Shown here: piece by piece, positions 1-64,000 of the stretch
Numbering within the stretch: the first letter of the stretch is position 1
Layout: each line of letters begins with the position of its first letter
IMG/VR virus record: IMGVR_UViG_3300045988_059940
Span: 38,650 to 102,649 of that record
Strand: one strand, 5' to 3'
DNA length: 64,000 nucleotides
Origin: a virus
Translations under genes and position numbers: made by a program
Notes under the pieces: model-generated
What the model was told of the DNA's origin: nothing
The model's input: only the letters and a program-made list of their open reading frames with translations
The model's database searches: none

Positions 1-1523
1 TACGCACCTACTGCTGCAATACCGTTGTTTTCCATCTCTGCGTCAGCTGCGTCACAATACAAAATACCGCAAGCCAGAGGGTTACGTACCATAATACCAC
101 TTTCACCTAAGAAGTGAACTTGGTAACCGTCGCGGCTATTAGAACGCATCGTGTTAATTGAATTGCCATAACCACTAGGTATAACTGAACCACCAGTACA
201 CCAGGTTACAAACTCACGTCCTTTACGACAAACCTTAACGACGTTAGATTGTCCATCACGCATACCGAAATCTACAAACAAGAACGTATAAGACATAAGT
301 GGTTTGCCAGTCAGAGGATGAAGTTGACGGAACATTTCTGCATTGTCAAACATAGCACAGCGTTTCAATGTTAACTCAATACCGTTGGTCATCTTATAGG
401 TAGTAAACTGACCACCAAGCGTAAGTTCTTGACCAGAACCAGTAATAAACTTAGTATCAATGAGGTTGAAGCTAGCAACTTTTTCCTTCAATACACGGTC
501 GAACTCACGAAGTCCCATCTCTCCTGTAATACCAACAAACTTACGTTCGTTTGTACCAAGCATATTGTAGCTTAGGTCGAACAGATAATCTTCCAGCAAT
601 TCTGACGTAAGAGTAGTGTAATAACGTACGTTAGCAGGAGAAATCTGAGCAAACAAACCAGCACTGATATTTACAGGACGTCCGTTTGTACCTTTTAACG
701 TATAAGTACCGTCTGCATTACGGTTAGGTTTAGCAAACAGAAGCTTCATTTCTTCCCTCTTCTTCCATTCACGAAGGGCCTTCCAGTGTTGATAATCAGC
801 CCACAAATAACTCTTCTTACCAGTTTCTGGGTCAGTTAGAGCGATTGCTAATACGGTAGAATATGCATCACCAGTAATATCATAAGACAGACGTGAAATA
901 GAAAGCGAGTTACGCATCTTAAATGGCGTCTGATAGTTGATGATGTCAGCCTCATCTGAGTACTCTTCGTAAGCACTACCAATACGGCTTACTTGACGAC
1001 CAGGTAAAAGGTATTCGTTTGGAATATATGCACCAGCATAGTTATCTACAACATAGCATTCATAAACCCAAGCGTTACCATCCTGATAGGGAACACCGTT
1101 TGCACGTACTTGGAAATTATAGTTATCAAATGCCAATAGTGCACCAGGACCGAAGAAACGCTCTTCTATACCGAGATAAATAGGAGCACCATTCATACCA
1201 GCGAACCTATTTGCGTTATTATCGTCGCCAACGCGCTTACCACCAGCCTTAGCCCAAAGGATATTAACAGCATGGTCTGCATCAATTTGTACTGACCACT
1301 CATATTCACTGTTATCAATCGTCATAGTCTTACCAAGACCGCCAGTAAGCATGTCAATTACGGTAGATACGCCGTCGTCCTTTGTACCAAATACCAGTGA
1401 AAGAAGACCAGCAATCTCATGAGGTTTAGTTAATGCGGCGTTAGAAATCATATTTTCGTCTACAAGACCTGCAAAGCGCTTACCGCGATACAGTTGTAGA
1501 CCATTAAGTAATGTGTTATTCAT
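1..1523 (-). CDS. Major capsid protein (HK97-fold type); the N-terminal 507 codons are in the window and the 3' end runs off the left edge
   Basis: Hand translation from ATG 1523..1521 (MNNTLLNGLQLYRGKRFAGLVDEN...) stays open to position 1 with no stop of any kind. It is missing from the ORF track only because no stop lies in the window. It is the last gene of the TerL-portal-scaffold-capsid module. Confidence 0.7.
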   Translation of the reverse strand, partial: MNNTLLNGLQLYRGKRFAGLVDENMISNAALTKPHEIAGLLSLVFGTKDDGVSTVIDMLTGGLGKTMTIDNSEYEWSVQIDADHAVNILWAKAGGKRVGDDNNANRFAGMNGAPIYLGIEERFFGPGALLAFDNYNFQVRANGVPYQDGNAWVYECYVVDNYAGAYIPNEYLLPGRQVSRIGSAYEEYSDEADIINYQTPFKMRNSLSISRLSYDITGDAYSTVLAIALTDPETGKKSYLWADYQHWKALREWKKREEMKLLFAKPNRNADGTYTLKGTNGRPVNISAGLFAQISPANVRYYTTLTSELLEDYLFDLSYNMLGTNERKFVGITGEMGLREFDRVLKEKVASFNLIDTKFITGSGQELTLGGQFTTYKMTNGIELTLKRCAMFDNAEMFRQLHPLTGKPLMSYTFLFVDFGMRDGQSNVVKVCRKGREFVTWCTGGSVIPSGYGNSINTMRSNSRDGYQVHFLGESGIMVRNPLACGILYCDAADAEMENNGIAAVGA

Positions 1524-1545
1524 ATATTGTTATAAATTATATTAA

Positions 1546-2664
1546 TTAGTACATACCTGTCAACAGGTCTGTAACTGATTTTTCTTTACTTGTTGCACTC
1601 TGCGAAGTGTGATTTTTAGCAGAGTTTCTTAAAAGTTTTCTAAGTTTCTCAGCAGCAGACGTTTCGCCAGTCTTTTTTGCTGTTGAAACTACGGCATCAC
1701 CTTTCATAGTAAAGTAAGCAGATTCGATTAGGTTCTTTGCTAGATTAGAATCAAAGTCCTTCTGGTATTGTGTATAACCATCTTTATCTGTCTTGAAAAT
1801 ATAATCATACAAAGCTTTGCGGTCTGCTTTTGGGATAGCAATGCCACGAATTGAATCTAAACTATTAATACTATCTGTTACAGATTTCATAAATTGCTGT
1901 TGTTGAGCCTCTTGTTGTCTAGCCAACTCTGCCTGTTGCTTAGCATTTGCTTCTGCTTCATTCTTACGAATTTCTTTAAGCATCTCCAAAGCGTCTTCCG
2001 ACTCTTCGTATAATACGCCAGCATCTTCATATCTAGCAATCTTGTTATTAATCTGTTCATCTGTGTAGCCGTTGTGACGAAGCAAATCACCAATTACAGT
2101 ACGTTGATTGGATTCTGATTCCAAATCAATGTTATCAAGAGTAAGTGCTTGTTTTTGTACTTGATAGAAATCTTCAAACTTACCACCATTCTTTACAAAC
2201 TCATCTAACTTCTATATCCTATCATCTGCATACTGTGGAACTGAGTTCTACTGTACAACATCTGTAAGGTACTTAGTTAGACCATCTACTGTAAGTGGTC
2301 TTTCTTCATCACTAATGTCTGCTATATTCCAACCTAATGATTCAGCAACAGCATCGAACAAAACACCAACTTGTTGTGCCTCAGCAACATCTTCATCAGT
2401 TGGTTCATTTTCATCGACGTCTTGTGTATCTTCTTTATCATCAGATTGTTCTTTGTCAGCAGGCTCTGTGTCTGCTGCTTGATTTATATCATTATCTTCC
2501 TCATCAGGTTCATCGCCTTCTGGTTCTTTAATTTCTGTTACTTCGTCCTCAACCACAATATCTTCATCCAAGTTAGTAGCACTAGTATCTCCTTCTGAAT
2601 TACCGTACATGCTTAACAGGTCATCAAATGTGGATGGATTAGTTTCTTGTTTACGTTTTGCCAT
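1546..2664 (-). CDS. Acidic, coiled-coil head scaffolding-like protein (372 codons, 2 in-frame TAG)
   Basis: Track ORFs 2248..2664 and 1546..2124 share one frame. The only in-frame stops between them are TAG (2248-2250, 2212-2214), and the true stop is TAA at 1546-1548. It has a D/E-rich N-terminal half, a Q/A/E-rich helical segment, and sits just upstream of the capsid gene. Confidence 0.6.
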
Positions 2665-2713
2665 AATTATTAATTAATAATTAAATTATTTGTTTCGCTG
2701 TTTAATCAGCGTA

Positions 2714-3349
2714 TTACCATTCAGTATAATCATAAGGTCGCCTTAGAGTTGTAGGGACACCTTTTTTGGTTTTACCATACAACTAATCACGCATACCTTT
2801 CAATACTTTTTTCATATCTGGAACACCTTTTGTTTTGGCGTTCTTTGGATTTAGCTTCCATTTACTCATTGCAGCATCTATGCTCTTCATGTTAGCCATA
2901 CGATTACTATATGTGTCATATGAAGATTCATAGTATCCTGCGTCTTTTAGTATTCTGGCTGCTTTTCTTGGGTCTGTTTCGTCTAGTACATTATTGTACT
3001 TTTTATCCATTAAGAGATTGTCGCTAATGTAATAGTTAGCAAAGTCTTGTTCGTTTTTAAATTGTTTGTATTGATTAATATTTGGACTAACAATACCTCC
3101 ATAATTGTGTAGATTTCTAGCAATAGGAGATGTACCATTTAATGACTCCAATGCAGTTTGACGCATAGCATTATCTAGCCAATCTAGTTTTCCGACTTCT
3201 TGCAATCTGTCATATAATGCTGGTGCCATCTTTTCAACATATTCATCGTACTAGTCTTTGCCTCCTGCATAATTACGAATATCCCAATAGTTTTCACCAT
3301 TCTTCCAACGGTCAAATCTTTCTTGAAAAGACTTAGTATTATATCTCAT
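2714..3349 (-). CDS. Hypothetical head-module protein (211 codons, 2 in-frame TAG)
   Basis: ATG at 3349 lies 2 nt after the portal TGA. It is in frame with track ORF 2783..3229. TAG occurs at 3251-3253 and 2783-2785, and the terminal stop is TAA at 2714-2716. Confidence 0.6.
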
Positions 3350-3351
3350 AA

Positions 3352-5835
3352 TCAATTCTCCCCAGGAACTTTATTTTTTATAGCCACCTTAGCTTTAAGT
3401 CTTTCACGTTCAAGAGCAGCATCATCTTTTTGCTTTTGTAGCTCCATTTCATGGTTCATGCGCTTCTTTTCCAAGTCAATCTTAGCATCTTCTATTTCAC
3501 GCTTTTGACGTGCTTCATAGCGTTTCTAATAAGCATCTTGGTCAATCTTACGCAGCTGCGTAGCTTCTCTTGCCATCTCTAATGGGTCTGGAATACCGTT
3601 CATATCAATATCCTTATTCTCAGTACCACGATATGTACTAATCTCAGCAACTGCAATCTTAGTTTGATTATCAGCATCAATACGATAGCGTTCAAGGTCC
3701 ATTTCAGCCTCTTTTAGCATAAGTTCTTGTTGCTTAGCTTCATTCTACATTTGTTGTAATTGCATTTGAGCTTGTTGTTCTTGTTGTTGCTGCTGTTGTT
3801 GTAATTGCTCTTGACGAGTTTGCATATCTTGCAGTTTCTGCTTAATGATATTGAAGTTATCACTGGTAAGTAATTCCGCTGCTTCAAGTAAGCTAGCGCC
3901 ATTTTGCATAGCAGGTTGTATAAGCTGTTGAAGTTTTTGTATATTCTCCAAATCCTTAGAAGCATCACTTACAAATACATCCATATCTTCATAATAGAAC
4001 TTCTGTGATATATTTAAGAATGCCCTTTCACCATTATCGAATACATATGAAAGCTTTTGTTTTCCTGAGTCTTGCCAAGCACCTTTGGCTGTATTTAGCA
4101 GCATGTTTAATACTCTGCGCTTACATTGATTGTGTACCCAGAATAAAGGCTCTGTAATATGTGAAGATTGTACAACAGAACGCTCTACATTACCAACAAG
4201 TTCAGATGAACTAATTGCACCTTGACGTTGTTCTGTAATACCAGATATAGTACCTGCAAGCTGTTCAATCTTATCCATTAATTGAATATATTCAGATATG
4301 ACATTACTCATTGTTAAGTCAAGAGCTGTAATCTAATTGAACTGAGCAGGTTTTCCACCTTCTCTCCCTGGCACATTCCAACCTTCGTCATATGGATTAA
4401 TGAAGTTTACACCAACACTCGATAGATAGTGCATCCAACGTTCTGGTGTAATATTCATAGACTTAGGTATCTATGTAATGTCCATATTTACAACCTTACC
4501 TTTATCTCTTGCAATAGCCAACTCCAACCTATACCACAATACAATATACATGTATTGTAGAGGTTTAAGGATACTAACCAAAGACCTGGGCCTACTATTA
4601 GTATTGCTGTATACACAACCACAATATGGAAGCTTTTGTGAATTAGGATTATCAAGACTTACAAATTGATACTCTATTGGTTGTATACCGAAGTATAAGT
4701 CATTTCCTGCTTTATATCCTTCCCAGACCTCTATAATCCAGTCTGGTTCTACTGCTAGTTCTGTACCTACCTTCTTGTATGTCTCATCACATATATTGAT
4801 TTGTGGTTCACCATTTTCGTCCATCGTGGTCACATAGAATATCTTCTTGAAAGATTTCCAGCAACAGTGATATACATCTACATGGTGTTTAGAGTTCATG
4901 TCTCCACCGTCTGAAAGGTCAATAGAACGCATTCTAATGCCCTAGAACGTATCAACACCATCCTTCTCGATGTTATCTACACCAGGTGCACCAGAGAGCA
5001 TCTCATTGAGTTTATTTAGCTCTTTTTCACTAAGTTTATCATAATACCTATCATACACCTCTTGTATAGGTAATTTCATCTTACGAACACACCAAGAACC
5101 ATCTTCTATAAACTCTAAATCTGGACTCTTATCATAATTAAAGTATAAAGGATTTACACGTTCTGCATAAGGGTCACCATTTTGTACACCAACATAATAT
5201 ACTTCTGTACCACTAATTAGACCGTCTTTCCAACCTTTAATAAATTCGTTAGCTAAACCTAGTTTTTCTTTTAAGTACTCCAATGTGTGGTATGCTGTGT
5301 TTTCTATAATATCTTTGTAGTCCTTATCCATATATTTAGCAATAGCTTCTGGTGGCATTATCTCCCCAGATTGCAGTTGTTGTTCAAACTGCTACTGCTC
5401 TTCTGGACTCATTTTTGATTTTATTGATGCCATTATATACTACATCAACATATCCTTTTCTTTGTCTTGCAGCTCTGATACAGCATCCTGTGATGTACGT
5501 ATAACTCTAAAATTCATTGGTCGTTTTGTTTCTTCACCAATTAATAAGTCTATCTTTGGACGTACTATATTAAAGTCCTGTGGAGTAGCAGGAAATCCAT
5601 CATCTACCTTAAATGGATTGGTTATACGTTTAAAGTCGTCCTCATTGAACACACTATTGTATAAATCATAGTATGTTTGCATTTCACTAACATTACTACC
5701 TTTAACTAGTGCTGAATTACTTTTTGATTCGCCTATGATATAATCGACACACTTATGTTGCCAATCCTTATCTTTCTTTGTAAGTGGTAGTTTTTGTTGC
5801 GGAAACGAAGAAGTATGTAAATTACTATCTATCAT
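3352..5835 (-). CDS. Portal protein (827 codons, 7 in-frame TAG)
   Basis: Track ORFs 5440..5835, 4942..5358, 4471..4932, 3745..4311 and 3526..3720 are all in one frame. They are joined by TAG only (5440, 5392, 4942, 4471, 4333, 3745, 3526), with a terminal TGA at 3352-3354. The start lies 5 nt after the TerL stop, and the size and position are typical of a portal. Confidence 0.6.
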
Positions 5836-5839
5836 ATCG

Positions 5840-6480
5840 TTAAAGTGTAAATGTCGGTATGTCGTCCTATTCTGTCACATCGTTGTCCCAGTAATTATTA
5901 CTAAACAATGGCGTTTCAAATAGTTCGACTTGTTTGTTTTTATCTTTATGTGCTTGTGTTTTTATCTGATATAACTCTTCTCTATATATCATTACCATAC
6001 ACAAAGCAATTACTCTATCGACGTTTCTTATTCCGTCATTTTCAATCAGCTCCTCTAATAGAGGTTCGCTGTATATTCGTTCTAAGTTTAGTCGTCCTGG
6101 TTCATATTCATCCATTAACCATTCTAATATTAGACCTTCTCCATACGCTCGTATTGATTTGGTCATATGACAACCTTTTCTTCTTTGTACCTTAGAATCT
6201 TTAAATATCTCTGAGATTACTTTGTCTGGCTAATCAGCCAATAAGTAATCACAGTGTTTATTGGTGAAATAAGGATAAATTCCTTTACGTTCATTTTCAA
6301 ATAATAGTCTAGCATTATAGAACAACAATAACTTTCTTACGTTCTCATAATACTCTTCTGCTGTATCTGGTCTACCAGAATACTCAGCTACTATTACGTC
6401 ATTCCAAGCTTCACCTGCTTGCACGCGTTTAAATATAAATGTAGAGCCTAACGAATTAGTAAAGCTCTCATCGTGGTCAT
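5840..6480 (-). CDS. terL: Terminase large subunit, exon 2 (nuclease domain C-terminal part)
   Basis: This frame continues ...DHDESFTNSLGSTFIFKRVQAGEAWNDVIVAEYSGRPD... through TAG at 6230 and 5867 to TAA at 5840-5842. It joins exon 1 in frame once 6481-6719 is removed. Confidence 0.8.
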
Positions 6481-6719
6481 CAGTTTGTTATCGTACAGCT
6501 TTTTATCTGTACTTCTATATGTTTCCATATAGCCCAGCATACATTATTACTTTGATAGTATCGGGCACTCGTGGCAAGATTATATTTATTCACTTGCTAT
6601 GCGTTACGGTGACCTATAACCTTTCGTAATTTATAGGTTTACCACGGTGTTTCCACATATATTGATTATATAAGGTGTCCTCCGTATTTGCCCGATTTTA
6701 GACCCGCTGACTTACGCGT
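6481..6719 (-). other. Group I self-splicing intron (ORF-less, 239 nt) inside terL
   Basis: P1 pairs exon GACCCGU (6726-6720) with intron GCGGGUC (6707-6701), with a U.G wobble at the splice site. P10 pairs exon 2 UGAC (6479-6476) with GUCA (6711-6708). The intron ends in G (6481). P3 pairs AUCGGGCA (6696-6689) with UGCCCGAU (6567-6560). There is also a GAAA-capped hairpin at 6515-6532 and a hairpin at 6493-6512. Confidence 0.75.
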
Positions 6720-8136
6720 ACGGGTCGCACCCCCCTACATATAATCCATAAGGAGGGTCTTTAACTGGATATTCCCAGATTACAATAGAGCCATGAGGTT
6801 TATCATCTTTTTTTAAATGATATGTTGTAATATCACCAGACTTTTTCTCTGTTGCTACAACATTACCATTCTCAAACCTAAGGTCTACTATATGTTTCAT
6901 ATTCCTAAGCTTTTCGTTTGTTCTAATTCTGGTTAGTTGATTCATCAATAACTTTCTAGGGAATATGTTTTTTCCAAGTTCTAATACAGCTTCTTGTGGT
7001 TTCAAAGGACGTTCTGATACAAATCTGTCAATAGAAGTCTAACTGGCACCACCATCTTTAATAATGTTACGTTGTTTTATTAATTCTTCTATTGCTTTCT
7101 CTTTCATTGAGTTTCCATCTTTGTCCATATATATAGGGTTTCCATTTTCATCAGAACCCTCCATATTAGACCAAGCTGGAACAAAGAACCCACATTTTTT
7201 ATCGGTCTATCCGTCATCCCATATGTTTTCAAATCCTAATACATTAAATGCGTCTGGATTGTAGAATATGTTCTTCAAACCATCAAATGAGCCACCTTCT
7301 GTACCACCTGTTCCAAATAGACACAGAAGACCGAAAGCAACACCATCGTCAGTTTCCACAGCTGGTTGTTCAACACGCCAAGCTGTTTCTAGATTAGGAA
7401 ACTTACCACCTTCTTCAAATAGTACTAATTTACCACGAGTACCACGAAGACGTTCTGGGTCATTCTTCAATGTAATTCCAGTAATGCTTGATAAATAACC
7501 CTGTTCAGTCTATTTACCAAATTCATCGGTTACCTTAAAACCAGCAACACGTTCCATACGAGTACTTGTAAGACGCTGTTTAGACCAGTCTGTATGTTTA
7601 TCCACAAAGTCCATTATCTACCAGGCTTTGGTTAATATACCATCACCGATTAAGAATTTTTGTTCTGATGCTACTGCGAAGTTTTTAGAGCCTGGTATCA
7701 ATTCATAGTTGCGCACTAGCATTGATGCACCTTTAAAACTATATCCTCTCTGCCTACATTTTAATGTAGCCATATGTTTACCTTGCTCTTCCGCTTCTTC
7801 TATTGCATGATAGTAGTAGTAATCGTAATCCCAAAATCTAGGGAAACCAAATATACGCTCACGTCTTGTACGTTTTGCACCATATCTGTCTGTATACTCT
7901 ACTTCTTGCAGTTTCATAATTGGGCTATAATTCAAATAAAAGTAATGATAACCAGTTATAGCATCTCCATCGGGAGCTACATACCCATTTATACATCTGT
8001 CAGTCTCTCTGTCCCAATATGAATTATAGTCAGTAGTACCTCTTGGTGCAAGAGTATAACAACCATGTTCCTAAAAAAATATTGCGGCTTCACGGAATTT
8101 ATCTGAGTTTATCACTCTCTTATTAAAATCAACCAT
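6720..8136 (-). CDS. terL: Terminase large subunit, exon 1 (ATPase plus start of the nuclease domain)
   Basis: The gene starts at ATG 8136. Track ORFs 7618..7935, 7207..7470 and 6712..7005 are in one frame and are joined only by TAG (8071, 7618, 7510, 7207, 7039). The exon ends ...LYVGGCDPY. The two exons together are 2058 nt, or 685 aa. Confidence 0.8.
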
Positions 8137-8138
8137 AA

Positions 8139-8657
8139 TTAATTAGGTATTTCAAATCGACCTATAATACCACCACCTTTAACCTTACCAGATTCCATTT
8201 GTTCAGCTTTTGCTTGTTTCATTGCTATATCTAACGATTTAACAACAGAACTAACATCTTTTAATATTCTGGTTATTTTGAGCGCAGTATCTATGTCCAT
8301 GTTTCCTTCTGAATATTGATTCAGAGTTTCTATCAACCCTTCTGCTGCTGACTGTGAAGAAGCTAGCAATCTGGTACTAGGAGTCTATTGAAACTCCTAG
8401 AACCTTTTTGCTAATTCTTTTACAGATACAGAAGGAATATAATTCTCATCTTTAAATACATCTTTTGCTACAATTGAAGCCCTTTCCTTCTCTGGATACG
8501 CTTCATATGGCGTATTCCATTTATATAACCATACGATGTATTCTATTTCCTTCAACGCCTATTCTTTATCTTTGGCAGTATTGTAATGTTCCTTAAATGG
8601 CGGTACTGCTAAGTCTTCGGTGTTGAGTTTTATTTTACTTCCTTGTATATCAAACAT
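8139..8657 (-). CDS. Hypothetical protein upstream of terL (172 codons, 3 in-frame TAG); its position would fit a small terminase subunit
   Basis: The gene runs from ATG 8657 to TAA 8139-8141, with in-frame TAG at 8559, 8397 and 8385 and no TAA or TGA. It contains track ORF 8139..8369. Confidence 0.55.
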
Positions 8658-8668
8658 ATTTAATTATA

Positions 8669-9898
8669 TTATGCTACTACTGTACCATTGGCGTCAACCC
8701 ATTTGTTATCTTTACCAAACCAGAGCGGTTTATTCTTTACTGTATCAAAGAACATTTGACCAAGTACTGGATTTGCTGGTCTAGTTGCAGCAGGAGTTTG
8801 TGGCAATACATCTTGTACTTTCCTACCATCAGCCAAATACATATCTCCGTTCACCCTAATATCTAATGCATTACTTCTTACTGTATCAGACTATCCATTA
8901 CCTATTGTAAATAACGAAGACTATTTAGCTTGATTTGCATCTTTTACAATAGTACTATAAGAACCATCCCCAACTGTATTTGAAAACGCGCCGAATACAG
9001 CTGCATAATCTACATTAGATTTATTATTATTTCCAGTTATAAACTAAGCGTTTTTGTAAGACTTATTCTTTGCACCAGATATAAAAGACCCATTGGCGTT
9101 TGCGCCTATGTAGTTAGAAAATCCAAATGTTGCTGAATATTTTGTTTTTTCTGCAATATTCTATGTACCAACCGCAATACTATTTGTATAGTTTCCACGA
9201 TTCTCACCAGCAAGTATTGAACATTTACCATCATTGCTAGTTGTAAACATAGAAATAATGCCAGGTTTTGTTAATCCGCATTCTATTGCATTTGTGATTA
9301 TGACCTTATTGTCGGAATTAACATCAAATATTACTTTCTTTAATGTAGATTTTGAAAATTTTTCACCTTCTAGTTTTAATCCGTTGGCGTATTTTCCAAC
9401 AATCATATATACATCGTAAGACTTTAAATATGTATATGACGAACTTGTACTATCATACGCAGTGACCGCGATGTCACCATTTACAGACTTTATTTTAAAT
9501 ATATATGCATTTGCTATTATTAAATTCTGTTCACCTTTATTTAGAATGCCGAATCCGCAAAGTATAGATGTATTGCCCAAAGATGCAATATTATATCCAG
9601 AAATAATATCCGATGGACCAGAATATACATTGTGGTTTGACTTTATTGTAGTTAGTGTTATTGCTGTATTATTTATATTTTCTGTCTTATTGTCTGCGGA
9701 ATAAGATGGCGATATAACACTATCTACTAATGAATTAGATGTTCCACCAACAATATTTAAAGATTTTACTTCATTTGCATCCAATATTGTACCTGGTTCA
9801 AAACCATTTTTTATATCACCCAAAACTATCTATGGTGTAACGGCATACTTTAATCCTCCACCCTAAATAGTTGTACCATTTAATTTTACTGTTTCCAT
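8669..9898 (-). CDS. Tail fibre-like protein (409 codons, 6 in-frame TAG)
   Basis: ATG 9898 overlaps the TAA of the giant gene (TAATG). Track ORFs 9161..9823 and 8669..8854 share its frame. TAG occurs at 9863, 9830, 9161, 9044, 8921 and 8891. The C-terminus reads ...GQMFFDTVKNKPLWFGKDNKWVDANGTVVA. Confidence 0.7.
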
Positions 9899-12800
9899 TA
9901 ATTATAATAGTTTTTAGTTGTATTATTATCTAATAGAGTTTTTGGATTTTCATGTATAGCATTTGCACCATAGTTCATAAATACTTCTCCATACTCTAAT
10001 TTATTATGTCCAGCTGAAACATATCTATTTGGTGTAAATACCTATGCAAACTTAACCTTTCCTGGACTTACAAATAGTGTACTACCACAGAAAGCACCTC
10101 TTATATAAGATAATTGATTAAATCCGTAGAATACGCCACTTATCTATACTGGTTGAGATGAGTTGCCCGTAACATAATGACAATATGCAAATGCAAACCC
10201 TATGTCTCCTAATACAGACTTATTTATATCCTATATAGCAGAAAGATTAGTTCCTAGATACAATGTTATACCATTAAATGTATTTCTAAGAGTTGTTATA
10301 TTAGGACAGTATTTAAACAAGCTCTTTGGTATTGTGTAATTTGTAGTACCGTCTAATAAAGTATATGTAGACAAATATGTACAATTATAAAACATTCCAG
10401 TTATATTTTTTGTATAACCATTAAATGGTAACAATAATACTGGTGGAATACGTCCGAATAATCCGCCTCTATCTTGAACATTATAACCACATCCACAACC
10501 GTAAAATATATTCTATATCTCAGCATCACCATTACAATATCTAAATAAATCTGGTGCGCAACAATAGTTTAGTGTACCACTTAATATAGTATTATCTCTT
10601 GTGATTACAGAAGATACTAAGTTCTCATCGTGTTCATCATCTCCATCATGTACCCCAGTCTTCTTATGTACACCATCATAACTCCACATTATTGTGTTGT
10701 TTACAGTATCAGGTTGAGCTTTCTAGAATTTACCATTTATAAATAATATGTTGTATGGTTGATATGTATGGTTTTGAATTTCCTCTGGACTGTTATTAAC
10801 ATAAGGTTGTATATAATTGTACTAAAATAGATTATTAGTAAAGTTTATCTTTGAGTTTGGTTTCTTTGTAGTAATTGTAGTTTTAAAATATACAACACCT
10901 TCTGGGTTCTATATTACCGTACCATCTTTACTCCACTCTATTGTTTCGCCTGTCTATTTATATTTAAATATATCACCGTTCTTATGTGTTATTGTCACAG
11001 TTGTTGTTGAAACACCATTTGATGTAGATGTTTCTGATTCAATTTTACCATCAACTATTCCATAATATGTCTATGTAACATCCGTTTCACCGTGATATAA
11101 TAACTTATACGGTATATGACTTTTTATCCGCTCTTGATATGAAGAATTTGCAAACAAATAAGATACCTAATTTAATGAAGTACAATTTGCAAACGAGTTC
11201 CCAGTAAGCTTATAATCAAACTTTAAATCTGAGAACAAACCATATACATCGGTTAACTATGGATTGTTTATAAATAAATTACCAGGTAACTCTGGAATAG
11301 ATATTAGATTTTCTGCTGTTGAATTACTGAACAAATATCGTACAACACTTAACTTTTTACAATCTTTAAATATATTTTCTGGAAAACCTCCAACAATACG
11401 CTTTTTATAGCCATATCCAAACATTGTTATATTGTTGATAGTGCTTCTATTATTAAAATGCGTAAGGTTGGTAAAACCTTCAAATAACTGATTTGTAATT
11501 GGGAAATCAACAGATGTTGTACCTTTGCTTAAGCATGCAAATGCAGATATAACTGATACATGTTGTGGATGCTTGAACATATTCTTAAAAGATATGGTTC
11601 CTTTTCCATAACTTGAAATAAAAGCATCAGATACAGAATTTACTGGATTTTCAAAAGTTATTGTATCATAATCTATAAAACATGCGTTAAAGCAACTAGT
11701 ATAATTCTTTGTTAATAAATTCTTGGTAAACATTGTAAGATTTCCTCTATCAGCACCGCCAGTTTTTGATAATTCTAAATCTCCATTGGCGTATTTATTA
11801 TCAAAGTCTACAAATCCTGCATTGTTTACATCTTCAACGATGATTGAATTTTTATGATTAAAAAATCCAGTAAATGAATTTATTTTATAATTCTTAGATG
11901 AATGTCTAAACATAAATCTATCGAACATGCCGTGGAATCCATTTGCCCAACAATCTATATTTGTCAAACTATCTATAAGTGGACTAAACAGACCGTTGTC
12001 TTTCGTAACATTGTTTTCATCGTGTTCTGGTGAGAATATTCTAATGTTTTTATAACATCCCCATAGAATATCACGAATATCCCAAACGCCAGTTGCGAAA
12101 TGATACATATAACGATTTGGACTATTATCCACAGTAGCTGTACGTTCAAAGTTTACCTTTGACTAAAAGAACATACCACGTAAACTCTTCATCTGTCCTA
12201 AGTTTGATAATGCGTAGTATACATCAAATACTGTACATGCGGTTTCTCTAAACATATAATCACACACAGCAGTTCCAAATGTTATATTAGTTACACCATC
12301 ACCACTTTGCCACGGCATCTTCCAATTCAATGGAGGCTGTTTACCTTTACTATCTGGATTAGTTATTTCGTATGGCATAAGAACTCTACCGTCTGTGTCT
12401 ACAACAGATTTGTTCATAAATTTAACAGTAGATACATCTGAACCATGTAGTGAGAATTTATTCAGCAGATAAAACGTTCTTGTTGATGCAATTACTATAT
12501 TACCATATAAACGCTTTAAATTGGCACAGCCTTGGAATTGCTAAGTTAAAGTAATAGGTTTATCTTTATCATTAGCAAACTGTATGTATTCTACTGTACT
12601 ATTTTGGCTAATATTGAATGTTTGTAAACCTGTAAACTTACTAAGATTTAATATATCTTTGCTAGATGGACTTCCTTTTATTGCACTACCGTTCAAGTAT
12701 AAGTTTTCAACGTTAGCTTCATTACAGTTGTCGATAGTAACATAATTCAACTTAGAATTTGAAGATAAATCTATACTGGTAAGTGCTCGCAAATCAGATA

Positions 12801-15800
12801 GTGTAACATAATTTGTATTAGAATCACCAATCAATGCTTGGTTGTTTATTATTCTTACACTATCTAACCTAGGACAGTTTTCAATAGCAATTTGTGTTAA
12901 GTTTACATTATTTGCTATTGTTAAATTAGTAAGATTTTTACAGTTTATAATCTATACCTTTTGTAAGTTATTATAACCAGACAAGTCCAAAGATGTATAA
13001 CCATCGCAATCTTCTATATAAACCGTCTATAAATTGTTACATCCTGTCAAGTCAATCTGTTTTAGATATGGTTGATGTCTCAAATCCAACTCATTTATGT
13101 TAGACCTTTGTATCTATAATGTTTTCAAAGGTACGTTGGTCGGTATGTATATGTTTGTAATACATTTACTACCAGATATATTTATATCAGTAAGTTTAGT
13201 AAACTTTGTAAATGCGTGTGGAGTTTTGCTGTTTTGTTCTATATCTAAAACAAATGTTTTCGTGGGGTCTAAGCACTGTGTATTAGAAAAGTCCATAGTT
13301 CTAATCTAAGACTGTATGTCTTTTCTAAATACATCTAATTTAAAGTCTGGGCTAAAATGTTTGTTGCCACTCAAATCTATTTCATATAATGCTGGGAATC
13401 CTAATGCATCTATTGTATTTTGTGCTTCTGTTGCAGCTAATATAGATACCTACATACTTGATAACTTATTGTTAGCATTACCAAGCTTTATGAAGTTATT
13501 TGAATTAGTAATGTTCCAGTTATATGGACCACCATATTTAATGTTGCCAACGTTTACAAACGTTTCTTTATTGTCCTATAAGAAATAGAAAGCGGTAACT
13601 GTATCGCCAATACTTATCTTTGATATTATTGGACAGTTTGTTGTTACTGGGAATACCTGTTGATTTGTACCCATTATACTGTTACCAGTAGATACATCTG
13701 CATTTGATTTAAATGTAATAGATTGCTGTTGCTTTGCAGTATCGCGCCACTTAAATAAGCTATCTAAGAATATAGTATGCTTCTTCAACCAATTTCTACT
13801 ATGTGCAATCTTACGACCATGTAGCTTAGTCATATCTTTTGTATTACTAATTTGGTCGTTAGTAAATTGTAATAGATATTTTAGCTTATAGTCATAATTA
13901 AATATCAACGAACCACAATCTGATGTTTGCTTATCAAAGTATTCATCAATGAAATAATTCGTAAATGTATCATATCCTTTTGACTTAGCTAAATCTTCTG
14001 TAAACTTTCTAAAATCATACCAATATTTTGTATATAGTGAATTTACATCTTCTCCAAATACTGCCCTACTAAACGATGTGTCTAATGACAACCACAGTTT
14101 GTTTGTATTTGCAGACACTGTTTTTCTAGATATAGCTTCGTCGAAATTAAATGTTTCTGATACATACTACAATCCATTTTGTGCATTTGCAACAGTACCC
14201 TTGTTTGTTAGATACTTAATCCACACATCTGGTGTAATAGACAACTAACCTTGGTTATCACCGCTCATAGAACAGTCTAGGTCATAAAAGTCAGTAAGGT
14301 ATTTGTTTCCATCCCAAGACCTATATGTTGAGTTCTTTCCAAAGTTATCAACTAATCCAAAGAAGTTTGCAATGATGAAGTATTTCATTGCACTTTCTAC
14401 ATTGAATCCTAGGTTCTCAGCACTTACTGCATTGGAATCAATTTCAATATCTTGTTTCTAACCAGTCTTATAATAGTTATTAAAGTTATCAACTGAGTAT
14501 AAATCATAAGACCCTGCAATATAGTTTTTAGAAATCGTACCAATAGAGTCACTACTATAACAGCGTTCTATTGGGAAGCGCATTATGTTCTTTACGAACT
14601 GTACAAATCCTGGGTAATCGCTAACCTATTTATTTGATGGGTATCTAACATCAAACCTACGATTTAAGATTTCTCTATCACTTTGCCAGAAATCACCATT
14701 TGAAGTATTTATACCTTCTGGAAGTGTATCTTTTACATTTGCAAAATCACTTAGAGATACAGTATCTTTAATTTCTATCCAGTTTGCATTTTGTGTATCT
14801 TCCTCTACGTATTTTACTTTATCTTTATAGAATGGGAATGTAGTTACCTCAAATACATTATTACCTTCATCTACGATTTTATTTACTTTCTTAAATCCTA
14901 AGTTTCTATATGCGTTACGACCTAGGTTAAATGAATATATTCCAAGTGGCGTAGTAGATACTTTATTTTGCGCATCTGTGTAGAATTTCATTATTAAGAA
15001 TACAGGGAAACCTTCTACTGTATGTTTAAGTGTAGCTGTCTTTTGCTGCTTCTTAACATAATCAGACTCATATACATTGTCTACTGCTTTTTTATCGAAT
15101 GGGAAATATTCAGATGTACCAATTCTACCAAGTGCACTATTTATAAACGAACCAATAGAAGCATTACTAGCATGAGAGCTGTCTACAACGTCAGCTTTAA
15201 GTGTATATGTCTGTTCAGGAAACCATGTAGATTTTGGTACAAATGCTGTTGTGTCAGGTACAGTTATGTTTACGTTCTTAACTGCGTCTGCTAGCGTTGA
15301 AGTACCTTGTAATTCAATTGTGACACCGTTAATTGTTTTAATACTAGTGTCAATACCTGTCTTATCTTGTTTGTTTATTCCAACTGGGTCCCAGTATTGT
15401 ATAACTTTATTTGTAGTAGCAGTTAGAGTTGTAGATGATGCTGATTGCTGTTTTACAAACTAATCAAATGTCCAAGATGAGTCGTTACTAACATCAATCA
15501 ATACAATAGGTATGCCAATAAATGCAGCCTATTCTTGTATGCTTTTACTATTTAATCTACCATTAGAATCTAGTAAGAAGTCTACATTATAGCCAGTATG
15601 CTCGTTGTATAGGTATGATTTAATACTACCATCAGATTTTCTTTCACAGAAGTTCTTTTTTAATTCTACCTATATTCTTGCATAGTTTGGAGTTCCATTT
15701 ACATAATCAGTTGACACAATATTATTTATACTATCAACCATTATGTCGAACTCATTAAGTGCATATGTATATATATTCATGTTATATATATCTACATCAC

Positions 15801-17697
15801 ACTTATTATATATTACAGACTTTCCATTCTTAATATATTGTCTAGCTCCTAAATATATAGTATCACCAAATACAATTGGAGTTGTTAGATTTCTAATAGC
15901 TGACAATACTCCGTCCAAATACACCTTGACTACATATGATACACTATCCACATATCCAGTTGCTATTTGTGTACGTGTCGTCTACTTCTTACACGTAATT
16001 GTAATATCATTTTCAGTACTATCTTCAAGCTATATTACATTTTCATTATTAATATAAATGTTATGTACATCAATGGATATACCATTAATCATAGCTCCAA
16101 GATTCTAGTCTGCAACAGAAGTATTACCAGAGAATAATATTGTTCTCTCATCATCTGGGTGATAGTCTGCTTTATAATGTATATGAATTGTAAATTCGTC
16201 ACCGCTTGACGATATGATGTCATTAAACTTATATTTTCTAGATTCTAGTGAAATGTCATCAAATTTGGCATATGCACCATTACTAATCCTATAATACTAT
16301 ACAGCAGAATCTAAAATAGATACTCTTGACCTAATATTACTTTCCATTGTTCGCAACACAGAACCTATTTGGAATTGTGATTTATAGTTTGTATTTGTAA
16401 ATTCAAACGTATCATCACCAACGTTCTATGCTCTGGCATGCAATGAGAATATTCTGTTGTTTATAATATTAGATGTGTCTGATAAATATGTAACTGATGA
16501 TTTTATAAACTTAATGTAATATGTCGTAGTTGCTGTCTTCTGTCCAGAAGTAACGGTCACCTTCAACGGTACTGTCTTATTTGCAACAGTCCACGGTTTA
16601 TTATTTACAGATATATAATCACTAACCTACCTACCAAATACACCGTCAGCGTCTTGTCTAACAAGATTTCCATCTATTTCTATATTATACTTATAAGACG
16701 TGTACTGACTTACATATGCTGTAAATACAACATTAACAGAACCATCCATACTAACCTCTGTTGGCTGTCCTTGTACTTTGCTCATTACAGCAGACGATAT
16801 TAGAATTTCTGATGACACCACTGTCATTGTAGATTTAATCGTCTTCTTTACAGATTGTGTTGTTTTGTTCTGTAAAGTACATTCTACAACATAACTATCT
16901 ATGTAATCTTCTGTCTATCCTATCAAGTCACTAAGTACAATAGATTTTAAGAACTAGTCGGTTGTAGCAATTACTAAGTCATACTCTTTTGTAATTGTAT
17001 GTAATCTACCTATGAGCTTAATTGTCAACTTGTAGTTACCGACAACACCTACACTATAATACAACTTTAAAAAAGAAGTATTTAAGCTAGTTAGTGTACT
17101 TTGTATATCTTCACATGACATTTCTATGTTGTTGTCAATAATAACACCAGACCACTGTGCAGAGCCGTATATACCCTTTTCGTCATCTTCATAAGATGCA
17201 GATATATTCAGCTTTCCAGTATGATTTGATAATTGACTTACAACAGTATCATATGGTACAAACAGTATAGGATTTGACGCATTAGCTACTGAACTATATA
17301 TCTATGTACTACCTATACGAGCTATTACATTCCACCCTTTATTGTATTTTACACTTAAATCTGACAGCTTTATCTGTAAACCTCCCTAGTCCATTATTAT
17401 TTGTGAACCAGTTGGTTTATCATTTACAGTAATAGTTGTATTTACTTCTGTATCACCAGGTGTTGCTCCTCCACCTCCACTACCAGAGCCTCCACCTCCA
17501 TGTAGTGCGAGCCATGATATATTTCCTTGTGCGACAGTTAAATCATCTTTTAATCTTTCCATCGCAGTATCAACAGAGATTATATTCTCTCCGTCTTTTA
17601 AGAACTTAGGGTTTGTTGTACCGATACCTTTTGCATCATTACTTGCTACAATATCCCAAGTTCTTTTTGATTCATTATATTTCTTTATGTTATTCAT
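9898..17697 (-). CDS. Giant multidomain tail / receptor-binding protein (2,599 codons, 36 in-frame TAG) with LRR-like repeats
   Basis: Ten track fragments (17386..17697 down to 10231..10434) share one frame. I read every in-frame triplet between them and found 36 TAG and no TAA or TGA before TAA 9898-9900. After the N-terminal domain there is a GGGGSGSGGGG linker. Repeats of the form LxxLDLSGxxNLxxVxIxNC occur around 12.5-13.3 kb. Confidence 0.8.
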
Positions 17698-17708
17698 TGT
17701 AAGAAAGA

Positions 17709-20700
17709 TTATAAGGTGATTGTATATTTGTCCTATGTGGTTATATTATATGCAGATAAATCTTGCGGTAATGATTCTTTCAATGTCATTGCTACTGCTG
17801 ATAGACTATCTAATTGTTTATTCATGTCATACTTTGCAGTATTCTTATCTTCATTCACCGTCCAAACACCTTTTATTTGTTTAGCTGTAATATCTATTTT
17901 ACTATCTGACATTTCATACACTACATACATGGGGTAATGTTGCTTAACATTTTCCTTCGGTGTAACTTCACTAGTCTTAGCTTTAAAATATGCTAACAAC
18001 CAAGGTATTTGATAATCTGGCCCAGACGGCTGTTCTTTGTTTGAAACTAACTTCCAACCAGTTGCCTATGACATAACATATGTTGGTGCATTGATTTTAT
18101 CTACTATTTCAAATCTTGCAAATTGTAACCAATCATTATTTATATCTGATGCCTTTGTTACCTAAATTACTGGTTTTCTAGAAACACCTTCTGTTACTTC
18201 GCCCATAAACTCAACGGCTGTATTTTGCCTGTTATTCTATATATAATCAGCTGGTGCATCATATATTGGTTTACTTATACTATAAGTATGTTTGTGACCA
18301 CCAAATACTAATCGTATACCATACTTCTTAAACAATCTAGAAAACCTATATGTACCATTGTTATTTAGTGTATTTAAGTGTGAACCACTACGTCCTTTTA
18401 CACCATTCATGAAGTCCCAGGTTACGATTGTAAATGGCATTTCATGCATATAACAAAGTGTATTTTTACAGTCAGTTGGATTCTCTACACCATAGTATAT
18501 CTATAAATCTTTCTTTAACCAATCTTCAATTTTAGCGTTCATTGTTTTAGCAAAGGTAGCATCGCCAGAGTTTGTACTAATGTTCCAATCATCTGTATAC
18601 ACTTTACTAGTAGCTACCGCATTTTCTGAATTAATAGATATGAAATGGAATTTCCCATAATTAAACGAATATGTAGAATACATTAAACATTTCTTCCCAT
18701 TCCATGTTAATTCATATTCATTGTTTGGGTCTAGCTCAAATGTAAAGTATTTCAATACATTTACATGGTTATATTTAGATGTAACATCATCACCGTCTGT
18801 TAGTTGTGTAGCATTATGTCCACACAAGTCATTGTTACCAACAGTAAACATTTCAGTTTTATCACCTAAGAACTCGTCTAGTGCTTGATAGTAATCTAAC
18901 CATTCATTCTCCCTATTACCGTTCTAAGTAATATCTCCTGTATTTATCAAGAAGTCTGCGTCTTGTTGGTCTTGTGCTAACATCTTGGCCGATTTACGCC
19001 AAGCCTGGTAATCTATCCAACTGAACCCTTGTTGGTCAGTTTCTTGTACGAATTTAAAAGTTGTTACCTCTGAGTTGTCTTTGACCGTTAACGTCTTAAT
19101 TGTACTATAATATGACTCGTCAAAGTCTCTTCCTATGCGATATTCATATACGCCAGCTTCAAACTATTCACTTAATACTACCTTATGAGTAGTAACCATT
19201 GTACCGCGTACCGTCTTCCAGCGTAATCTTTCATAATGGTCTATGAACTTATTTATAACAGCTGAGTTAGAAGAATCATCTCTTGTTATAGAATATTGTT
19301 TCTTCCATTCAGTTTGTCCTTTTTTACGATATTCTATAAACTCATCGTAATATCCGACAGATACCCAATTGAAGCATCTAGAAGCCTTTTTGTGATTTGC
19401 TGTATCGGAAGTGGCTTGAATACCAAATGTACACCTTATGCAGTTTGGTTTATTCTTATTGAACTCTGTTTTATCTGTAAAGAAGTTTTTACCCTCCCAT
19501 GATGCTTTTGGTGTATATTTCTCTTTCATCTCATCTAGATAGTAATACTGTATACTATTACCTATCTTTGTAGTTTGACGTTTAAGATTTACATATATCC
19601 ATAAGCTTGTAGACTTTCTAGCACCATATGCTTTATTACCCTATTTGGCTGGTTCTAACATAAACCTACGTATAAATAGCGCATCATTCCAAGAATCTCC
19701 TGGCTCTAATAAGAATGTAGTTCCACCTTCACTTAACGAGCCTACACCAAATCCACAGCTATCTATATATCCTTTATTTACCTTTTGTTTATTCCAAGGT
19801 GAAGCTAACTCTCCAACAGCATATAGATTACCATTGGAATCGTACACCCAGTTATCTGTTGGACTACCAACACACAAATAGAAGCTAGAACAAGTTTGGC
19901 TAAACTTTATTAGTTCACCATTTGAGAACCACTCTTGGTCATATGTATTAACATCAATGAATTGAGAGTTATAATCATTACATTTAGCTCCTCGTATTAA
20001 ATATGTAGAGCCTGCTTTTATTACACCACTTAGCGGTAATGTGTGCCACTTGTATCCGTTTGTACCTCCACCATATGGTGTACCATCTGTATAGAGTAGA
20101 TATATACCATTTAAGTTAATATCTTCTGTTGAACCATTTGCAAGCTCTACAAAGTTGTGTGAACACATACAGTCTTCTGAACCTTGTCCACCGCAATATA
20201 CTTCATTTATACAGAGTAGATGATTTATAAATACACCCCAAGACCCATCTGGGTTACCTATACCAGTTGGAGTTTGTATATTCTTATGTATCATAAACTC
20301 GCCAGACTTACTTACTTCTACTTTGTATGTAGATTCACCGTCTGTAAAGTTTAGATACCTTAGTTTCGTAGCATATAAATCTTCTACACTAATTCCACCA
20401 CCAGAACCTCCTGAGCCACCATCTGTTGTGCCTACAAGATTGAACTTCCCATCTTTATATAGAACTAAACGTTTTTTATCTGTATAGAATAGTATTTCAC
20501 CGTCTATTAGGTTTTGTCTATTCTTATTGAAATTAGCTACTGTATCCATCTTTATAGATACATGATTTACAGTAGGTTCTATTCCTTCTGTATTAGGTTT
20601 ATCTTTAACTATACCTGGAATATCTTTTGATTCCTTTGGTTTAAGAGGGTCTGCTGAACGCATGATAATTTCCCTAGCACTAGAATGTGCATCACCAGCT

Positions 20701-21380
20701 ACTACACCGTTGAGTATTATTTTATTTACAACACTCATGTTTTTGTATATTTCAGCGAGTGCTGCTTTTATCTTCTTTAACTCATCAGCATCATTCTATG
20801 TTAGATTTGTAGTATCACGAGTGTCTATCCACAACTTGCTTTTATCCTCTGGTGCAATTTGTCCAACATATATCTACGAACTTGATATTTCTGATAAACC
20901 TGTTGATAACAGACGATATAATACGCCTGTTGTTTTATTATATATTATTTTTGTAGATGCTTCTTTGTAATCATCAGATGACCCATAATTATCAGTGGAT
21001 GCCCACTGTGCATATGCAAAACCTGCCTTTATTGCTAGGAATTTTTTATGTGCGTCACTGTATACTATTTTATCGTAAGTATTTGCTACGTTTACATCAT
21101 CGATAGTATATATTGTCGTATCTATTGAATCTATTGTTAATACGTCAGACTTACGACCATTCTGCTTTATTTTTTTTAATATTTCATCAATGTTTATATC
21201 TGGCTATTGTGCCTATAAACGCTCTACAATACGTTTAATGGAGTTGGCATCAAATATATCCCCATCTTCAAACTAATGGTTATTGATATATTCGCCACGC
21301 TATAACATGATTACTTTTGGAGTCCTAGGTATATCTATGTTATCAATAATCCTAGTACCAAATAGTTTTGTTTTTTTCAT
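17709..21380 (-). CDS. Tail-associated protein with an internal calcineurin-like metallophosphoesterase domain (1,223 codons, 14 in-frame TAG)
   Basis: Translation from ATG 21380 to TAA 17709-17711 is a single frame. Track ORFs 19641..20738, 19164..19529, 18501..18851, 18237..18449 and 17733..17999 are joined by TAG only. Motifs are FVQETDQQG, GDIT(TAG)NG, GNND and GGHKH, with a GGSGGSGGG linker. Confidence 0.7.
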
Positions 21381-21411
21381 GTGCTATAATTAAAAGATTA
21401 TACAAACAAGG

Positions 21412-21440
21412 AAAGGGGACCCCTTATCGGGACCCCCTTT
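21412..21440 (-). terminator. GC-rich hairpin downstream of dut
   Basis: AAAGGGG..CCC-loop-GGG..CCCCTTT forms a symmetric stem. It is the only strongly G+C-rich stretch in this spacer. Confidence 0.4.
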
Positions 21441-21495
21441 TACCTGCGAGATATTGCCAGTCTATGTACGCCATCTCAGGTAAGCTTGTTACGCG

Positions 21496-22056
21496 TCACT
21501 CGCTTACTTCAGTGTCTTCCGTCGACACCACCGCTTCTGGCTCAAATTCTTGCTCAGCTTGTACGGCATCGTTTGTGCTGCTAGCTTCCTGTGCAGAATT
21601 ATTATTCAGTGCGCTCAATTTCTCATCGCTGGAACCATATCCACCTTCCCCGCGTTCTGTTTCGCTAAGTTCCGTTACTTCTGTTACTGTAACTTCTGGA
21701 ATCGGCATTACAATCAATTGTACAAAACGTTCCCCAATTTGGTATAATGCAGGAGCGCCGTTTGTTGTAATGTGCATCTTTGCTGTTACTTCTCCCCTGT
21801 ATCCAGCGTCTATTACGCCAACACAGTTTGTCATAAACATTGATTTCTTAGCAATACTAGAACGAGGAAAGAGATAGCCTACGTAACCTTCTGGAATTTC
21901 TATCGCTAGACCAGAATGATATACTACAACCGTTTGACCAGCATCGTTTGGTTCTAATGTAATATCAACCGCTGTAAGGTCAAGTCCTGCGTCATTCTTA
22001 TGTGCGCGTATAGGCATTATAGCCTTGTCATTCAATCTCTTAATTTTTAGTTCCAT
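21496..22056 (-). CDS. dut: dUTP pyrophosphatase (trimeric dUTPase) with an acidic C-terminal extension
   Basis: Motifs AGLDL, PRSS, GVIDAGYRGE and RGEGGYGSS are present. The stop is TGA and there is no internal TAG. Confidence 0.9.
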   Translation of the reverse strand: MELKIKRLNDKAIMPIRAHKNDAGLDLTAVDITLEPNDAGQTVVVYHSGLAIEIPEGYVGYLFPRSSIAKKSMFMTNCVGVIDAGYRGEVTAKMHITTNGAPALYQIGERFVQLIVMPIPEVTVTEVTELSETERGEGGYGSSDEKLSALNNNSAQEASSTNDAVQAEQEFEPEAVVSTEDTEVSE

Positions 22057-22082
22057 GTATTATTTTATATTAATTTATATAG

Positions 22083-22170
22083 ACGCCCCAGTAGGAGTCG
22101 AACCTACCCTGTCACCTTCAGAAGATACGCGGTTTTAGAGACCGCCAGTGCCACCGTACACCATAGGGCG
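22083..22170 (-). tRNA. Amber suppressor tRNA, anticodon CUA, class II (long variable arm)
   Basis: Hand fold: CGCCCTA / TG / GTG..CAC D-arm / GCGGT-CTCTAAA-ACCGC / 21-nt variable arm / GTAGG-TTCGACT-CCTAC / TGGGGCG / T73. The anticodon loop is C-U-CUA-A-A. Confidence 0.85.
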
Positions 22171-22327
22171 TTATGACGCTGTTTAAAGACTCACACGTCA
22201 ACGTCTATGAGAAATCGTATTTTTACGTACTAATGGTGAATAATAGCACGGTGCGGAGGTCGTTATAGTCAGACCGCCATGACTTTGTAAAATTATGCCT
22301 AAACAAAATAAAAATATTTTATTATAG

Positions 22328-22400
22328 TTGCGGAGGATGGATTCGAACCACCGACCTCACAGGTTATGAGCCTGGCTATCTACCTCTGATATACTCCGCG
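22328..22400 (-). tRNA. tRNA-Met (CAU), initiator-like
   Basis: The sequence is CGCGGAG...CTCATAA...GGTGG-TTCGAAT-CCATC-CTCCGCA-A. It has a C1.A72 mismatch and resembles E. coli tRNA-fMet in its acceptor ends. Confidence 0.75.
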
Positions 22401-22495
22401 ATATGTGCAGTTTTATAGATGCTGCACTCATCTTAATTATTTTTCCTATTAAATATGAAACAATTGATTTGTTATAATTTTAAACTTTTTAACAA

Positions 22496-22585
22496 TCCCT
22501 AGAATACGAGTCGAACGTACATCTTCAATAAACATTGGCATGCATATTTATTGTTGTGCTAATTTACCAATTACACCACCTAGGG
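22496..22585 (-). ncRNA. tRNA-like element with an aberrant, extended anticodon arm
   Basis: The acceptor (CCCTAGG/TCTAGGG), a D-arm containing GG, and the T-arm (GTACG-TTCGACT-CGTAT) look normal. The anticodon arm, however, is a 10-bp helix (CAATAAATAT/ATGTTTATTG) capped by an 8-nt loop, GCATGCCA. Confidence 0.5.
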
Positions 22586-22591
22586 AGGGGG

Positions 22592-22618
22592 TAAGCCGTT
22601 GTTTAAGTCTACGGCTTA
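22592..22618 (-). terminator. Hairpin downstream of gene 22633..22980
   Basis: TAAGCCGT and ACGGCTTA form an 8-bp stem with an 11-nt loop. Confidence 0.35.
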
Positions 22619-22632
22619 AAGACTTATATGTT

Positions 22633-22980
22633 TTAGTTGTTACATGATTGTGTACAACAGGCATCCGATTCTTTTGCTTTCTTACGCATTTGCATTCGTG
22701 CGTTAACAGTGTTTGTTATGTATTCGGCCATTTGATTTCCATTGGTAATGTCTATTACATCATCGTTGTGCGTAATAAGTATGATTGTACCACTTTTGAA
22801 GATTTTATGTTCAGTTACAAAGTCATCGTCATTACGAACGATATTAGTTATGTCACTGTCTTCTTCTAGTTTATAGAGTTGACCAAGTGCCCCGCAATAT
22901 ATATCACCGCTTGCACTTCGCAAATATCCACTTTCTTTATCGTGATACTTCAAATAACCGTCTATTACTATATACTTCAT
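22633..22980 (-). CDS. Hypothetical protein (115 aa)
   Basis: Track ORF with an ATG start and TAA stop, tightly spaced with its upstream neighbour. Confidence 0.6.
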   Translation of the reverse strand: MKYIVIDGYLKYHDKESGYLRSASGDIYCGALGQLYKLEEDSDITNIVRNDDDFVTEHKIFKSGTIILITHNDDVIDITNGNQMAEYITNTVNARMQMRKKAKESDACCTQSCNN

Positions 22981-22982
22981 AA

Positions 22983-23276
22983 TTACTTATTGTTAGTCAA
23001 CCAATTCCAAAAACGCTTTACAACATTCTGCTTCTTTTCAACAGGCTTAGTTTCAACGCTAAGCATTGTAACAGCTTCACCGTATTGGAAACCTTCATCA
23101 AAGCCACTATTGTAACCTTCCACACCACACTCTTGTACAGCATAGTCATAATCATAAATAGAGATTGGCAGTTTAGCTTTACACTTAGCTTGATTCATCC
23201 TATGTATCCAAGCTTCTGGTTTAGTGACATCAACTACATCAACTACAAATGCGGGCTTATTTACTTTCTTTGCCAT
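22983..23276 (-). CDS. Hypothetical protein (97 aa)
   Basis: Track ORF with an ATG start. Confidence 0.6.
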   Translation of the reverse strand: MAKKVNKPAFVVDVVDVTKPEAWIHRMNQAKCKAKLPISIYDYDYAVQECGVEGYNSGFDEGFQYGEAVTMLSVETKPVEKKQNVVKRFWNWLTNNK

Positions 23277-23472
23277 TTTGTATTAGCTTTAAAAATTTAT
23301 TTTTTAGTTTAAACTTAAACAATCCATGAAACAATATTGCCAATGTATTATCATCATCTTTCATCTTCTTTTCTGTAAAGTTAAAAGGATGTCTACATAC
23401 AGCTGTAACAGATTGTTCATCATAACCAGTTTCTTTTTGAACTTCTTTTATTATCTATTCTAATGTTATCAT
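23257..23472 (-). CDS. Hypothetical small protein (71 codons, 1 in-frame TAG)
   Basis: ATG 23472 overlaps the upstream TGA (ATGA). The protein reads MITLE(TAG)IIKEVQKETGYDEQ... and ends at TAA 23257-23259. Confidence 0.45.
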
Positions 23473-23861
23473 TTCTGAATAGCGATGATTCCGAATCTAG
23501 AAATAAGAACTGAATCTTTCAACCAATCGAACGTTTGAGCTAAGCCTGGCTTAAATACAATTACATTTCCAACTTGTATATCTTCTCTGCGATTTGTATC
23601 AGCTTTGTAAGTCATAGGAACTTTAATTACTACGCCTTTTGCGTAATCTGAATCAACCTCCTTAACCTCAGTCTCAACCTTATCGTAATCAATTACGTCG
23701 CCGTCTTTCTGTTTCTTTGACGGAATTGGTTTACTAAATTCTTTCTTTACTTTAATTGGGTCTAGCTTTTTTACTAGAAACAAATCGGTAAATTCGTAAT
23801 CAATCTTAGCAGCAATATCTTCTGCTAACTTTGTTTGGTCTATAATCTTTTTGTCTTCCAT
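23469..23861 (-). CDS. GroES / gp31-like co-chaperonin candidate (130 aa)
   Basis: The C-terminal part ...VGNVIVFKPGLAQTF..DSVLISRFGIIAIQK resembles GroES ...[36 protein letters not shown]. Confidence 0.4.
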   Translation of the reverse strand: MEDKKIIDQTKLAEDIAAKIDYEFTDLFLVKKLDPIKVKKEFSKPIPSKKQKDGDVIDYDKVETEVKEVDSDYAKGVVIKVPMTYKADTNRREDIQVGNVIVFKPGLAQTFDWLKDSVLISRFGIIAIQK

Positions 23862-24271
23862 TACTTCTTCAAAGATTTAAGATACATCAAAAGGTCGATG
23901 TTACTTTCGATAACGTTTGAATGTTCTTTTTGTAACCAACTCGGTTTGTCTTCGTTGGCATTAACAAACTTCTTAGCCTCTTCTTGGAACTCTTCAAGTA
24001 GGTTGTCAATTTCATCAAAGACATTTACGAATGATGAAGATTTCTTTTCTTTCTCTTCTTCAACGTAGGCAAATGTACCAAGCTCAACAAGCTCTTTTGC
24101 TTTACTTGCGCCAATCTTGAAAACGAAATCGAATGTAGATTGTAACCCTGTCTCTGAATTTACACCCTTGTGTACTTCAAGTAAATACATCTTACCGTCA
24201 TCTGATAACGTAAGCGTATCTCCAACTTCAAGTCCGTAGAACGGAGAAATTACTTTAATTTTCTTTGTCAT
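23861..24271 (-). CDS. Hypothetical protein (about 136 aa)
   Basis: Track ORF 23861..24319 begins at GTG. The in-frame ATG at 24271 (MTKKIKVISPF...) is preferred as the start. Confidence 0.55.
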   Translation of the reverse strand: MTKKIKVISPFYGLEVGDTLTLSDDGKMYLLEVHKGVNSETGLQSTFDFVFKIGASKAKELVELGTFAYVEEEKEKKSSSFVNVFDEIDNLLEEFQEEAKKFVNANEDKPSWLQKEHSNVIESNIDLLMYLKSLKK

Positions 24272-24382
24272 GCTTTTTATTTTTGCAAATTTGACCCCAT
24301 AACGTAAATTTTCATACACTTGGTTGCAAAATGAAAAATATTTTGTTAAATATGCAACTTTTTCAAGTTTTTTACGTTATAA

Positions 24383-24418
24383 GGGAGAGAAGGGGGGATT
24401 ATAGGGGGGTTAAGAGGG
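24383..24418 (+). promoter_or_regulatory. Canonical G-quadruplex motif at the divergent strand-switch region
   Basis: GGG-AGAGAA-GGGGGG-ATTATA-GGGGGG-TTAAGA-GGG gives four G-runs separated by 6-nt loops, in an otherwise AT-rich spacer. Confidence 0.5.
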
Positions 24419-24427
24419 ATTAGAGGA

Positions 24428-24534
24428 GTATATATAGATTATATAGATATATACTATATAGAACATATAAACAGTATTATTCATAATACTATATAACATA
24501 TACTATCATAAGACATATAAACTATACTATTTGT
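24428..24534. repeat. AT-rich repeat tract (iteron-like)
   Basis: ACTATATAGAACATATAAAC (24453-24472) and ACTATCATAAGACATATAAAC (24502-24522) are about 50 bp apart. Several TATATAGAT / ACTATATA units also occur. Confidence 0.45.
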
Positions 24535-24939
24535 ATGAATAATAAATCTATAATAGATACTTATCGTACTATCTATGATATAGACTTAGTAATAGCTAAT
24601 CAATATACTACATTAGAGAAGTTAAGAAGATTATACAAGTATGAAGATAATAGTAATCTTGTTGAAGATACTATGATTGGATTAGCTACTACTTCTCTTG
24701 TTGTAAATAAGAAAACTAATCGTAAGTCTGTTTTAGTTAAAATAAATAAACTAAAAATACCGAAATATACAGATAAAAAGTTGGAGTTAGTAAACATAGC
24801 TGCACATGAAGAAATGCATGTACTATGTGATATATACAGCCGTGTAGGTGCAGAAGTAGTTTTTAATAATCAAGAACCGTCGGCTTATTTCTTAGGGTGG
24901 ATTACTCAAAATATTTATAAAACCATGATTTCCAAATGA
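24535..24939 (+). CDS. Putative Zn-metallopeptidase (HExxH)
   Basis: Contains the motif AAHEEMHVL. This is the first plus-strand gene after the strand switch. Confidence 0.45.
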   Translation: MNNKSIIDTYRTIYDIDLVIANQYTTLEKLRRLYKYEDNSNLVEDTMIGLATTSLVVNKKTNRKSVLVKINKLKIPKYTDKKLELVNIAAHEEMHVLCDIYSRVGAEVVFNNQEPSAYFLGWITQNIYKTMISK

Positions 24940-25406
24940 ATGACATAGAATTAAATGCAATATTATACTACGCTGATTTTCTATCTTTGAAGACTTTAAA
25001 TAAGCCAATTACTCATACGTGCAAGTACTTTTTTATCCACGGTACGCCATTAAATGCTACGTATATTGCTACTGGTACACTACAATATGAAGAAGATAAT
25101 CCATTCTTCTTACAGGCTAGAAAAGAATACGAAACAATTAAAGATAAGTTTGGTTTAGAGGGTGTAGAAAGCTTCTTAGAAGATATATCTTATCTACGTG
25201 CAAGAGGAGCTGTTGATGCTAAACAGATGCTTAGATGTATACATCAATACAGCACTAGGATAGAAAGAAAGTAGGCCTTTACTAGCTATTACAAGTGGTT
25301 AGATGAACAGAAATATACACACATTGTACTCGACGATGATGGAAAAGAAGTAGAAAAAGAATGCTCAAAATACGTGCTACACTTTGAAGCAGGCTGCAAC
25401 AGATGA
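24936..25406 (+). CDS. Hypothetical protein, probably read through TAG 25272-25274
   Basis: Its start overlaps the upstream stop (ATGA). After the TAG the frame continues for 43 protein-like codons (AFTSYYKWLDEQKYTHIVLDDDGKEVEKE...) to TGA 25404-25406. The N-terminal ILYYADFLSL... is weakly reminiscent of DUF4065/Panacea domains. Confidence 0.45.
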
Positions 25407-25490
25407 TAAGTTTAAGCAAGCTCTTGAACTAATACAAAAAGAGCAGAAATATAGACTAAAACATGGATTGTACAATAAAGACAGTGAACA

Positions 25491-25883
25491 ATGGGAAAGA
25501 TAAATAAATACGCAAATCTATACGACAAACAAGGTAATTTACTACGTAAAACAGAAAAAGATGGATTGAAAGATTATACAATAAAAGAACTTTCAGACTT
25601 AGTAGATAAGCTTGGTACAGAGAAAGATGAGAACGGTAATCTTAAAGATTATGAAGGTTATAAGGATGCACAAGCTGTACTAACTAGAATGTTAATGGAC
25701 CCCAAATATGCAGCTGAAAGAGAAGCGATGCTTAAAGAAATAACATCTAGAATTAAAGCCAATAAAGAAGAGAAAGATAAGGCCTTACAAGACCTAGATG
25801 AAGAATTAACTAAGAAAGAAATTGAAGAAAAAGACGGCATCCCGTATACCGAATTTGAGGAGGTAAGTAATGGAAAAGTTTGA
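25491..25883 (+). CDS. Hypothetical K/E-rich protein (130 aa)
   Basis: Track ORF with an ATG start. Confidence 0.6.
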   Translation: MGKINKYANLYDKQGNLLRKTEKDGLKDYTIKELSDLVDKLGTEKDENGNLKDYEGYKDAQAVLTRMLMDPKYAAEREAMLKEITSRIKANKEEKDKALQDLDEELTKKEIEEKDGIPYTEFEEVSNGKV

Positions 25884-26439
25884 CAAAATCAAAGTATTTT
25901 TTACATCTGATTTACACTTTAACCACAAAAATATAATTACATTTTGCGGTAGACCATATACCAACGTAGAGGAAATGAATGCTGCTTTAATTAGCAATTG
26001 GAATACAGTTGTACCAGAAGATGGTGTAGTATTTGTATTAGGAGATATAGGGTTTTGTTCAGTTACGGTTTTAAAAGAGTTGTTCAACAAGATGAACGGA
26101 ACTAAGTATCTTATTCTCGGCAACCATGATTATTCTATGCAAACACAACTTGAAAAAGCTGGAATATTTAAAGAAATATATAATCTCAAACAGATTAAGG
26201 TTGATACACAAAATATAGTTCTTTGCCACTATCCAATGTTATGTTTTAATGGAGACCATTATGGTGCATGGCAGTTATTTGGGCACATACACAGTGGTCC
26301 AGGGATAATAACAAATGATACCATAAAAGCACAAACATTGCGTCCAACACAATATGATGTAGGTGTAGATAATAATAACTATACACCAATTAGTTTTGAG
26401 CAATTACAAACAATAATAACCAATAAAAGTAGAGTATGA
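25870..26439 (+). CDS. Calcineurin-like metallophosphoesterase
   Basis: Motifs SDLHFNH, GDIGF, GNHD and GHIH are present. Confidence 0.8.
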   Translation: MEKFDKIKVFFTSDLHFNHKNIITFCGRPYTNVEEMNAALISNWNTVVPEDGVVFVLGDIGFCSVTVLKELFNKMNGTKYLILGNHDYSMQTQLEKAGIFKEIYNLKQIKVDTQNIVLCHYPMLCFNGDHYGAWQLFGHIHSGPGIITNDTIKAQTLRPTQYDVGVDNNNYTPISFEQLQTIITNKSRV

Positions 26440-27236
26440 ATTTAGTACATAGTTCAGTAAAAATTATACAACAAAAGCCTGGTTTACAAGGTGTGTACGA
26501 ACAGATAGAAAAGGCTGGTAGGTTAGCGTATAAATCAGAAGATAATATCACATACGACATATATGGAAATAGTACCAGTGCTGAGAAGTTTGTAGAAAAA
26601 CTAATACAGTTAGGCCATATGTCACCACTAGAACACGGTACAGTCTATCTACATTTACCAAAAGGTGTTGGTGCAGATTCATACCAATTAAGTCCATTTT
26701 GTACATGCTATATTTCAGAAGATAGTGGATGGTACATTACTACAAACTACCGCTTTATGTATGAAGCAGAATTATTGCAAGACTTAAAGTACATATGTGA
26801 ACCAACAGATAGTCATGAACGTAGAATTACAGCTGATTTCATATGTGATAGAGGTATATCACACGAATTTGTAAGACACAGAGTATTCTCATTCTTAATG
26901 GAAAGCTAGCGTTATTGTAACTATACAAAAAGTAAATTTAACAATATTATCACATTTGTAATGCCCTATTGGTATACAGAAGAAACACCAAAAGAAGCTA
27001 GATTACTCTTTGATAAACAACTACTAGATGCCGAAAAGGCATATCTTACAATGATAAACGACTATAAGTTGAAACCAGAAGAGGCTCGTGTAATCCTCCC
27101 AAATGCTACAAAAACAGAGCTACTAATGACTGGTACAGAGTCTCAATGGTATGAGTTTTTTAGACTAAGGTGTGCTAAATCAGCTCATCCAGATGCCCAA
27201 AAATTAGCTAATAAATTAAAGGAGATTATATTATGA
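26436..27236 (+). CDS. thyX: FAD-dependent thymidylate synthase ThyX, with one in-frame TAG
   Basis: Track ORFs 26436..26909 and 26961..27236 share one frame. TAG 26907-26909 sits inside the ThyX signature: RHRVFSFLMES-(TAG)-RY. Confidence 0.85.
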
Positions 27237-27496
27237 TTAAATCTATTATAAATAAAATTACACCAAAGTGGACGAAAGAAAGTAACCGCCCAAAGCACGT
27301 ATATGCTGGTATTTTAACAGCCACATTCGGTACAATACTGTGTACATTTGGCGCTGCATTAGCTGCTGAATATAAAGATAAACAGTATGGGAATAAGTTT
27401 GATTGGCTAGATTGGGCTGCTACAATGATTGGAGGAGTCATAGGTCAAGCGTTCCAAATTGGAACAATAGCTCTAATAAGTTCAATTGTACGATAA
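27233..27496 (+). CDS. Small membrane protein (87 aa)
   Basis: Two hydrophobic segments, with ATGA overlap to thyX. Confidence 0.55.
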   Translation: MIKSIINKITPKWTKESNRPKHVYAGILTATFGTILCTFGAALAAEYKDKQYGNKFDWLDWAATMIGGVIGQAFQIGTIALISSIVR

Positions 27497-27741
27497 TGAA
27501 AGCAGGAGAGATAATTAAATCCATCCTAGTATCTACTAAGGGGAGCATAAGCAGTAAACGTGTATGTGGGGTATTAGGATGGTTTATCTGCGTAGGAGTA
27601 ATGGTATATTGTACAATCGTAGATAAACAAGCACCTATTGTAGTAGACAGTGTACTATTAGGTTCAGCAGCAATGTTGGGTGTAGATAGTATTACAGGTA
27701 TATGGTCTAATAAAGATAAAAAAGATGATGGAAAAGCATGA
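27496..27741 (+). CDS. Small membrane protein (81 aa)
   Basis: Its ATG overlaps the upstream TAA (TAATG). The protein reads MKAGEIIKSILVST...GWFICVGVMVYCTIV. Confidence 0.5.
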   Translation: MKAGEIIKSILVSTKGSISSKRVCGVLGWFICVGVMVYCTIVDKQAPIVVDSVLLGSAAMLGVDSITGIWSNKDKKDDGKA

Positions 27742-27931
27742 TAACTGGGCAGGAGTAACTCATAGAAGTAAGATAGATGGTAAGTTCTATACAACAGTAT
27801 TTCATAATAACAGTGTAGCTGGAATGATTCCACATGAAGTGTATGAACGTATAGCTGACACATTCGATAAGTGTGATTATCCAACTATAATGCAAATACT
27901 AGACCAAAATAAAGTAGATTTCTGGCCATGA
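27725..27931 (+). CDS. Hypothetical protein (68 aa)
   Basis: Track ORF. Confidence 0.45.
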   Translation: MMEKHDNWAGVTHRSKIDGKFYTTVFHNNSVAGMIPHEVYERIADTFDKCDYPTIMQILDQNKVDFWP

Positions 27932-28374
27932 TTGATATTGATGACATACAAAAGACACGTGAATACTACAAATTATATGTAGCAACAAGACTGCTTGATA
28001 AAAATCCAAGTAATATCGCATCAAGAATAATTCCAAAGAAACCAAATCCGTCGATTAGAGAAGTTTATTATGATTTAGTGTGGAAAACATTTTTTGGAAA
28101 AGAATAGGTTACAAAACAAGAGATGGAAAACTTATTGTCAATACAATGGGAAACACGTAAATACATTGAAGAAAGAGATATGTTAATAAACGCTATGCAA
28201 TTCTATTGTAAAGACCCATGTAATATGACTAATACAGAATTTATAAAATTTATAAGTCCATATGAAACAGACGATACAAGCAAAGAAATCAAGAAAGCAG
28301 CGAAACAGCTCTCGGACTGGTACAAAGAAGAAGTATACACAAAAGAATACCAAAAGAATCGTGGACAAAGATGA
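27928..28374 (+). CDS. Paralog family member 1 (148 codons, 1 in-frame TAG at 28105)
   Basis: ATG 27928 is in frame with track ORF 28123..28374. It shares the C-terminal motif LINAMQFYCKDPCNMTNTEFIKFISPYETDDTSKEIKKAAKQLSDWYK. Confidence 0.6.
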
Positions 28375-28467
28375 TAATTTTGTATATATGGGTAATGGAT
28401 TGTTGGCACAAATATATGCCATGAAGCCTGTTATAGTTAAAAGTAAAGACGGAGAGGAGATTAGAAT

Positions 28468-28914
28468 ATGGGTGTAAAACCATCAGCAAGTTTAGAGGAT
28501 ATTCGACAAGCAGCGGGTCTATATCAACAATATGTCGAGCAAATGAAACAAATAGATATGCGTCCAAAGAACATAGCACTTAGTGTAATACCAACAAGGC
28601 CAAGTGTAAAGAAAAGGAAAGAGCTATTTAAATTGCAGAAAAAGCTATTTAAAGGTCAAGAATTGACACAAGAAGAGCATTGTAAATTTACAGTATACAC
28701 TGATGAATTACAAACTTATGCTAGACAAAAAGCTGCACTAATTAATTCAATGGAGTTTTACTGTAATGACCCATATCACATGACTGAGGCGGAGTACTTA
28801 CGATTTATAGGTCCATATACAACAGATGGAACATCAAAAGAAATTAAGAGTGAAGCAAGACGTCTTTCCAAGTGGTATAAAAAGATAATGACACCACCAA
28901 ATATGAAAAAATAA
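28468..28914 (+). CDS. Paralog family member 2 (148 aa)
   Basis: Contains LINSMEFYCNDPYHMTEAEYLRFIGPYTTDGTSKEIKSEARRLSKWYK. Confidence 0.65.
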   Translation: MGVKPSASLEDIRQAAGLYQQYVEQMKQIDMRPKNIALSVIPTRPSVKKRKELFKLQKKLFKGQELTQEEHCKFTVYTDELQTYARQKAALINSMEFYCNDPYHMTEAEYLRFIGPYTTDGTSKEIKSEARRLSKWYKKIMTPPNMKK

Positions 28915-28924
28915 AAGTTGCGAT

Positions 28925-29356
28925 ATGGATACGAAGTCACAAATTGGTTTATAGGATGAATTACGTGCATTTGGTCTATGTGATGGTTATATAGAGCAAC
29001 AAAATAAATACAACTTACCAATAATTCCAAAAAGACCAAGTAAAGAGTTAGAAAAAGAATGTATAAAGTTGCTAGAAAAATCATATGAAAAAGATGGTCT
29101 TTCACAACAAGAACACAATAGACTAATTGTATGTATGGCTAAGTGGCAATCCTATCAAACACAAAAAAGAACATTAATTCATGCGTTGGAGTATTTTTGC
29201 AAAGACCCACATCATATAACAGCAGAAGAATATTTGTGGTGTATTAGAATAACAGAAGATAATATAACAATGTCTAAATTACAAGAATATGCAGACCAAC
29301 TATCTTCTTGGTATACAGAAGTTACGACACCATTAGCACAAAGATTAAGCAATTAA
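28925..29356 (+). CDS. Paralog family member 3 (143 codons, 1 in-frame TAG at 28952)
   Basis: ATG 28925 is in frame with track ORF 29069..29356. It contains LIHALEYFCKDPHHITAEEYLWCIRITEDNITMSKLQEYADQLSSWYT. Confidence 0.6.
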
Positions 29357-29366
29357 AAACAAGATA

Positions 29367-29645
29367 ATGCCAACTATCAGTAAAATGCCGTTTTAGAGAT
29401 TTGTCATTAAAACAAATACATTATAGGTACAATATATAATATTCTATCGAGATGAAACATGTTTGATATATGGAGATATTGTAAATGACATTAAAATCCC
29501 AAAAGAACATTATGACCAAATGTTACAGTTCGTTCGTCGTAGATGGGGCGAAGACTATACTCCAAATGTAAGAAGATATACAATGGACGACGCATTAAAA
29601 AAGATGCGAGAAATGTCCAATAGATTTGTGATAGTCCCTGGTTGA
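29367..29645 (+). CDS. Hypothetical protein (92 codons, 2 in-frame TAG)
   Basis: ATG 29367 is in frame with track ORF 29463..29645, and the frame passes through two TAG codons. Confidence 0.4.
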
Positions 29646-29685
29646 TTAAGTTCAACTGGGGATTTTTATTTTTAAAATTTTTTAT

Positions 29686-29833
29686 TTTAAAATTGTTTTG
29701 TGAATGTAAAAATAAGTAATAAAATTTTACTATAAATGTGAAAACGAAGAATATTTTATAAAATTGTTACGTGTACAAAAACAAGGAATAAATTTTTGTT
29801 ATGTGTATAAAAATCAGAAATAGCAATAAATCT
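29686..29833 (+). repeat. Three to four tandem imperfect repeats of about 35-40 bp (promoter/operator-like)
   Basis: AAATTGTTTTGTGAATGTAAAAATAAGTAATAAAATTTT, AAATTGTTACGTGTACAAAAACAAGGAATAAATTTTT and GTTATGTGTATAAAAATCAGAAATAGCAATAAATCT. Confidence 0.5.
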
Positions 29834-29952
29834 GACCCCTGTATCGACTATCGGATGGAAACACCCCCACATGTTCCAACCCACACACATTATTATATGT
29901 GGCGTGCGTATTGTGGGTATAACTTACATTACACTAACAAAACTTACACAAC

Positions 29953-30498
29953 ATGGCACAACTTATCTCAATTATCCAGGACGAAGCCACATACAAGGCT
30001 TCAAACACATCAATTGTTACCTGTGTTTTCAGTCCTACGACTGAAAAAACTGGAACACTGGCTACTATGTTAGCAAAAGGGGCTTTCGGCTCTGCTAACT
30101 CCTACACTCTTTCGTTTGATTTGTCGCGCATCTTCCCCGAAATGGTCGGGGAGAATGGAAAGTTTAAGCGCATGGCCGCTTACAAAGAATTTCTAGGCAT
30201 TATGCCTATTGGCATTAATATCCCAGAAGTACAATGTTTTGACATTCCCGTGTCTGAAATTAGCGAATACGAGGGTGTACAATTTGAAAGAGATGGCGAA
30301 ACACGCACCATCAAAACCTATCATCTTGCCGTTATGGGCGATAGGGATGCAGCCGTACAGCTTGCAAAGTCGGGTTTACAGAACGGTATTACAAAGGGTC
30401 GCTTAACTCCAATTGATGGAAGTGAAACTACTGTGAAAAATGGTAACATTTCACAAACCGCACCCGTTGACAACGAAGACGAGGAAGACGAGGAATAA
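29953..30498 (+). CDS. Hypothetical protein with an acidic C-terminal tail (181 aa)
   Basis: Track ORF ending ...DNEDEEDEE. It is followed by a strong terminator and preceded by a repeat array and a CA-rich leader. Confidence 0.6.
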   Translation: MAQLISIIQDEATYKASNTSIVTCVFSPTTEKTGTLATMLAKGAFGSANSYTLSFDLSRIFPEMVGENGKFKRMAAYKEFLGIMPIGINIPEVQCFDIPVSEISEYEGVQFERDGETRTIKTYHLAVMGDRDAAVQLAKSGLQNGITKGRLTPIDGSETTVKNGNISQTAPVDNEDEEDEE

Positions 30499-30526
30499 GC
30501 CGTATTTAATATATGGCTAAACAACA

Positions 30527-30558
30527 AAACAGACCGCTGAAAGGCGGTTTGTTTTTTG
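30527..30558 (+). terminator. Rho-independent terminator
   Basis: AAACAGACCGC-TGAAAG-GCGGTTTGTTT followed by a T-run. Confidence 0.75.
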
Positions 30559-30920
30559 GAGCATTTAAACATGCTCTCATAAATAGAAACTTTCCAAGTA
30601 ATTGGTTATAATACTCGGTACAGGGAGGATTATATAAAAGTACGCAGAAGCCTAAGGGAAACTATGGTGAGTGGTCTGTACAACACTAGACATCTTTTAC
30701 AAAACATCGTATTCGTAAAAGAGAGCCTGAAAAGGTATCCTGGTACATCCTGGTTTAATATTAACATTAAAGCAGTAGATAGTATTCCGAGAAGAGACAG
30801 GATTTAAACGGCGGATGAGTTTTCTAGTGGCGTGTGAACTCACACATACAACAAAGAGGAACTCTGCACATAAAAGCAGACATATACCTGTGAATAGTTC
30901 TTAGTAAGAATTGTGTAAAG
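30559..30920 (+). ncRNA. ORF-free structured intergenic region (candidate ncRNA or long UTR)
   Basis: About 360 nt with no credible ORF. It looks G+C-richer than the flanking genes and has several short helices. Confidence 0.3.
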
Positions 30921-30941
30921 TTGGGGTATTTTAATATTTCT

Positions 30942-31322
30942 ATGAAAAATTCAGTAGAAATAGTATCCTTCAATTGTAAATACTGGTTAGAGCGTTATAT
31001 CAAACGCACATATACAGAGATTTACAAACAAATTAACGATAAATATGGCGATAACGCCGTACGTTGGGCAGAAGTTACAATCTATAATAACTATGTTTAT
31101 CTTATCGTTAGTTTTACATCAGAAGCCGAATATAAGTTTGGTAACGAAGGTATTCAAGATTTATTTGGTAAAGCCATTAGAGGTGAATATAGAAAGACTT
31201 TTAATAAAGACACTCTGTACTTTACTAACGCATTAGGGATGATGTGTTATGTATTCTACGGCGCTTCTATGGAAAAAATTATCAAATCTTGTGATGCCGA
31301 TGGTAATTATCATCTGATGTAA
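30942..31322 (+). CDS. Hypothetical protein (126 aa)
   Basis: Track ORF 30921..31322 starts at TTG. The in-frame ATG at 30942 is preferred. Confidence 0.55.
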   Translation: MKNSVEIVSFNCKYWLERYIKRTYTEIYKQINDKYGDNAVRWAEVTIYNNYVYLIVSFTSEAEYKFGNEGIQDLFGKAIRGEYRKTFNKDTLYFTNALGMMCYVFYGASMEKIIKSCDADGNYHLM

Positions 31323-31709
31323 GGGATTTTGCATCTCCTCAGTAAGGAGAATGTAATCTGAGGTAGCGTAACACCTTGGGAACACCAAGTTACGCAGTAG
31401 GCAGGCTTATCTGCATTGAACATTTACAGCAGTGGTTCGCTTAGCGTTTGGGCACACAACAAAGGTTGCCACACTGCTGCTCTTTTAAACATAGTTAATG
31501 TATGAGTAACGCCACTTAGGTCTGACCCTCTGAATTAACTATCATTAACCGTACTTTAATCTTGCATCTTTTCAATGCCGATAATTATGTACGGTTCTAC
31601 CTCGTTCGGATTGACGAGTATAAATAATCAACGCGTGGCTTTTGAGAGTGTTTCACACGGAAAACTGAAACCTAATTATATTTAACGATAAAACTTAAAA
31701 CCGTTATAT
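31323..31709 (+). ncRNA. ORF-free structured intergenic region (candidate ncRNA)
   Basis: Long helices are present, for example GCGTAAC-A-CCTTGG/CCAAG-TTACGC, CAGCAGTG...CACTGCTG (8 bp), CTCCT..AGGAG and CCTCAG..CTGAGG. Confidence 0.35.
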
Positions 31710-32060
31710 ATGAAAAGATTTATCAAAAGTCTCATATTGCTCCTCATTGGGGCAGTACTTGGCATCATTACACACATAGTAGTGATGTCGTCATGGGGTT
31801 ATAAAATGCTTACCCCATTAGAAATGGCGAACTTTAACACTCTTCCTTATAAAGTAGAGGCGTTGAAAGCCTACAATGCCTACTATAACGCAGTAGAAAA
31901 TCTGCTAGACTCCACAAATCTAGCCGAAGATGATACTATGTTAGAAACCGACGCGGGTTCAAACTATTTGAACAAAAAATGGCGCGTTGATTCTCTAACC
32001 AATCTTGAAAAAGATGAGCTAGCTCCTTATAAACCTATAAAACAGTGTTTCAATGAATAA
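31710..32060 (+). CDS. Membrane-anchored hypothetical protein (116 aa)
   Basis: Track ORF with an N-terminal hydrophobic helix. Confidence 0.6.
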   Translation: MKRFIKSLILLLIGAVLGIITHIVVMSSWGYKMLTPLEMANFNTLPYKVEALKAYNAYYNAVENLLDSTNLAEDDTMLETDAGSNYLNKKWRVDSLTNLEKDELAPYKPIKQCFNE

Positions 32061-32295
32061 GAAATACTATGTTGTATGTAACAGTTTCTTTGGAGTCCCA
32101 AAAAACAAATATACCACATACATTATTACACAAAATAACTGTATAACATTTGCAGTAGCAATGTTAAATAGAAGTGGTATATGGTATGAGAAAGGTACAC
32201 TTAAAACAACAGCAGATGATGATTGGAACTATATATCTCTACATAAAAATAAAGTAGAAATTACCAAGGAACAATGGCTAAGAATATTTAAATAA
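32053..32295 (+). CDS. Hypothetical protein (80 aa)
   Basis: Track ORF that overlaps its upstream neighbour. Confidence 0.55.
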   Translation: MNKKYYVVCNSFFGVPKNKYTTYIITQNNCITFAVAMLNRSGIWYEKGTLKTTADDDWNYISLHKNKVEITKEQWLRIFK

Positions 32296-32352
32296 GGATT
32301 TATTTTTACCATATAAAATTTGAAAGATTGGAGACAGATATTAAAAACCTTA

Positions 32353-32385
32353 ATACCACGATTCGTGAGAACCGTGGTATTTTTA
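32353..32385 (+). terminator. Rho-independent terminator
   Basis: ATACCACG-loop-CGTGGTAT followed by TTTTT. Confidence 0.7.
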
Positions 32386-32395
32386 AAGCATTACC

Positions 32396-32700
32396 TAATC
32401 CAGCCACACCACAGTGACAGTCCTAAGCCTGTTAAATGGAGAAGGGGTAATTGTAAACAACTCTAAATTGAATATGGGTAATGAGCCTACGCCCCGTTTA
32501 GATAGTTTACAGCTCACCTAACGAGCAGCTCACTCAAAGTATATGTGGAATACTGAGAGTAAAAGAGGCGGCCGATAACCAAATCCGAGTTTATATATTT
32601 AGAAAAGCTTTATCAGCAAAACGAACATTATTGTGCACAATAATGTTTATGTGTAGTTTAGTCCAACAATATGTTTCTGCTCTGGAAGTTTTTACACATT
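32396..32700 (+). ncRNA. Structured element A (copy 1 of a roughly 300-nt family)
   Basis: It shares with element B, in the same order, TAATC(C/T)AGCCA, then GTCCTAAGCC, then GAGAAGGGG(G)TAA, then the hairpin TCATAGGTATTATGA. There is no ORF. Confidence 0.4.
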
Positions 32701-32773
32701 TCTCCCTTAGCTCAATCTAGTCAGAGCATCATAGGTATTATGAAAGATTCTGGTGCAAATCCAGAAGGGAGAA
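32701..32773 (+). ncRNA. tRNA-like element with a shortened (15-nt) anticodon arm
   Basis: The acceptor (TCTCCCT/AGGGAGA) is perfect, and the D-arm (GCTC/GAGC) and T-arm (TCTGG-TGCAAAT-CCAGA) are present. The anticodon arm is TCATA-GGTAT-TATGA, with a 5-nt loop, or 4 bp plus AGGTATT. Confidence 0.5.
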
Positions 32774-32814
32774 CGAACGACGTTTTTAAATTTTGCATAA
32801 GAAAAAGGATTATG

Positions 32815-32945
32815 TTTCGCTAAGTAACCTGTGAAGGCGAAAGAAATAGGAATTGATACGAAATTTCGCTGAGTAATCTGCAAAGATGAAAAGATTACGG
32901 AATTTGGAAAGCGTAAATCTGTGAAGACAAGCGCTTTTGTTTTTA
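32815..32945 (+). repeat. Three tandem hairpins with related loop sequences
   Basis: The stems are TTTCGC...GCGAAA, AAATTTCG..GTAATCT...AGATTAC..CGGAATTT and AAGCG...CGCTT followed by a T-run. The loops carry CCTGTGAAG, TCTGCAAAG and TCTGTGAAG. Confidence 0.5.
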
Positions 32946-32954
32946 CGTTTATCT

Positions 32955-33253
32955 TAATCTAGCCAGTCCCAATGTCGGTCCTAAGCCCGAAATGCGTTCA
33001 TTACGTATAATAGAGAAGGGGGTAAACGCACACCAAAAATGGCGTAATTAACCAAGGTGTGTCTCTCAGTCCAGACGTAAGAGAGTAATCCGCTCATAGT
33101 GGGAATATGAGTGAAAAAATACAATTAAGTAAGTAGTTGTAGAAAGAATTAAAATAAGTGCTTACTCACAAAACCGAAAATAATGTGTTTGGGTTTATCG
33201 TAGCGCGCAAAGAAGCGGATTTCAGAACACATAATCGTCATAGGTATTATGAC
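32955..33253 (+). ncRNA. Structured element B (copy 2 of the family)
   Basis: It has the same ordered motifs as element A (32955, 32978, 33012, hairpin 33237-33253) plus many local helices such as CACACC/GGTGTG, CTCTC/GAGAG and CTCATA/TATGAG. Confidence 0.4.
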
Positions 33254-33861
33254 AATCTTTCTCTCTTAGTTTAAATAATAAAACATCTATAAGATAGGAA
33301 ATATTGAAACACCTATTAATAGAAGATATTGGCGTAAATCCAATAGAGAGAACTATTTTATTCAAATATAGCAGTAACTATTATACCAAAAACTTAATAA
33401 CTTTCCAAGTCATTGAGGACACCAGTTTCTTACACCCAGTAAGTTTTAGGTGTAAAATGCAATTCAAGACACTAATCACGTCTAGAATCCATCTTTGTTT
33501 GAATTGATTACTCAAACGGAGAAATACCCGTAAAACGGAGCTCAACTACAAAATACGCTCGTAGTTGCTGAGTATAGGTAGAATTGTGTTTAGTAATTGA
33601 GTACGAGGATACGAAGTTACGTGACACTCTGGAAAGACAGAGAGTATGCTTAATTGCGCAAGTAAGTATACTAGCACTATCGTATAACATATAGATTACG
33701 CTCCGTGCTGTCGGAGAAATGTAGGCTTATTACCTACTAGTGCACTAATTGTTGTCAGCCCCTGTGTGAATAATAGTAACACTTATAGGAACTGTCTGGT
33801 GTGGTCACGAAAGTGGCAATTTAATCATAGCTTAATTAAATCCTGCTATGGGGTAAATATT

Positions 33862-34317
33862 ATGGCAATTAAATGTTTTAAACATGAAAACAATTCTAAG
33901 GCTTACATTGACAGTAAACACATCTGCTATGTAAGAGAATGGTCAGACGGAGAAACAGAAATAGCCACAGTAGATGGAGGTTCAACCTATGTGAAACAAA
34001 GTGTAGAGTCTGTTGTAAGTTGGTGGAAGAAACAACAAGAAACGGACGTAAAAGAGCCTAAGTTCAAAGAGGTTGACGATGTTTATACAATTAGCTTGGC
34101 TAACATAAACAATAGAAGGTATCACGTTGTGGAGGCGCTCAAAGAAGTGCTTAACTTTCACTTAGATGAAAAAAGAAGTTTAGGTGAAAGCAGCAGACTA
34201 ACCGTACTTATAACAAGAAACAAAGTAGAAGCTATGGAGGTATGGGCAAAACTAAAAGCAAGATTGTTCTGTGTCGGTGTCAATGTAATTCTTGAAATAG
34301 ATTCAGTAAGAGAATAG
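33862..34317 (+). CDS. Protein with a ribosomal bL12 (L7/L12) C-terminal-domain-like module
   Basis: The segment ...RYHVVEALKEVLNFHLDEKRSL...KVEAMEVWAKLKARL..GVNVILE matches the bL12 CTD pattern. The track ORF starts at GTG 33766, but ATG 33862 is preferred. The terminal codon is TAG. Confidence 0.45.
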   Translation: MAIKCFKHENNSKAYIDSKHICYVREWSDGETEIATVDGGSTYVKQSVESVVSWWKKQQETDVKEPKFKEVDDVYTISLANINNRRYHVVEALKEVLNFHLDEKRSLGESSRLTVLITRNKVEAMEVWAKLKARLFCVGVNVILEIDSVRE

Positions 34318-34506
34318 ACAACAAGATGGTAAAGTTACGGCTCCTAAAAGATTGTAAGATTGTTATATCTGACAATACTTTAAAAGTATTTAAAGACAAT
34401 AATAATTTTACAGTAGAAATGCAAGCAAAAAAATATTGCAATTGCAGAATACGATAGTTTTGTTGATATTTTATCTAATCTTCCCGTCGAAAAGAAAACT
34501 AGCGAA

Positions 34507-34779
34507 TTGAAAAAACCTGTAAAAGTTTATAAAGTTCGATTGGTACACGTACTCGGCGACAGACTTAGAGCAATAAAAGCGGTTAAAGAAATACTTAATC
34601 TCTGCTTAGCAGACGCAAAAGATTATTGCAGAATTGAAGAGTCAAACAAAACTGAATCAATAGTTGTATGTACAACAACAAATAAAGAAGAGGCCTTGAA
34701 AACATGGTCAAAGTTTAAAGAAGAACTAAAAGACACCAACGTTAAAGTAGATTTCAATGAGTACACATCAGAACAATAA
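34507..34779 (+). CDS. bL12 C-terminal-domain-like protein
   Basis: VKVYKVRLVHVLGDRLRAIKAVKEILNLCLADAKDY...NKEEALKTWSKFKEELKDTNVKVDF aligns with E. coli bL12 [34 protein letters not shown]...[22 protein letters not shown]. The start codon is uncertain: it may be TTG, or it may lie further upstream. Confidence 0.5.
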   Translation: MKKPVKVYKVRLVHVLGDRLRAIKAVKEILNLCLADAKDYCRIEESNKTESIVVCTTTNKEEALKTWSKFKEELKDTNVKVDFNEYTSEQ

Positions 34780-35173
34780 AAAGACAACTGCTCTCACAGA
34801 AGCAATGCTGCCCAAATTACGCAAAACGGTCCACATCGAAGGCGAAAAGAAGCAAAAATCTTTCGCCAAGCATAGGCGCAAATCCTATGTGTATGATGCT
34901 GAAAAAGACAAATACGTCAAGGTCTGGCGTAATCCTCCTAAGAAAGATATGACCAAAAAAGAGCTCAAAGAGTTCTACGGTCATGGATTCAAAGTGACAT
35001 TTACTCCTGTTCGAGAAATAGAACTGAAAAAGTTCAACATCACTCTACGCTTCAACCGTAGCAATCAATTTATTGATTTTACGGGAGTTGAAGACAAAGA
35101 GGATATACAAATGGTTTCATCTGTACTCGGACAACCAGTAGGGAAAGTATTGCAATTCTTCCAAGACATCTAG
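34757..35173 (+). CDS. Hypothetical basic protein (138 aa)
   Basis: Track ORF with TAG as the terminal codon. Confidence 0.6.
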   Translation: MSTHQNNKKTTALTEAMLPKLRKTVHIEGEKKQKSFAKHRRKSYVYDAEKDKYVKVWRNPPKKDMTKKELKEFYGHGFKVTFTPVREIELKKFNITLRFNRSNQFIDFTGVEDKEDIQMVSSVLGQPVGKVLQFFQDI

Positions 35174-35174
35174 T

Positions 35175-35393
35175 ATGAGGTTTCAAAATCAACTCCATCA
35201 ACCTAGGAAAAAGACTAAAACGGTCGATAAACTAGGTAATCAGAGAAGGCGTATGTGGTTTAAGTGTGGTAATTCAACCATGCTCTTTACCGAATGTACA
35301 CCAGAAGCAGCCAAATGCCTAAACCGCTCATTAAAAGAACTGTTACAGGCATACGGCTGCAAGTTAGAAGGAACATTTATTGTAACAAAATGA
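35175..35393 (+). CDS. Hypothetical protein (72 aa)
   Basis: Track ORF. Confidence 0.5.
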   Translation: MRFQNQLHQPRKKTKTVDKLGNQRRRMWFKCGNSTMLFTECTPEAAKCLNRSLKELLQAYGCKLEGTFIVTK

Positions 35394-35815
35394 ACGAAAG
35401 AGTGACTTTGCTCCAAGCTAAACGATTACGTAGGCTTGGATATAATAAACCATGTTCAACGTATCATTGCGCAGCAGGCAACCAAATCAAGGTAGACAAA
35501 CCTATGAATTGGAATGCCGAAAAACGGCAATTTTGGTACGATAACTCGAATGAACATCAATGTACCTCTATTCCTAAATGTGATGATGTTATCAATTGGT
35601 TAAGAGAGAAATATAAAATTATAGCAACTACATTTGCTTTTAGAAGTATGTCACCTGATACAGAAACTATACGATATGAAACGCACGCTTCGTGTCGTGA
35701 AAAATCTAAGTGTAAACTTATATTTGCAAGAAAAAGGTTCTATAAAGATATTTTCGCTGCTAAACGTGGCATCATCACTAAGTGTTTAACTTACATAGAA
35801 TCATTATCAAAATGA
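35390..35815 (+). CDS. Hypothetical protein (141 aa)
   Basis: ATG 35390 overlaps the upstream TGA (ATGA) and is in frame with track ORF 35294..35815. Confidence 0.55.
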   Translation: MNERVTLLQAKRLRRLGYNKPCSTYHCAAGNQIKVDKPMNWNAEKRQFWYDNSNEHQCTSIPKCDDVINWLREKYKIIATTFAFRSMSPDTETIRYETHASCREKSKCKLIFARKRFYKDIFAAKRGIITKCLTYIESLSK

Positions 35816-36174
35816 CAAAAGAACTTAGCCCCAAATGGCTCATCATAGCATTTATTACAATGCTACTATTGTTGTTTGCCAAAAATGTATTTGGTCAAAC
35901 AAAGACAACGGTAAAACCAGATACTGTGTTGTGTAAGAATGAATGTATTGTAAAATATGTTCAGACTGAAACAAAGTCTGGTAAGGTGAAAACCTACGCT
36001 GTTTACAAAGACGAAAAGAATGGTATCGAGGAGTTAATTCCTATATCTCAAACCGTTCTAGATTACGTAAAACTATGCGGTCAGAATAACTTGAAACCTA
36101 CATTAGGTATTAAAGTTAAGAATGGCCAAATAGTATCTCTCATTCGGTACAAGCCTAAATTTGTTAAAAAATGA
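35812..36174 (+). CDS. Secreted or membrane-anchored hypothetical protein
   Basis: ATG 35812 follows ATTATCAAA, and the N-terminal hydrophobic signal is ...LLLLFAKNVFGQ. Confidence 0.55.
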   Translation: MTKELSPKWLIIAFITMLLLLFAKNVFGQTKTTVKPDTVLCKNECIVKYVQTETKSGKVKTYAVYKDEKNGIEELIPISQTVLDYVKLCGQNNLKPTLGIKVKNGQIVSLIRYKPKFVKK

Positions 36175-36611
36175 AACAAGGCAATGTTGTACGAAGGATA
36201 ACAACAAATGGTACGCTGGTTGGCGCTTATTACATGGTTCATAAAGCCAAAGGTAATGAGTTGCTAGCCAGCTCACCAGCTGGCGATAAACCAGTAGTGT
36301 TAAATAAGGATGAATTTGTCAAAATCCCAAAATATATCTTACGTGTAAATAAAACTACATTTAAGAAAGTATTAAATGGTTTAAGAACAATAGAACGAGA
36401 ACCGTCTAAAAACTGGGAGAAAGTCTATGATGCAAACGGAGATGGTATAATCGCGGTTTACAATGTAGAATTAGACCAATATTTATACTTTGAGTATGGT
36501 AACGTAACGAAAGTATTACGTACAAACATACTTGGAGAAAATAGATTTGGTCAATTGAGACAACTTCAACCATTAATCAGAGTTGAACTAAAAACTAGAA
36601 TTTGGTTATGA
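36171..36611 (+). CDS. Hypothetical protein (146 aa)
   Basis: Track ORF with ATGA coupling. Confidence 0.6.
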   Translation: MKQGNVVRRITTNGTLVGAYYMVHKAKGNELLASSPAGDKPVVLNKDEFVKIPKYILRVNKTTFKKVLNGLRTIEREPSKNWEKVYDANGDGIIAVYNVELDQYLYFEYGNVTKVLRTNILGENRFGQLRQLQPLIRVELKTRIWL

Positions 36612-37258
36612 TAACATTTGAAAGATTCTTAGAACTTTTTTGTAAAAAGGCTAGAATTAAATACGTATCGTTAGCAAAAACGCGACAACAAATACGATTG
36701 AATTTCACCGAATTATGCCACAAAGATATTATCAACGGAGTATACATCAAGAAATATAAAGTATATTTTGAACGATTGAATGTATTCTATAATATAGGAA
36801 ATTGTACAGAAGACTTTCCATCAAAAGATGAATATGTGTGTATTTTCGTTGAAAATAATCCTGAGATAATTATATCTAAAAAAGCAAAAGCATATTGTGT
36901 TAACAGTAGTGTAGGATTGTTCAAAAACGCAAAAGCATGCTGTATACGTTGTGATATACGTTGTTTTGAAAATTCAAAAGTTATTGCATATAAATGTGAT
37001 AATATCACAATGCACGCTAATACGAAAGGATTATTTAAATGTTGTAGTGACATAACAGCAGAATGTAATGCAACAATTAAACTTCTTGGTCATTGTATGG
37101 CGTATGCCACTGGTGATGCGGTTATCACTGCGAGTGAGATGTGTTATGTAGCTGCAACAGATAATGTGAAAATAACTGCAAAACAATACACTTATGCTCT
37201 TATTTATAAAAATGTAACAATTGAAGCAGATGAAACATGTTCAGTTAGAAGATTATGA
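36602..37258 (+). CDS. Hypothetical Cys-rich repeat protein (218 aa)
   Basis: Track ORF with a repetitive pattern suggestive of a beta-helix. Confidence 0.55.
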   Translation: MVMITFERFLELFCKKARIKYVSLAKTRQQIRLNFTELCHKDIINGVYIKKYKVYFERLNVFYNIGNCTEDFPSKDEYVCIFVENNPEIIISKKAKAYCVNSSVGLFKNAKACCIRCDIRCFENSKVIAYKCDNITMHANTKGLFKCCSDITAECNATIKLLGHCMAYATGDAVITASEMCYVAATDNVKITAKQYTYALIYKNVTIEADETCSVRRL

Positions 37259-37443
37259 AAACTCCAAAACCAGGTCAATTTGCTAATATTAACGGTGTAA
37301 TTGTACGTGCTGTTGTGCGTAAATCTGGATGTAAAGGATGTATGTTTGACAACCTGTTCGGCTGTCCTCGAATGAAAGACGAGCGTAGCAAAGAGTCACG
37401 TATTGACTGTGAGTTAGCAGGAATTATATTCAAAAAGATATGA
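37255..37443 (+). CDS. Hypothetical protein (62 aa)
   Basis: Track ORF with ATGA coupling. Confidence 0.5.
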   Translation: MKTPKPGQFANINGVIVRAVVRKSGCKGCMFDNLFGCPRMKDERSKESRIDCELAGIIFKKI

Positions 37444-37799
37444 ATACATTACAAAAAGCACTGAAACGAAGGTTAGACTGTTTTCTTATCGGTCTATGTG
37501 GAGAAGAAGACTTGAAAGACAAATATAACATGGCTTATATTATTCTTCGCGGCAAACTGACACCTAGATTTTTGTACATACACGAAAAAGAGTTATATGA
37601 ACTCGGATATTCCTTAGACAAAGTGGTCGAAGGTAAAGTATGTATAATTACAAAAAGTGGTACAGAATATAAAAACTGTGAATGTATTTGTTATACAAAA
37701 TACAATTGCAGCGTAGAAAATGGGAATATAGTCATAATAAGTGGCAAAGTACATTGTATCACGAGAGCTTTATTCGTACAAAAGAGAACAACAAACTGA
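37440..37799 (+). CDS. Hypothetical protein (119 aa)
   Basis: Track ORF with ATGA coupling. Confidence 0.55.
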   Translation: MNTLQKALKRRLDCFLIGLCGEEDLKDKYNMAYIILRGKLTPRFLYIHEKELYELGYSLDKVVEGKVCIITKSGTEYKNCECICYTKYNCSVENGNIVIISGKVHCITRALFVQKRTTN

Positions 37800-37836
37800 A
37801 TGTCAAATTGTATGACAAATCACAAATGATGTATAT

Positions 37837-38070
37837 ATGAAAAAATTATTTGGCAAAGGCCTAACATTCTTATACGGAAATATACTGCTGGTAATGGCTG
37901 TAATTCCGTTGGTAGAGTTAATTACAAAACCGCAACTTATGACGGGATTTAGTACATTGGCTCTAAGTTTAAACTTGATAATATTAATAATATTAATGTT
38001 GTCAGGCTGTGTAATAGTTTATTTTGGTTGGTACCGCATAGTGGAAGAAGACCAGACTGAAAAAGACTAA
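37837..38070 (+). CDS. Small membrane protein (77 aa)
   Basis: Two hydrophobic segments. Confidence 0.55.
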   Translation: MKKLFGKGLTFLYGNILLVMAVIPLVELITKPQLMTGFSTLALSLNLIILIILMLSGCVIVYFGWYRIVEEDQTEKD

Positions 38071-38076
38071 AAATCA

Positions 38077-38103
38077 AGAGGGGTGGAATCAATCCATCCC
38101 TCT
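38077..38103 (+). terminator. Strong hairpin after gene 37837..38070
   Basis: AGAGGGGTGGA-ATCAA-TCCATCCCTCT forms an 11-bp stem with one G.U pair. There is no U-tract. Confidence 0.45.
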
Positions 38104-38286
38104 ACAAAAGACTTTTAATGTGGCCAAAGACAGTTGCAAGCCTGTAAACACAGAGCAAAAAGTCCATTTTACTTATTTAATTCAATTTTAAATGTTTAAC
38201 GTTATTATCTTTAATAAGCAAACAGAATGCCAGTATTAGCGAATACTTTTGAAGTATAGTGCTTGTGAAAGTATTATACTTTTTAT

Positions 38287-38373
38287 GCCTCCATGTTGTA
38301 ACTAGGTAGCCAAGGTAGACTTAAAATCTACTGAACAGTAATGTTCGTATGGGTTCGAATCCCATTGGAGGTA
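38287..38373 (+). tRNA. tRNA-Leu (UAA), class II
   Basis: GCCTCCA / GTAGA-CTTAAAA-TCTAC / variable arm TGAACAGTAATGTTCGT / ATGGG-TTCGAAT-CCCAT / TGGAGGT-A. Confidence 0.9.
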
Positions 38374-38446
38374 CTACGGTTTTTCCAAGTTTCCATAAAA
38401 CTGGATATTAAATATTTAATAAAAACTTTCAAAAATTATCAAAATT

Positions 38447-38878
38447 ATGAAACATTTATTTAGTGCAGTAATAGCATTTATTTTAATCGTTGCTGCATTG
38501 TGTGGAATTATGAGCCTGACTTCTTGTCGAGGTGAATCGCCACAAGAAAAACAAAAAGAGTTTGCAAAACAGTATGAACTGTATGCAAACCCAGAGTTCT
38601 CTTCTTTTGAAGAAGCACTCGACTATCAAGCTGCTGACATTAAGCAGTTTAGAGAGGACTCTGTATTTCGATGTATACCCGAAGAGTCATTGGAAAAAGT
38701 TATCATCGTATTACAGAACACTGGTGCCAAACTGTCAAAAAGTACAATTGCCGAACAATACTTAGAAGGCAAGAAGATATTTGACAACCTCGAACCGAAG
38801 ATAGAACACAAACAAGTCCAAGAGGAGATTGACAGTATCGCATCGTTACAACTAACAACAACTTCAAAAGATGAATAG
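38447..38878 (+). CDS. Lipoprotein (143 aa)
   Basis: The signal peptide carries the lipobox LTSC, and the start context is ATTATCAAAATTATG. The terminal codon is TAG. Confidence 0.6.
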   Translation: MKHLFSAVIAFILIVAALCGIMSLTSCRGESPQEKQKEFAKQYELYANPEFSSFEEALDYQAADIKQFREDSVFRCIPEESLEKVIIVLQNTGAKLSKSTIAEQYLEGKKIFDNLEPKIEHKQVQEEIDSIASLQLTTTSKDE

Positions 38879-39320
38879 GGCGCTCGTTGTGCGCTATTAT
38901 GGCGCAGAATTGAACGAGGAACAAATTGCAAAGATTGCAGTTATTGTTTCTCAAATGGTCAAAGAAGAAGACAAAAACAAGATTTCTATTGCAGTGTTCG
39001 ATGCAAACAACATCGACAATGCAATACTTAACTTTACGCCAATTGTTCAAAGGAAAGACGAAATCGTAGAACTAGTCAATCTCATGAAAACAAGACTGGG
39101 CTATACGGATTCGAAGCCAGCAATTACGTATGTTTTTGCTATTCTGGACAAAGTAAAGAGTGATAATGACTTTTTACACGACTTTATGCAAGTACATAGT
39201 GTATTGTCAAAAATAGACGAAACACAATTTGCCAACATTGCTAAAAAATGCAATGTAAAGAAACATTTCATTGAAACAATGTACAGCATAGGCAACCGAA
39301 TCTTCTTCAATGTGTGCTAA
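38871..39320 (+). CDS. Hypothetical protein (149 aa)
   Basis: Track ORF. Confidence 0.55.
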   Translation: MNRALVVRYYGAELNEEQIAKIAVIVSQMVKEEDKNKISIAVFDANNIDNAILNFTPIVQRKDEIVELVNLMKTRLGYTDSKPAITYVFAILDKVKSDNDFLHDFMQVHSVLSKIDETQFANIAKKCNVKKHFIETMYSIGNRIFFNVC

Positions 39321-39453
39321 AAAGTATGACGACCAACACAAGGTAGTCAAAAACGGAAAACAAGAACGCGCTAAACACGTAAATGCCATCCCGTATAAGC
39401 GCGAAAAATACAAATATGATGGCGATAGTAAGAATTTTTAAATCATTATCAAA

Positions 39454-39927
39454 ATGGCAAAAGAACAAAAGAAAGTAGAACAACCTGTTACTTTGAGCAT
39501 GGAAAACGTAGTAGACAATATCCGAAAGGATAACACTCTACAACGTAAGAACATTGATGCAGCAATCGAAAAGATTGCTCAGCAAAAAGACGAGAAGCAG
39601 CAGAAAGAAGCTATGGACGCAATGTTGCGTGCTGACTTCAATGTTAAGAAGTCGTTGTTGCAGCTACGTGCTCGTCGTGGTGAAGAGAAAGCCACGAAAG
39701 AAGCTCTCGTGAGGAACGCTGCTTTCCTTAACAGACTTACTGGTCGTGACGGAGAAGGCAAAGAACTTCCTGCCGACCAAGTTATTACTCCCAACGAGTA
39801 TGGTCAACTTCTTGAAGAGTCTAACAGAAAGACCAAAGAAGACATTAGGAAGGTAAACGAAGAGCTCGAAAAGCACACACGCGAATTGCGTGACTCTTTC
39901 GAGGGTCAATATTGCTATTGGTGGTAA
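39454..39927 (+). CDS. Hypothetical charged helical protein (157 aa)
   Basis: Track ORF with start context ATTATCAAAATG. It looks G+C-richer than neighbouring genes. Confidence 0.65.
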   Translation: MAKEQKKVEQPVTLSMENVVDNIRKDNTLQRKNIDAAIEKIAQQKDEKQQKEAMDAMLRADFNVKKSLLQLRARRGEEKATKEALVRNAAFLNRLTGRDGEGKELPADQVITPNEYGQLLEESNRKTKEDIRKVNEELEKHTRELRDSFEGQYCYWW

Positions 39928-39930
39928 CAC

Positions 39931-40369
39931 CTGGTGATGTACAAAAATCAGTATTCAAAATCGAGAGTCTTAGAACCAGTGATTAGCAGAGGAGGAAGGG
40001 AATTAGTTTAACGTTGGACGGATGTTAGTGTATAGAACACCTCGTCTGGTGAATTAACACCAGCTACAAGAGCCTTTGAGCCAGTAGGAATACGAACTTC
40101 TGAAAATACGGAAGTAAAACTATATTAGTATCAAAAATACGTTGCATCTGAGCCAGAGAGCCGAACAAAAAGGTTTAGAGAAACATAATGATGTTCGTGC
40201 AATATATCAAGAGATACGCGTGTCGTAACAAGAACCATTGAGTCAGTTTACATAAACACGTATATTTACCTGTTTAATTGCGTTCTAAGCAATCATAACG
40301 TATTGGATGGATTAGCTACCCAGAAGGTATAATATATGCGCTTAAAACAAAAAAGAATAGGGTCTTTTT
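39931..40369 (+). ncRNA. ORF-free structured region (candidate ncRNA or 3' UTR)
   Basis: About 440 nt without an ORF, ending at the terminator at 40370-40401. Confidence 0.3.
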
Positions 40370-40401
40370 AGTACGTAGAGAAGGCCTATCTACGTACTTT
40401 T
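40370..40401 (+). terminator. Rho-independent terminator directly abutting tRNA-Arg
   Basis: AGTACGTAGA-loop-TCTACGTACT forms a 10-bp stem followed by TTT. Confidence 0.7.
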
Positions 40402-40474
40402 GCACCAGTAGTTCAATGGATAGAGCAGGAGTTTTCTAAACTCTTAGTTGTGGGTTCGAGTCCTACCTGGTGTA
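40402..40474 (+). tRNA. tRNA-Arg (UCU)
   Basis: GCACCAG / GTTC..GAGC / GGAGT-TTTCTAA-ACTCT / GTGGG-TTCGAGT-CCTAC / CTGGTGT-A. Confidence 0.9.
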
Positions 40475-40490
40475 CTAAAACGTAATCAAT

Positions 40491-40934
40491 ATGAAAACAA
40501 AAGGCTATAAAGGAATGCTACGAGATAGACTTCCTCAAACAATAGACATTGCTCTAAAATGGTGTAAAGCCAAAGAGAAATGGATAGACCATACTTATCA
40601 TAATTTTGTACAATTCTTGTCTGATAAAGAAGATAGAGATGAAGCTACTAGAATTATTTTAGGTATAAGTAAAAAATATAGAGAATTTGATTTCCACAAA
40701 AGCGTTATGTGGGACAATTTGTCAGAAGAGGAAACTCTTTATTGGCAAAATGTAGAAACTTGGGTCAATTGGTTTAGAGTAAAGTATATTTACATCCAAA
40801 ATGAATATAACAATTCGTTATCATTAGGATTGAATGTCTATACAATAAAACAAAAGATTAAAAAGAACTTCTTATCAAGTCTCAATGAAGAATGGCAAGA
40901 GAAACTCTGTAATTATTTAATCAGTACATTATGA
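40491..40934 (+). CDS. Hypothetical protein (147 aa)
   Basis: Track ORF. Confidence 0.6.
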   Translation: MKTKGYKGMLRDRLPQTIDIALKWCKAKEKWIDHTYHNFVQFLSDKEDRDEATRIILGISKKYREFDFHKSVMWDNLSEEETLYWQNVETWVNWFRVKYIYIQNEYNNSLSLGLNVYTIKQKIKKNFLSSLNEEWQEKLCNYLISTL

Positions 40935-41314
40935 TACAATATTGGAATATTTCAGGTATGATAAACAACCAATGGTGGTATATAGCACCAGGTCAATACA
41001 ATGAATTATCCTTTGTACAACATGTAAGTCGTAACATGTTAACGATTAACTTATCACAAAATCTCAATTGGACAACTCCAAAAGAGTTACTCGATAGGCA
41101 AGTTGCAGAATGTATTGATTGGATGTTTCATAATATATTTCTACAAATAGAAACACTCAACTATAATAGTTTAGGTGTTCTAATACGAATATTCACAGGT
41201 ATGCTTATGAAATGTAGTATAGATATAATATTCTTACAACAATTACATGGAGCAATAGCTAGTTCGTTGTGGAAATTATATTGGGAAAACAGAGTGAAAG
41301 ACCTACCATTCTAA
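40931..41314 (+). CDS. Hypothetical protein (127 aa)
   Basis: Track ORF with ATGA coupling. Confidence 0.55.
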   Translation: MIQYWNISGMINNQWWYIAPGQYNELSFVQHVSRNMLTINLSQNLNWTTPKELLDRQVAECIDWMFHNIFLQIETLNYNSLGVLIRIFTGMLMKCSIDIIFLQQLHGAIASSLWKLYWENRVKDLPF

Positions 41315-41401
41315 GGTATAAATTATTCGTTTAGCTTATATCTACTAAAAGCGGTTATCGTGTCCGTAATGCCAGTGACAGGCTAATAAACGATTTTGAT
41401 T

Positions 41402-41959
41402 ATGAAAAATCCTAGAATCACAGAATCAGAGATTTTGCTAATCAGAGAAGCTCAACAGGGTAGTCAACTTGCTTTTAGTAAGTTGTTTGAGAAATATAAA
41501 GGCTTTGTAGAAAGCATTTTATTTTCTTACATTAAGGATATGGATGAAGCGAAAGATATTGCTAACATCGTATTCCTTAAAGTCTACCACAAACTTTCAA
41601 AATTCACAGATTATTCTTCTTTTGGAGGATGGCTGAGAATTTTAACAAACCGTACAGCAATAGATTATCTACGTAGTATCCGATTGAAACAACGTGCCGA
41701 AGTTGAAACAGACCGACTAACTGCTTCAACTCAAATCTCTTCAAGTGAAGACGAACTAGTCAATCGTTTGGCATATAAAAAGATATTAGAGGAATTTGAA
41801 AAGTTCCCCGTGCATATGAAACGTATATTGGAATTATATTATGTAGAAAATTTAACAGTTGTACAAATTAGTGAAGCTCTGTGTGTTCCTACTGGAACTA
41901 TTAAGTCGATTTTATCAAGAACGCGCAAGCAAATTCAAAGTTCAATTAATAAAATTTAA
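41402..41959 (+). CDS. ECF-type sigma-70 family RNA polymerase sigma factor
   Basis: Region 2 (AFSKLFEKYKGFVESILFSYIKDMDEAKDIANIVFLKVY...GWLRILTNRTAIDYLR) and region 4 (LELYYVENLTVVQISEALCVPTGTIKSILSRTRKQI) are both recognisable. Confidence 0.8.
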   Translation: MKNPRITESEILLIREAQQGSQLAFSKLFEKYKGFVESILFSYIKDMDEAKDIANIVFLKVYHKLSKFTDYSSFGGWLRILTNRTAIDYLRSIRLKQRAEVETDRLTASTQISSSEDELVNRLAYKKILEEFEKFPVHMKRILELYYVENLTVVQISEALCVPTGTIKSILSRTRKQIQSSINKI

Positions 41960-41962
41960 CAA

Positions 41963-42361
41963 ATGACTTTATTTTTGTTTATCCTAGGGTTGTTTGCAAT
42001 CTTTTGTATCGGAAGATATAATGAGAGCAACAAACTATTCTGGACTCTTCTAATTGCTTTCGTTGGCGGTTTTACCGCTGCTCGTATCGCAATAGAGTCT
42101 ATGGGGACAAACAAGGCTAAGGTATGCAAACTTGAAACAAAGTCCACACAGGTATCAGAAGGGTTGTCGAAACTAACGTTTCTAGTGACAGACAACCTTG
42201 ATGATGCAATCGAGGCAACTCAAAACCCTGTGGGTCAGACATCCTGTGTTGAATTATTTGCATACTACAATAAGTCCTTGCCCGAAGTATTAAATCAGTC
42301 TAAACTTTTAAGACCACCAATACTTAATTTACCAACATCTAACTACGATGATACATCATGA
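41963..42361 (+). CDS. Membrane protein immediately downstream of the sigma factor (possible anti-sigma)
   Basis: Two N-terminal TM segments. It starts 4 nt after the sigma gene stop. Confidence 0.4.
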   Translation: MTLFLFILGLFAIFCIGRYNESNKLFWTLLIAFVGGFTAARIAIESMGTNKAKVCKLETKSTQVSEGLSKLTFLVTDNLDDAIEATQNPVGQTSCVELFAYYNKSLPEVLNQSKLLRPPILNLPTSNYDDTS

Positions 42362-42442
42362 CTAACATGATTATCATCTGAGTGTTATAAATAAAGTATT
42401 AATTTAAAAAGTAGTGTTTAACAATTTAAAATCATTATCAAA

Positions 42443-43852
42443 ATGAGTAAGAAACAAAAGAAGGCTAACAGCCAAAAGGTAGTAAACAAAGTAGAAAAGA
42501 AGGTAGAGATGAAAATCGTACCTCCTGCACCTGAAACTAAAGAAGAAACCAAGGTTGAAGAAGCTAAGGTTAAAGAGGTTAAACCTGTAATCAATGTTAT
42601 CGACACGGGTCAGCTGAAAGAGAATCTCAACCCTCAAACGTCAGGACTTAGTCCAGACAAACAAGTTGACCTACTGGCTATGATGGACAGAACGTTCCGT
42701 CAAGACAAGAATGCAGCTGTTCGTTATCATATGAGCCAAGAGGCCATCGATATGATTAACGAAGTAAGTGCTATTGGTCAGGTTGCAGTTCTTATGAACG
42801 AGGTTGTTAACGGTACGAGCAATTTTGCTGTACGTATGCGTGTTGGTACGCTTGACAACATTCGTAAGATTGCTCCAATGGTTGGTGTAGAGATTGTTGA
42901 AAACGCTCTACCTGCACCAGTTGACGGAGTAGTAGAAGTACAATCGAAAGCCTTGAAGGTTTCTGAGGAAGCAAAGAAAGCTTTGAAGGCTGAGAAAAAG
43001 GCAGTAGAAAGCAAAGTGCTTGACCCGAAGGACATAAAGACGAAAGAAGAGCTGACAACAGCTTTGTTGCAGTTCCTGTCTAAGCGTAACAATATTCACG
43101 AAAACATTCAGCAAGCAATTGCCTTTATGCGTGAATACAAGAACGTAAACGCAACTGATGAAACTAGGGAGGCTGTAAAACAGCTGACTAGAATCGAGTT
43201 GCTCAAAGAAGTTGTAGCAACTGTTGAGGAGGCGCCTATCGTATTGAGCGGTATTGGCAACTTTCTTTACACTACCACTTCGACTTCGAAATCCCCTATT
43301 TCGGCGTTCTGTCATTTTAGGAACACAACCCTCATCAAGGAGACAGGAGAGCCTACTTTGGATGATGCAGAAGTGGCTGATTATGTCAAGATTCTCGTAA
43401 CTTGGGCATGCGAAATCAAGAAGAGACAATCCACTGCTGAAATCAAGAAGATAGAGGACAATCTCAAAGTTCTCCAAAAGGACAAGAAGAACAACAAGGT
43501 TGCTATCGCCGAACAGGAGAAGAAGATTGAGACTCAGAAAAACAATATCGTACACTTCGATGGCGTAATTGACTATGTTACGAACGCATCAGAAGAGTTC
43601 GTTACAAGGTTGATTCCTGAGTACGAAAAGAAGGAAATGATGTTTGTAAAAACATTCAACGTGATTGCAAGCAGCTATTATTCAGACGAAGAAATTAAGC
43701 AAGCTAAGCTGGCTTCTTTGAAGAAGAACGTTGAGCAACGCGCTGGTATCATTACCAACTTATTCCGTTCACCGCTTTCGCAGATGATTAATTACAGCGA
43801 AAGCAACATCACCGAGCTAGAAAAGGTAGAAAATGAACCTGAAAAAAACTAG
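42443..43852 (+). CDS. Hypothetical K/E-rich protein (469 aa)
   Basis: Track ORF with start context ATTATCAAAATG. Its terminal codon is TAG, followed immediately by a hairpin. Confidence 0.7.
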   Translation: MSKKQKKANSQKVVNKVEKKVEMKIVPPAPETKEETKVEEAKVKEVKPVINVIDTGQLKENLNPQTSGLSPDKQVDLLAMMDRTFRQDKNAAVRYHMSQEAIDMINEVSAIGQVAVLMNEVVNGTSNFAVRMRVGTLDNIRKIAPMVGVEIVENALPAPVDGVVEVQSKALKVSEEAKKALKAEKKAVESKVLDPKDIKTKEELTTALLQFLSKRNNIHENIQQAIAFMREYKNVNATDETREAVKQLTRIELLKEVVATVEEAPIVLSGIGNFLYTTTSTSKSPISAFCHFRNTTLIKETGEPTLDDAEVADYVKILVTWACEIKKRQSTAEIKKIEDNLKVLQKDKKNNKVAIAEQEKKIETQKNNIVHFDGVIDYVTNASEEFVTRLIPEYEKKEMMFVKTFNVIASSYYSDEEIKQAKLASLKKNVEQRAGIITNLFRSPLSQMINYSESNITELEKVENEPEKN

Positions 43853-43855
43853 TTC

Positions 43856-43886
43856 CGACCGATGAGCCAAAAACGTTTATCGGTCG
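43856..43886 (+). terminator. Hairpin directly after TAG 43850-43852
   Basis: CGACCGAT-loop-ATCGGTCG forms an 8-bp stem. Confidence 0.5.
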
Positions 43887-43928
43887 AATAAGAGAAGTGT
43901 GGAATAAACTCACCAAATTATCAAAATT

Positions 43929-44333
43929 ATGAAACGCTTTACAACTATCATTTGTAGTATAGCATTTGCCGTATTTGGCGTATGTATTGCAACAGATAAG
44001 ATAGAGGTAGCTACGCAAGAACAAAACGTAGCTTATGCACAGCCGATACCGAACTTCGATTTGGCAAAAGTGCAAGTACCAAAAGACATCCAAATGAGTC
44101 TTTATGCAAAGCAGCTGGAATCTGAGAAAGCTACATCTCAGAAAGTGCCAGAGGTAACTATCGTAGCATCGAAGCGCGTTAAGGAGCGCGTTAGAGTAGT
44201 TCACAAGACTTCGTATGTTCCTGTGCTCTACATAGCAACTCCTAAAAAAGAATCTTCCAAGTATCAGTATGATGTACAGCGTGCTGATATTCAAGCTCCT
44301 CCAATTAAAGGAGAGCCAACGTGGGAAGACTGA
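43929..44333 (+). CDS. Membrane-anchored or secreted hypothetical protein (134 aa)
   Basis: N-terminal hydrophobic segment, with start context ATTATCAAAATTATG. Confidence 0.6.
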   Translation: MKRFTTIICSIAFAVFGVCIATDKIEVATQEQNVAYAQPIPNFDLAKVQVPKDIQMSLYAKQLESEKATSQKVPEVTIVASKRVKERVRVVHKTSYVPVLYIATPKKESSKYQYDVQRADIQAPPIKGEPTWED

Positions 44334-44339
44334 TAGTAA

Positions 44340-46480
44340 GACGATTTAGGTCTCATTAGCCAATAATCGCTCAAACATCAAAAAATTTACTTGGTCCGAG
44401 AATATGTTAACCTTCTCAAAAGGCAAGATGTCCGAAAAAGTGTGGACTATCAAAAGGTAGGACGAAAGACAAGATTGGTGTGAAAAGCCAACTTGTATAG
44501 GGGATAGTGACGCATCAAAACCCCTACACGTGTATAAACCAGTTGCAGTCCTTTATGCTGAACTAGGATAATCTTATCGTGGTGTACACGTAAGGAACAG
44601 CACATAAATCACGGCCTTGAAAAATAGATAACCGTGTAAAAGTTGATGCCGTATCGTAGACAATGCTTTTAGATACAAATTGTATTGTAACGTAACACGA
44701 GTTGAATTTATCAATTAGTCAGGACTATAAAGAGGCGCTCTTGTAGTCTTATAGGGGATGGATGTGGATGGTAGTGATGATGAGGTCCAACTCTCATTGA
44801 TAAAGTATCAGTAAGTCGAGCATAGTGTTCATGAGGTCCAAAGTCATTATGAAGGTGCGAAAAAATATGTGGAGTAAAACAATATCGTGAGGATAATGCT
44901 CACGGGGTGTACCGTAACTATGCCGCCTATGTAAGGCCAGTTCCGTGCAACTCGGATGCCTCTCGTCACGCGCGTAGGGGAGTAAGTGGGTAAAACGGCT
45001 GATTTATGGTGATGCATGACCGCCAGGCTTTTGTTGTTTATGCGGGATATAAAAGTGAAACAACCAGGAGAGTGGGGCAGACTCTTAATGCGAAGTAGGG
45101 CTAACAAGCTTGAAGGCTACGCGAAACGAGTGCGCGGACAAACACTGATTTAATATGAATATACCTGGCTAGACGAGGTGAAGATGTAAGTTATTCATAT
45201 AAGATAGATAGAACTAAAAAGCTACTATCCACTACGATGACAACGTTACAGTCAAAAAATGTACGCTTGCATACAATCAAGCCGAACCAAATTAGGTTTA
45301 TCGGTTCCAATGCCATATTGCCAATGGTAGTGAAGACCCATTAACCTTTGATGTAATAAATAATCAAGGTGTATCACTATTATAATAATATCATTATATC
45401 TCTATTGGAGTAATTAAACCAGTATATATGATGTGCATTATGATATATACAAACAAACCAGAGATGAAATAAAAACATCACAAATGAGAGTAAATAACAT
45501 GTTTAACAAAAATAGGTGTCCCCCGATAGGTGCCACTTTCGTTGTAAGAAAGAGCTGAGTCGGAAGCCTGAGTGCCAACCGTGACTTTGAAAAAATTATA
45601 CAGAATAAACTATACAATTTCCGTCTAAGTTTGAACCGCCGAACGTGAATACATTAATAGGTAACCGTGGACGGTAATTGAAGTAGGACAGCAAATCTTT
45701 ATAGATTTATAGAGTAGTTATCCATTAATTGATGGGCAGCAACAACCTAAGTACGTCCTTGCAATAAGGATAGGGAGTTAGTGACTCATTGGTGTACACT
45801 GTCTATGTACATTGATAGGGAATGTTGTGGGTGACAAGAAGCGTGGGTAGGGTTGAAATCCCAAGTATTCGAGCACTTCTCAATGAAAAGCGAGATAAAA
45901 CAAATGAGGAAGCAAAATCCAAGAGAAGAAACAGCCGTAGCATCCGAGATACCCCTTGAAGGCTAGATGGTCCGATAATGAAACGTCGCTATTACGTTAT
46001 AGTATAGCTGAGAGAGGCCTGGTCGCCACCTCGAATAAGAATTGAAAGCACCAGCAACTGAGAAAACTGCAAACAACGATATGACCGATAGTCTTGAAAA
46101 AGACAATGTCGCCATACTTTCGGTGTCGTATACTGACAATGGCAAAAGCACTACGGGTTAGTGTGGAGAGAATTTTTATTAAGTAAGTAACAATTTTTTC
46201 AAAACAATTTTCGTGGGTTAAACTTATAAACAGGGTGTAATGCATTCTGTATGAGTTTTTTATTTAAGAATTTAAATTACAAAATACAAGCACTTGAATG
46301 TGCATTTTCGGCATTTGAAGTTTCAAGTAAACAAATTTAGGCTAAGCTAATCCTACCATTGGATTCCCTTGTATTTGACTTCCATACTACTTGTAGATAG
46401 GATATATAATACATGTTTGTTGAAATAGTAAACGACCTCTCATTAGCACGGTTAAACCGAATCTTATTTTAAACTGAGTG
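44340..46480 (+). ncRNA. Roughly 2.1-kb ORF-free, G+C-enriched, helix-dense region (one or two large ncRNA candidates)
   Basis: No credible ORF on either strand, even when TAG is read through. It has many local stems and an AT-rich break at about 45360-45500, and it ends at the terminator at 46481-46516. Confidence 0.4.
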
Positions 46481-46516
46481 TCGGTGCGTCGAGCCACCGA
46501 GCCTGCACCAATTTTT
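46481..46516 (+). terminator. Terminator-like hairpin with a T-run
   Basis: TCGGTG..CACCGA and GGTGC..GCACC helices followed by AATTTTT. Confidence 0.55.
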
Positions 46517-46574
46517 AATTCCGACTAGCGTTTACGTTAGTTAATCAATAACAATTTCAAAAAGGTAAACAAAA

Positions 46575-47186
46575 ATGGAAAAAATTAATATTAATGCGCT
46601 TGCAAACAATCGCAAGCCACTATCTAACATGGGAGCCCTCTTTGGGTGTCAATACTTCAAGGCTGAATTGCGTGAGCATGACACCAATTTCACTAAGCGT
46701 GAACTACAAACCAAGCAGAACGGCAACATCGACTTGATGCCTAATAGAACAATTCACCGTTATCGTATGACAGACTTTGATGTTGTAAGCATCAACTTCG
46801 TAACCAACCCTGATGGCAGCAATTCTGTTATCTTCAACATGGGAACGGACGATGAGGTTGTGCTGCCTGTTGATAGCAACATGACACAAGTAGGTGAAGT
46901 TAACGAAAACGCACTGAAAGAGTCGTTGCGCGGTGATAACAAGAACGTTATCTTCGCAAACCCTGAGAACTTGGCTGCGATGCTCAATCGCATGAACCAA
47001 GCAGAAATTAACCGAGCCGAAAGCTTGATTAAAGAGCTAGAAACTGCTATTAAGCAAGCTCGTCGGGCAATGGACGAAAACCAGAAGAAGGTTGAAACGT
47101 ACATGTCCCAGATGGTGAACTCTACTCCCGCACCTATGTCGCGAGGAACAGAGGTTAACATTAACATCAAAACGACTGAGGAGTAA
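46575..47186 (+). CDS. Hypothetical protein (203 aa)
   Basis: Track ORF. Confidence 0.65.
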   Translation: MEKININALANNRKPLSNMGALFGCQYFKAELREHDTNFTKRELQTKQNGNIDLMPNRTIHRYRMTDFDVVSINFVTNPDGSNSVIFNMGTDDEVVLPVDSNMTQVGEVNENALKESLRGDNKNVIFANPENLAAMLNRMNQAEINRAESLIKELETAIKQARRAMDENQKKVETYMSQMVNSTPAPMSRGTEVNINIKTTEE

Positions 47187-47191
47187 GACTG

Positions 47192-47779
47192 ATGGAAAAG
47201 CTTGTTTCGGAATCGAGCAAGCTGTTAATCCAAGTTTTGATGACTGACCCCAAAATATCAGAAAAAATACTTGAAAACTCGACGGAGTCTGACAAGTATA
47301 AGAATTGTTCTATTCTAGAATCTGGTACCATTGTTCTAGGTAAAACAAACTGTATTTGGTGGAACAAACTCATCAACTGTCAGGACAAAATCCCATTTGA
47401 CAGTTTTGCTCTTAAAGTATGGGACGCGCTAGTTGATATGTCTAGCGGTCTTAACAACAAGGCTATCCTCAACGGTTTATCCTTAGAGATAGTAAAGAAA
47501 TCCATTCGTAGTAAAGAATACGATTGTGTAGTACGACGTTTGTTTGATTGCTGGTCACACGTAGCTCAGAAAAGTGCTGGATACCAACAAGGAGAGACCT
47601 CTGCGGAGGGTAAAGGCCTGGCGCCCCATCTTCTTGACAATTCATCATTTAATGAGAACCGTGAGATTACAATTAACATAAACGGTATAAGAAAGACAAT
47701 TCCTTTTGTAGATAGTATTGGAGACAAACTCAACATTGAGTTAGAAACAGGAATAATAGGTTTTCGAAGATTGAATTAG
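47192..47779 (+). CDS. Hypothetical protein (195 aa)
   Basis: Track ORF with TAG as the terminal codon. Confidence 0.6.
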   Translation: MEKLVSESSKLLIQVLMTDPKISEKILENSTESDKYKNCSILESGTIVLGKTNCIWWNKLINCQDKIPFDSFALKVWDALVDMSSGLNNKAILNGLSLEIVKKSIRSKEYDCVVRRLFDCWSHVAQKSAGYQQGETSAEGKGLAPHLLDNSSFNENREITININGIRKTIPFVDSIGDKLNIELETGIIGFRRLN

Positions 47780-48073
47780 CACTCACTGCGGTCAGGGGTG
47801 TATGTGAATTGTACCGAAGGTTAAGCTGCACTCAGCTAACAATTAACGAATATCGAACTTCTTATTTCGCCAATTAAGAGTTTTATCCAAAACAAAACAT
47901 TATATTAGTTATTCCATTCTCTGCGGAGAAAGGGGGGGATTACTCCTGCGGAAAGTGCCTCCCCGCGGAACAACTTTTATTATGTATAGGTGCGACTCCT
48001 ATAAAGGAACAAGGTAAAGCGGTTTTCAAATTCATGCATTATTTTAAGTTTAACATCAAAAAATTATTAAATC

Positions 48074-48622
48074 ATGAATAAGAACATCAATTTGAACTCT
48101 GCAAACATTATTAACATTCGTAAAGAACTAGACACTAATATTGCAAAGTATTGGAAGATTATCCGTACTGAAAACGTAATCTCGAAGAAGGCTAAGGCCT
48201 CAGGTCTAGGTTCTGGTTATGACCTAAAAGCTCTATATAATGAAATAACACAAATGGCTGAAAAGCGTATCATTGTTAAGGCGATGTTGAATTACCTTAA
48301 TAGCGGCATTACGACTTTCGACTATGAAGAGTTTAAGAAGACCAACAATTATAGCATTTTTGCCGCTGGTGAAGCGAAAGAAGCTATTGCTCAGTTGAAG
48401 ATGATTTCAACAATTAACCCCTCAGAGAAGGCTAAAAAGGGCAAAAACGGTCTTTCTAAGACTGAAACGTTTACTTCTGCAAAGATTGCTCAGCTTATCA
48501 AAGAACAACAGATGTTGGCTAATAAGTTTGATGCAAATCTAAAAGAATTTAACGATAATACATCAATCGAGCTAAAAGACGATTATATTGCTGATAAATT
48601 TAAGATTTACGCAATTTTATAA
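48074..48622 (+). CDS. Hypothetical protein (182 aa)
   Basis: Track ORF. Confidence 0.65.
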   Translation: MNKNINLNSANIINIRKELDTNIAKYWKIIRTENVISKKAKASGLGSGYDLKALYNEITQMAEKRIIVKAMLNYLNSGITTFDYEEFKKTNNYSIFAAGEAKEAIAQLKMISTINPSEKAKKGKNGLSKTETFTSAKIAQLIKEQQMLANKFDANLKEFNDNTSIELKDDYIADKFKIYAIL

Positions 48623-48636
48623 TACAAACTATGAAA

Positions 48637-48691
48637 AAACTTATGGTTTTCGGGCCAGCTTTATGCGACAGTTCGACTCTGTCTAAGTTTA
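48637..48691 (+). ncRNA. Mini tRNA-like element (55 nt: acceptor stem plus T-arm only)
   Basis: AAACTTA / 23-nt linker / GACAG-TTCGACT-CTGTC / TAAGTTT-A. The acceptor is a perfect 7 bp and the T-stem a perfect 5 bp. Confidence 0.5.
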
Positions 48692-48812
48692 CAACGCGTT
48701 TAAGGCTATTTTAAGCGCTTCTATGCCACTCAAATTTATTTTTGGACTAATCTATTGATTTGTTGATTTGAGTGTCTTAAAACGAAAATAAACAGTATAA
48801 CACATTATCAAA

Positions 48813-49667
48813 ATGAAAAACGAAATGCAACCAAAAGGGTATAGTTTCCTCGTTAACTATAAAAACATTAAGAAAAAACGAGAAGAGTTTCTTAAAAAAA
48901 GTTTCAGTGGTATATGTAGATTTTATTCTAAGCAAAGTCAGAAAAGACAATTTGTTAGAACAAGAAAAACTCCTTGGTACATGCTTACCTGTGGAAAACA
49001 ATACAACTACGAAGAACGAAAATTTCCAGGAGGTGCACATACGGGCTATTTTAGAGTAGATTCAGAGATGAAAGAACTTGCGAAAAAGAACGGTATCTTA
49101 CGGGGGGTAAGGGGGGAGTGTAAACTAGAACTTTATACTAAACACAAGCTAAACAAATGGATTAAACGTAATCCTAAGCCGTGTGATGATAGAGATTTAT
49201 TTGCACAACAATACTTACCAGAATGGGAAAATCGTAAAAAAGAAGCTGAAACACAAATACAAAATCATCTAAGTTTTTTATACAAAAAAGAATTTAGATT
49301 TGATTCAAAATTAGCAGCTATACTATATACTAAACGAGATATATATAGATATGGACGCTATACACTACGAACATATACTAATATAGTATATCAACACGAA
49401 TATTGTAGAGGAAACGATATAGTATATGTTTGTGATATTAAACCAAACGAACTAGTTACAGTAAATCGAATTATCAAAGAGCTTAAAGAAATGCTTTTGG
49501 GATTGGAAAAAATTAACAAGCCGTTGCGAATAATATTTCAACAAAACGGCATTAATATTATTGTAAACAAAGATAGAACAACCAAGTGTTGTGTAAAAGG
49601 AGTACGAACCAAAAAGTTCGGAAACAAAAACTATAACAAACATTATGATGTTTGGAAAAACAAATAA
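48813..49667 (+). CDS. Hypothetical basic protein (284 aa)
   Basis: Track ORF with start context ATTATCAAAATG. Confidence 0.65.
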   Translation: MKNEMQPKGYSFLVNYKNIKKKREEFLKKSFSGICRFYSKQSQKRQFVRTRKTPWYMLTCGKQYNYEERKFPGGAHTGYFRVDSEMKELAKKNGILRGVRGECKLELYTKHKLNKWIKRNPKPCDDRDLFAQQYLPEWENRKKEAETQIQNHLSFLYKKEFRFDSKLAAILYTKRDIYRYGRYTLRTYTNIVYQHEYCRGNDIVYVCDIKPNELVTVNRIIKELKEMLLGLEKINKPLRIIFQQNGINIIVNKDRTTKCCVKGVRTKKFGNKNYNKHYDVWKNK

Positions 49668-49931
49668 ACAACAAGGATGGGTAAATATACGCTGGTAATG
49701 GTCTACATCAGCCTTAAAGTACACGTGAAACCTAAGTAGCGATACGTAACAATTCTTTAAGTAAACTTATCATAAACTTATAGATACGTAAAGTGAATTG
49801 ACCATCGAATGATTAGCGTGTGAAGCAAGTACAAGTTCCGTAATAAGTACGGTAGGCAAGTTCTATGTACTGTTTTGCTAGATGCTTATGAAAGTATATT
49901 TGTTGTTTGGCTCTTCGACGGAAGAGCATTT

Positions 49932-50018
49932 GGAGAAGTGGCAGAGTGGTTAAATGCAACGGTCTTGAAAACCGTCGGTCGGTAATACGGCTCGTAGGTT
50001 CGAATCCTACCTTCTCCG
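49932..50018 (+). tRNA. tRNA-Ser (UGA), class II
   Basis: GGAGAAG / ACGGT-CTTGAAA-ACCGT / 18-nt variable arm / GTAGG-TTCGAAT-CCTAC / CTTCTCC-G73. Confidence 0.9.
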
Positions 50019-50072
50019 CGCAGAGAGACATAAGTCTCAATGTAACATTTAATAAATTCAAACAACAAAAAG

Positions 50073-50399
50073 ATGAAAAAAATCAATTTTGTAAAAGTGT
50101 TTGTTCTAGGTATGTTAGCATCCATTGTGGTCTACATTACAGGAGTAGCTGTGTACAACTATGGTTCTGTTCTTCAACAGGACAGTCCAGAGGTTAAACA
50201 AGTAATAACGAAGGTTGATAGTCTTCCAGCGAAGAATATCAGAATAACAGACCTTCGTGAAGTACTCGACTCAACTGGTGAGTACAAACCAGTACAATTG
50301 CTCTACTATGACACAGACAGCACAAAGAGAATTATTCAATTAAATGTTGAAAAGAAGTGGTGGAAGTACCACGTCAAAGACTATGTGGTAAAACACTAA
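50073..50399 (+). CDS. Membrane-anchored hypothetical protein (108 aa)
   Basis: Track ORF with an N-terminal TM segment. Confidence 0.6.
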   Translation: MKKINFVKVFVLGMLASIVVYITGVAVYNYGSVLQQDSPEVKQVITKVDSLPAKNIRITDLREVLDSTGEYKPVQLLYYDTDSTKRIIQLNVEKKWWKYHVKDYVVKH

Positions 50400-50550
50400 G
50401 TCTTAGTTTATAACAATTTGAGCGTGGGAGCGCACACCACCTGAGGGGTATAGGAGCTGTAATAAATCATTTACAGACCACCTTGGTAGTTTACATGCGG
50501 TAAGAACTGGATTGTTATATTTTATTTAATTAATTATAAAATCAATTTAT

Positions 50551-50793
50551 ATGAAGATTAGAATTGTAAAAAAGTTTTTAAAATACACCATTGAAGAAGA
50601 AGGATTTCCGTTTTCAGAATGGAGAAAATTTAGAAAGCCGTTTTCAAACAACACATTTGAAAAAGAAGAATGGTATGAAGTGTTATTATTTGCATTAGAA
50701 GACGACTGGGTTTTCTTACCGAAAAAACTGAAAGGATATATGATGGCATATATAAAATGGTTTGAAAAAAGACATTCTAATTACTTTATGTAA
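50551..50793 (+). CDS. Hypothetical protein (80 aa)
   Basis: Track ORF. Confidence 0.5.
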   Translation: MKIRIVKKFLKYTIEEEGFPFSEWRKFRKPFSNNTFEKEEWYEVLLFALEDDWVFLPKKLKGYMMAYIKWFEKRHSNYFM

Positions 50794-50798
50794 TGTGA

Positions 50799-50883
50799 GG
50801 AAGATTGGGTGAGTGGCTTAAACCAGCAGTTTGCTAAACTGTCAGTCAGAAATGGCTCAGAGGTTCGAATCCTCTATCTTCCG
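50799..50883 (+). tRNA. tRNA-Ser (GCU), class II
   Basis: GGAAGAT / GCAGT-TTGCTAA-ACTGT / variable arm CAGTCAGAAATGGCTC / AGAGG-TTCGAAT-CCTCT / ATCTTCC-G73. Confidence 0.9.
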
Positions 50884-50906
50884 CATAATTACAACAATAG
50901 GCCTGC

Positions 50907-50994
50907 GGTTCCATATGTCAGAAGATTGGTAAACTGACCAGTAATTTTACTGAACGATATATCGTTATAGCGAGTTCGATTCTTTCTGGAACTG
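50907..50994 (+). ncRNA. Class II tRNA-like element with a truncated anticodon arm (pseudo-tRNA or decoy)
   Basis: The acceptor (GGTTCCA/TGGAACT), D-arm (GTCA/TGAC) and long variable hairpin (AACGATATATCGTT) are present. The T-loop is TTCGATT with an imperfect stem, and the anticodon arm is only CAGTA-ATTT-TACTG. Confidence 0.45.
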
Positions 50995-51090
50995 AGACTG
51001 TGCCGAACGTGATGTAACTGCAAAAACTACGTAGAGTAGAAAGGCTATCACGGTTGTTGTAATTACCTTATAATTTAGACTCTTGAAGCA

Positions 51091-52968
51091 ATGATTATAC
51101 GAAACAAAACAGTCATTACATATGACATTGAAGTTTTCCACAACGTATTTCATTGTACGTGTAAAGATACAGAAACAGGTCAGTTACACTTTTTTGAGTT
51201 AAGTAACAGAAAGAATCAACTAAGAGAATTAGTTGATTTTTTTCGTATTAATACTTATCTATTTTGTGGATATAACAATAAGCATTTTGATGATGTAGTA
51301 ATAAATTATATCATTGATATGATTAATGTAATAGAAACAAAAACTCGATTAAGAGTGGCTGAATCTATTTTTAATCTTTCACAAACAATAATTACGTCTG
51401 AGGAAGATATTAGTCCATTTAAGAAGTGGAAGTATATGTATAATTTTGCTTCTATGGACTTGCTTACAATGCAATTTAGTTCAAAATTACGTGTGGGCTT
51501 AAAGGAAATGCAAGTAACTATGTATTATCCTAACGTAAAAGAATATGCAGGAGATTTTAACGACAACCTGGCAGATTCTGAAATTGACGAAATGATTGCA
51601 TACAACATTAATGATGTTGATTCTACTACGGAGTTATTAAACAGATTAAAATCTGATATAGAATTACGAGAATATATACGACAAGAATATGACATTGATG
51701 CATTGTCTATGGACGGCGTTAAGATTGGTGAGACTTTACTATTGAAAAAGTATTGTGAAGCTACAAATCTAGACCAAGAATATGTGAAAACATTAAGCAG
51801 TCCAATGGATTATATTGCATTAAAAGATGTAATATTACCTATCGTACAATTTAAAAATCCGATTTTAAAAGACGTTCTTGACGAGATGAAAGCCCAAGTT
51901 GTCTACACAAAAGAACGCAAAGGCTATGAGAAGAAGTTTGTTCTCTCAAATGTGTGCTATTCTATTGGAGTAGGAGGAATACATTCCATCCATACTCCTA
52001 GAATCTTCACTCCTAATGCAGATGAATATATTGGACACAGCGATGTAGCATCAATGTATCCGTCCTTTATTATACAGTATGGATGGATACCACAACATTT
52101 AGGTAAAGATTTTTGGCAGGTGTACAGCGCAGTTTACAATGAGCGCATAGAAGCCAAACGTGTCAAACAGAAGTTGAAGGATAAAGTATTAAAGCTTTCC
52201 TTGAACGCTGTTACAGGGAAAATGCAACAAGAGACAAGTTGGATGTACGACCCACTGTCAGTATTTAAAATACGAATTAACGGACAATTAGTTCTGTTGA
52301 TGTTAGTGGAGCGTCTATTAGAGTTAGGTTGTAAGATTGTACAAGTTAACACTGACGGAGTGGTGTATATTGCAAAAAAAGACAAAGCCGAACAAGTAGG
52401 GCAGAGTATTAGAGAAATAGAGCAATTAACACGCTTGTCATTTGAAACAGATAGATACGAAGCGTTTTATCAGTACGCAATCAATGATTATTTCGGTGTC
52501 GTTGATGGTTTCTCTCAATCTAGGGACGAGAAACTGATAGAAAAGAAAGGTATGTTTATCACCAACACCAACCTTGGGAAAGGGTTAACTCCAACCGTAA
52601 TACCAAAGGCGGTGATAAACTATTTTGTAAACAAAGAACCAGTGTCAGAATTTATTAAGAAAGATGAAAACATCTGTGACTTTCTTATGGCACAAAAATG
52701 CGACAGAAAGTTTAAAGTTATACATGGAGAAAAGCCTGTACAACGTATTAATAGATTTTACGCATCAACGAATGACTATTCGTTATTCAAAGTTTCACCA
52801 GAAGGAAAAGAGATTAATATGCTCACAAAATCTGGTGTAACAATCTTGAACCAATTAGATAGTAAGCCGATAGGGGAGAGACATCTAAACTATCTATATT
52901 ATATTAGTGAAGCGAAGAAAATTATTCACGCTTTTGAATGTAGACAGTTAGATTTATTTAATGATTAA
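51091..52968 (+). CDS. Family B DNA polymerase
   Basis: ExoI is YDIEVF, ExoII is YNNKHFDDVVI and ExoIII is YNINDVDST. Motif A is SDVASMYPS, motif B is KLSLNAVTGKM and motif C is VNTDGV. There is no internal TAG. Confidence 0.85.
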   Translation: MIIRNKTVITYDIEVFHNVFHCTCKDTETGQLHFFELSNRKNQLRELVDFFRINTYLFCGYNNKHFDDVVINYIIDMINVIETKTRLRVAESIFNLSQTIITSEEDISPFKKWKYMYNFASMDLLTMQFSSKLRVGLKEMQVTMYYPNVKEYAGDFNDNLADSEIDEMIAYNINDVDSTTELLNRLKSDIELREYIRQEYDIDALSMDGVKIGETLLLKKYCEATNLDQEYVKTLSSPMDYIALKDVILPIVQFKNPILKDVLDEMKAQVVYTKERKGYEKKFVLSNVCYSIGVGGIHSIHTPRIFTPNADEYIGHSDVASMYPSFIIQYGWIPQHLGKDFWQVYSAVYNERIEAKRVKQKLKDKVLKLSLNAVTGKMQQETSWMYDPLSVFKIRINGQLVLLMLVERLLELGCKIVQVNTDGVVYIAKKDKAEQVGQSIREIEQLTRLSFETDRYEAFYQYAINDYFGVVDGFSQSRDEKLIEKKGMFITNTNLGKGLTPTVIPKAVINYFVNKEPVSEFIKKDENICDFLMAQKCDRKFKVIHGEKPVQRINRFYASTNDYSLFKVSPEGKEINMLTKSGVTILNQLDSKPIGERHLNYLYYISEAKKIIHAFECRQLDLFND

Positions 52969-53563
52969 CTCGATAACCTTAGAGTATAAGAGAATGATTA
53001 TTGAAATTAACACAAAACTTCTGGGTATTCCAGAAAAAATAAATTTAAATCAATTACTTTTCCTAAGTATGGTATTGGATAAGAATCAAAAAGCCAATAA
53101 TCAAGACGTCCGCCGAATTGTCAGCCTTATCGACGATGACGAAATATCATGCTTAGTTCAACAAGGACTGCTCACCTCGATAGAGAGAGGTGGGTCAATT
53201 ACATACAAAGAAACAGACAAATTGCTCAACTATATTAAACCTAGTAAAGCTTATTTTGACTTATTCTTTGAGATGTACCCAGTTTATGTAGATAGACCAG
53301 ATGGAACGAAAGGTTACCTTCGAACTAATATACATAAATGCAGACATTTATATAATACCTACGTTGGTAACAGCCAAACTATGGCGGAACACATCAACAA
53401 ATGCCTTGAAAAAGAGTTAGCTAAAAAAGCTCAACAAGGCAAATTAGGTTATATGAAGACTATGTGGAGATGGTTAGTTGACCATCAGTGGGAAGAAATT
53501 GAAGAAGAGATGCGCCACGAAGAAACAACCCAGACACAATCCTATGGAACAGAACTTATCTAA
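52961..53563 (+). CDS. Hypothetical replication-module protein (200 aa)
   Basis: Track ORF overlapping the polymerase stop. Confidence 0.6.
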   Translation: MINSITLEYKRMIIEINTKLLGIPEKINLNQLLFLSMVLDKNQKANNQDVRRIVSLIDDDEISCLVQQGLLTSIERGGSITYKETDKLLNYIKPSKAYFDLFFEMYPVYVDRPDGTKGYLRTNIHKCRHLYNTYVGNSQTMAEHINKCLEKELAKKAQQGKLGYMKTMWRWLVDHQWEEIEEEMRHEETTQTQSYGTELI

Positions 53564-54470
53564 GCTCATTAGACCTATGTCTAGTGTAGCACAAGAAGCT
53601 ATAAATTATATTGAAGGTAGAAAAAATCATGATATAGATTCTTTAAAGACAAGATGGGAGAAGTTCAATAAGCAATGTATGGGTGGTATTGAACCTAACA
53701 CGGTTTATACTATCGCAGGTATTTCTGGAAGCGGTAAATCAAGCGTTACAAACTTGATGCAAACTGATGTAATTGATTTAAATAAGGATAAAGATATTAT
53801 TATACTTAATTTCTCATTAGAGATGGTTGGATTTAGGCAAGTTGGAAGGACGCTATCTAATAAACTTAGAAAAACGACTTCGACTCTGTATAGTTCTGAA
53901 AAGGACCTAGATGACAAAACTTTTAGTGAAGTCATTAAAGTTTCCAATCAGTTAAAGCAGTATCCTATCTACTTTGTAGATGTACCAGTAACTGCCACAC
54001 AAGTAAGTGAAATAATAAAAGAGTTCTATGAATCGTACGTAAAAGGTACGAATAAATACTTCATTATATTCTACGACCATACTTTGTTAACAAAACAAGT
54101 AGGTTCAGTTATAGAAACAATTAGTGAACTTGAAAAAGTATTCATTCAAGCGAAAAAATATCCTCTCACTTCGGTTATACAAATAGCTCAAATGAATAGA
54201 AACATAGAAACTCCTGAACGAATTAACAACTCGTTACATCATTATCCTATGAGAAGTGATATTTCTTCATCAGATGCAGTATTTCAAGCAAGTGATTACG
54301 TATTCGTAATCCATCGACCAGAAATATTGAACATACAAGAATATGGTCCAAACGCTTTACCTACTTATAACAAAGTATACATGCATTTACTTAAAAATAG
54401 AGATGCAGGTAAACCATGTATACTAGAATTTGAAAACGACCTAGCGTTCAATAATCTGATTGAGAGTTAA
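53544..54470 (+). CDS. DnaB-family replicative helicase (RecA-like domain)
   Basis: The Walker A motif is GISGSGKSS, with FSLEM and IAQMNRNIE also present. The start is ambiguous: ATG 53544 or ATG 53577. Confidence 0.7.
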   Translation: MEQNLSKLIRPMSSVAQEAINYIEGRKNHDIDSLKTRWEKFNKQCMGGIEPNTVYTIAGISGSGKSSVTNLMQTDVIDLNKDKDIIILNFSLEMVGFRQVGRTLSNKLRKTTSTLYSSEKDLDDKTFSEVIKVSNQLKQYPIYFVDVPVTATQVSEIIKEFYESYVKGTNKYFIIFYDHTLLTKQVGSVIETISELEKVFIQAKKYPLTSVIQIAQMNRNIETPERINNSLHHYPMRSDISSSDAVFQASDYVFVIHRPEILNIQEYGPNALPTYNKVYMHLLKNRDAGKPCILEFENDLAFNNLIES

Positions 54471-54510
54471 TACTGCATTAAGTATTAACATTTTTATTAG
54501 GCTGACATAT

Positions 54511-54990
54511 ATGAAACTTTACACATTCAATTTTACTTCTACTAACAACAGTAAGCAAACCAAGAAGACTAACAACTTTCCTAAGTATGCTAAACAAACA
54601 GACTATTCTAAGATTCTTGATAGTATTATACTTAATAATGTAATTAATACAAACACGTATTTGACCAAAACAGCCACGGATAAGGCAGTAGAAGAAGCAT
54701 TCAAGGCAAATACGAGTATTAAGTATGGTCTAAGCACGTACGCTGCATATCTTGTAAATCTTATTAAGTCAAAGACAAACTTCCCGTTCAAGTTTGGTAA
54801 GAAGTATATCACAAACAACGGAACTATTATCATTTTCTACGATGATGAAGTTCAGATTGGAACTGACATTTATTCATACGAAGAGTTTGAAGATGAACTG
54901 TTCCTAAACAACTTGGAGCAACCTAAGAAGAAGATTATTATCGACATCTTTGCTCCTGGTAAAAACATTTCAATTAACATTAAGAAATAA
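54511..54990 (+). CDS. Hypothetical protein (159 aa)
   Basis: The in-frame ATG at 54511 within track ORF 54460..54990 is preferred. Confidence 0.55.
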   Translation: MKLYTFNFTSTNNSKQTKKTNNFPKYAKQTDYSKILDSIILNNVINTNTYLTKTATDKAVEEAFKANTSIKYGLSTYAAYLVNLIKSKTNFPFKFGKKYITNNGTIIIFYDDEVQIGTDIYSYEEFEDELFLNNLEQPKKKIIIDIFAPGKNISINIKK

Positions 54991-54995
54991 TATAC

Positions 54996-55736
54996 ATGTT
55001 AGTATTACCTACAACGAAAATTCCAGCTAAGTCTACAAATCCGAAGTATTTAATTATATACGGATTACCTAAATCTGGCAAAACGTCAGCAGTAGCACAG
55101 CTAGAAAATAATTTGATTATAGACCTAGAAGGCGGTTCTACGTTTATTGATGCAATGTCAATACAATGTAGAACTATAAACGAATTAGGCGAAGCCGCAC
55201 AAGCAATTCGCGCTAAGAATGAAGAAGTAGGAAAAAACTTTTACAAACATATAACCATTGACAATGCTACGCGATTAGAAGATATTTGTCTATCATTTGC
55301 AGCACAGCTTTATAGGAAAACAGAGCTTGGAAAGAATTGGAAAGGAGATGACGTAACAACGTTACCTCGTGGTGCTGGATATAAGTATCTACGAGACGCG
55401 GTAAAAAAGGTTATAGATATGTTTAAAGACTTGTGTGATGAGTTTATTCTCATTGGACATGTCAAAGATAGCATTATCGAGAAAGATGGCGAAGAAGTGA
55501 CCGCTAAGGAGATAGACCTTGTCGGCAAACTTGGTAAAATTATATGCGGATTGTCAGATGCAGTAGGATACATCTATCGCAAGGGAAATGAAACCCATAT
55601 CTCATTTAAAGGAGGTACTGACGAAACTATAATGGAAGCAAGAGCTAAGCATATTGCTGGTAAAGATATAGTAATCGCCACTGGAAACGAAGATGGTTCT
55701 ATCACTACGTATTGGGATAGAATCTATAAAGATTAA
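54996..55736 (+). CDS. RecA-like / AAA_24 (Sak4-like) ATPase
   Basis: The Walker A motif is YGLPKSGKTS and the Walker B-like segment is FILIGH. Confidence 0.55.
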   Translation: MLVLPTTKIPAKSTNPKYLIIYGLPKSGKTSAVAQLENNLIIDLEGGSTFIDAMSIQCRTINELGEAAQAIRAKNEEVGKNFYKHITIDNATRLEDICLSFAAQLYRKTELGKNWKGDDVTTLPRGAGYKYLRDAVKKVIDMFKDLCDEFILIGHVKDSIIEKDGEEVTAKEIDLVGKLGKIICGLSDAVGYIYRKGNETHISFKGGTDETIMEARAKHIAGKDIVIATGNEDGSITTYWDRIYKD

Positions 55737-55767
55737 AAACAAATTTAGAACTTATAAGTCAATAATT

Positions 55768-56328
55768 ATGTACAATACGAAAACAGCCGTAACACAAGAG
55801 CAAGAATTTACTTCTGCTTATATGCCCGCAGGTATTAACGAAAACGTAACTTTAAAAGAAGTAAACGTACGTAAGTCACCTACGGACAAAGATTTTTTAG
55901 AGTTTATCTTCGAAGATGTTGACGGAAAAACCGCTAGCATGACAGAATGGAAAAACGAAAAGAACATGTGGATTAAGACCGACGAAGATTTGCAACGTCG
56001 TGATGATTTACAGTTCGGTCGTATTATGCAGATTATAAACTGCTACTATCCTGCAATCGAAGGTTCTTTCGATACATTTAAGGAGATGATTGAGTGGGTT
56101 AAGAAACAGCTTGACCCAATGATTAATACTAAGAAGGCATTGCGTCTAAAAGTAGTTTACGATAACCGTAACTACACGCGCGTATCTTCAAATGGTATCT
56201 TTGTAGAACCAATGACCGTTGAAGACTCTAAAATTAAGAAGTTTGCTCGTGACACTTTCGAGCGACAAATTGTTGCTGACGAAGAGTCAAAACAGGCGGC
56301 AGCAGCTGATAGTGACCTGCCTTTCTAA
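55768..56328 (+). CDS. Single-stranded DNA-binding protein candidate
   Basis: The C-terminal tip ...AAADSDLPF resembles the bacterial SSB tail (DDDIPF). The gene sits in the replication module. Confidence 0.5.
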   Translation: MYNTKTAVTQEQEFTSAYMPAGINENVTLKEVNVRKSPTDKDFLEFIFEDVDGKTASMTEWKNEKNMWIKTDEDLQRRDDLQFGRIMQIINCYYPAIEGSFDTFKEMIEWVKKQLDPMINTKKALRLKVVYDNRNYTRVSSNGIFVEPMTVEDSKIKKFARDTFERQIVADEESKQAAAADSDLPF

Positions 56329-56363
56329 AACTATCCAGTTAAGGGTTCTGTAAAAACCCATAA

Positions 56364-56458
56364 GACACGAATGTGGAACTACAAAAAGTTGATTAATCAT
56401 AGGTTCTTATTTATTGTTGTATTGTAGTTGAGGGGTTCGATTCCCCTCCGTGTCACCA
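56364..56458 (+). ncRNA. tRNA-like element (92 nt plus encoded CCA) with a non-canonical core
   Basis: The acceptor is GACACG/CGTGTC, the T-arm is AGGGG-TTCGATT-CCCCT, and A73 plus CCA are encoded. The core is replaced by an 8-bp helix (AACTACAA/TTGTAGTT) enclosing about 37 nt. Confidence 0.45.
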
Positions 56459-56510
56459 AACAGAGTATTTTTATAAAACGTTTTGTTTGTGAAACTTAGT
56501 ATTAGTTTCA

Positions 56511-56570
56511 GGCAATAGTCTTGGAGATTTCTTTGTAAAAAGATTAGCGGTTCGATTCCGTGTATTGCCA
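56511..56570 (+). ncRNA. Mini tRNA-like element (60 nt)
   Basis: GGCAATA / TCTTT-GTAA-AAAGA hairpin / GCGG-TTCGATT-CCGT / TATTGCC-A. Confidence 0.5.
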
Positions 56571-56589
56571 CTAACTTAAATTATTTCAT

Positions 56590-56922
56590 ATGAAATTTAA
56601 AATTAAAAAGATTGATTACGGAGAAGGTAATGTTCATTATGTTATATTAAAACGAAATTGGCTAGGATTATATGTAAAATTCTTCTATAAAATAAATGGG
56701 TACCATATATATGAATGGAATGATGTGTGTATGAAGCAATTCAATCGAAAAATACTACATTTGACACAAATGGCGTTCGATGAATGCATTATATTAAAAC
56801 ATCTACTTGGTTATAGTGTATTAGACTATTTTACAGACATAGATGCAGCAAAGCATTTTATCAGACTAGTTATAAAATATAAAAAGAAACGTAAAAAAAT
56901 AACATATGAAAAATATCCGTAA
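56590..56922 (+). CDS. Hypothetical protein (110 aa)
   Basis: Track ORF with AT-rich coding composition, embedded in the tRNA-like array. Confidence 0.5.
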   Translation: MKFKIKKIDYGEGNVHYVILKRNWLGLYVKFFYKINGYHIYEWNDVCMKQFNRKILHLTQMAFDECIILKHLLGYSVLDYFTDIDAAKHFIRLVIKYKKKRKKITYEKYP

Positions 56923-56928
56923 TTTTTA

Positions 56929-56989
56929 GGTAATAGCTTCGGAAGCCTCTTCATAAAAAGAGAGTATTGGTTCGACTCCAATATTACCA
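56929..56989 (+). ncRNA. Mini tRNA-like element (61 nt)
   Basis: GGTAATA / GCTT-CGG-AAGC / CTCTT-CATAAA-AAGAG / TTGG-TTCGACT-CCAA / TATTACC-A. Confidence 0.5.
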
Positions 56990-57433
56990 CAACATGCAGT
57001 CTGGTGTAATTAACCCAAGTTAGAATGTGTACAATTCGATGCGGGTGGAGTATGAAAAGAAAATAAGTAGAAGTAGAAAAACTCGCGAATAAGTATATTT
57101 TAAAAGTTTTCAAAGTAATATCTTGCAGACCATCTATGAGGATGGAGGTTGGAGATAACAAGTTTATCTACTGCATTATGGGGGTATATGGCTTTGATTT
57201 TAGACGGAAGATATGTAAGCATGTAGAGCTTGTAACAGCTCTTAAATATAGTTACAATAAAATTAACCGACAACGTTATTTTGTCAATTGCAGCTTAATT
57301 GAATAATAGTAAATTTGGCGCACATTACACAGAACCACTCAAAGTAACTGTATATGTAATGTAATTATTTGGGATTCAAAATGTTTATTCATAATTTTAA
57401 ACATGTAGAAAGCATATAATAACTCTGAAAGAC

Positions 57434-57458
57434 GTGGGTTCGAATCCCACTACCTCCA
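57434..57458 (+). ncRNA. Orphan T-arm plus 3' acceptor strand (tRNA 3' half-like)
   Basis: GTGGG-TTCGAAT-CCCAC-TACCTCC-A. The only candidate 5' partner (GGAGGTT) lies about 290 nt upstream at 57144. Confidence 0.35.
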
Positions 57459-57560
57459 CAAGGCCATTCTTTTGCGTTTTAAGCGCTTAATACAGCTCTC
57501 TAACACATTTCATCACCTCCCAGTGTTGAGTGGCTTAGAACAAAAAAGAATGGCTAATTT

Positions 57561-57606
57561 GAGTAATAATATAGGAACAAGGAAGGTTCAAATCCTTCAT
57601 TACTCA
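57561..57606 (+). ncRNA. Minimal tRNA-like minihelix (46 nt)
   Basis: GAGTAAT / 14-nt linker / GAAGG-TTCAAAT-CCTTC / ATTACTC-A. Confidence 0.5.
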
Positions 57607-57630
57607 CACTAACTAAGAACTTATAAGTCA

Positions 57631-58602
57631 ATGTATAGTACAAAAACCGCAATAACCATGAGTTTACGTGATTTGTTGTCTATGTTAGATGATGAAAGCA
57701 TTTACACTTATTATTTAGGTTCTATTAAAGTAAATAAGCTAATCAATTCACCTATAAGAGATGGAGATAAAAATCCATCATTTGCAATATTTAGAGGAAA
57801 AGAAGGAGGTTTATTCTTTAAAGACCACGGAACTGGCGAAGGAGGTAACTCATTTAAATTCGTTAAGTTAATGGCCAAAATAGATACACGAGAAGAGCTA
57901 GAAAAAGAACTTCTACGTATAGTCAAAAAAACTAATCCAAGTATGATAGTAAAGAATCATACGTATTTTACGGTAGAACATACAGTAGATATAGGAGTAG
58001 TAAGACAGCCATTTACGGAAGTAGATAAGAGGTTTTGGAAGCAATTTCATATATCTCTTGATACTTTACGTAAATACCAAGTTTTTAGCATTAAATACTT
58101 TCTTTGTAATAGAATCGTCAAAGGAATCTACAAAGAAGATAGTCCTATGTATGCATATAAAGTGTTAGATAAGTTTAAGATTTATCGACCACTAGCGTCG
58201 AAGTATACTAAATGGCGTTCGAATCTGACAAATTCGTATGTTCAGGGACTATCCGAAATACCTATCGACGGAGGTAATCTGCTAATAATCACAAAATCAT
58301 TGAAAGATGTTATGTGTTGTTATGAGATGGGATTTAATGCAATAGCAGCTTCAAGTGAAACTTCTTTTATACCAGAAGATATACTAGAAGACTTAAAAAA
58401 TAAGTGGAAAAATATTGTAATACTATACGATAGAGATAAAACAGGAATGTTGAAGGCTAGACAATATAGTAGACAGTATAAATTAGATGCATTTTTTATC
58501 CATAGGAGATTTAAAGCAAAAGATTTATCTGATGCAATAAAACTAAATGGATTTGACCAAGTAAACAAATGGTTATCAAAAACATTAGAAAATTATGTTT
58601 AA
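57631..58602 (+). CDS. DnaG/TOPRIM-type DNA primase
   Basis: The N-terminal primase-like segment is DKNPSFAIFRGKEGGLFFKDHGTGEGGN, and the TOPRIM region is LLIITKSLKDVMC...AASSE...ILYDRDKTG. Confidence 0.65.
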   Translation: MYSTKTAITMSLRDLLSMLDDESIYTYYLGSIKVNKLINSPIRDGDKNPSFAIFRGKEGGLFFKDHGTGEGGNSFKFVKLMAKIDTREELEKELLRIVKKTNPSMIVKNHTYFTVEHTVDIGVVRQPFTEVDKRFWKQFHISLDTLRKYQVFSIKYFLCNRIVKGIYKEDSPMYAYKVLDKFKIYRPLASKYTKWRSNLTNSYVQGLSEIPIDGGNLLIITKSLKDVMCCYEMGFNAIAASSETSFIPEDILEDLKNKWKNIVILYDRDKTGMLKARQYSRQYKLDAFFIHRRFKAKDLSDAIKLNGFDQVNKWLSKTLENYV

Positions 58603-58837
58603 TTTTATTTTATTAACGTTTGTTGCTTTACTCGGTAGCGGACTAGGTTGTTATTTATATGATGAACTAGTATGTTGGAAAGTAATAAAAACGAAAACGA
58701 TAAAAGTTCAACTCTTCGAAGGACAAGTACACTCTTTTGTTAGTGTACTAAATAAAAAATCAAATGAGATAATTAATGTCTATTTTGATAAAGACGGAGC
58801 TTATTCTGTAAAATATGCGAGGTCAAGGGAGAGTTAA
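58595..58837 (+). CDS. Small membrane protein (80 aa)
   Basis: N-terminal TM segment. Confidence 0.5.
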   Translation: MFNFILLTFVALLGSGLGCYLYDELVCWKVIKTKTIKVQLFEGQVHSFVSVLNKKSNEIINVYFDKDGAYSVKYARSRES

Positions 58838-59210
58838 AAATGCGACAAGAGTCGATAAATATGGTCTACGTTTCCGTAGTAAACTCGAATGCTATACTTA
58901 TGAAGCTTTTATGAAGGCAGGAATACCTGTTCAGTATGAGCCAAAGCATTTTGAACTATTGCCTAAGTTTGAATACATGGGTGAAAAAATTCGAGCTATT
59001 ACATATCTACCAGATTTTATCGGGAAAGGATTTGTAGTAGAATGTAAAGGACTAATTGGTGACAGTTTTCCTTTACGTTATAAACTTTTCAAATACTACC
59101 TAAAAAGACACAACAGTAAAATGAAGTGTTATTTAGTGAGAAATCATAAACAGGTAGACGAAATGATTCAAGAATTATTAAATCAGAAATCATGCAAAAA
59201 AACTTCATAA
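58815..59210 (+). CDS. PD-(D/E)XK nuclease (DUF1064-like resolvase/endonuclease)
   Basis: Contains RSKLECYTYEAF...YLPDF...VVECKG. Confidence 0.5.
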   Translation: MRGQGRVKNATRVDKYGLRFRSKLECYTYEAFMKAGIPVQYEPKHFELLPKFEYMGEKIRAITYLPDFIGKGFVVECKGLIGDSFPLRYKLFKYYLKRHNSKMKCYLVRNHKQVDEMIQELLNQKSCKKTS

Positions 59211-59977
59211 AAAACGGAGAAGAAATAAGGTTTAAGGACAACATTCGTGGTGAAGAATATTCATTAGAAGGCGACAAAGTATATAGGGCCGATACCGACG
59301 AGTATGGCGAAATCATTTTAGTTAGAATGCCAAACTTTATAATGCCTAGCAAAATATATAGTACGGAAAGGAATGATGCTTTCAAACAAAAAGTATTAAA
59401 CCATTATGAAATTATGAATCGAGGCGTTCTAGGCGTAATGTTATCTGGTCTTAAAGGTTCTGGCAAAACAATCACGGCAAAACAAATTGCTTTGGAATCA
59501 ACTCTTCCTATTATATTGATTGATAAATACTTTCATCCAAAAAACTTTAAAGAAATGATAAAAATGCTGGAAGACACACCAATTTGTATCATCTTCGATG
59601 AGATAGATAAGGTTGGAGATAGATACGATATGGAAGCATTGCTTTCTATGTTAGACGGAACTGATACGTTTGGAAATATATTGCTACTTCTCACATGTAA
59701 TGACGAAAGTAAGATAGACGAGAATATGAAAGACAGGTGTTCTCGAATACGTTACTGGAAATCTTTCAATGAAACACCGAAAGATGTAATCGAAGAAGTA
59801 GTTAAGGACAAACTTCAAAACAAAGAGTTGGTTGAGTTGGTTGTTAACTTCATCGAAAATAACTTTGACAAGTTGATATTTGACAACATTTGTGCATTTA
59901 TTGATGAGATTAACATGAATCCAAATATCTCATTTGACGAATTGTTTGAAGACATGAATCTTACTCCGAAAGAATAA
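59192..59977 (+). CDS. AAA+ ATPase
   Basis: The Walker A motif is GLKGSGKT and the Walker B motif is ICIIFDEID. Confidence 0.65.
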   Translation: MQKNFIKNGEEIRFKDNIRGEEYSLEGDKVYRADTDEYGEIILVRMPNFIMPSKIYSTERNDAFKQKVLNHYEIMNRGVLGVMLSGLKGSGKTITAKQIALESTLPIILIDKYFHPKNFKEMIKMLEDTPICIIFDEIDKVGDRYDMEALLSMLDGTDTFGNILLLLTCNDESKIDENMKDRCSRIRYWKSFNETPKDVIEEVVKDKLQNKELVELVVNFIENNFDKLIFDNICAFIDEINMNPNISFDELFEDMNLTPKE

Positions 59978-60077
59978 TGGAAATATTAATTCCATATTAC
60001 GAGGATAAAACAAAAACAATGCAACCAAATTGATATAACATGCGTTATTATGTCGATTAAATTAAATATAATAAGCA

Positions 60078-60629
60078 ATGGAAGAAGTTTGGAAAGCAGT
60101 TAATGGATATGAAGGTATATATGAAATTAGTAATTTAGGTAGAGTTAAATCGTTAAGTAGAACTATAAAAGCTAAATATGGACGTGCGACACATTATTCG
60201 GAACAAAAAATTAAAGGACGAATATTAAAGCCTAATTTTACAACATACGGTTATGCGTATGTTGCGTTGGCTAAAAATGGAAAAAATAAAACTACACTAA
60301 TCCATAGAATAGTAGCAGAAACATTTTTAGAAAATCCAGAAAACCTACCATGTATAAATCATAAGGATGAAAATCGAAAAAATAATAACGTATCAAATCT
60401 TGAATGGTGCTCTTATGCTTATAATAACACGTATAAGAATATACATTTAAGACGAAAAAAAACAAATAGAAAAATAATCCAATATGATTTAGACATGAAT
60501 GAATTAAAACGATGGGAAAGTATAACAGAAGCCGCTAATTACTATGATATAGAAACCAGTAATATTTCAGCGTGTTGTACTGGAAAACGTAACCATTGTG
60601 CTGGATTCAAATGGAGGTATTATGAATAA
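60078..60629 (+). mobile_element. Free-standing HNH homing endonuclease (NUMOD4 plus HNH_3 type)
   Basis: Contains WKAVNGYEGIYEISNLGRVKS and HRIVAETFLENPENLPCINHKDENRKNNNVSNLEW. Confidence 0.7.
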
Positions 60630-61647
60630 TTCAACCGAAAATTATTACTTAGACAATACAAGAATTTCCAACAGCAACATAGGCTGGTTCTTAAACAAAG
60701 GGCCAGCCTTTTTGCATTCTATGTTGAATGGTGAAGCTAGTGGGGAAAATACACCTCAACTAGCACTTGGTAGCATGATACATGAGTATCTATTACAGCC
60801 AGAAGAGTTCCATAAACACTATTTAGTGTGGGACAAAAGTAGACCTTCATCTGCACAGCAGGAGAAGTTCTGTCGGGCGTTAATTGCTACCACTGAAATA
60901 GAGCCAAATAAAGTCGTTCTAAGCGCTTATAAAGAAGCGTATAGTACAACAGGAAGGTCGGATGAAAAGATGCTCTCAGAGGGGCTTAAAATAGCCTCTA
61001 CGTTGAAGGATTATATAGACTTCCTAAAACAGAAAGATGGGCGTATTCTAATCTCACCATATCAAGCTTCACAGCTAATGAAAATTAGCGAAAATATATG
61101 GAAACATAAAAAAGCAAAAACGCTTCTCCAAACCCCTTGTGAGGTCAGAAAAGCGTATGGCGAAGCTCCTTTTACAGAAGAAGGAAAGCTACAATCAGTA
61201 TTATATCATGAGTTCCACATAAACTGGGAGTTCATGAATGTGAACTGTAAATCTTTACTTGACAGTTTATACCTCGATTTTGAAAATAAGAAGTGTATAC
61301 TGATGGACCTAAAAACCACAGCAAAGATTAACAAGTTTGAGGAAAGTATGAAAGACTACGATTACCTTAGACAATTATGTTTTTATACAAAAGCTATTGA
61401 GTGGTACTTAGAGAACGAACTTAACGAAGAGCCAGGAGAATGGTTATTTGAATGGTATATTATAGCCATTGATACCATAAGTGACAATAGTATACATGTA
61501 TTTGGTTTTACAGAAGACCAAGTATACAGTAGACTAGACACAATAGAACAAGCACTAAAAGACATAAAGTGGCATCAAGACAATAATCTCTGGACATATA
61601 GAAGAGAGTATTACGAAGGAGATGGCACTGAACAATTAAATTTATAA
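60622..61647 (+). CDS. PD-(D/E)XK (RecB/Cas4-like) exonuclease
   Basis: Contains GSMIHEYLL, LMDLKTT and QLCFYTKAIEW. The start is ATG 60622. Confidence 0.55.
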   Translation: MNNSTENYYLDNTRISNSNIGWFLNKGPAFLHSMLNGEASGENTPQLALGSMIHEYLLQPEEFHKHYLVWDKSRPSSAQQEKFCRALIATTEIEPNKVVLSAYKEAYSTTGRSDEKMLSEGLKIASTLKDYIDFLKQKDGRILISPYQASQLMKISENIWKHKKAKTLLQTPCEVRKAYGEAPFTEEGKLQSVLYHEFHINWEFMNVNCKSLLDSLYLDFENKKCILMDLKTTAKINKFEESMKDYDYLRQLCFYTKAIEWYLENELNEEPGEWLFEWYIIAIDTISDNSIHVFGFTEDQVYSRLDTIEQALKDIKWHQDNNLWTYRREYYEGDGTEQLNL

Positions 61648-61656
61648 TCAGAATCT

Positions 61657-61860
61657 ATGAATCAGAATTATATGACACAAGAAGAGGTTTTAAACGATAG
61701 TTTAGTTAATGCTACAATTGAAGCAGAAGCTGATAATATAGAAGCAGCTACAATGTTAACTGAATTAGCTGACAACGATGTTATTGACGAAGAGTTGTTA
61801 ACAGAAGAAGGAATCGCTCAACAAAGTGATTTATTTAGAACAATCTTAAACAAAAAGTAA
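61657..61860 (+). CDS. Small acidic protein (67 aa)
   Basis: Track ORF. Confidence 0.5.
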   Translation: MNQNYMTQEEVLNDSLVNATIEAEADNIEAATMLTELADNDVIDEELLTEEGIAQQSDLFRTILNKK

Positions 61861-62172
61861 GTGGATGTAAAAGATAAAATTATATGCTCTTACATATTTG
61901 AATTTAGTGAACTTTTTAAAAAGAAGTGTTTGTATTACAAACTAATAGCTTTACAGAATAAAACCGAAATATCGTTTTATTTTAACATTCAGTCTTTACT
62001 ACAATTAAATAATATCCGTAGAGAAATAAAAAAGAATGAATTGTTTATATCAGAAAGTGTTAGAAATGGATGTTTGTGTTTTACATTTAAAGTAAAAGAT
62101 AAACATACTTATACGCTTAGATATTTAGTAAAATTGTTATCGCTAGATTTAAGGTTAAAAAGAATTTGTTAG
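61861..62172 (+). CDS. Hypothetical protein (103 aa; GTG start, TAG terminal codon)
   Basis: Track ORF with a non-ATG start. Confidence 0.35.
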   Translation: MDVKDKIICSYIFEFSELFKKKCLYYKLIALQNKTEISFYFNIQSLLQLNNIRREIKKNELFISESVRNGCLCFTFKVKDKHTYTLRYLVKLLSLDLRLKRIC

Positions 62173-62188
62173 TTAGTGTATATGAAGA

Positions 62189-62230
62189 AGCCCCGAACTG
62201 CTCATAACGAGTAGTCGGGGCTTTATTTTT
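62189..62230. terminator. Bidirectional terminator between convergent blocks
   Basis: AGCCCCGA-loop-TCGGGGCT followed by TTATTTTT. It lies at the plus/minus convergence point. Confidence 0.7.
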
Positions 62231-64000
62231 ATCTAAACATTTGTAATAAGTATGGGTCGTTTTCATCGACTTTACTTGTGTTCATAATTTGGTTTTCCAT
62301 ATAAGAACGTTTAGATTTAGAATTTTTAACTTGTTCATATAAATTATGTGCTGGTAAAAACTTAAACATAGCTTTATCTGTTTTATTCCAACCTTTATAT
62401 GCACCTCGTTTTACTAAATCTTCATCTTCATCTTCTTCATTATTAAATAAATCTTTATAGTTTTGTGACGGGTCAAATAGCAACTCTCCGCGTGGAGACA
62501 CTAAATTAATAGTGCTTTTCGTAGCTTGTTGCGCCAAATCGCTCACTTTATCAGTAAGTGACGTACTTGCTGTTGGTGATTTAATTGCACTCATAAATTC
62601 ACTACCTCTATATGGGGTATATGACTCCCATTGGAAAGACCTAGCTATATAAGCAAGCATTTGTTTCCACCACGCTTCATCGTCATCGTCTGCCCATTTA
62701 CAAATAAGATTTACCACTGGGGTAATTAACAAATTGTAAATCGCCAATTCTAGTATTACTTGTTTGATATTCTTTTTGTTTGAACGTGAAAGTAAATATT
62801 GTTGTTCAGTATCTCCTTTACTTATATATTCATTATACAATTGTTTTAAAGATTTTTTCTGTAATAAACCTTGTTTTTGATATTTGTGTGCACGATTTCT
62901 GATAAACATAGCTGCACCTACACCTATAAGAGAACCGAGAGGGCCGCCAAATGCACCTCCTAAAATAGCACCAGAAGCAGCTCCTGCATAGATATTATTC
63001 TACATTAGGTCTCTAACAATGTTAAATACTGTTCTAAATTGACCATTTTTATACATCTATGTATCATAATCATATACACGCTCTCCAAATCTTTCTTGTA
63101 TAATCATGGGTAAGAACTGCCTGTGAATTAGAATAAAAGAACCTATCCAAGATTGTGTAACAGCAGCTCGTTGTGTTTCAGTAGGCATACCATCGGCAGC
63201 TTCTGCAAACTTTTGAGCCCTTATTTTAACGATAAATTCAGCAGCTTCATATGCTTTCTTATACTTATCTTCTACTTCTAATTTACCATCATTAGCTGTT
63301 AAAACAGAATACATAGATTTACCTTGTTTCCATTTCTATAACAGCTGTTTGTACTTTTCTTCACCTAATCTAAATCTACGATTGTGTATATCTTCCTGTG
63401 ACATAAATTGCCCATCGACATACCTAAAAGACATAACAGTAGCTACCGCTATTTGTGCTTTTGAATAATAGTCTTGTGCTGTAAGAAAGCCGAAAGTTTT
63501 ATTTTCATTAATTGCATTTATCAACTTTGAACGGTTTGATAGTCTATATTTTTTTTCAAACATTTCCATCATATCTAGACGTTCAAGTAATAATTGTAAT
63601 TTATCATTACTATTTCTACTTTCTATATATCCAAGACCGCCGCCATTTTTTAACACACGTAAAGTAACTTCCCTAAATGCAGCCATACCTTCACGAACTG
63701 TATATTTCTAACCAGTAAGTTGGTTTATAAAGTGAGAGTATTGTGATGTTAGAAAACCAACAGCGGCTACTTTTGGGTTAAGCCCTAAGTTAATTGCCGT
63801 AGTTACATTTTTTACACCAGAAGCTATTTTAGCTAGTTTGTTTGATGTTTTCTTTTTATCATACATAAACATCTCCATAAACTTCTATGCTTCACGAAAT
63901 GTTCTAGAATCTTTTTGAACAGTTTTGTTACTAAATTGTCCACCAGTTCTAAAATGTTGATTTTCTAAGAAGTCAACAAGTGCTTCACATGTATCTCTGA
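62229..64000 (-). CDS. Large late (virion?) protein; the C-terminal 590 codons are in the window, with 5 in-frame TAG, and the 5' end lies beyond the right edge
   Basis: Track ORFs 63336..63686, 63057..63314 and 62229..62909 share one frame and are joined by TAG (63885, 63708, 63336, 63057, 63000). The frame is open to position 64000 and ends at TAA 62229-62231. A Gly-zipper segment GAAGAILGGAFGGPLGSLIGVGAA is present. Confidence 0.7.

What the first reader, a model, noticed from the sequence alone, without database searches (positions are those of the whole stretch)
34315..62172. TAG is also the terminal codon of six plus-strand ORFs, suggesting a stage-dependent meaning
From 29.9 to 62.2 kb no plus-strand gene has an internal TAG. 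This includes the 625-codon PolB, the helicase, primase and ATPases.

Six ORFs in that span nevertheless end in TAG: 33862..34317, 34757..35173, 38447..38878, 42443..43852, 47192..47779 and 61861..62172.
- For 42443..43852 a terminator-like hairpin starts 4 nt after the TAG.
- For 33862..34317 read-through adds only 4 codons before TAA; for 42443..43852 it adds 12 and for 47192..47779 it adds 14.
- For 34757..35173 the frame meets a second TAG after 10 codons and then TAA 3 codons later.
- For 38447..38878 and 61861..62172 read-through would add more than 40 codons of unlikely sequence.

Internal sense TAGs on the plus strand occur only in the 24.9-29.6 kb genes nearest the suppressor tRNA. 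This pattern fits the published idea that early genes are translated under the host code and late genes after the suppressor is expressed. Here both uses are visible within one window.
Basis: partly seen in the sequence, partly recalled or inferred. Interest (0 to 1): 0.65.

Follow-up and report, generated by a model that had tools for sequence, protein, structure and literature searches.

The report
TAG stops early genes, codes late
This gut crAss-like phage reads TAG as glutamine in its late virion genes but still uses TAG as an ordinary stop codon in six early genes, which is a correct observation of a two-code genome layout already described for these phages.

Summary
The window is about 64 kb of a crAss-like phage (Crassvirales, Suoliviridae/Oafivirinae-like). 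All six plus-strand ORFs exist and end in TAG.

- **Early block, 29.9-62.2 kb:** 43 genes and 7,748 codons carry no in-frame TAG.
- **Late genes, minus strand:** 10 genes carry 80 in-frame TAGs, which align to Gln in relatives.
- **TAG is the true C-terminus:** For four of the six ORFs, orthologues in other TAG-recoded relatives have TAA or TGA at the same codon.
- **Turnover in both directions:** Four window TAA stops are TAG in relatives.
- **The two conserved "extensions" are not coding:** They are conserved intergenic DNA, and they stay conserved behind a TAA or TGA in relatives.
- **No backup-stop signal:** Read-through lengths are no shorter than chance (median 14 versus 8 codons, p=0.22).

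The stage-dependent reading is plausible but inferred. The suppressor tRNA sits at the head of the late strand, a phage sigma factor lies in the TAG-free block, and a strong terminator separates the TAG-bearing plus-strand unit from the TAG-free block.

This layout is already published as "dual-coded" early blocks with a "soft switch" (Mgcod; Borges, Yutin, Ivanova). Interest is therefore low.

The more interesting thing seen in passing is an ORF-free, covarying structured-RNA region of about 2.2 kb at 44.3-46.6 kb.

The parts
33862..34317 (+). TAG-terminated early ORF of 151 aa. It has a 60-aa N-terminal domain fused to an L7/L12-C-terminal-like domain. TAA follows 4 codons after the TAG, and the next gene's ATG is at 34326.
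   Evidence: No orthologue with the same C-terminus was found, so the stop position is not independently verified.
34757..35173 (+). TAG-terminated early ORF of 138 aa, function unknown. TAG is the true terminus.
   Evidence: TAA sits at the same codon in L131 (78% aa) and in L128/L129 (46% aa), while the downstream DNA stays conserved. L005 has a 1-nt indel in the 'extension'.
38447..38878 (+). TAG-terminated early ORF of 143 aa with an N-terminal hydrophobic segment. The stop overlaps the start of the next gene (ATG 38871).
   Evidence: L008 has TAA at the homologous position, also overlapping the next gene's start. Read-through would add 50 codons in a wrong frame of the next gene.
42443..43852 (+). 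TAG-terminated early ORF of 469 aa, immediately downstream of the phage sigma-factor gene.
   Evidence: TAA at the same codon in L008 and L009 and in cr130. TAA ends the same lysine-rich C-terminal tail, outside the tblastn alignment, in L138, L139 and L141.
43852..43889 (+). Hairpin directly after the TAG of 42443..43852. It has no U-tract, and the in-frame TAA lies at its 3' foot.
   Evidence: -18.9 kcal/mol, z=-4.97. Hairpins of different sequence sit at the same place in L008, L009 and L141.
47192..47779 (+). TAG-terminated early ORF of 195 aa, function unknown.
   Evidence: TGA at the same codon in L008 and TAA one codon earlier in L009. TAA in L138 and L140.
61861..62172 (+). TAG-terminated ORF of 103 aa and the last gene of the plus-strand block. 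It has a GTG start abutting the TAA of 61657..61860.
   Evidence: Third-position substitution bias 7/3/19 against L063. TAG is conserved in lineages A and B.
62187..62232 (+). Intrinsic terminator (GC-rich hairpin plus T-run) between the convergent gene blocks. It lies upstream of the first in-frame TAA/TGA after the 61861 ORF.
   Evidence: -27.2 kcal/mol, z=-4.95, followed by UUUAUUUUUAU.
29953..62172 (+). Early/replication block compatible with the standard code: 43 genes with no in-frame TAG. It includes PolB, DnaB-like helicase, primase, Sak4-like ATPase, exonuclease and a sigma factor.
41402..41959 (+). Phage sigma factor gene. It is TAG-free and TAA-terminated, and is a candidate driver of later transcription.
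   Evidence: phrog_1740, E=1.2e-22. Its role in timing is inferred.
24535..29356 (+). Plus-strand unit of 11 genes (DUF1599-like, phosphoesterase, ThyX and others) carrying 4 in-frame sense TAGs. It diverges from the minus-strand unit that holds the suppressor tRNA.
29633..29664 (+). Strong intrinsic terminator that closes the TAG-containing plus-strand unit.
   Evidence: 13-pair stem followed by TTTATTTTTA.
22082..22170 (-). Amber suppressor tRNA (anticodon CUA), 89 nt with a long variable arm. It lies at the head of the late strand, upstream of dUTPase and the recoded virion genes.
   Evidence: ARAGORN. It falls below the Rfam tRNA threshold, and its best match is tRNA-Sec at 42.9 bits. The same tRNA is present in lineage A locus L012.
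1546..21380 (-). Late virion/packaging genes with 76 in-frame TAG = Gln. They include portal 3352..5835 (7 TAGs), TerL 6712..8136 (5 TAGs) and a 2,599-aa protein (36 TAGs).

Best explanation
The window comes from a crAss-like phage with amber (TAG) reassigned to glutamine in only part of its genome.

**Early phase.** The infected cell decodes with the host's standard code, where release factor 1 reads UAG as stop. The 32-kb replication block is written to be read that way: it has no internal TAG, and it uses TAA, TGA and TAG interchangeably as terminators. The six TAG-ended ORFs are ordinary genes whose real C-terminus is at the TAG.

**Late phase.** The phage suppressor tRNA(CUA) at the head of the late strand accumulates, is charged with Gln and competes with RF1. 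The virion, packaging and some nucleotide-metabolism genes, which carry about 1.15% TAG codons, can then be translated in full.

**Consequence for early genes.** Any TAG-ended early mRNA still being translated would gain a tail of 4-50 residues. For the last gene, the ribosome would run into the terminator. These tails are by-products, not selected features.

**Shown here:**
- The codon distribution between blocks.
- TAG = Gln in the late genes.
- True termination positions for four of the six genes.
- TAG and TAA/TGA turnover among relatives.
- No backup-stop signal.

**Inferred:**
- The timing of tRNA expression.
- Charging by the host GlnRS.
- A role for the phage sigma factor.
For: **Identity.** PolB is 71% identical to Crassvirales cr131_1 (taxonomy).

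**Codon distribution.**
- 80 in-frame TAGs in 10 late genes, against 0 in 43 early genes; probability about 1e-39.
- Portal and TerL both contain TAG.
- Residues aligned to TAG fit Gln best: log-likelihood -43.4 against -69.4 for the next residue.
- Suppressor tRNA(CUA) at 22082-22170.

**Orthologous stops.**
- 34757: TAG here, TAA in relatives.
- 38447: TAG here, TAA in a relative.
- 42443: TAG here, TAA in relatives.
- 47192: TAG here, TGA or TAA in relatives.
- Reverse cases: TAA in the window but TAG in relatives for 29953, 40931, 50073 and 54996.
- The relatives checked (lineages A and B, cr130, cr131, L077 which is the same contig as L009, and L115) are TAG-recoded in late genes.

**Architecture.**
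- The genes around the suppressor tRNA (21.5-24.3 kb, minus strand) contain no TAG.
- A terminator at 29633-29664 separates the TAG-bearing unit from the TAG-free unit.
- A sigma factor lies in the TAG-free block.

**Literature.** The same architecture and model appear. Metaproteomics found no recoded peptides among early proteins.
Against: - There are no expression data, so timing is inferred from gene order only.
- The suppressor tRNA is structurally unusual: it is below the Rfam tRNA threshold and resembles tRNA-Sec. Its charging with Gln is inferred from alignments alone.
- ThyX and other nucleotide-metabolism genes, which are usually early or middle genes, carry sense TAGs. The early/late split is therefore not purely functional.
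- The stop positions of 33862 and 61861 could not be verified with a TAA/TGA orthologue.
- TAG stops are neither depleted nor enriched relative to composition (p=0.11). Selection on them cannot be demonstrated in either direction.
Confidence: 0.72

Rival explanations
1. TAG means Gln throughout the genome at all times (constitutive code 15). On this view the six 'terminal' TAGs are sense codons, and the true ends are the next TAA/TGA, giving short dispensable tails.
For: - The genome encodes its own suppressor.
- Public gene calls for two relatives (P0001, P0003) were made with Q at these positions.
- Four of the six tails are 14 codons or shorter.
Against: - No internal TAG in 7,748 early codons, against 1.15% in late genes. 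This shows TAG is not tolerated as a sense codon there.
- Orthologues end with TAA/TGA exactly at the TAG codon.
- The tails show no coding signature, and one is frame-broken in L005.
- The 38447 tail is 50 codons in a wrong frame of the next gene.
- The 61861 tail runs through an intrinsic terminator.
Confidence: 0.08
2. There is no clean temporal switch. A weak suppressor competes with RF1 throughout infection (a 'soft switch'). Every TAG, early or late, then yields a mixture of terminated and read-through product, and early genes simply tolerate this.
For: - Pfennig et al. proposed this for the same class of genomes.
- TAG stops persist at 14% of early genes and turn over freely among relatives, as expected if read-through is cheap.
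- Nucleotide-metabolism genes such as ThyX carry a TAG.
Against: - With 36 TAGs in a 2,599-aa protein, inefficient suppression would give almost no full-length product. Late suppression must therefore be efficient.
- The complete exclusion of TAG from early coding sequence implies a phase in which TAG is effectively a stop.
Confidence: 0.17
3. The TAG-ended ORFs are not real genes, or their ends are assembly artefacts. The dual use would then be an annotation illusion.
For: - None of the six proteins matches a PHROG or Pfam family above threshold.
- 61861 lacks an ATG and abuts a TAA.
- A neighbouring gene (34326..34779) is frameshifted at an A7 run.
Against: - Five of the six have protein-level orthologues down to 27-67% identity.
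- 61861 shows a 7/3/19 codon-position substitution bias.
- The TAGs are present in independent assemblies of lineage A (L005-L007) and, for 34757 and 61861, of lineage B as well.
Confidence: 0.03

Closest known systems
[quoted passage not shown]
   Same: [quoted passage not shown] - The Sup-tRNA(CTA) lies at the 5' end of the late strand.
- Genes whose stops differ slightly between codes are treated as isoforms, and a 'soft switch' is proposed.
   Different: - Only 1 of the 6 TAG-ended genes here meets Mgcod's criterion of a stop difference under 30 nt (+15 nt). The others differ by 39-153 nt.
- The present analysis adds orthologue evidence that the TAG position is the real C-terminus.
- It also shows that TAG and TAA/TGA swap among recoded relatives.
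Code-switch model for stop-codon-recoded phages (Borges et al., bioRxiv 10.1101/2021.08.26.457843, Nat Microbiol 2022; Ivanova et al. 2014, as cited in those papers)
   Same: - Early genes are standard-code compatible.
- Recoded stops are concentrated in structural and lysis genes.
- A suppressor tRNA acts as the switch, and the host uses the standard code.
   Different: - No release factor or aminoacyl-tRNA synthetase gene was recognised among the proteins scanned here.
- A 5-kb nucleotide-metabolism unit, including ThyX, also carries sense TAGs.
TAG-to-Gln crAss-like phages of the Delta group (Suoliviridae) (Yutin et al. 2021, PMC7886860; proteomic validation in Peters et al. 2022, PMC9523058)
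   Same: - Same virus order and family-level neighbourhood (cr131_1, cr130_1).
- TAG is reassigned to Gln mostly in late genes, with suppressor tRNAs present.
- No recoded peptides were found among early proteins.
   Different: The suppressor here is an 89-nt, long-variable-arm, tRNA-Sec-like molecule. In cr131 and cr130 it is a 73-74-nt tRNA annotated in the records as tRNA-Gln.
Context-dependent stop/sense codons in ciliates (Condylostoma, Parduczia); from my own knowledge, not checked here
   Same: One codon serves both as a sense codon and as a terminator within one genome.
   Different: - In ciliates the meaning is set by position relative to the mRNA 3' end, within one cell state.
- Here two of the six TAG stops sit inside operons (33862 and 38447).
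- The distinction follows gene block, and presumably time.

Membership tests
TAG-to-Gln (code 15) recoded crAss-like phage | In-frame TAG in hallmark late genes (portal, TerL) that are intact only if TAG is read as sense | tested here: met
   Portal 3352..5835 has 7 TAGs (phrog_6547, E=1.4e-160). TerL 6712..8136 has 5 TAGs (phrog_6681, E=1.1e-92).
TAG-to-Gln (code 15) recoded crAss-like phage | TAG positions align with glutamine in homologues | tested here: met
   After per-position weighting of the 23 TAG positions with data, Gln takes 11.0 of the weight. Log-likelihood is -43.4 for Q against -69.4 for the next best residue, K.
TAG-to-Gln (code 15) recoded crAss-like phage | Membership of Crassvirales by hallmark proteins and synteny | tested here: met
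   PolB is 71% identical to cr131_1 (Suoliviridae, Oafivirinae). Gene order matches NC_055902 and NC_055901.
TAG-to-Gln (code 15) recoded crAss-like phage | Phage-encoded suppressor tRNA with anticodon CUA | tested here: met
   22082-22170(-) was found by ARAGORN. It is non-canonical: below the Rfam tRNA gathering score, with tRNA-Sec as best match at 42.9 bits against a cut-off of 47.
Dual-coded early block (Mgcod sense) | Block without in-frame reassigned codon, coinciding with a strand switch and enriched in replication/transcription genes | tested here: met
   No TAG in 43 plus-strand genes. The block holds PolB, helicase, primase, exonuclease and a sigma factor.
Dual-coded early block (Mgcod sense) | Predictions under both codes are identical, or their stops differ by less than 30 nt | tested here: inconclusive
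   37 of 43 genes are identical under both codes. Of the 6 TAG-ended genes, only 33862 (+15 nt) is within 30 nt. The others differ by 39, 45, 45, 132 and 153 nt.
Temporal code switch (Borges / Ivanova model) | Suppressor tRNA gene located upstream of the recoded late genes, within standard-code genes | tested here: met
   The tRNA lies between the TAG-free genes 22633..24271 and dUTPase 21496..22056, ahead of the genes with 14 and 36 TAGs.
Temporal code switch (Borges / Ivanova model) | Suppressor is expressed and active only after the early genes have been translated | not testable with these tools
   This needs time-resolved tRNA-seq or RNA-seq, Ribo-seq or proteomics in an infected host.
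Temporal code switch (Borges / Ivanova model) | Accessory code-change genes (RF2, aminoacyl-tRNA synthetase) | not tested
   The window's proteins were not scanned systematically for release factors or aaRS. None was seen among the 30 different proteins scanned.

The most novel reading that the evidence does not exclude
The TAG terminators of particular early genes could be a programmed off-switch rather than neutral stops.

Once the suppressor accumulates, these six proteins would be made with junk C-terminal tails. For 61861..62172, whose next TAA/TGA lies beyond an intrinsic terminator, the result would be a non-stop product. That product would be tagged for degradation by tmRNA, possibly by the phage's own tmRNA at 57180-57461, whose tag ORF ends in UAA. 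Selected early functions would thereby be shut down late in infection.

The evidence does not exclude this. However, TAG swaps freely with TAA/TGA at the same codons in relatives about 80% identical, and the tmRNA is absent from lineage B. Both argue against a conserved regulatory role.
Probability: 0.05. Interest if true: 0.55.

Novelty: already known. Interest (0 to 1): 0.22.

Why it matters
The finding is a clean worked example of a genome that uses one codon in two ways. TAG is a terminator in genes translated under the host's code, and it is glutamine in genes translated after a phage suppressor tRNA appears.

- **Annotation:** Neither code 11 nor code 15 alone annotates such phages correctly. 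Code 15 lengthens six early proteins, and code 11 shatters the late ones.
- **Small addition to the literature:** TAG stops in the early block are real termini. They turn over with TAA/TGA among recoded relatives and show no selected backup stops, which suggests that late read-through of early genes is cheap.
- **No new biology:** The principle has been published since 2014 and was described in this form in 2022.

Tried and rejected
1. **Backup-stop hypothesis.** I compared distances to the next TAA/TGA after TAG stops with those after other stops. There was no difference (median 14 versus 8, p=0.22). Rejected.
2. **Read-through extensions as real coding sequence.** The 34757 and 47192 extensions looked conserved in L008. 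Orthologues with TAA/TGA at the stop keep the same downstream DNA, and L005 has a frame-breaking indel. Rejected: they are conserved intergenic sequence.
3. **+4 nucleotide context as a discriminator.** TAG stops are followed by T3/A1/G1/C1, and sense TAGs by A38/G21/T16/C5. There are too few stops, and the sense pattern is what the purine-rich first codon position generally seen in coding sequence (own knowledge, not measured here) would give. Uninformative.
4. **TAG-stop depletion or enrichment against composition.** 6 of 43 observed against 25% expected, p=0.11. Not significant.
5. **Function of the six proteins.** PHROGs and Pfam gave nothing above threshold.
6. **Link between the phage tmRNA and recoding.**
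   - nhmmer found the window's tmRNA only in lineage A.
   - blastn against the phage collection found nothing.
   - Rfam found a permuted tmRNA in cr130 and none in L063 or L077.
   - No consistent association, so I did not pursue it.
7. **The 'tRNA-Tyr(ata)' of relatives as an alternative suppressor.** The window has a 94% identical copy at 32701-32772, but its anticodon loop is not CUA. Rejected.
8. **ORF 29801..30406 with two TAGs.** It overlaps the TAG-free ORF 29953..30498. Its aa identity to close relatives is only 47-59%, which is low for DNA this similar. I treated it as the wrong frame.

Full report
**What the window is.**
- PolB (51091..52968) is 71% identical to that of uncultured phage cr131_1 and 63% to that of cr272_1. 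cr131_1 and cr130_1 are classified as Crassvirales, Suoliviridae, Oafivirinae.
- IMG/VR holds near-identical contigs (about 95% nt, called "lineage A" here: L005-L007, L012, L110). It also holds a relative about 80-90% identical ("lineage B": L008, L010, L063) and more distant ones.
- The minus strand from 1 to 21.4 kb encodes virion and packaging genes: major head protein, portal and TerL.
- The plus strand from 24.5 to 62.2 kb encodes nucleotide metabolism, a sigma factor, PolB, DnaB-like helicase, Sak4-like ATPase, primase, a resolvase, an ATPase and an exonuclease.

**Checking the observation.**
- The six ORFs are in frame, have no internal stop and end in TAG.
- In 43 plus-strand genes between 29.9 and 62.2 kb (7,748 codons) there is no in-frame TAG. 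Stops are TAA 28, TGA 9 and TAG 6.
- Ten late genes (6,944 codons) contain 80 in-frame TAGs, which is 24.5% of all Gln-type codons. They end in TAA (9) or TGA (1).
- At the late rate, zero TAGs in the early block has a probability of about 1e-39.
- Residues aligned to the window's TAGs in non-close relatives fit Gln far better than any other residue: log-likelihood -43.4 against -69.4.
- The plus-strand unit at 24.5-29.4 kb carries four in-frame TAGs.
  - Codon 113 of 24936..25406 is TAG in lineages A and B and even in cr131 and cr130 at 50% aa identity.
  - Codon 158 of ThyX aligns with Thr or Gln in relatives.

- **42443..43852:** L008 (72% aa), L009 (41%) and cr130 have TAA at exactly the codon that is TAG here. 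L138, L139 and L141 end in TAA on the same lysine-rich C-terminal tail, which lies outside the tblastn alignment.
- **47192..47779:** L008 has TGA at the same codon, and L009, L138 and L140 have TAA at or next to it.
- **38447..38878:** L008 has TAA at the homologous position. In both genomes the stop overlaps the next gene's ATG.
- **34757..35173:**
  - The pattern TAG, 10 codons, TAG, 3 codons, TAA is conserved in lineages A and B and in L130. It looked like a real extension.
  - However, L131 (78% aa) has TAA in place of the first TAG with the same downstream sequence, and L128/L129 (46% aa) also end in TAA there.
  - L005 carries a 1-nt indel inside the "extension".
  - The conserved stretch is therefore intergenic DNA, not coding sequence.
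- **47192 downstream sequence:** the same holds for the 14 codons after this gene. They are conserved behind a TGA in L008, with substitutions spread over all codon positions.
- **61861..62172:**
  - It is a genuine coding ORF, with substitutions against L063 at codon positions 1/2/3 of 7/3/19.
  - It starts at a GTG that abuts the TAA of the upstream gene, and its TAG is conserved in lineages A and B.
  - Its first in-frame TAA/TGA lies beyond a canonical intrinsic terminator, so TAG is the only stop that gives a defined product.
- **33862..34317:** no orthologue shares its C-terminal domain, so the stop position is unverified.
- **Reverse cases:** the window has TAA where relatives have TAG in 29953..30498, 40931..41314, 50073..50399 and 54996..55736.
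- **Recoding status of the relatives:** those for which late-gene DNA was on hand (lineages A and B, cr130, cr131, L077 which is the same contig as L009, and L115) have TAG in-frame in late genes.
- Within this recoded clade, TAG therefore behaves as an ordinary, freely exchangeable terminator in the early block.

**What is not supported.**
- Distances from a TAG stop to the next TAA/TGA are 4, 12, 14, 14, 43 and 50 codons. These are not shorter than the distances after TAA/TGA stops (median 14 versus 8; p=0.22).
- TAG stops make up 14% of early stops. This is not different from the 25% share of TAG among off-frame stop triplets (p=0.11).
- The +4 context is uninformative.

**Architecture bearing on timing (inference).**
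- The suppressor tRNA(CUA) lies on the late strand, upstream of dUTPase and the heavily recoded genes, among five TAG-free genes.
- The TAG-bearing plus-strand unit diverges from the same intergenic region at about 24.3-24.5 kb. It is closed by a strong intrinsic terminator at 29633-29664, ahead of the TAG-free block.
- A phage sigma factor (41402..41959) is encoded in the TAG-free block. It could direct host RNA polymerase to later promoters.
- The hairpin after 42443..43852 is real (z=-4.97), and a hairpin of different sequence recurs there in relatives. It lacks a U-tract.
- None of this measures expression.

**Comparison with what is known.**
- The partition of TAG/TGA reassignment to late genes of crAss-like phages was reported by Yutin et al..
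- The code-switch model comes from Borges et al., building on Ivanova et al..
- Pfennig et al. described the early block as "dual-coded". They treated genes whose stops differ slightly between codes as isoforms, placed the Sup-CTA tRNA at the 5' end of the late strand, and proposed a "soft switch".
- Peters et al. confirmed TAG = Gln by proteomics and saw no recoded peptides among early proteins.
- A 2026 preprint repeats this description for another Crassvirales genome.
- The finding is therefore a correct instance of a published pattern.
- The increments here are the orthologue proof that the TAG positions are true C-termini, the TAG and TAA/TGA turnover in both directions, and the lack of a backup-stop signal.

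**Verdict.**
- Novelty: already known. Interest: low.

**Seen in passing.** Several things outside the finding may deserve more attention than the finding itself.
- The first is a roughly 2.2-kb ORF-free region at 44333-46575.
  - It is conserved at the nucleotide level across relatives whose flanking proteins are only 30-45% identical.
  - A 280-nt block of it shows strong base-pair covariation.
  - It has no Rfam match.
- The others are listed under the items noticed in passing.

Noticed in passing
window 44333-46575 (+); the same place in NC_055902 (84378-86416) and NC_055901 (86533-88559): A roughly 2.2-kb stretch with no ORF on either strand and no annotation in the relatives' records.
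- Blocks of it are 71-81% nt-identical in phages whose flanking proteins are only 30-45% identical, and tblastx shows no preferred frame.
- A 9-sequence alignment of 44812-45090 gives 51 consensus pairs, 23 of them with compensatory double changes.
- 93.9% of cells are paired, against 36-42% for slid partners, and 0 of 500 shuffles reach the observed value.
- Invariant G-U pairs point to a plus-strand transcript.
- There is no Rfam 15 match at E<=0.1.

This is a candidate large structured RNA conserved in Oafivirinae-like crAss phages.
   Followed up: partly
window 22082-22170 (-): The amber suppressor tRNA is 89 nt with a long variable arm. It misses the Rfam tRNA gathering score, and its best match is tRNA-Sec (42.9 bits against a cut-off of 47) with an 8-bp acceptor stem. 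Alignments nevertheless say TAG = Gln, and cr131/cr130 use ordinary 73-74-nt tRNA(CUA). How a type-II-like tRNA would be charged with Gln is unexplained.
   Followed up: partly
L010 about 5230-6245 (minus strand), the locus homologous to window 22082-22170: In lineage B the suppressor-tRNA locus is split by an insert of about 1 kb encoding a 304-aa HNH endonuclease. tRNA-like 5' and 3' halves flank the insert, and ARAGORN calls no tRNA(CUA) there. This may be an intron-containing suppressor tRNA.
   Followed up: partly
window 57180-57461 (+): A phage-encoded tmRNA (Rfam RF00023, 95.4 bits). It is reduced in size, and its tag reading frame ends ...SIAA followed by UAA.
- It is present in lineage A only.
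- cr130 has a permuted tmRNA at a different site.
- A link to ribosomes that read through TAG stops into transcript ends is speculative.
   Followed up: partly
window 33774-33855 (+): RAGATH-12 RNA motif (Rfam RF03149, 89 bits). It ends 7 nt upstream of the ATG of the first TAG-terminated gene, 33862..34317. The relatives cr130 and cr131 carry RAGATH-1 hammerhead ribozymes instead.
   Followed up: no
window 33862-34779 (+): Two ribosomal-protein-L7/L12-C-terminal-like domains.
- One is fused to the 60-aa 'MAIKCFK...WWKK' protein in 33862..34317.
- The other is a separate gene, 34326..34779, which is intact in L130 and L131 (PF00542) but broken in the window by an extra A in an A7 run at 34428-34434. 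The broken reading frame ends in a TAG at 34455.

The cause could be an assembly error, a pseudogene or slippage.
   Followed up: partly
window 32701-32772 (+): A tRNA-like element 94% identical to the 'tRNA-Tyr(ata)' that ARAGORN calls in L010 and L131. It has an odd anticodon loop (AGATATT) and is not called in the window.
   Followed up: no
window 24936-25406 (+), codon 113: This sense TAG is conserved as TAG in lineages A and B, and also in cr131 and cr130, which are only about 50% identical in this protein. That is unusual persistence for a codon that could be CAA or CAG.
   Followed up: no
window 5840-8136 (-): TerL is split. Residues 1-474 are in 6712..8136 and the last 108 residues are in 5840..6166. 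The two parts are separated by 546 nt, and about 100 residues present in cr130 TerL have no counterpart in the window's two ORFs. cr131 has a 1.6-kb gap at the same place. An intron or other insertion is likely.
   Followed up: no
window 47780-48073 (+): The intergenic sequence just after the 47192 gene's stop (CTGCGGTCAGGGG...GTGAATTGTACCGAAGGTTAAGCT) is conserved in L008 behind a TGA stop. It has no significant fold of its own (z=0.35). Its function is unknown.
   Followed up: no

Follow-up and report, generated by a model that had tools for sequence, protein, structure and literature searches.

Crassvirales are the most abundant human gut viruses, and the majority of the early and middle genes of the Suoliviridae are ORFans. 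The 64,000-nt window analyzed here stems from a crAss-like phage (Crassvirales, Suoliviridae, nearest Oafivirinae) and raises the question of what is encoded by a gene-free region of ~2.2 kb (44334-46574) that lies inside its replication-gene module. The region is flanked by two plus-strand genes. The upstream gene ends at 44333, with TGA TAG TAA at 44331-44339, and the downstream gene starts with its own ATG at 46575. The DNA polymerase gene (51091-52968) follows 4.5 kb downstream of the region. The closest tRNAs are located at 40402-40475 (3.9 kb upstream) and 49932-50019 (3.4 kb downstream), and the tmRNA of the window (57180-57461) lies outside of the region. Suoliviridae have never been grown in culture (PMC10136315).

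The neighboring proteins give few clues. Searches of six of them against Pfam, PHROGs, and NCBIfam returned nothing except, for the downstream 203-aa protein, statistically weak matches below threshold. The 469-aa protein has no match in a PDB sequence search, and Foldseek retrieves nothing from the PDB for its AlphaFold model (pLDDT 75, all-helical). Homologue searches identify both flanking proteins as ORFans confined to crAss phages; the 203-aa protein is not a paralogue of the 195-aa protein.

The 2.2 kb between 44333 and 46575 encode no protein. The longest frame within 44334-46574 in the ORF listing has 86 aa, which bears out the original description of the region as ORF-free, and independent gene callers leave the gap without genes. 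The description as the longest non-coding stretch also holds, as 44346-46568 (2223 nt) is the longest run of the window without any frame of at least 100 aa in code 11. The three minus-strand ORFs that had been pointed out (44847-45107, 45963-46151, and 45997-46245) are exactly those found by the ORF listing. Substitutions and indels were evaluated by codon position in a comparison with a 93%-identical relative. In the flanking genes, substitutions are strongly biased to the third position and there are 0 indels (3/2/36 substitutions in the 203-aa gene, 13/4/37 in the 469-aa gene), whereas the 36/43/25 substitutions of the region lack periodicity. Nine of its 13 indels are not multiples of three, in which all flanking genes but one differ. 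Neither an open frame nor third-position bias nor in-frame indels are found. A protein gene could be masked by unusual decoding, frameshifting, or splicing, since the phage carries a TAG-suppressor tRNA (22082-22170) and its late genes use recoded TAG, which can make ordinary ORF finding fail here. However, stops crowd all six frames even with TAG as sense, as had been noted: stop-to-stop maxima are 89 aa in code 11, 123 aa with TAG as sense (minus strand), and 89 aa with TGA as sense. Together with the missing periodicity, the frame-breaking indels, and the lack of conservation of minus-strand ORFs annotated over the region in two relatives, this leaves a hidden gene a negligible chance.

The locus is conserved in related phages by its position, by sequence islands, and by covarying helices. 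A gap of ~1.9-2.2 kb occupies the same position in the 13 annotated genomes examined, and it is syntenic in all four Suoliviridae subfamilies examined (Oafivirinae, Loutivirinae, Uncouvirinae, and Boorivirinae). The covariance model of the 5′ domain (R2) matches Loutivirinae with 50-75 bits and Boorivirinae marginally, with 22.8 bits. The model of the core (R1) has a weak, full-length match in the Loutivirinae genome cr56_1 and only fragmentary matches in Uncouvirinae. The core motif is present in at least 119 IMG/VR contigs and at least 120 metagenome contigs, and rumen metagenomes also contain relatives of the RNA. Several of the metagenome contigs, 3-8 kb in length, come from the JGI samples Ga0255059 to Ga0255062. 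Among 185,579 prokaryotic species genomes, there are five matches, all in MAG bins, two of which are ~101-kb phage-sized contigs. In the sequence collections scanned, only Suoliviridae-type crAss-like phages carry the locus. Compared with the 93%-identical relative, 44934-46334 evolves at ~0.02 substitutions per site versus 0.04-0.09 in neighboring genes. Between genera, the DNA identity of the whole region is 0.46-0.56 versus 0.34-0.69 for its neighbors; conservation above the neighbors thus applies only to the conserved islands and to close relatives, and was rejected for the whole region between genera.

Covariation shows that the plus strand encodes a very large multi-domain structured RNA locus with dozens of covarying helices. 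The evidence for structure is comparative. Nineteen antiparallel helices reach a covariation score of at least 4 from compensatory Watson-Crick changes, compared to 0 in the parallel-register control. On the plus strand, G-U cells far outnumber A-C cells (383/32, 73/41, and 123/32), which identifies it as the RNA strand. Compensatory pairs above controls and strand-biased G-U pairs are the general marks of a structured non-coding RNA. Non-periodic substitutions, frame-breaking indels, the kept position, and covarying plus-strand helices all speak strongly for the large structured non-coding RNA or RNAs of the original prediction.

Other parts of that prediction fared differently. Sliding-window minimum free energy (MFE) z-scores are without signal on both strands, and the label helix-dense finds no support in them, as the plus-strand mean of the region in 200-nt windows is an ordinary -0.58 and the flanking genes are lower (-1.76). 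The G+C content of 0.386 is above most of the window (~0.30-0.36) but not, contrary to the original claim for the surrounding genes, above the immediately adjacent ones (0.39-0.45); the sole G+C outlier inside the region is 44800-45100 (0.47-0.515). The purine-rich string that had caught attention is located at 44974-44998, and the AT-rich break is real (G+C 0.285 at 45300-45499). Two units of ~1 kb each, which had been proposed around this break, describe the region less well than three structured domains and two poorly structured linkers. The parts of the locus comprise the 5′ domain (44336-44524), a pseudoknotted core, a central domain, and a 3′ domain (Table 1).

Table 1. Features of the gene-free region, in window positions. 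Paired segments are separated by a slash.
Feature	Position	Strand	Character	Helices
5′ hairpin	44336-44368	+	Begins 3 nt past the stop codon of the upstream gene; stem in two parts	44337-40/44365-68, 44347-50/44360-63
Rest of 5′ domain	44391-44524	+	Covariation on sequence-only alignment	44391-97/44460-66 (long-range, around 44410-13/44421-24), 44473-79/44487-93, 44499-503/44520-24
Variable connector	44562-44809	+	Both helices covary	44562-66/44582-86, 44672-76/44805-09
Core domain	44812-45150	+	~340 nt, at least 10 helices, multi-branch junction	44821-23/44855-57, 44828-35/44843-53, 44885-91/44899-905, 44906-11/44919-24, 44925-27/44997-99, 44941-45/44953-57, 44960-63/44974-77, 45033-39/45058-64, 45068-73/45081-86, 45125-32/45143-50
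H-type pseudoknot, 3′ end of core	45120-45146	+	Covariation	CGCG 45120-23 with CGCG 45133-36, crossing AGUG 45129-32/CACU 45143-46
Linker 1	45150-45500	+	Poorly structured; contains AT-rich 45300-45499	45238-42/45250-54
Central domain	45500-45996	+	Covariation on sequence-only alignment A4	45536-40/45548-52, 45735-37/45934-36, 45739-43/45824-28, 45793-98/45806-11 (loop CUGUCU), 45826-34/45869-77, 45846-53/45860-68, 45937-44/45966-73, 45984-86/45994-96
Linker 2	46010-46290	+	Variable in sequence and length	
3′ domain	46290-46460	+	Hairpins	46290-93/46300-03, 46339-41/46366-68, 46349-53/46361-65
Weak terminator-like hairpin	46481-46516	+	Imperfect, -11.6 kcal/mol, z -0.70, then AAUUUUU	
Nested 5′ UTR hairpin of downstream gene	46529-46571	+	Covariation	

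The 5′ hairpin carries the near-invariant loop UCUCAUUAG (TCTCATTAGC at 44351-44360), a motif that is found in 39 of 40 representatives. Both parts of its stem show double changes in 4/4 pairs in the sequence-only alignment A3. In the same alignment, 85.1% of the cells of the 5′ domain are paired versus 69.4% after shuffling, 26 of the 30 pairs are compensatory, and the single strands GAGAAUAUGU and CAAAAGGUAGGAUG are invariant. The connector that follows is the fastest-evolving part, and nowhere else are substitutions and indels as dense in the comparison with the 93%-identical relative; its helices have 5/5 compensatory pairs each (RNAalifold, 40 representatives).

The core was evaluated in 80 loci that had been pre-selected by the core sequence motif. 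Model R1 (340 nt) finds one significant match per locus in 80/80 of them (100-352 bits). Within these motif-selected loci, 96.5% of the cells are paired, compared to 70.9% in shuffled and ~40% in slid controls, and double changes occur in 47 of 54 pairs. Conservation peaks at 45020-45057 (CCGCCAGGCUUU...CGGGAUAUAAAAGU). In the H-type pseudoknot, the crossing helix is 98.8% paired and has 11 compensatory cells in two of its four pairs, and the other helix (AGUG/CACU) covaries strongly. A candidate second pseudoknot (CCGC 45020-23/GCGG 45042-45) is invariant and partly fixed by the search pattern.

The central domain starts with a conserved island around its first hairpin and includes the invariant strings GAUGGGCAGC, GUGGGUGACAAG, and UUCGAUAAUGAAACG. 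In alignment A4, 89.5% of its cells are paired versus 79.0% shuffled and at most 54.6% slid, and compensatory changes affect 17 of 33 pairs. The 3′ domain contains the conserved string CAUUCAAAGCUUU, and 10 of its 12 predicted pairs are compensatory. The loop of its last hairpin repeats the 5′ motif (TCTCATTAGC at 46438-46447). This copy occurs in roughly half of the representatives, on a short stem that covaries by eye. The two loops are the only exact copies of the motif in the 64-kb window, which rules out a genome-wide signal. The idea that the UAG of the loop docks a suppressor-tRNA anticodon was also rejected, as UAA takes the place of UAG in the 5′ loop of several lineages, whose 3′ loop reads CAUAAGC or CGUAAGC.

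The linkers differ from the domains in structure. Linker 1 has a single covarying hairpin and changes little among close relatives, by 2-3 substitutions per 100 nt; its AT-rich stretch is moderately conserved between genera. RNAalifold predicts no consensus pairs in linker 2, which in this phage harbors a terminator-like hairpin at 46230-46250 with a subsequent U-run (to 46265; -9 kcal/mol, z -2.1). A hairpin with U-run is found at this site in 13 of 40 representatives. It is a better candidate than the terminator originally placed at 46481-46516, which proved to be a weak hairpin and is replaced in relatives by a different one, mostly without a U-run. A conserved internal terminator was not found. 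Scans for sigma-70 promoters and the Bacteroidota -7 element (TAnnTTTG) are at chance level. In almost every relative examined, the 5′ UTR hairpin of the downstream gene encloses the invariant AUCAAAAAGG. Its covariation score of 12 is the joint top, tied with 45068-72/45082-86. This hairpin is probably an element of its own for the control of translation. Other genes of the genome lack its motif ATCAAAAAGG.

We favor, with moderate confidence, a large multi-domain plus-strand RNA locus that is co-transcribed with its neighbors and yields a trans-acting ornate RNA, not a cis-acting leader. The RNA would be transcribed together with the surrounding early and middle (replication-module) genes, as its first hairpin follows directly on the stop codon of the upstream gene and searches for a conserved promoter or terminator gave none. 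It would subsequently work in trans during infection, as a stable and ornate RNA that acts by itself or together with proteins of the phage or the host; this mode is, we think, analogous to how the phage RNAs GOLLD and ROOL are thought to act. From the invariant unpaired strings and pseudoknots, a compact tertiary structure could arise that offers surfaces for binding or catalysis, and the hairpin loops with UCYCAUUAGC, one close to either end, may delimit one unit, for example as sites of processing, end protection, or protein binding. Points against this reading are the unremarkable folding energies, a DNA conservation of the whole region between genera that does not exceed that of its neighbors, and the lack of the 3′ loop copy in about half of the lineages.

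How many RNAs the locus comprises is a separate matter. Tentatively, the whole ~2.1 kb may be one RNA that folds into an RNA-only or RNA-protein machine active in infection; it might, for example, be a ribozyme, assemble into a multimeric cage or scaffold, or capture a host factor or defense system as a decoy. The shared UCYCAUUAGC loops would then join or mark both ends. Alternatively, the region could be a cluster of separate elements: one or two independent RNAs, formed by the 5′ domain with the core and by the central domain, and a structured cis-acting leader, made up of the 3′ domain and the UTR hairpin, which would control the operon of the 203-aa and 195-aa proteins. This arrangement, which we consider rather unlikely, would account for the missing consensus structure in the two linkers and for the near absence of long-range helices between domains, of which the sole example (45780-83/46357-60) is borderline. 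It would also fit the separate covarying hairpin that occludes the ribosome-binding region of the downstream gene, and the hairpin with U-run just ahead of the 3′ domain, which in 13/40 lineages hints at the 3′ domain being a separate leader. That hairpin is, however, unconserved as a terminator in 27 of the 40 lineages, and no conserved internal promoter is seen. A cluster is also difficult to reconcile with a total length kept at 1.9-2.2 kb in 13/13 annotated genomes of four subfamilies, with linkers whose rate of change among close relatives is as low as that of the domains, and with a loop motif that is common to both ends and absent elsewhere in the 64 kb.

The position of the locus suggests another role. 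As a replication origin, its folded transcript would prime or activate DNA synthesis, similar to ColE1 RNA II or the T7/T4-type origins, with the AT-rich stretch as the unwinding element. A non-coding region with such a stretch, placed in the replication-gene module ahead of the DNA polymerase gene, would suit this role, and the literature on these phages, as far as searched, describes no origin. On the other hand, the region contains no iterons or repeat arrays, only short two-copy repeats at chance level. GC skew shifts at ~24 kb and ~62 kb, where it tracks gene orientation, and does not change at the region. Between genera, conservation of the AT-rich stretch is only moderate, and dozens of covarying helices and a pseudoknot over 2 kb exceed what a primer RNA needs. 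An origin is improbable.

The original prediction could not assign the region to any family by eye, and the Rfam scan that it suggested matches no model either. At gathering scores, a scan of the whole window gives no match in the region. With permissive filters, no family reaches E ≤ 1 in the region or E ≤ 5 in the gaps of six relatives. GOLLD has no match at gathering scores anywhere in the window and is absent among the Rfam matches up to E = 10 at 44200-46700 and up to E = 5 in the six homologous loci, and the ROOL model matches neither the window nor the region nor these loci. RNase P RNA, tmRNA, 6S RNA, HEARO, OLE, and all other families of Rfam 15 are likewise without a match in the region. 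A known large ribozyme or intron (group I or II, RNase P-like, GOLLD, ROOL, or HEARO) that has diverged beyond recognition by Rfam is very improbable, even though group I introns occur in core genes of Suoliviridae (PMC10136315) and pseudoknots with invariant unpaired strings are ribozyme-like. Apart from the permissive scans, which return no such family, the flanking ORFs are separate genes without exons to join: one has its own stop codon, the other its own ATG and a 5′ UTR hairpin. Furthermore, neither an intron-encoded protein, such as the reverse transcriptase usual in group II introns, nor any internal ORF is present, and 2.1 kb far exceeds the length of ORF-less introns. A literature search found no description of this element.

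A conserved and strongly selected RNA of ~2 kb would be more than twice the size of GOLLD. Since ~2% of a tightly packed genome is held across at least four subfamilies, an important function is implied. The family is new to Rfam, and its recognition corrects spurious “hypothetical proteins” annotated over the region in several deposited genomes. Its covariance models provide a specific Suoliviridae marker for metagenomes and metatranscriptomes, from which the timing and abundance of the RNA could be read, and the large natural RNA is a synthesizable target for cryo-EM and biochemistry. If the locus is indeed one RNA, it would be the largest structured non-coding RNA known in a phage, cellular ribosomal RNAs aside, and a hallmark of the Suoliviridae, a family of the dominant order of human-gut phages.

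Several known systems resemble the locus in part. ColE1 RNA II and transcription-activated phage origins share a transcribed, folded non-coding RNA in a replication module beside an AT-rich stretch. The present element is four times longer, far more elaborate, and free of iterons, and there is no evidence that replication starts here. The short RNAs of Fremin and Bhatt (2023) come from the same source, IMG/VR, and rest on the same covariation evidence in phage intergenic regions (PMC10690425). Their motifs average 67 nt, and the main text mentions neither crAss-like phages nor a kilobase-scale element; single hairpins of the present element may be among their 8495 motifs (PMC10690425). ROOL is found in phages and prophages of gut and rumen and, like the present RNA, has a complex pseudoknotted fold of unknown function (PMC12286853). 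At ~580-660 nt, ROOL is three to four times shorter and lies near tRNA islands, whereas the present element is located between ORFans of the replication module. A tRNA island is often found beside GOLLD or ROOL, but the present element is not adjacent to its nearest tRNAs. The homo-oligomeric RNA-only nanocage is a trait of GOLLD and ROOL. GOLLD has many members exceeding 800 nt compared to ~2.1 kb for the present locus, and the host range differs, with the present RNA occurring in crAss-like phages of Bacteroidota-rich gut communities. Both are nonetheless phage-encoded RNAs without a known partner protein or function (PMC12286853), very large, and rich in covariation-supported helices and pseudoknots, and both combine a well-conserved part with less conserved parts or linkers.

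The gene-free stretch at 44334-46574, which is enclosed by two plus-strand genes, is almost certainly a structured non-coding RNA locus. The original observation at this position is partly confirmed, and the absence of genes over 2.2 kb is its strongest and most solid element. The longest ORF in the region has 86 aa, so that the claim of an ORF-free region holds, and the three minus-strand ORFs named at the time are exactly those that an ORF listing returns. The longest stop-to-stop frame measures 89 aa both in code 11 and with TGA read as sense, and 123 aa with TAG read as sense; 44346-46568 is the window's longest stretch without a frame of at least 100 aa (code 11). The window was compared with one IMG/VR relative of 93% identity over the stretch. 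The flanking genes show mostly third-codon-position changes and no indels (substitutions by codon position 13/4/37, 3/2/36, 4/7/24, and 6/2/34 in the 469-, 203-, 195-, and 182-aa genes, respectively). The region itself shows 36/43/25 and 13 indels of 2, 18, 1, 5, 24, 11, 1, 1, 3, 1, 1, 6, and 2 nt, most of which are not multiples of three. Hidden coding is contradicted by both the short frames in three decodings and this substitution and indel pattern, and its probability is negligible; as judged from the sequence comparison, the region is non-coding. In the same comparison, 44934-46334 carries about 0.02 changes per site, and all flanking genes change faster (0.04-0.09).

Independent gene calls leave the gap empty on seven other contigs, and the minus-strand "hypothetical proteins" annotated in the gap of two relatives have no counterpart in this window. 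Minus-strand or very small "hypothetical proteins" are deposited inside the syntenic gap of PV686213 (locus L001, 3945-4451) and NC_055895 (L008, 4195-4677), and calls of the same type are found in PP511876 (L009, 4415-6423) and NC_055875 (L252, 11125-11310). The last of these coincides with a match of the 5'-domain RNA model. The deposited ORFs are probably spurious gene calls.

The region is conserved in both place and size. Its most conserved stretch, 45020-45055, served as a search pattern and occurs in at least 119 IMG/VR contigs, mostly of 95-105 kb, and in at least 120 metagenome contigs, many of them short. Among 185,579 prokaryotic species genomes, the pattern is present in five contigs, all in MAG bins, two of which are phage-sized (~101 kb). 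These two (L255, L259) were binned in MAGs labelled Segatella copri, which hints weakly at the host. Eight short metagenome contigs with the core motif (3-8 kb; L131, L134, L143, L149, L153, L154, L163, L170) come from JGI samples Ga0255059 to Ga0255062; if these samples are metatranscriptomes, the contigs would be direct evidence of expression. In 13 annotated genomes an unannotated gap occupies the same position in a shared gene order (sigma-like, ~130 aa, ~480 aa, ~130 aa, gap, ~200 aa, ~190 aa). The gap measures 2025-2241 nt in Oafivirinae, 2125, 2152, and 2147 nt in Loutivirinae, 2205 and 1920 nt in Uncouvirinae, and 2076 nt in Boorivirinae.

The structure is supported by covariation. From 89 full-length copies, 40 representatives with less than 95% identity were aligned by sequence only (L-INS-i), and all column pairs were scanned for helices (runs of at least three pairs, at least 85% canonical, scored by extra Watson-Crick pair types). 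The antiparallel scan yields 19 helices scoring at least 4, spread across 44348 to 46571, compared to none in a parallel-register control that keeps composition and phylogeny (maximum score 3). With 12 seeds, RNAalifold gives 54 pairs for the core (44815-45150), 32 of them with compensatory changes. The covariance model of this core, R1, matches exactly once in each of 80 loci (100-352 bits), which is not an independent test because the loci were collected with a pattern from the core itself. In the R1 alignment, 96.5% of cells are paired (70.9% shuffled, ~40% in slid register) with double changes at 47 of 54 pairs (17-23 in slid register), figures that are inflated by the fit of the alignment to its own model. 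The alignments of the other domains were fitted to no structure. Here, the 5' domain has 85.1% of cells paired (shuffled 69.4%, best slid register 48.5%) and compensatory changes at 26 of 30 pairs, the central domain has 89.5% (79.0%, 54.6%) and 17 of 33, and the 3' domain has compensatory changes at 10 of 12. The core ends in an H-type pseudoknot, in which the crossing helix between CGCG 45120-23 and 45133-36 is 98.8% paired with 11 compensatory cells; the helix that it crosses is AGUG/CACU. A second candidate, CCGC/GCGG at ~45020-45045, is invariant, and partly fixed by the search pattern. G-U cells exceed A-C cells in three alignments (383/32, 73/41, and 123/32), which gives the RNA the plus orientation of the genes around it. 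The region thus encodes a plus-strand, multi-domain, pseudoknotted RNA that is under purifying selection and, among the collections scanned, specific to one phage family.

Coordinates of the RNA element and of features in its genomic neighbourhood
Feature	Coordinates	Strand	Remarks
tRNA, anticodon CTA (TAG suppressor)	22082-22170	minus	
RAGATH-12 motif	33774-33855		89 bits vs gathering score 75; overlaps start of ORF 33766-34317
Sigma-70-like gene	41396-41959		upstream of region
469-aa ORFan	42443-43852		upstream of region
134-aa ORFan	43929-44333		upstream of region
5' domain, variable connector, and core	44336-45150	plus	
Linker 1	45150-45500		holds AT-rich stretch; little consensus structure
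Central domain	45500-45996	plus	
Linker 2	46010-46290		little consensus structure
3' domain	46290-46460	plus	
ORFans of 203, 195, 182, and 284 aa			downstream of region
Two tRNA-Ser genes			downstream of region
DNA polymerase gene	51091-52968		downstream of region
tmRNA	57180-57461		Rfam, 95 bits

The element consists of three structured blocks set apart by two linkers. Its first hairpin begins 3 nt past the upstream stop codon, and the loop of this hairpin, UCUCAUUAG, is kept in 39 of 40 representatives. The ten bases TCTCATTAGC form hairpin loops at 44351-44360 and 46438-46447, both on the plus strand and near the two ends of the element. The 64-kb window has no further exact copy of them, and the two lie 2087 nt apart; the 5' copy is near-universal in relatives, and about half of the lineages have the 3' one. 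The main rival reading is a cluster of separate RNAs in which the 3' domain acts as a leader, a possible but less likely arrangement. Separate from the element's domains, a nested hairpin with strong covariation (46529-35/46565-71, an inner hairpin inside) surrounds the ribosome-binding region of the 203-aa gene downstream and, directly ahead of that gene's ATG at 46575, an invariant AUCAAAAAGG that is exact in Uncouvirinae genome cr115_1 too. This 5' UTR hairpin (46520-46580) resembles an element dedicated to translational control. It lies 3' of 46481-46516, which had been proposed as a terminator and is a weak hairpin only.

The composition is less distinctive than first described. G+C is 0.386 in the region, above the window's typical 0.30-0.36 but not above the adjacent genes (0.39-0.45), and only 44800-45100 reaches 0.47-0.515. 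The AT-rich break is borne out (0.285 at 45300-45499). The supposed helix density is not reflected in folding-energy z-scores, which average an ordinary -0.58 in the region and fall to a mean of -1.76 in the flanking genes. Plus-strand z-scores of -4 to -5, far below any inside the region, occur at 42800-42999 and 43700-44199, in coding sequence plus the short intergenic gap 43853-43928.

Searches with the region (blastn) and with the neighbouring proteins (tblastn) match solely crAss-like phages of the Oafivirinae (Suoliviridae), namely Bohxovirus, Cacepaovirus, Chuhaivirus, Buhlduvirus, Burzaovirus, and an unclassified lemur-gut virus. TAG recoding is reported in late genes of Suoliviridae, with which the CTA-anticodon tRNA is consistent. 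Beyond the subfamily, R2, the covariance model of the 5' domain, matches where the syntenic gap begins, in three Loutivirinae (75, 69, and 50 bits) and, over a small annotated ORF, in Boorivirinae genome cr10_1 (22.8 bits, E 0.003). With the core model, Loutivirinae genome cr56_1 shows a weak match over the full length (21.8 bits), and Uncouvirinae show only collinear fragments. Collinear conserved strings favour homology as far as Loutivirinae and partly in cr115_1; given these partial matches, Uncouvirinae and Boorivirinae are likely, though not demonstrated, to share the element end to end.

Genes lie on the minus strand to ~24 kb and then on the plus strand to ~62 kb, and the region sits within the plus-strand block. 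Analysis of the neighbouring proteins gave no clue to function. Besides the CTA tRNA, the window holds four further tRNAs, one tmRNA, and one RAGATH-12 motif. The tmRNA has changed place within the family, since other Suoliviridae have it ahead of their sigma-like gene (L251, 5919-6280; NC_055875, 5536-5921). Second in length among stretches lacking a frame of at least 100 aa in code 11 is 32061-33687 (1627 nt), which mostly closes with TAG as sense, while 32790-33380 stays open.

The family could not be assigned by eye, and the proposed Rfam check likewise returns none: no Rfam 15 family reaches its gathering score or E<=10 in the region, or E<=5 in six relatives. A diverged known ribozyme, against which this result speaks, is highly improbable. 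An intron is ruled out, as the ORFs on either side are distinct genes, each with a stop and a start codon of its own. An origin or primer RNA is improbable, since the region has neither repeat arrays as at an iteron origin nor a GC-skew change. The RNA would be transcribed together with the early/middle operon, because the first hairpin leaves no space for a promoter upstream of it, and scans revealed neither a conserved promoter nor a conserved terminator. By analogy with GOLLD and ROOL, it may be stable and work in trans, alone or as an RNP; this fuller statement of the structured RNA locus is moderately probable.

The element is absent from the searchable literature, including the main comparative crAss-like genome study (PMC7886860) and the Crassvirales review (PMC10136315), and likewise from two large structured-RNA surveys. 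Its single hairpins may be among the ~8,500 short IMG/VR motifs of PMC10690425. Large ornate phage RNAs as a kind are already known; new are this RNA family, its setting in the genome, and its length of ~2.1 kb. GOLLD and ROOL, whose functions are also unknown, are likewise phage-encoded ornate RNAs and form RNA-only cages (PMC12286853).

What the first reader, a model, noticed from the sequence alone, without database searches (positions are those of the whole stretch)
56364..57606. A 1.2-kb array of tRNA-like minihelices with perfect acceptor and T-arms but truncated or missing anticodon domains
Between the SSB and primase genes there are five elements with canonical T-loops (TTCGATT, TTCGACT, TTCGAAT, TTCAAAT). 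Four of them also have a 6-7-bp acceptor stem; the fifth has only a 3' acceptor strand:
- 56364-56458: 92 nt, core replaced by an 8-bp helix, and CCA is encoded.
- 56511-56570: 60 nt, with a single internal hairpin carrying a 4-nt loop.
- 56929-56989: 61 nt, with hairpins GCTT-CGG-AAGC and CTCTT-CATAAA-AAGAG.
- 57434-57458: a T-arm plus a 3' acceptor strand only.
- 57561-57606: 46 nt, acceptor plus T-arm with a 14-nt linker.

Similar elements occur at 48637-48691, 50907-50994, 32701-32773 and 22496-22585.

Random decay of tRNA genes would not preserve perfect 7-bp acceptor and T stems while consistently altering the anticodon arm. Possible roles:
- RNase P/Z 'punctuation' signals for transcript processing.
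- Substrates or decoys for CCA-adding enzyme, synthetases or EF-Tu.
- Decoys against host tRNA-targeting (anticodon nuclease) defences.
Basis: partly seen in the sequence, partly recalled or inferred. Interest (0 to 1): 0.7.

Follow-up and report, generated by a model that had tools for sequence, protein, structure and literature searches.

The report
Phage tRNA-like minihelices between genes
A crAss-like gut phage has, between two replication genes, four miniature tRNA-shaped RNAs and a complete tmRNA gene; the smallest belongs to an apparently undescribed phage-wide family that sits exactly between genes, most likely as cutting signals for the host's tRNA-processing enzymes.

Summary
The observation largely holds. 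Four co-oriented tRNA-shaped elements lie at 56364-56455, 56511-56570, 56929-56989 and 57561-57606. They have intact acceptor and T arms but no usable anticodon domain, and neither ARAGORN nor Rfam's tRNA model accepts them.

One element was misread.

The window is a crAss-like phage (Suoliviridae). These are not decaying pseudogenes:
- Stems covary, and E3 and E5 are 98-100% conserved next to an ORF that is 72% conserved.
- In 76 related loci, some tRNA or tRNA-like element ends 15-26 nt before the primase start codon, whatever its type.

E5 belongs to a family of 43-46-nt minihelices with an invariant linker, GGAACAAG. The family occurs in about 14 lineages of viral and metagenomic contigs: 359 of 360 cells paired, covariation 1.0 against 0.27. 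Only 1 of 120 listed pattern hits in cellular genomes forms the minihelix. Members always lie between same-strand ORFs, often with the upstream TAA ending on nucleotide +1.

Best explanation (about 0.5): cis-acting RNase P/RNase Z processing signals, like plant-mitochondrial t-elements. Cleavage is inferred, not shown. Decoy roles are unsupported.

The parts
56343..56359 (+). Hairpin GGGUU-CUGUAAA-AACCC, 14 nt after the SSB-like stop codon and 4 nt before E1. Its 7-nt loop is identical to the bacterial tRNA-Tyr anticodon loop.
   Evidence: Fold. Conserved, with one covarying stem pair, in L005 and L008-L025.
56364..56458 (+). E1: a 92-nt tRNA-like RNA followed by an encoded CCA. It has a 6-bp acceptor, a linker AAUGUGGAAC, an 8-bp helix with a variable apex in place of the D and anticodon arms, and a 6-bp T stem with loop UUCGAUU.
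   Evidence: Compensatory changes against L005 in the acceptor (GACACG/CGUGUC to GACAUG/CAUGUC) and in the helix. The homologous class in other genera has 10 of 17 pairs compensatory.
56491..56509 (+). Hairpin GAAACU-UAGUAUU-AGUUUC, ending 1 nt before E2.
   Evidence: Read from the sequence.
56511..56570 (+). E2: a 60-nt miniature cloverleaf with a 7-bp acceptor, a 3-bp hairpin with a 3-nt loop, a 5-bp hairpin with a 4-nt loop, and a T arm. It ends 19 nt before the ATG of the 110-codon ORF.
   Evidence: Present in L003-type contigs; a clean indel relative to L005.
56590..56922 (+). A 110-codon ORF of unknown function, bracketed by E2 and E3.
   Evidence: 72% nucleotide identity to L005.
56929..56989 (+). 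E3: a 61-nt miniature cloverleaf, apparently a paralogue of E2, with a 6-nt 'anticodon' loop. It starts 6 nt after the ORF's stop codon.
   Evidence: 98% identical to L005 while the adjacent ORF is 72% identical.
57180..57461 (+). Complete tmRNA gene, shortened relative to the Rfam model. It has a G3:U70 pair, and the tag frame at 57269-57298 encodes DNVILSIAA followed by a stop.
   Evidence: Rfam RF00023, 95.4 bits against a gathering score of 47.. Present in L003 and absent from L005.
57462..57555 (+). 'S' hairpin: a long imperfect inverted repeat that fills the gap between the tmRNA and E5. It belongs to a repeated family carrying the motif CTTAGAACRNAAA.
   Evidence: -35.6 kcal/mol, z = -7.15. 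The motif occurs 8 times against 1.4 expected. The closing stem covaries in L008- and L009-type loci.
57561..57606 (+). E5: a 46-nt acceptor/T-arm minihelix with linker AAUAUAGGAACAAG. It is a member of the phage-wide GGAACAAG minihelix family.
   Evidence: Family evidence.
57607..57630 (+). A 24-nt leader (CACUAACUAAGAACUUAUAAGUCA) between the E5 discriminator base and the primase ATG. It is conserved across relatives.
48637..48691 (+). A 55-nt tRNA-like element starting 14 nt after an ORF's stop codon, followed by an S-like repeat.
50907..50994 (+). An 88-nt tRNA-Ser-like element with a long variable arm and a G discriminator base. Its 'anticodon' loop has only 4 nt. It lies next to a true tRNA-Ser.
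22497..22585 (-). An 89-nt tRNA-like element whose 'anticodon' arm has a long stem and an oversized loop (7 bp and 14 nt as read from the sequence; the MFE fold extends the stem and leaves 8 nt).

Best explanation
The spacer is a mosaic of structured-RNA modules, all on the gene strand. They are most likely transcribed as part of one replication-module transcript.

Proposed mechanism:
- The tRNA-like elements keep only what host tRNA-processing enzymes read. That is an 11-12-bp acceptor/T coaxial stack, the T loop, and a GG that can form the tRNA 'elbow'.
- RNase P would cut at each element's 5' end. The upstream RNA would then end shortly after its stop codon, often just past a protective hairpin.
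- RNase Z or an equivalent 3' processing enzyme would cut after the discriminator base. The downstream mRNA would then begin with a short 19-25-nt leader.
- The same cuts would also release the tmRNA and the S hairpin as discrete RNAs.

Functionally these are phage counterparts of plant-mitochondrial t-elements and of mitochondrial tRNA punctuation.

Shown here: the structures, their covariation, their fixed placement relative to ORFs, and their interchangeability with true tRNAs.

Inferred, not shown: transcription, cleavage, and any effect on gene expression.
For: 1. No anticodon function. The 'anticodon' loops have 4-6 nt or are missing, and no tool calls these elements tRNAs.

2. Selection on structure.
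- E5 class within crAss-like phages: no broken pairs at 10 of 12 positions, with repeated A-U to G-C swaps.
- GGAACAAG family: 359 of 360 cells paired, 136 cells with changes on both sides against 41 expected, covariation 1.006 against 0.273 (0 of 500 shuffles), and slid controls at or below 0.31.
- E1 class: 10 of 17 pairs compensatory.
- G-U pairs occur on the gene strand and there are no A-C pairs, which points to RNA rather than duplex DNA.

3. Differential conservation between the window and L005. E3 is 98% identical and E5 and the leader 100%, against 72% for the ORF and 60% for the E1 apex.

4. Placement.
- In 76 loci the element nearest primase ends 15-26 nt before the ATG. It may be a 43-46-nt minihelix, a 49-116-nt tRNA-like element, or a true tRNA (Leu in cr131_1, Thr in L031).
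- E2 ends 19 nt before the ORF and E3 starts 6 nt after it. In L005, which lacks E2, E1 ends 20 nt before the same ORF.
- 47% of 124 distinct elements end 5-30 nt before an ORF start, against 6% of random positions.

5. Unrelated phages. The 43-45-nt minihelix occurs alone, with no tRNAs nearby, between same-strand ORFs. The downstream ATG follows 19-43 nt later. In 9-11 of 13 lineages the upstream TAA ends on nucleotide +1.

6. Virus enrichment. 59 of 87 metagenome pattern hits form the minihelix, against 1 of 120 listed hits in cellular genomes.

7. Other RNA-processing elements in the same genome: three twister-like ribozyme hits, RAGATH-12, and long hairpins.

8. No promoter or terminator enrichment in the spacer.

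9. Published precedent. Hairpins made of an acceptor stem, T stem and T loop are efficient RNase P substrates (PMC11143913). t-elements direct RNase P/Z cleavage at mRNA ends (PMC1920247).
Against: - There are no expression or end-mapping data, so cleavage is inferred.
- Only about 10 of 26 intergenic gaps of 60 nt or more in the plus-strand gene block hold a tRNA, tRNA-like element or ribozyme. This is not a genome-wide punctuation system.
- Punctuation needs one element per junction, yet E1 and E2, and E3, the tmRNA and E5, lie in series.
- The 11-nt linker is invariant across lineages whose stems have fully diverged. That may be more constraint than an RNase P substrate needs, and it hints at a specific partner.
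- In the non-crAss lineages, RNase P cleavage would remove the last base of the upstream stop codon and create a non-stop mRNA.
- Whole modules turn over quickly, a pattern also seen in arms-race loci.
Confidence: 0.5

Rival explanations
1. The elements act in trans as tRNA mimics. Once released, and CCA-tailed where needed, the small RNAs bind or titrate a host factor that reads the tRNA acceptor/T-arm/elbow shape. Candidates are SmpB or EF-Tu, the CCA-adding enzyme, T-loop modification enzymes, or a tRNA-directed defence protein.
For: - The linker UUUGGAACAAG is invariant while the stems change completely, which suggests a sequence-specific partner.
- Module turnover in the spacer is high.
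- E1 encodes CCA in the window and in L003. L098-type minihelices also encode CCA.
- E1 resembles a tmRNA tRNA-like domain in which a helix replaces the anticodon arm.
- A tmRNA gene lies in the same spacer.
Against: - With no anticodon loop, the elements cannot mimic targets of anticodon nucleases.
- No acceptor identity elements are conserved: pairs 1-3 and the discriminator base vary, and only the tmRNA has G3:U70.
- A free-acting RNA would not need to sit at a fixed distance from start and stop codons.
- The encoded CCA is not conserved (ACTG in L005).
- No phage-encoded partner enzyme was found among 56 ORFs.
Confidence: 0.17
2. The uncleaved minihelix acts on the ribosome. Because it sits exactly at a stop codon, it folds back after termination. 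This brings the next start codon close, or holds the small subunit, and so promotes termination-reinitiation in hosts (Bacteroidota) that make little use of Shine-Dalgarno pairing.
For: - The upstream TAA ends on nucleotide +1 in 9-11 of 13 non-crAss lineages, and the downstream ATG lies 19-43 nt after the helix.
- RNase P cleavage at that junction would destroy the stop codon, which argues for an uncleaved role there.
- The leader motif TAACTAA recurs in independent lineages.
Against: - In the window and in most crAss-like loci, E5 follows a hairpin rather than an ORF. E3 and E1 start 6 and 35 nt after stop codons.
- True tRNAs occupy the same site in relatives.
- No precedent is known to me for a tRNA-like reinitiation element in bacteria.
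Confidence: 0.13
3. The elements mark DNA-level recombination boundaries. The shared T-arm sequence (GGTTCGANTCC) and the modular ends let cassettes (tRNA-like element plus small ORF, or the tmRNA) be exchanged between phages. The RNA shape would be incidental or secondary.
For: - E2 with its flank, and the tmRNA with its flank, are clean indels.
- Different small ORFs (110, 74 and 107 codons) sit in the same slot in different relatives.
- The junction between the variable element and the conserved leader falls exactly at the discriminator base.
Against: - Compensatory changes that keep RNA pairs, including G-U pairs on one strand only, are not explained by DNA recombination.
- Solitary minihelices in unrelated phages show no local repeats.
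- This idea can coexist with the processing model as a description of how the modules spread.
Confidence: 0.07
4. The elements are decaying tRNA pseudogenes with no function.
For: - The phage carries true tRNAs nearby.
- 50907-50994 looks like a tRNA-Ser copy with a deleted anticodon loop.
- GGAAC-AAG matches an anticodon-stem 3' strand plus variable loop in real tRNAs (L104, L105 and L135). The minihelix therefore probably arose by deletion of tRNA positions ~10-38.
Against: - The covariation is strong.
- Conservation exceeds that of the adjacent ORF.
- The family persists in about 14 lineages and in phage contig stretches (0.7-15 kb held) where no tRNA is found.
Confidence: 0.03

Closest known systems
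Plant-mitochondrial t-elements (Forner et al. 2007, PMC1920247)
   Same: - tRNA-like structures with a conserved GGTTCRANYCC T arm and an acceptor stem but a non-canonical core.
- They lie next to mRNA 5' or 3' ends.
- They act as cis signals for RNase P and RNase Z.
- The excised element can persist and receive non-encoded C or CCA.
   Different: - Those are organellar elements with experimentally mapped ends.
- Here the setting is a DNA phage of Bacteroidota, with no end mapping.
- The phage family has an invariant linker and a 6+6-bp stack, and it is spread across many phage lineages.
Mitochondrial tRNA punctuation (Ojala, Montoya and Attardi 1981; from my own knowledge)
   Same: - ORFs are flanked directly by tRNA-shaped units.
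- In the non-crAss lineages the last A of the TAA stop codon is also nucleotide +1 of the tRNA-like unit. This is the layout at many vertebrate mRNA/tRNA junctions.
   Different: - Mitochondria use real decoding tRNAs and complete the stop codon by polyadenylation.
- Neither is shown here, and only some intergenic gaps of the phage carry such units.
Acceptor/T-arm minihelix model substrates of RNase P (reviewed in PMC11143913)
   Same: E5 is essentially a natural version of this substrate: an acceptor stem stacked on a T stem-loop.
   Different: - The model substrates are synthetic.
- E5 adds a conserved linker whose GG could form the elbow.
tmRNA (Rfam RF00023)
   Same: - 57180-57461 is a member.
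- E1 resembles a tmRNA tRNA-like domain: acceptor, a GG-containing linker, a helix in place of the anticodon arm, and a T arm.
   Different: - E1, E2, E3 and E5 lack a tag reading frame, pseudoknots and G3:U70.
- A tmRNA gene is already annotated in the related phage cr131_1, so the tmRNA itself is not new.
tRNA-like units that release neighbouring RNAs: MALAT1 mascRNA, and the murine gammaherpesvirus 68 tRNA-miRNA units (from my own knowledge)
   Same: A non-decoding tRNA-like unit recruits RNase P or RNase Z to define the end of an adjacent RNA.
   Different: Those are eukaryotic, some are transcribed by RNA polymerase III, and they have cloverleaf-like bodies.
Phage T4 stable RNAs C and D (species 1 and 2) in its tRNA cluster (from my own knowledge)
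   Same: Phage-encoded, tRNA-like, processed by RNase P, and of unknown function.
   Different: They are longer (about 120-140 nt), belong to a tRNA operon, and are not known to sit at ORF boundaries. I made no sequence comparison here.

Membership tests
Canonical tRNA (Rfam RF00005; ARAGORN) | Score at or above the gathering score of 29 bits; a cloverleaf with a D arm and a 7-nt anticodon loop. | tested here: not met
   - E5 scores 23.0 bits and E2 15.2 bits; E1 and E3 get no hit.
- ARAGORN finds none in 56329-57630.
- The 'anticodon' loops have 4-6 nt or are absent.
tmRNA (RF00023), for 57180-57461 | Covariance-model score at or above 47 bits over the full model. | tested here: met
   95.4 bits, model positions 1-374, E = 1e-37. 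L003 scores 91.1 bits.
tmRNA (RF00023), for 57180-57461 | G3:U70 alanine identity pair, and a tag reading frame ending in ...AA followed by a stop codon. | tested here: met
   The acceptor GGGGGUA/UACCUCC has G3-U70. Positions 57269-57298 encode DNVILSIAA followed by a stop.
tmRNA (RF00023), for 57180-57461 | Works with the partner protein SmpB. | tested here: inconclusive
   No SmpB family hit among 56 window ORFs of 100 aa or more. The RNA would have to use the host protein. Only 64 kb of the genome was seen.
t-elements / tRNA-like processing signals | An acceptor stem plus a T arm with the GGTTCRANYCC-type loop, and a non-canonical or missing core. | tested here: met
   The structure is supported by covariation.
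t-elements / tRNA-like processing signals | Element ends coincide with the ends of the neighbouring mRNAs (position next to ORFs, same strand). | tested here: met
   - Genomic placement only.
- Elements end 15-26 nt before the primase ATG in 76 loci.
- E2 ends 19 nt before the 110-codon ORF and E3 starts 6 nt after it.
- Unrelated lineages show the same layout.
t-elements / tRNA-like processing signals | Cleaved by RNase P and RNase Z in vivo or in vitro. | not testable with these tools
   No RNA data are available. The only contigs found for the locus are genomic.
tRNA pseudogene | Neutral decay: stems accumulate mismatches, and conservation is no higher than in the flanking sequence. | tested here: not met
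   - 99.7% of cells paired, with 136 cells changed on both sides.
- E3 and E5 are 98-100% identical between the window and L005, against 72% for the ORF.
Aminoacylatable viral tRNA-like structure or decoy | Conserved synthetase identity elements, or an anticodon loop that a nuclease could recognise. | tested here: not met
   - Acceptor pairs 1-3 and the discriminator base vary freely across the family.
- There is no anticodon loop.
- 50907-50994 does keep a G discriminator and a long variable arm (tRNA-Ser features), so serylation of that one element is not excluded.

The most novel reading that the evidence does not exclude
The GGAACAAG minihelix may be more than a passive cleavage site. It could be a phage-specific gene-expression device that links translation termination of one gene to expression of the next.

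Two mechanisms would fit:
- Mitochondria-like cleavage inside the stop codon. This would leave UA-ended, non-stop messages whose fate depends on trans-translation, which could explain why these phages carry their own tmRNA genes.
- A tRNA-shaped fold that keeps the ribosome on the message for reinitiation in hosts that lack Shine-Dalgarno-driven initiation.
Probability: 0.15. Interest if true: 0.9.

Novelty: new variant of a known kind. Interest (0 to 1): 0.74.

Why it matters
- **Gene expression in crAss-like phages.** If the processing model is right, these abundant gut viruses, and other phages, shape their mRNAs by borrowing host tRNA-processing enzymes. They would do so through miniature tRNA-shaped signals, a strategy so far documented mainly in organelles.
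- **A new RNA family.** Rfam has no model that accepts these elements. The family would be easy to add, because it has an invariant 11-nt linker and two fully covarying helices.
- **Annotation.** It explains many 'empty' intergenic regions and low-scoring 'tRNA pseudogene' calls in phage genomes.
- **A possible tool.** It would provide a compact (43-nt) natural part for separating cistrons in Bacteroidota.
- **Testable questions.** The stop-codon overlap and the co-resident tmRNA raise questions about how phage translation termination and ribosome rescue are connected.

Tried and rejected
Rejected: ARAGORN and Rfam do not accept them, and folding gives truncated cores.
- **Replication origin in the spacer.** Rejected: the cumulative GC skew turns at about 24 kb and 62 kb, not at 56-57 kb.
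- **Host-type promoters or intrinsic terminators inside the spacer.** No enrichment. There were 9 sigma-70-like sites against 10.3 expected, and no Bacteroides -33/-7 pair. The tools do not cover phage-specific promoters.
- **Phage-encoded tRNA enzymes** (CCA-adding enzyme, RNA ligase, RNase P/Z, SmpB). None found among 56 ORFs.
- **Similar DNA in GenBank phage records.** None for the spacer, by megablast or blastn.
- **Transcript-like contigs for the locus.** Only long genomic contigs were found.
- **Literature.** Searches for crAss tRNA-like elements, phage minihelices and phage tRNA punctuation found nothing on these elements.
- **MAFFT alignments of the minihelices.** These misplaced the 5' strand when lengths differed. 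I therefore counted pairs anchored from the ends and on gapless 43-nt sets.
- **Hairpins just upstream of element 5' ends.** The effect is real but modest: median -5.8 against -4.1 kcal/mol, p = 0.002.
- **p-crAssphage for comparison.** The record is not in the collection.
Full report
**What the window is**

The 625-aa ORF at 51091-52968 is 71% identical to the DNA polymerase of crAss-like phage cr131_1 (Crassvirales, Suoliviridae, Oafivirinae). The window has 34.6% G+C.

Genes run on the minus strand up to about 24 kb and on the plus strand from 24.4 to 62.2 kb. The cumulative GC skew turns at those two points.

The finding lies between a 211-aa ORF (55693-56328) and the primase gene.
- The 211-aa ORF has no profile hit but ends in the SSB-type tail ...DSDLPF.
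- The primase gene (57631-58602) matches a PHROG primase family at 3e-30.

**Checking the observation**

All five T-loop sites exist at the stated coordinates. ARAGORN finds six tRNAs elsewhere in the window and none here.

| Element | Coordinates | Description | z-score |
|---|---|---|---|
| E1 | 56364-56455 | 92 nt, followed by an encoded CCA | -3.05 |
| E2 | 56511-56570 | 60 nt | -2.0 |
| E3 | 56929-56989 | 61 nt | -2.1 |
| E5 | 57561-57606 | 46 nt | -2.95 |

Rfam's tRNA model gives E5 23.0 bits and E2 15.2 bits. Both are below the gathering score of 29.

Such sites are far more frequent than chance. The window has 14 against 2.3 in shuffles, and about 0.02 would be expected in the spacer.

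The fifth element was misread. It is the 3' end of a complete tmRNA gene at 57180-57461 (95.4 bits, E = 1e-37).
- The tmRNA has a G3:U70 pair.
- Its tag frame encodes DNVILSIAA followed by a stop codon.
- ARAGORN misses it.
- A tmRNA gene is already annotated in cr131_1 at another position. A tmRNA in this phage family is therefore not new.

**The spacer in relatives**

I collected 74 IMG/VR loci through the primase protein, and added cr131_1 and cr272_1.

The spacer ranges from 305 to 3788 nt. Nearly every relative nevertheless holds several T-arm-plus-acceptor elements that ARAGORN does not call. Their lengths run from 42 to about 130 nt and their cores are very diverse.

Three points argue against decay.

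1. The element nearest primase always ends 15-26 nt before the ATG and is followed by a conserved leader. This holds whether the element is a 43-46-nt minihelix, a 49-, 65-, 74-, 80- or 104-nt tRNA-like element, or a real tRNA (Leu in cr131_1, Thr in L031).
2. Conservation between the window and L005 (primase 90% identical) is uneven. E3 is 98% identical, and E5 and the leader are 100% identical. The 110-codon ORF between E2 and E3 is only 72% identical.
   - E1 keeps its acceptor and helix through compensatory changes while its apex is replaced.
   - E2 and the tmRNA are clean insertions or deletions.
3. The small ORFs are tightly bracketed.
   - E2 ends 19 nt before the ORF, and E3 starts 6 nt after it.
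   - In L005, which lacks E2, E1 ends 20 nt before the same ORF.
   - In L008-type phages a 78-nt element precedes a different 74-codon ORF, and the minihelix follows that ORF's stop codon by 8 nt.

Overall, 47% of 124 distinct elements end 5-30 nt before an ORF start, against 6% of random positions. These cases are not all independent.

Phage crAss001 shows the same layout with true tRNAs.

**E5 belongs to a phage-wide family**

Within crAss-like phages the E5 class covaries at both stems and keeps the linker GGAAC(A)AG.

I searched IMG/VR for the linker plus T loop only. This returned the crAss-like copies and also 43-45-nt minihelices in unrelated viral contigs with 31-53% G+C. A 46-nt relative of the window's own variant turned up in another Suoliviridae genome (L290).

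A metagenome scan gave 87 hits. Of these, 59 form the minihelix, as 28 distinct sequences. In cellular genomes, only 1 of the 120 listed hits forms it, and that contig looks viral.

On 30 distinct 43-nt members:
- 359 of 360 cells pair.
- 11 of 12 pairs show changes on both sides, 136 cells in all, against 41 in shuffles.
- The covariation score is 1.006 against 0.273 (0 of 500 shuffles). Slid controls stay at or below 0.31.
- Caveat: members were kept only if at least 5 of 6 pairs formed in each helix. However, the search pattern specified no stem base other than the G that closes the T stem.

Family features:
- The layout is a 6-bp acceptor, the linker UUUGGAACAAG, a 6-bp T stem, the loop UUCRAUU, and a discriminator base.
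- The stack is 12 bp, as in tRNA, but split 6+6 rather than 7+5.
- In real tRNAs, GGAAC-AAG is the 3' strand of the anticodon stem plus the variable loop (L104, L105 and L135). The family therefore probably arose by deletion of roughly tRNA positions 10-38.
- E1 shares the 6+6 stack and the GGAAC motif, with a hairpin inserted.

Context is uniform.
- The element is solitary, with no tRNA found in the held stretch.
- It lies between same-strand ORFs with unrelated products.
- The next ATG follows 19-43 nt later.
- In 9-11 of 13 non-crAss lineages the upstream ORF's TAA ends exactly on nucleotide +1.

**Mechanism**

The retained parts are those read by RNase P, RNase Z and the CCA-adding enzyme.
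- Hairpins made of an acceptor stem, T stem and T loop are efficient RNase P substrates (PMC11143913).
- Plant-mitochondrial t-elements of the same design direct RNase P and RNase Z cuts at mRNA ends. They were found with the same GGTTCRANYCC screen I used (PMC1920247).

Supporting observations:
- I found no promoter or terminator enrichment in the spacer.
- All the elements are on the gene strand.
- Hairpins tend to end just upstream of the 5' ends of the elements.
- The same genome carries three twister-like ribozyme hits and a RAGATH-12 RNA in other ORF-free islands.

The most economical reading is that these are cis-acting processing signals. They would cut a polycistronic transcript into units and release the tmRNA and the S hairpin. 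I put this at about 0.5.

**What does not fit neatly**
- Only some intergenic gaps carry such elements.
- Several elements lie in series.
- The linker is invariant.
- Cleavage at nucleotide +1 would truncate the stop codon in many lineages.

These points keep two rivals alive: a trans-acting tRNA mimic with a specific partner, and an uncleaved element that couples termination to reinitiation. Decoys for anticodon nucleases and simple pseudogenes are poorly supported.

**Novelty**

I found no description of these elements in the held literature. There is no accepting Rfam family and no similar DNA in GenBank phage records.

The concept of tRNA-like processing signals is known. A conserved phage family of this kind appears to be new.

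Noticed in passing
window 32392-32449, 32951-33023, 38112-38161 (+): Three matches to the type-P1 twister ribozyme. All are below Rfam's gathering score (46.2, 32.2 and 35.6 bits against 67.2) but keep the conserved core nucleotides. They lie in ORF-free islands, one just upstream of tRNA-Leu.
   Followed up: partly
window 33774-33855 (+): RAGATH-12 RNA, 89 bits (gathering score 75). This motif class is known for its association with twister and hammerhead ribozymes.
   Followed up: no
window 22082-22170 (-): An 89-nt tRNA with anticodon CUA and a long variable arm. ARAGORN calls it 'Pyl', and Rfam's tRNA-Sec model gives 42.9 bits, below the gathering score. In the same window the portal PHROG is hit by four separate ORFs. 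This suggests either TAG read-through or interrupted late genes.
   Followed up: partly
window 44334-46574: A 2.2-kb stretch with no long ORF in any frame, even if TAG is read through. G+C is 40%, against 35% overall. An unannotated gap lies at the same place in cr131_1 (L001 2958-4996) and cr272_1 (L002 3117-5341). There is no Rfam hit. It may be a large non-coding RNA.
   Followed up: partly
window 40270-40360, 48719-48790, 57462-57555: A repeated long-hairpin family ('S') with the motif CTTAGAACRNAAA (8 hits against 1.4 expected). Copies sit next to tRNA or tRNA-like elements. The 57462 copy folds at -35.6 kcal/mol (z = -7.15). In relatives the closing stem covaries. Where S lies between two tRNA-like units, tRNA-processing cuts would excise it as a small RNA of about 100 nt.
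   Followed up: partly
window 56343-56359: A hairpin whose 7-nt loop, CUGUAAA, is the same as the bacterial tRNA-Tyr anticodon loop. It lies 4 nt upstream of E1 and is conserved in L005 and L008-L025, with one covarying stem pair.
   Followed up: partly
window 57607-57630; L001, L091, L137, L194, L348: The primase leader carries the palindrome ACTTATAAGT, whose core CTTATAAG recurs (with single-base variants in some loci) across most relatives. The motif TAACTAA recurs in the leader downstream of minihelices in independent lineages, and upstream of the cr131_1 DNA polymerase gene.
   Followed up: partly
L112, L155, L127, L300, L318, L364, L378 and others: In non-crAss phages the upstream ORF's TAA stop codon ends exactly on the first nucleotide of the minihelix. 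This is the same layout as at vertebrate mitochondrial mRNA/tRNA junctions.
   Followed up: yes
L079 40571-40934 (cr131_1 record 90571-90934): The RefSeq record of cr131_1 already annotates a tmRNA. ARAGORN reads it as a permuted tmRNA with tag GNYNVVDYTHVA. It sits at a different genomic position from the window's tmRNA.
   Followed up: no
L080 (crAss001) 1683-5807: Small CDSs are wedged between true tRNAs with gaps of 3-18 nt, and some annotated CDSs overlap the next tRNA. This is the same architecture as in the window, but with decoding tRNAs.
   Followed up: no
window 32701-32773 and 33259-33353: Two paralogous tRNA-shaped elements with non-canonical T loops (UGCAAAU and CGUAAAU). The motif CATAGGTATTATG lies inside the first (32730-32742) and just upstream of the second (33239-33251). 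They lie between the twister-like hits.
   Followed up: no
window 50907-50994: A tRNA-Ser-like element next to a true tRNA-Ser. It keeps the long variable arm and the G discriminator base, which are the features seryl-tRNA synthetase reads. Its 'anticodon' loop has only 4 nt, so it might be charged without being able to decode.
   Followed up: no
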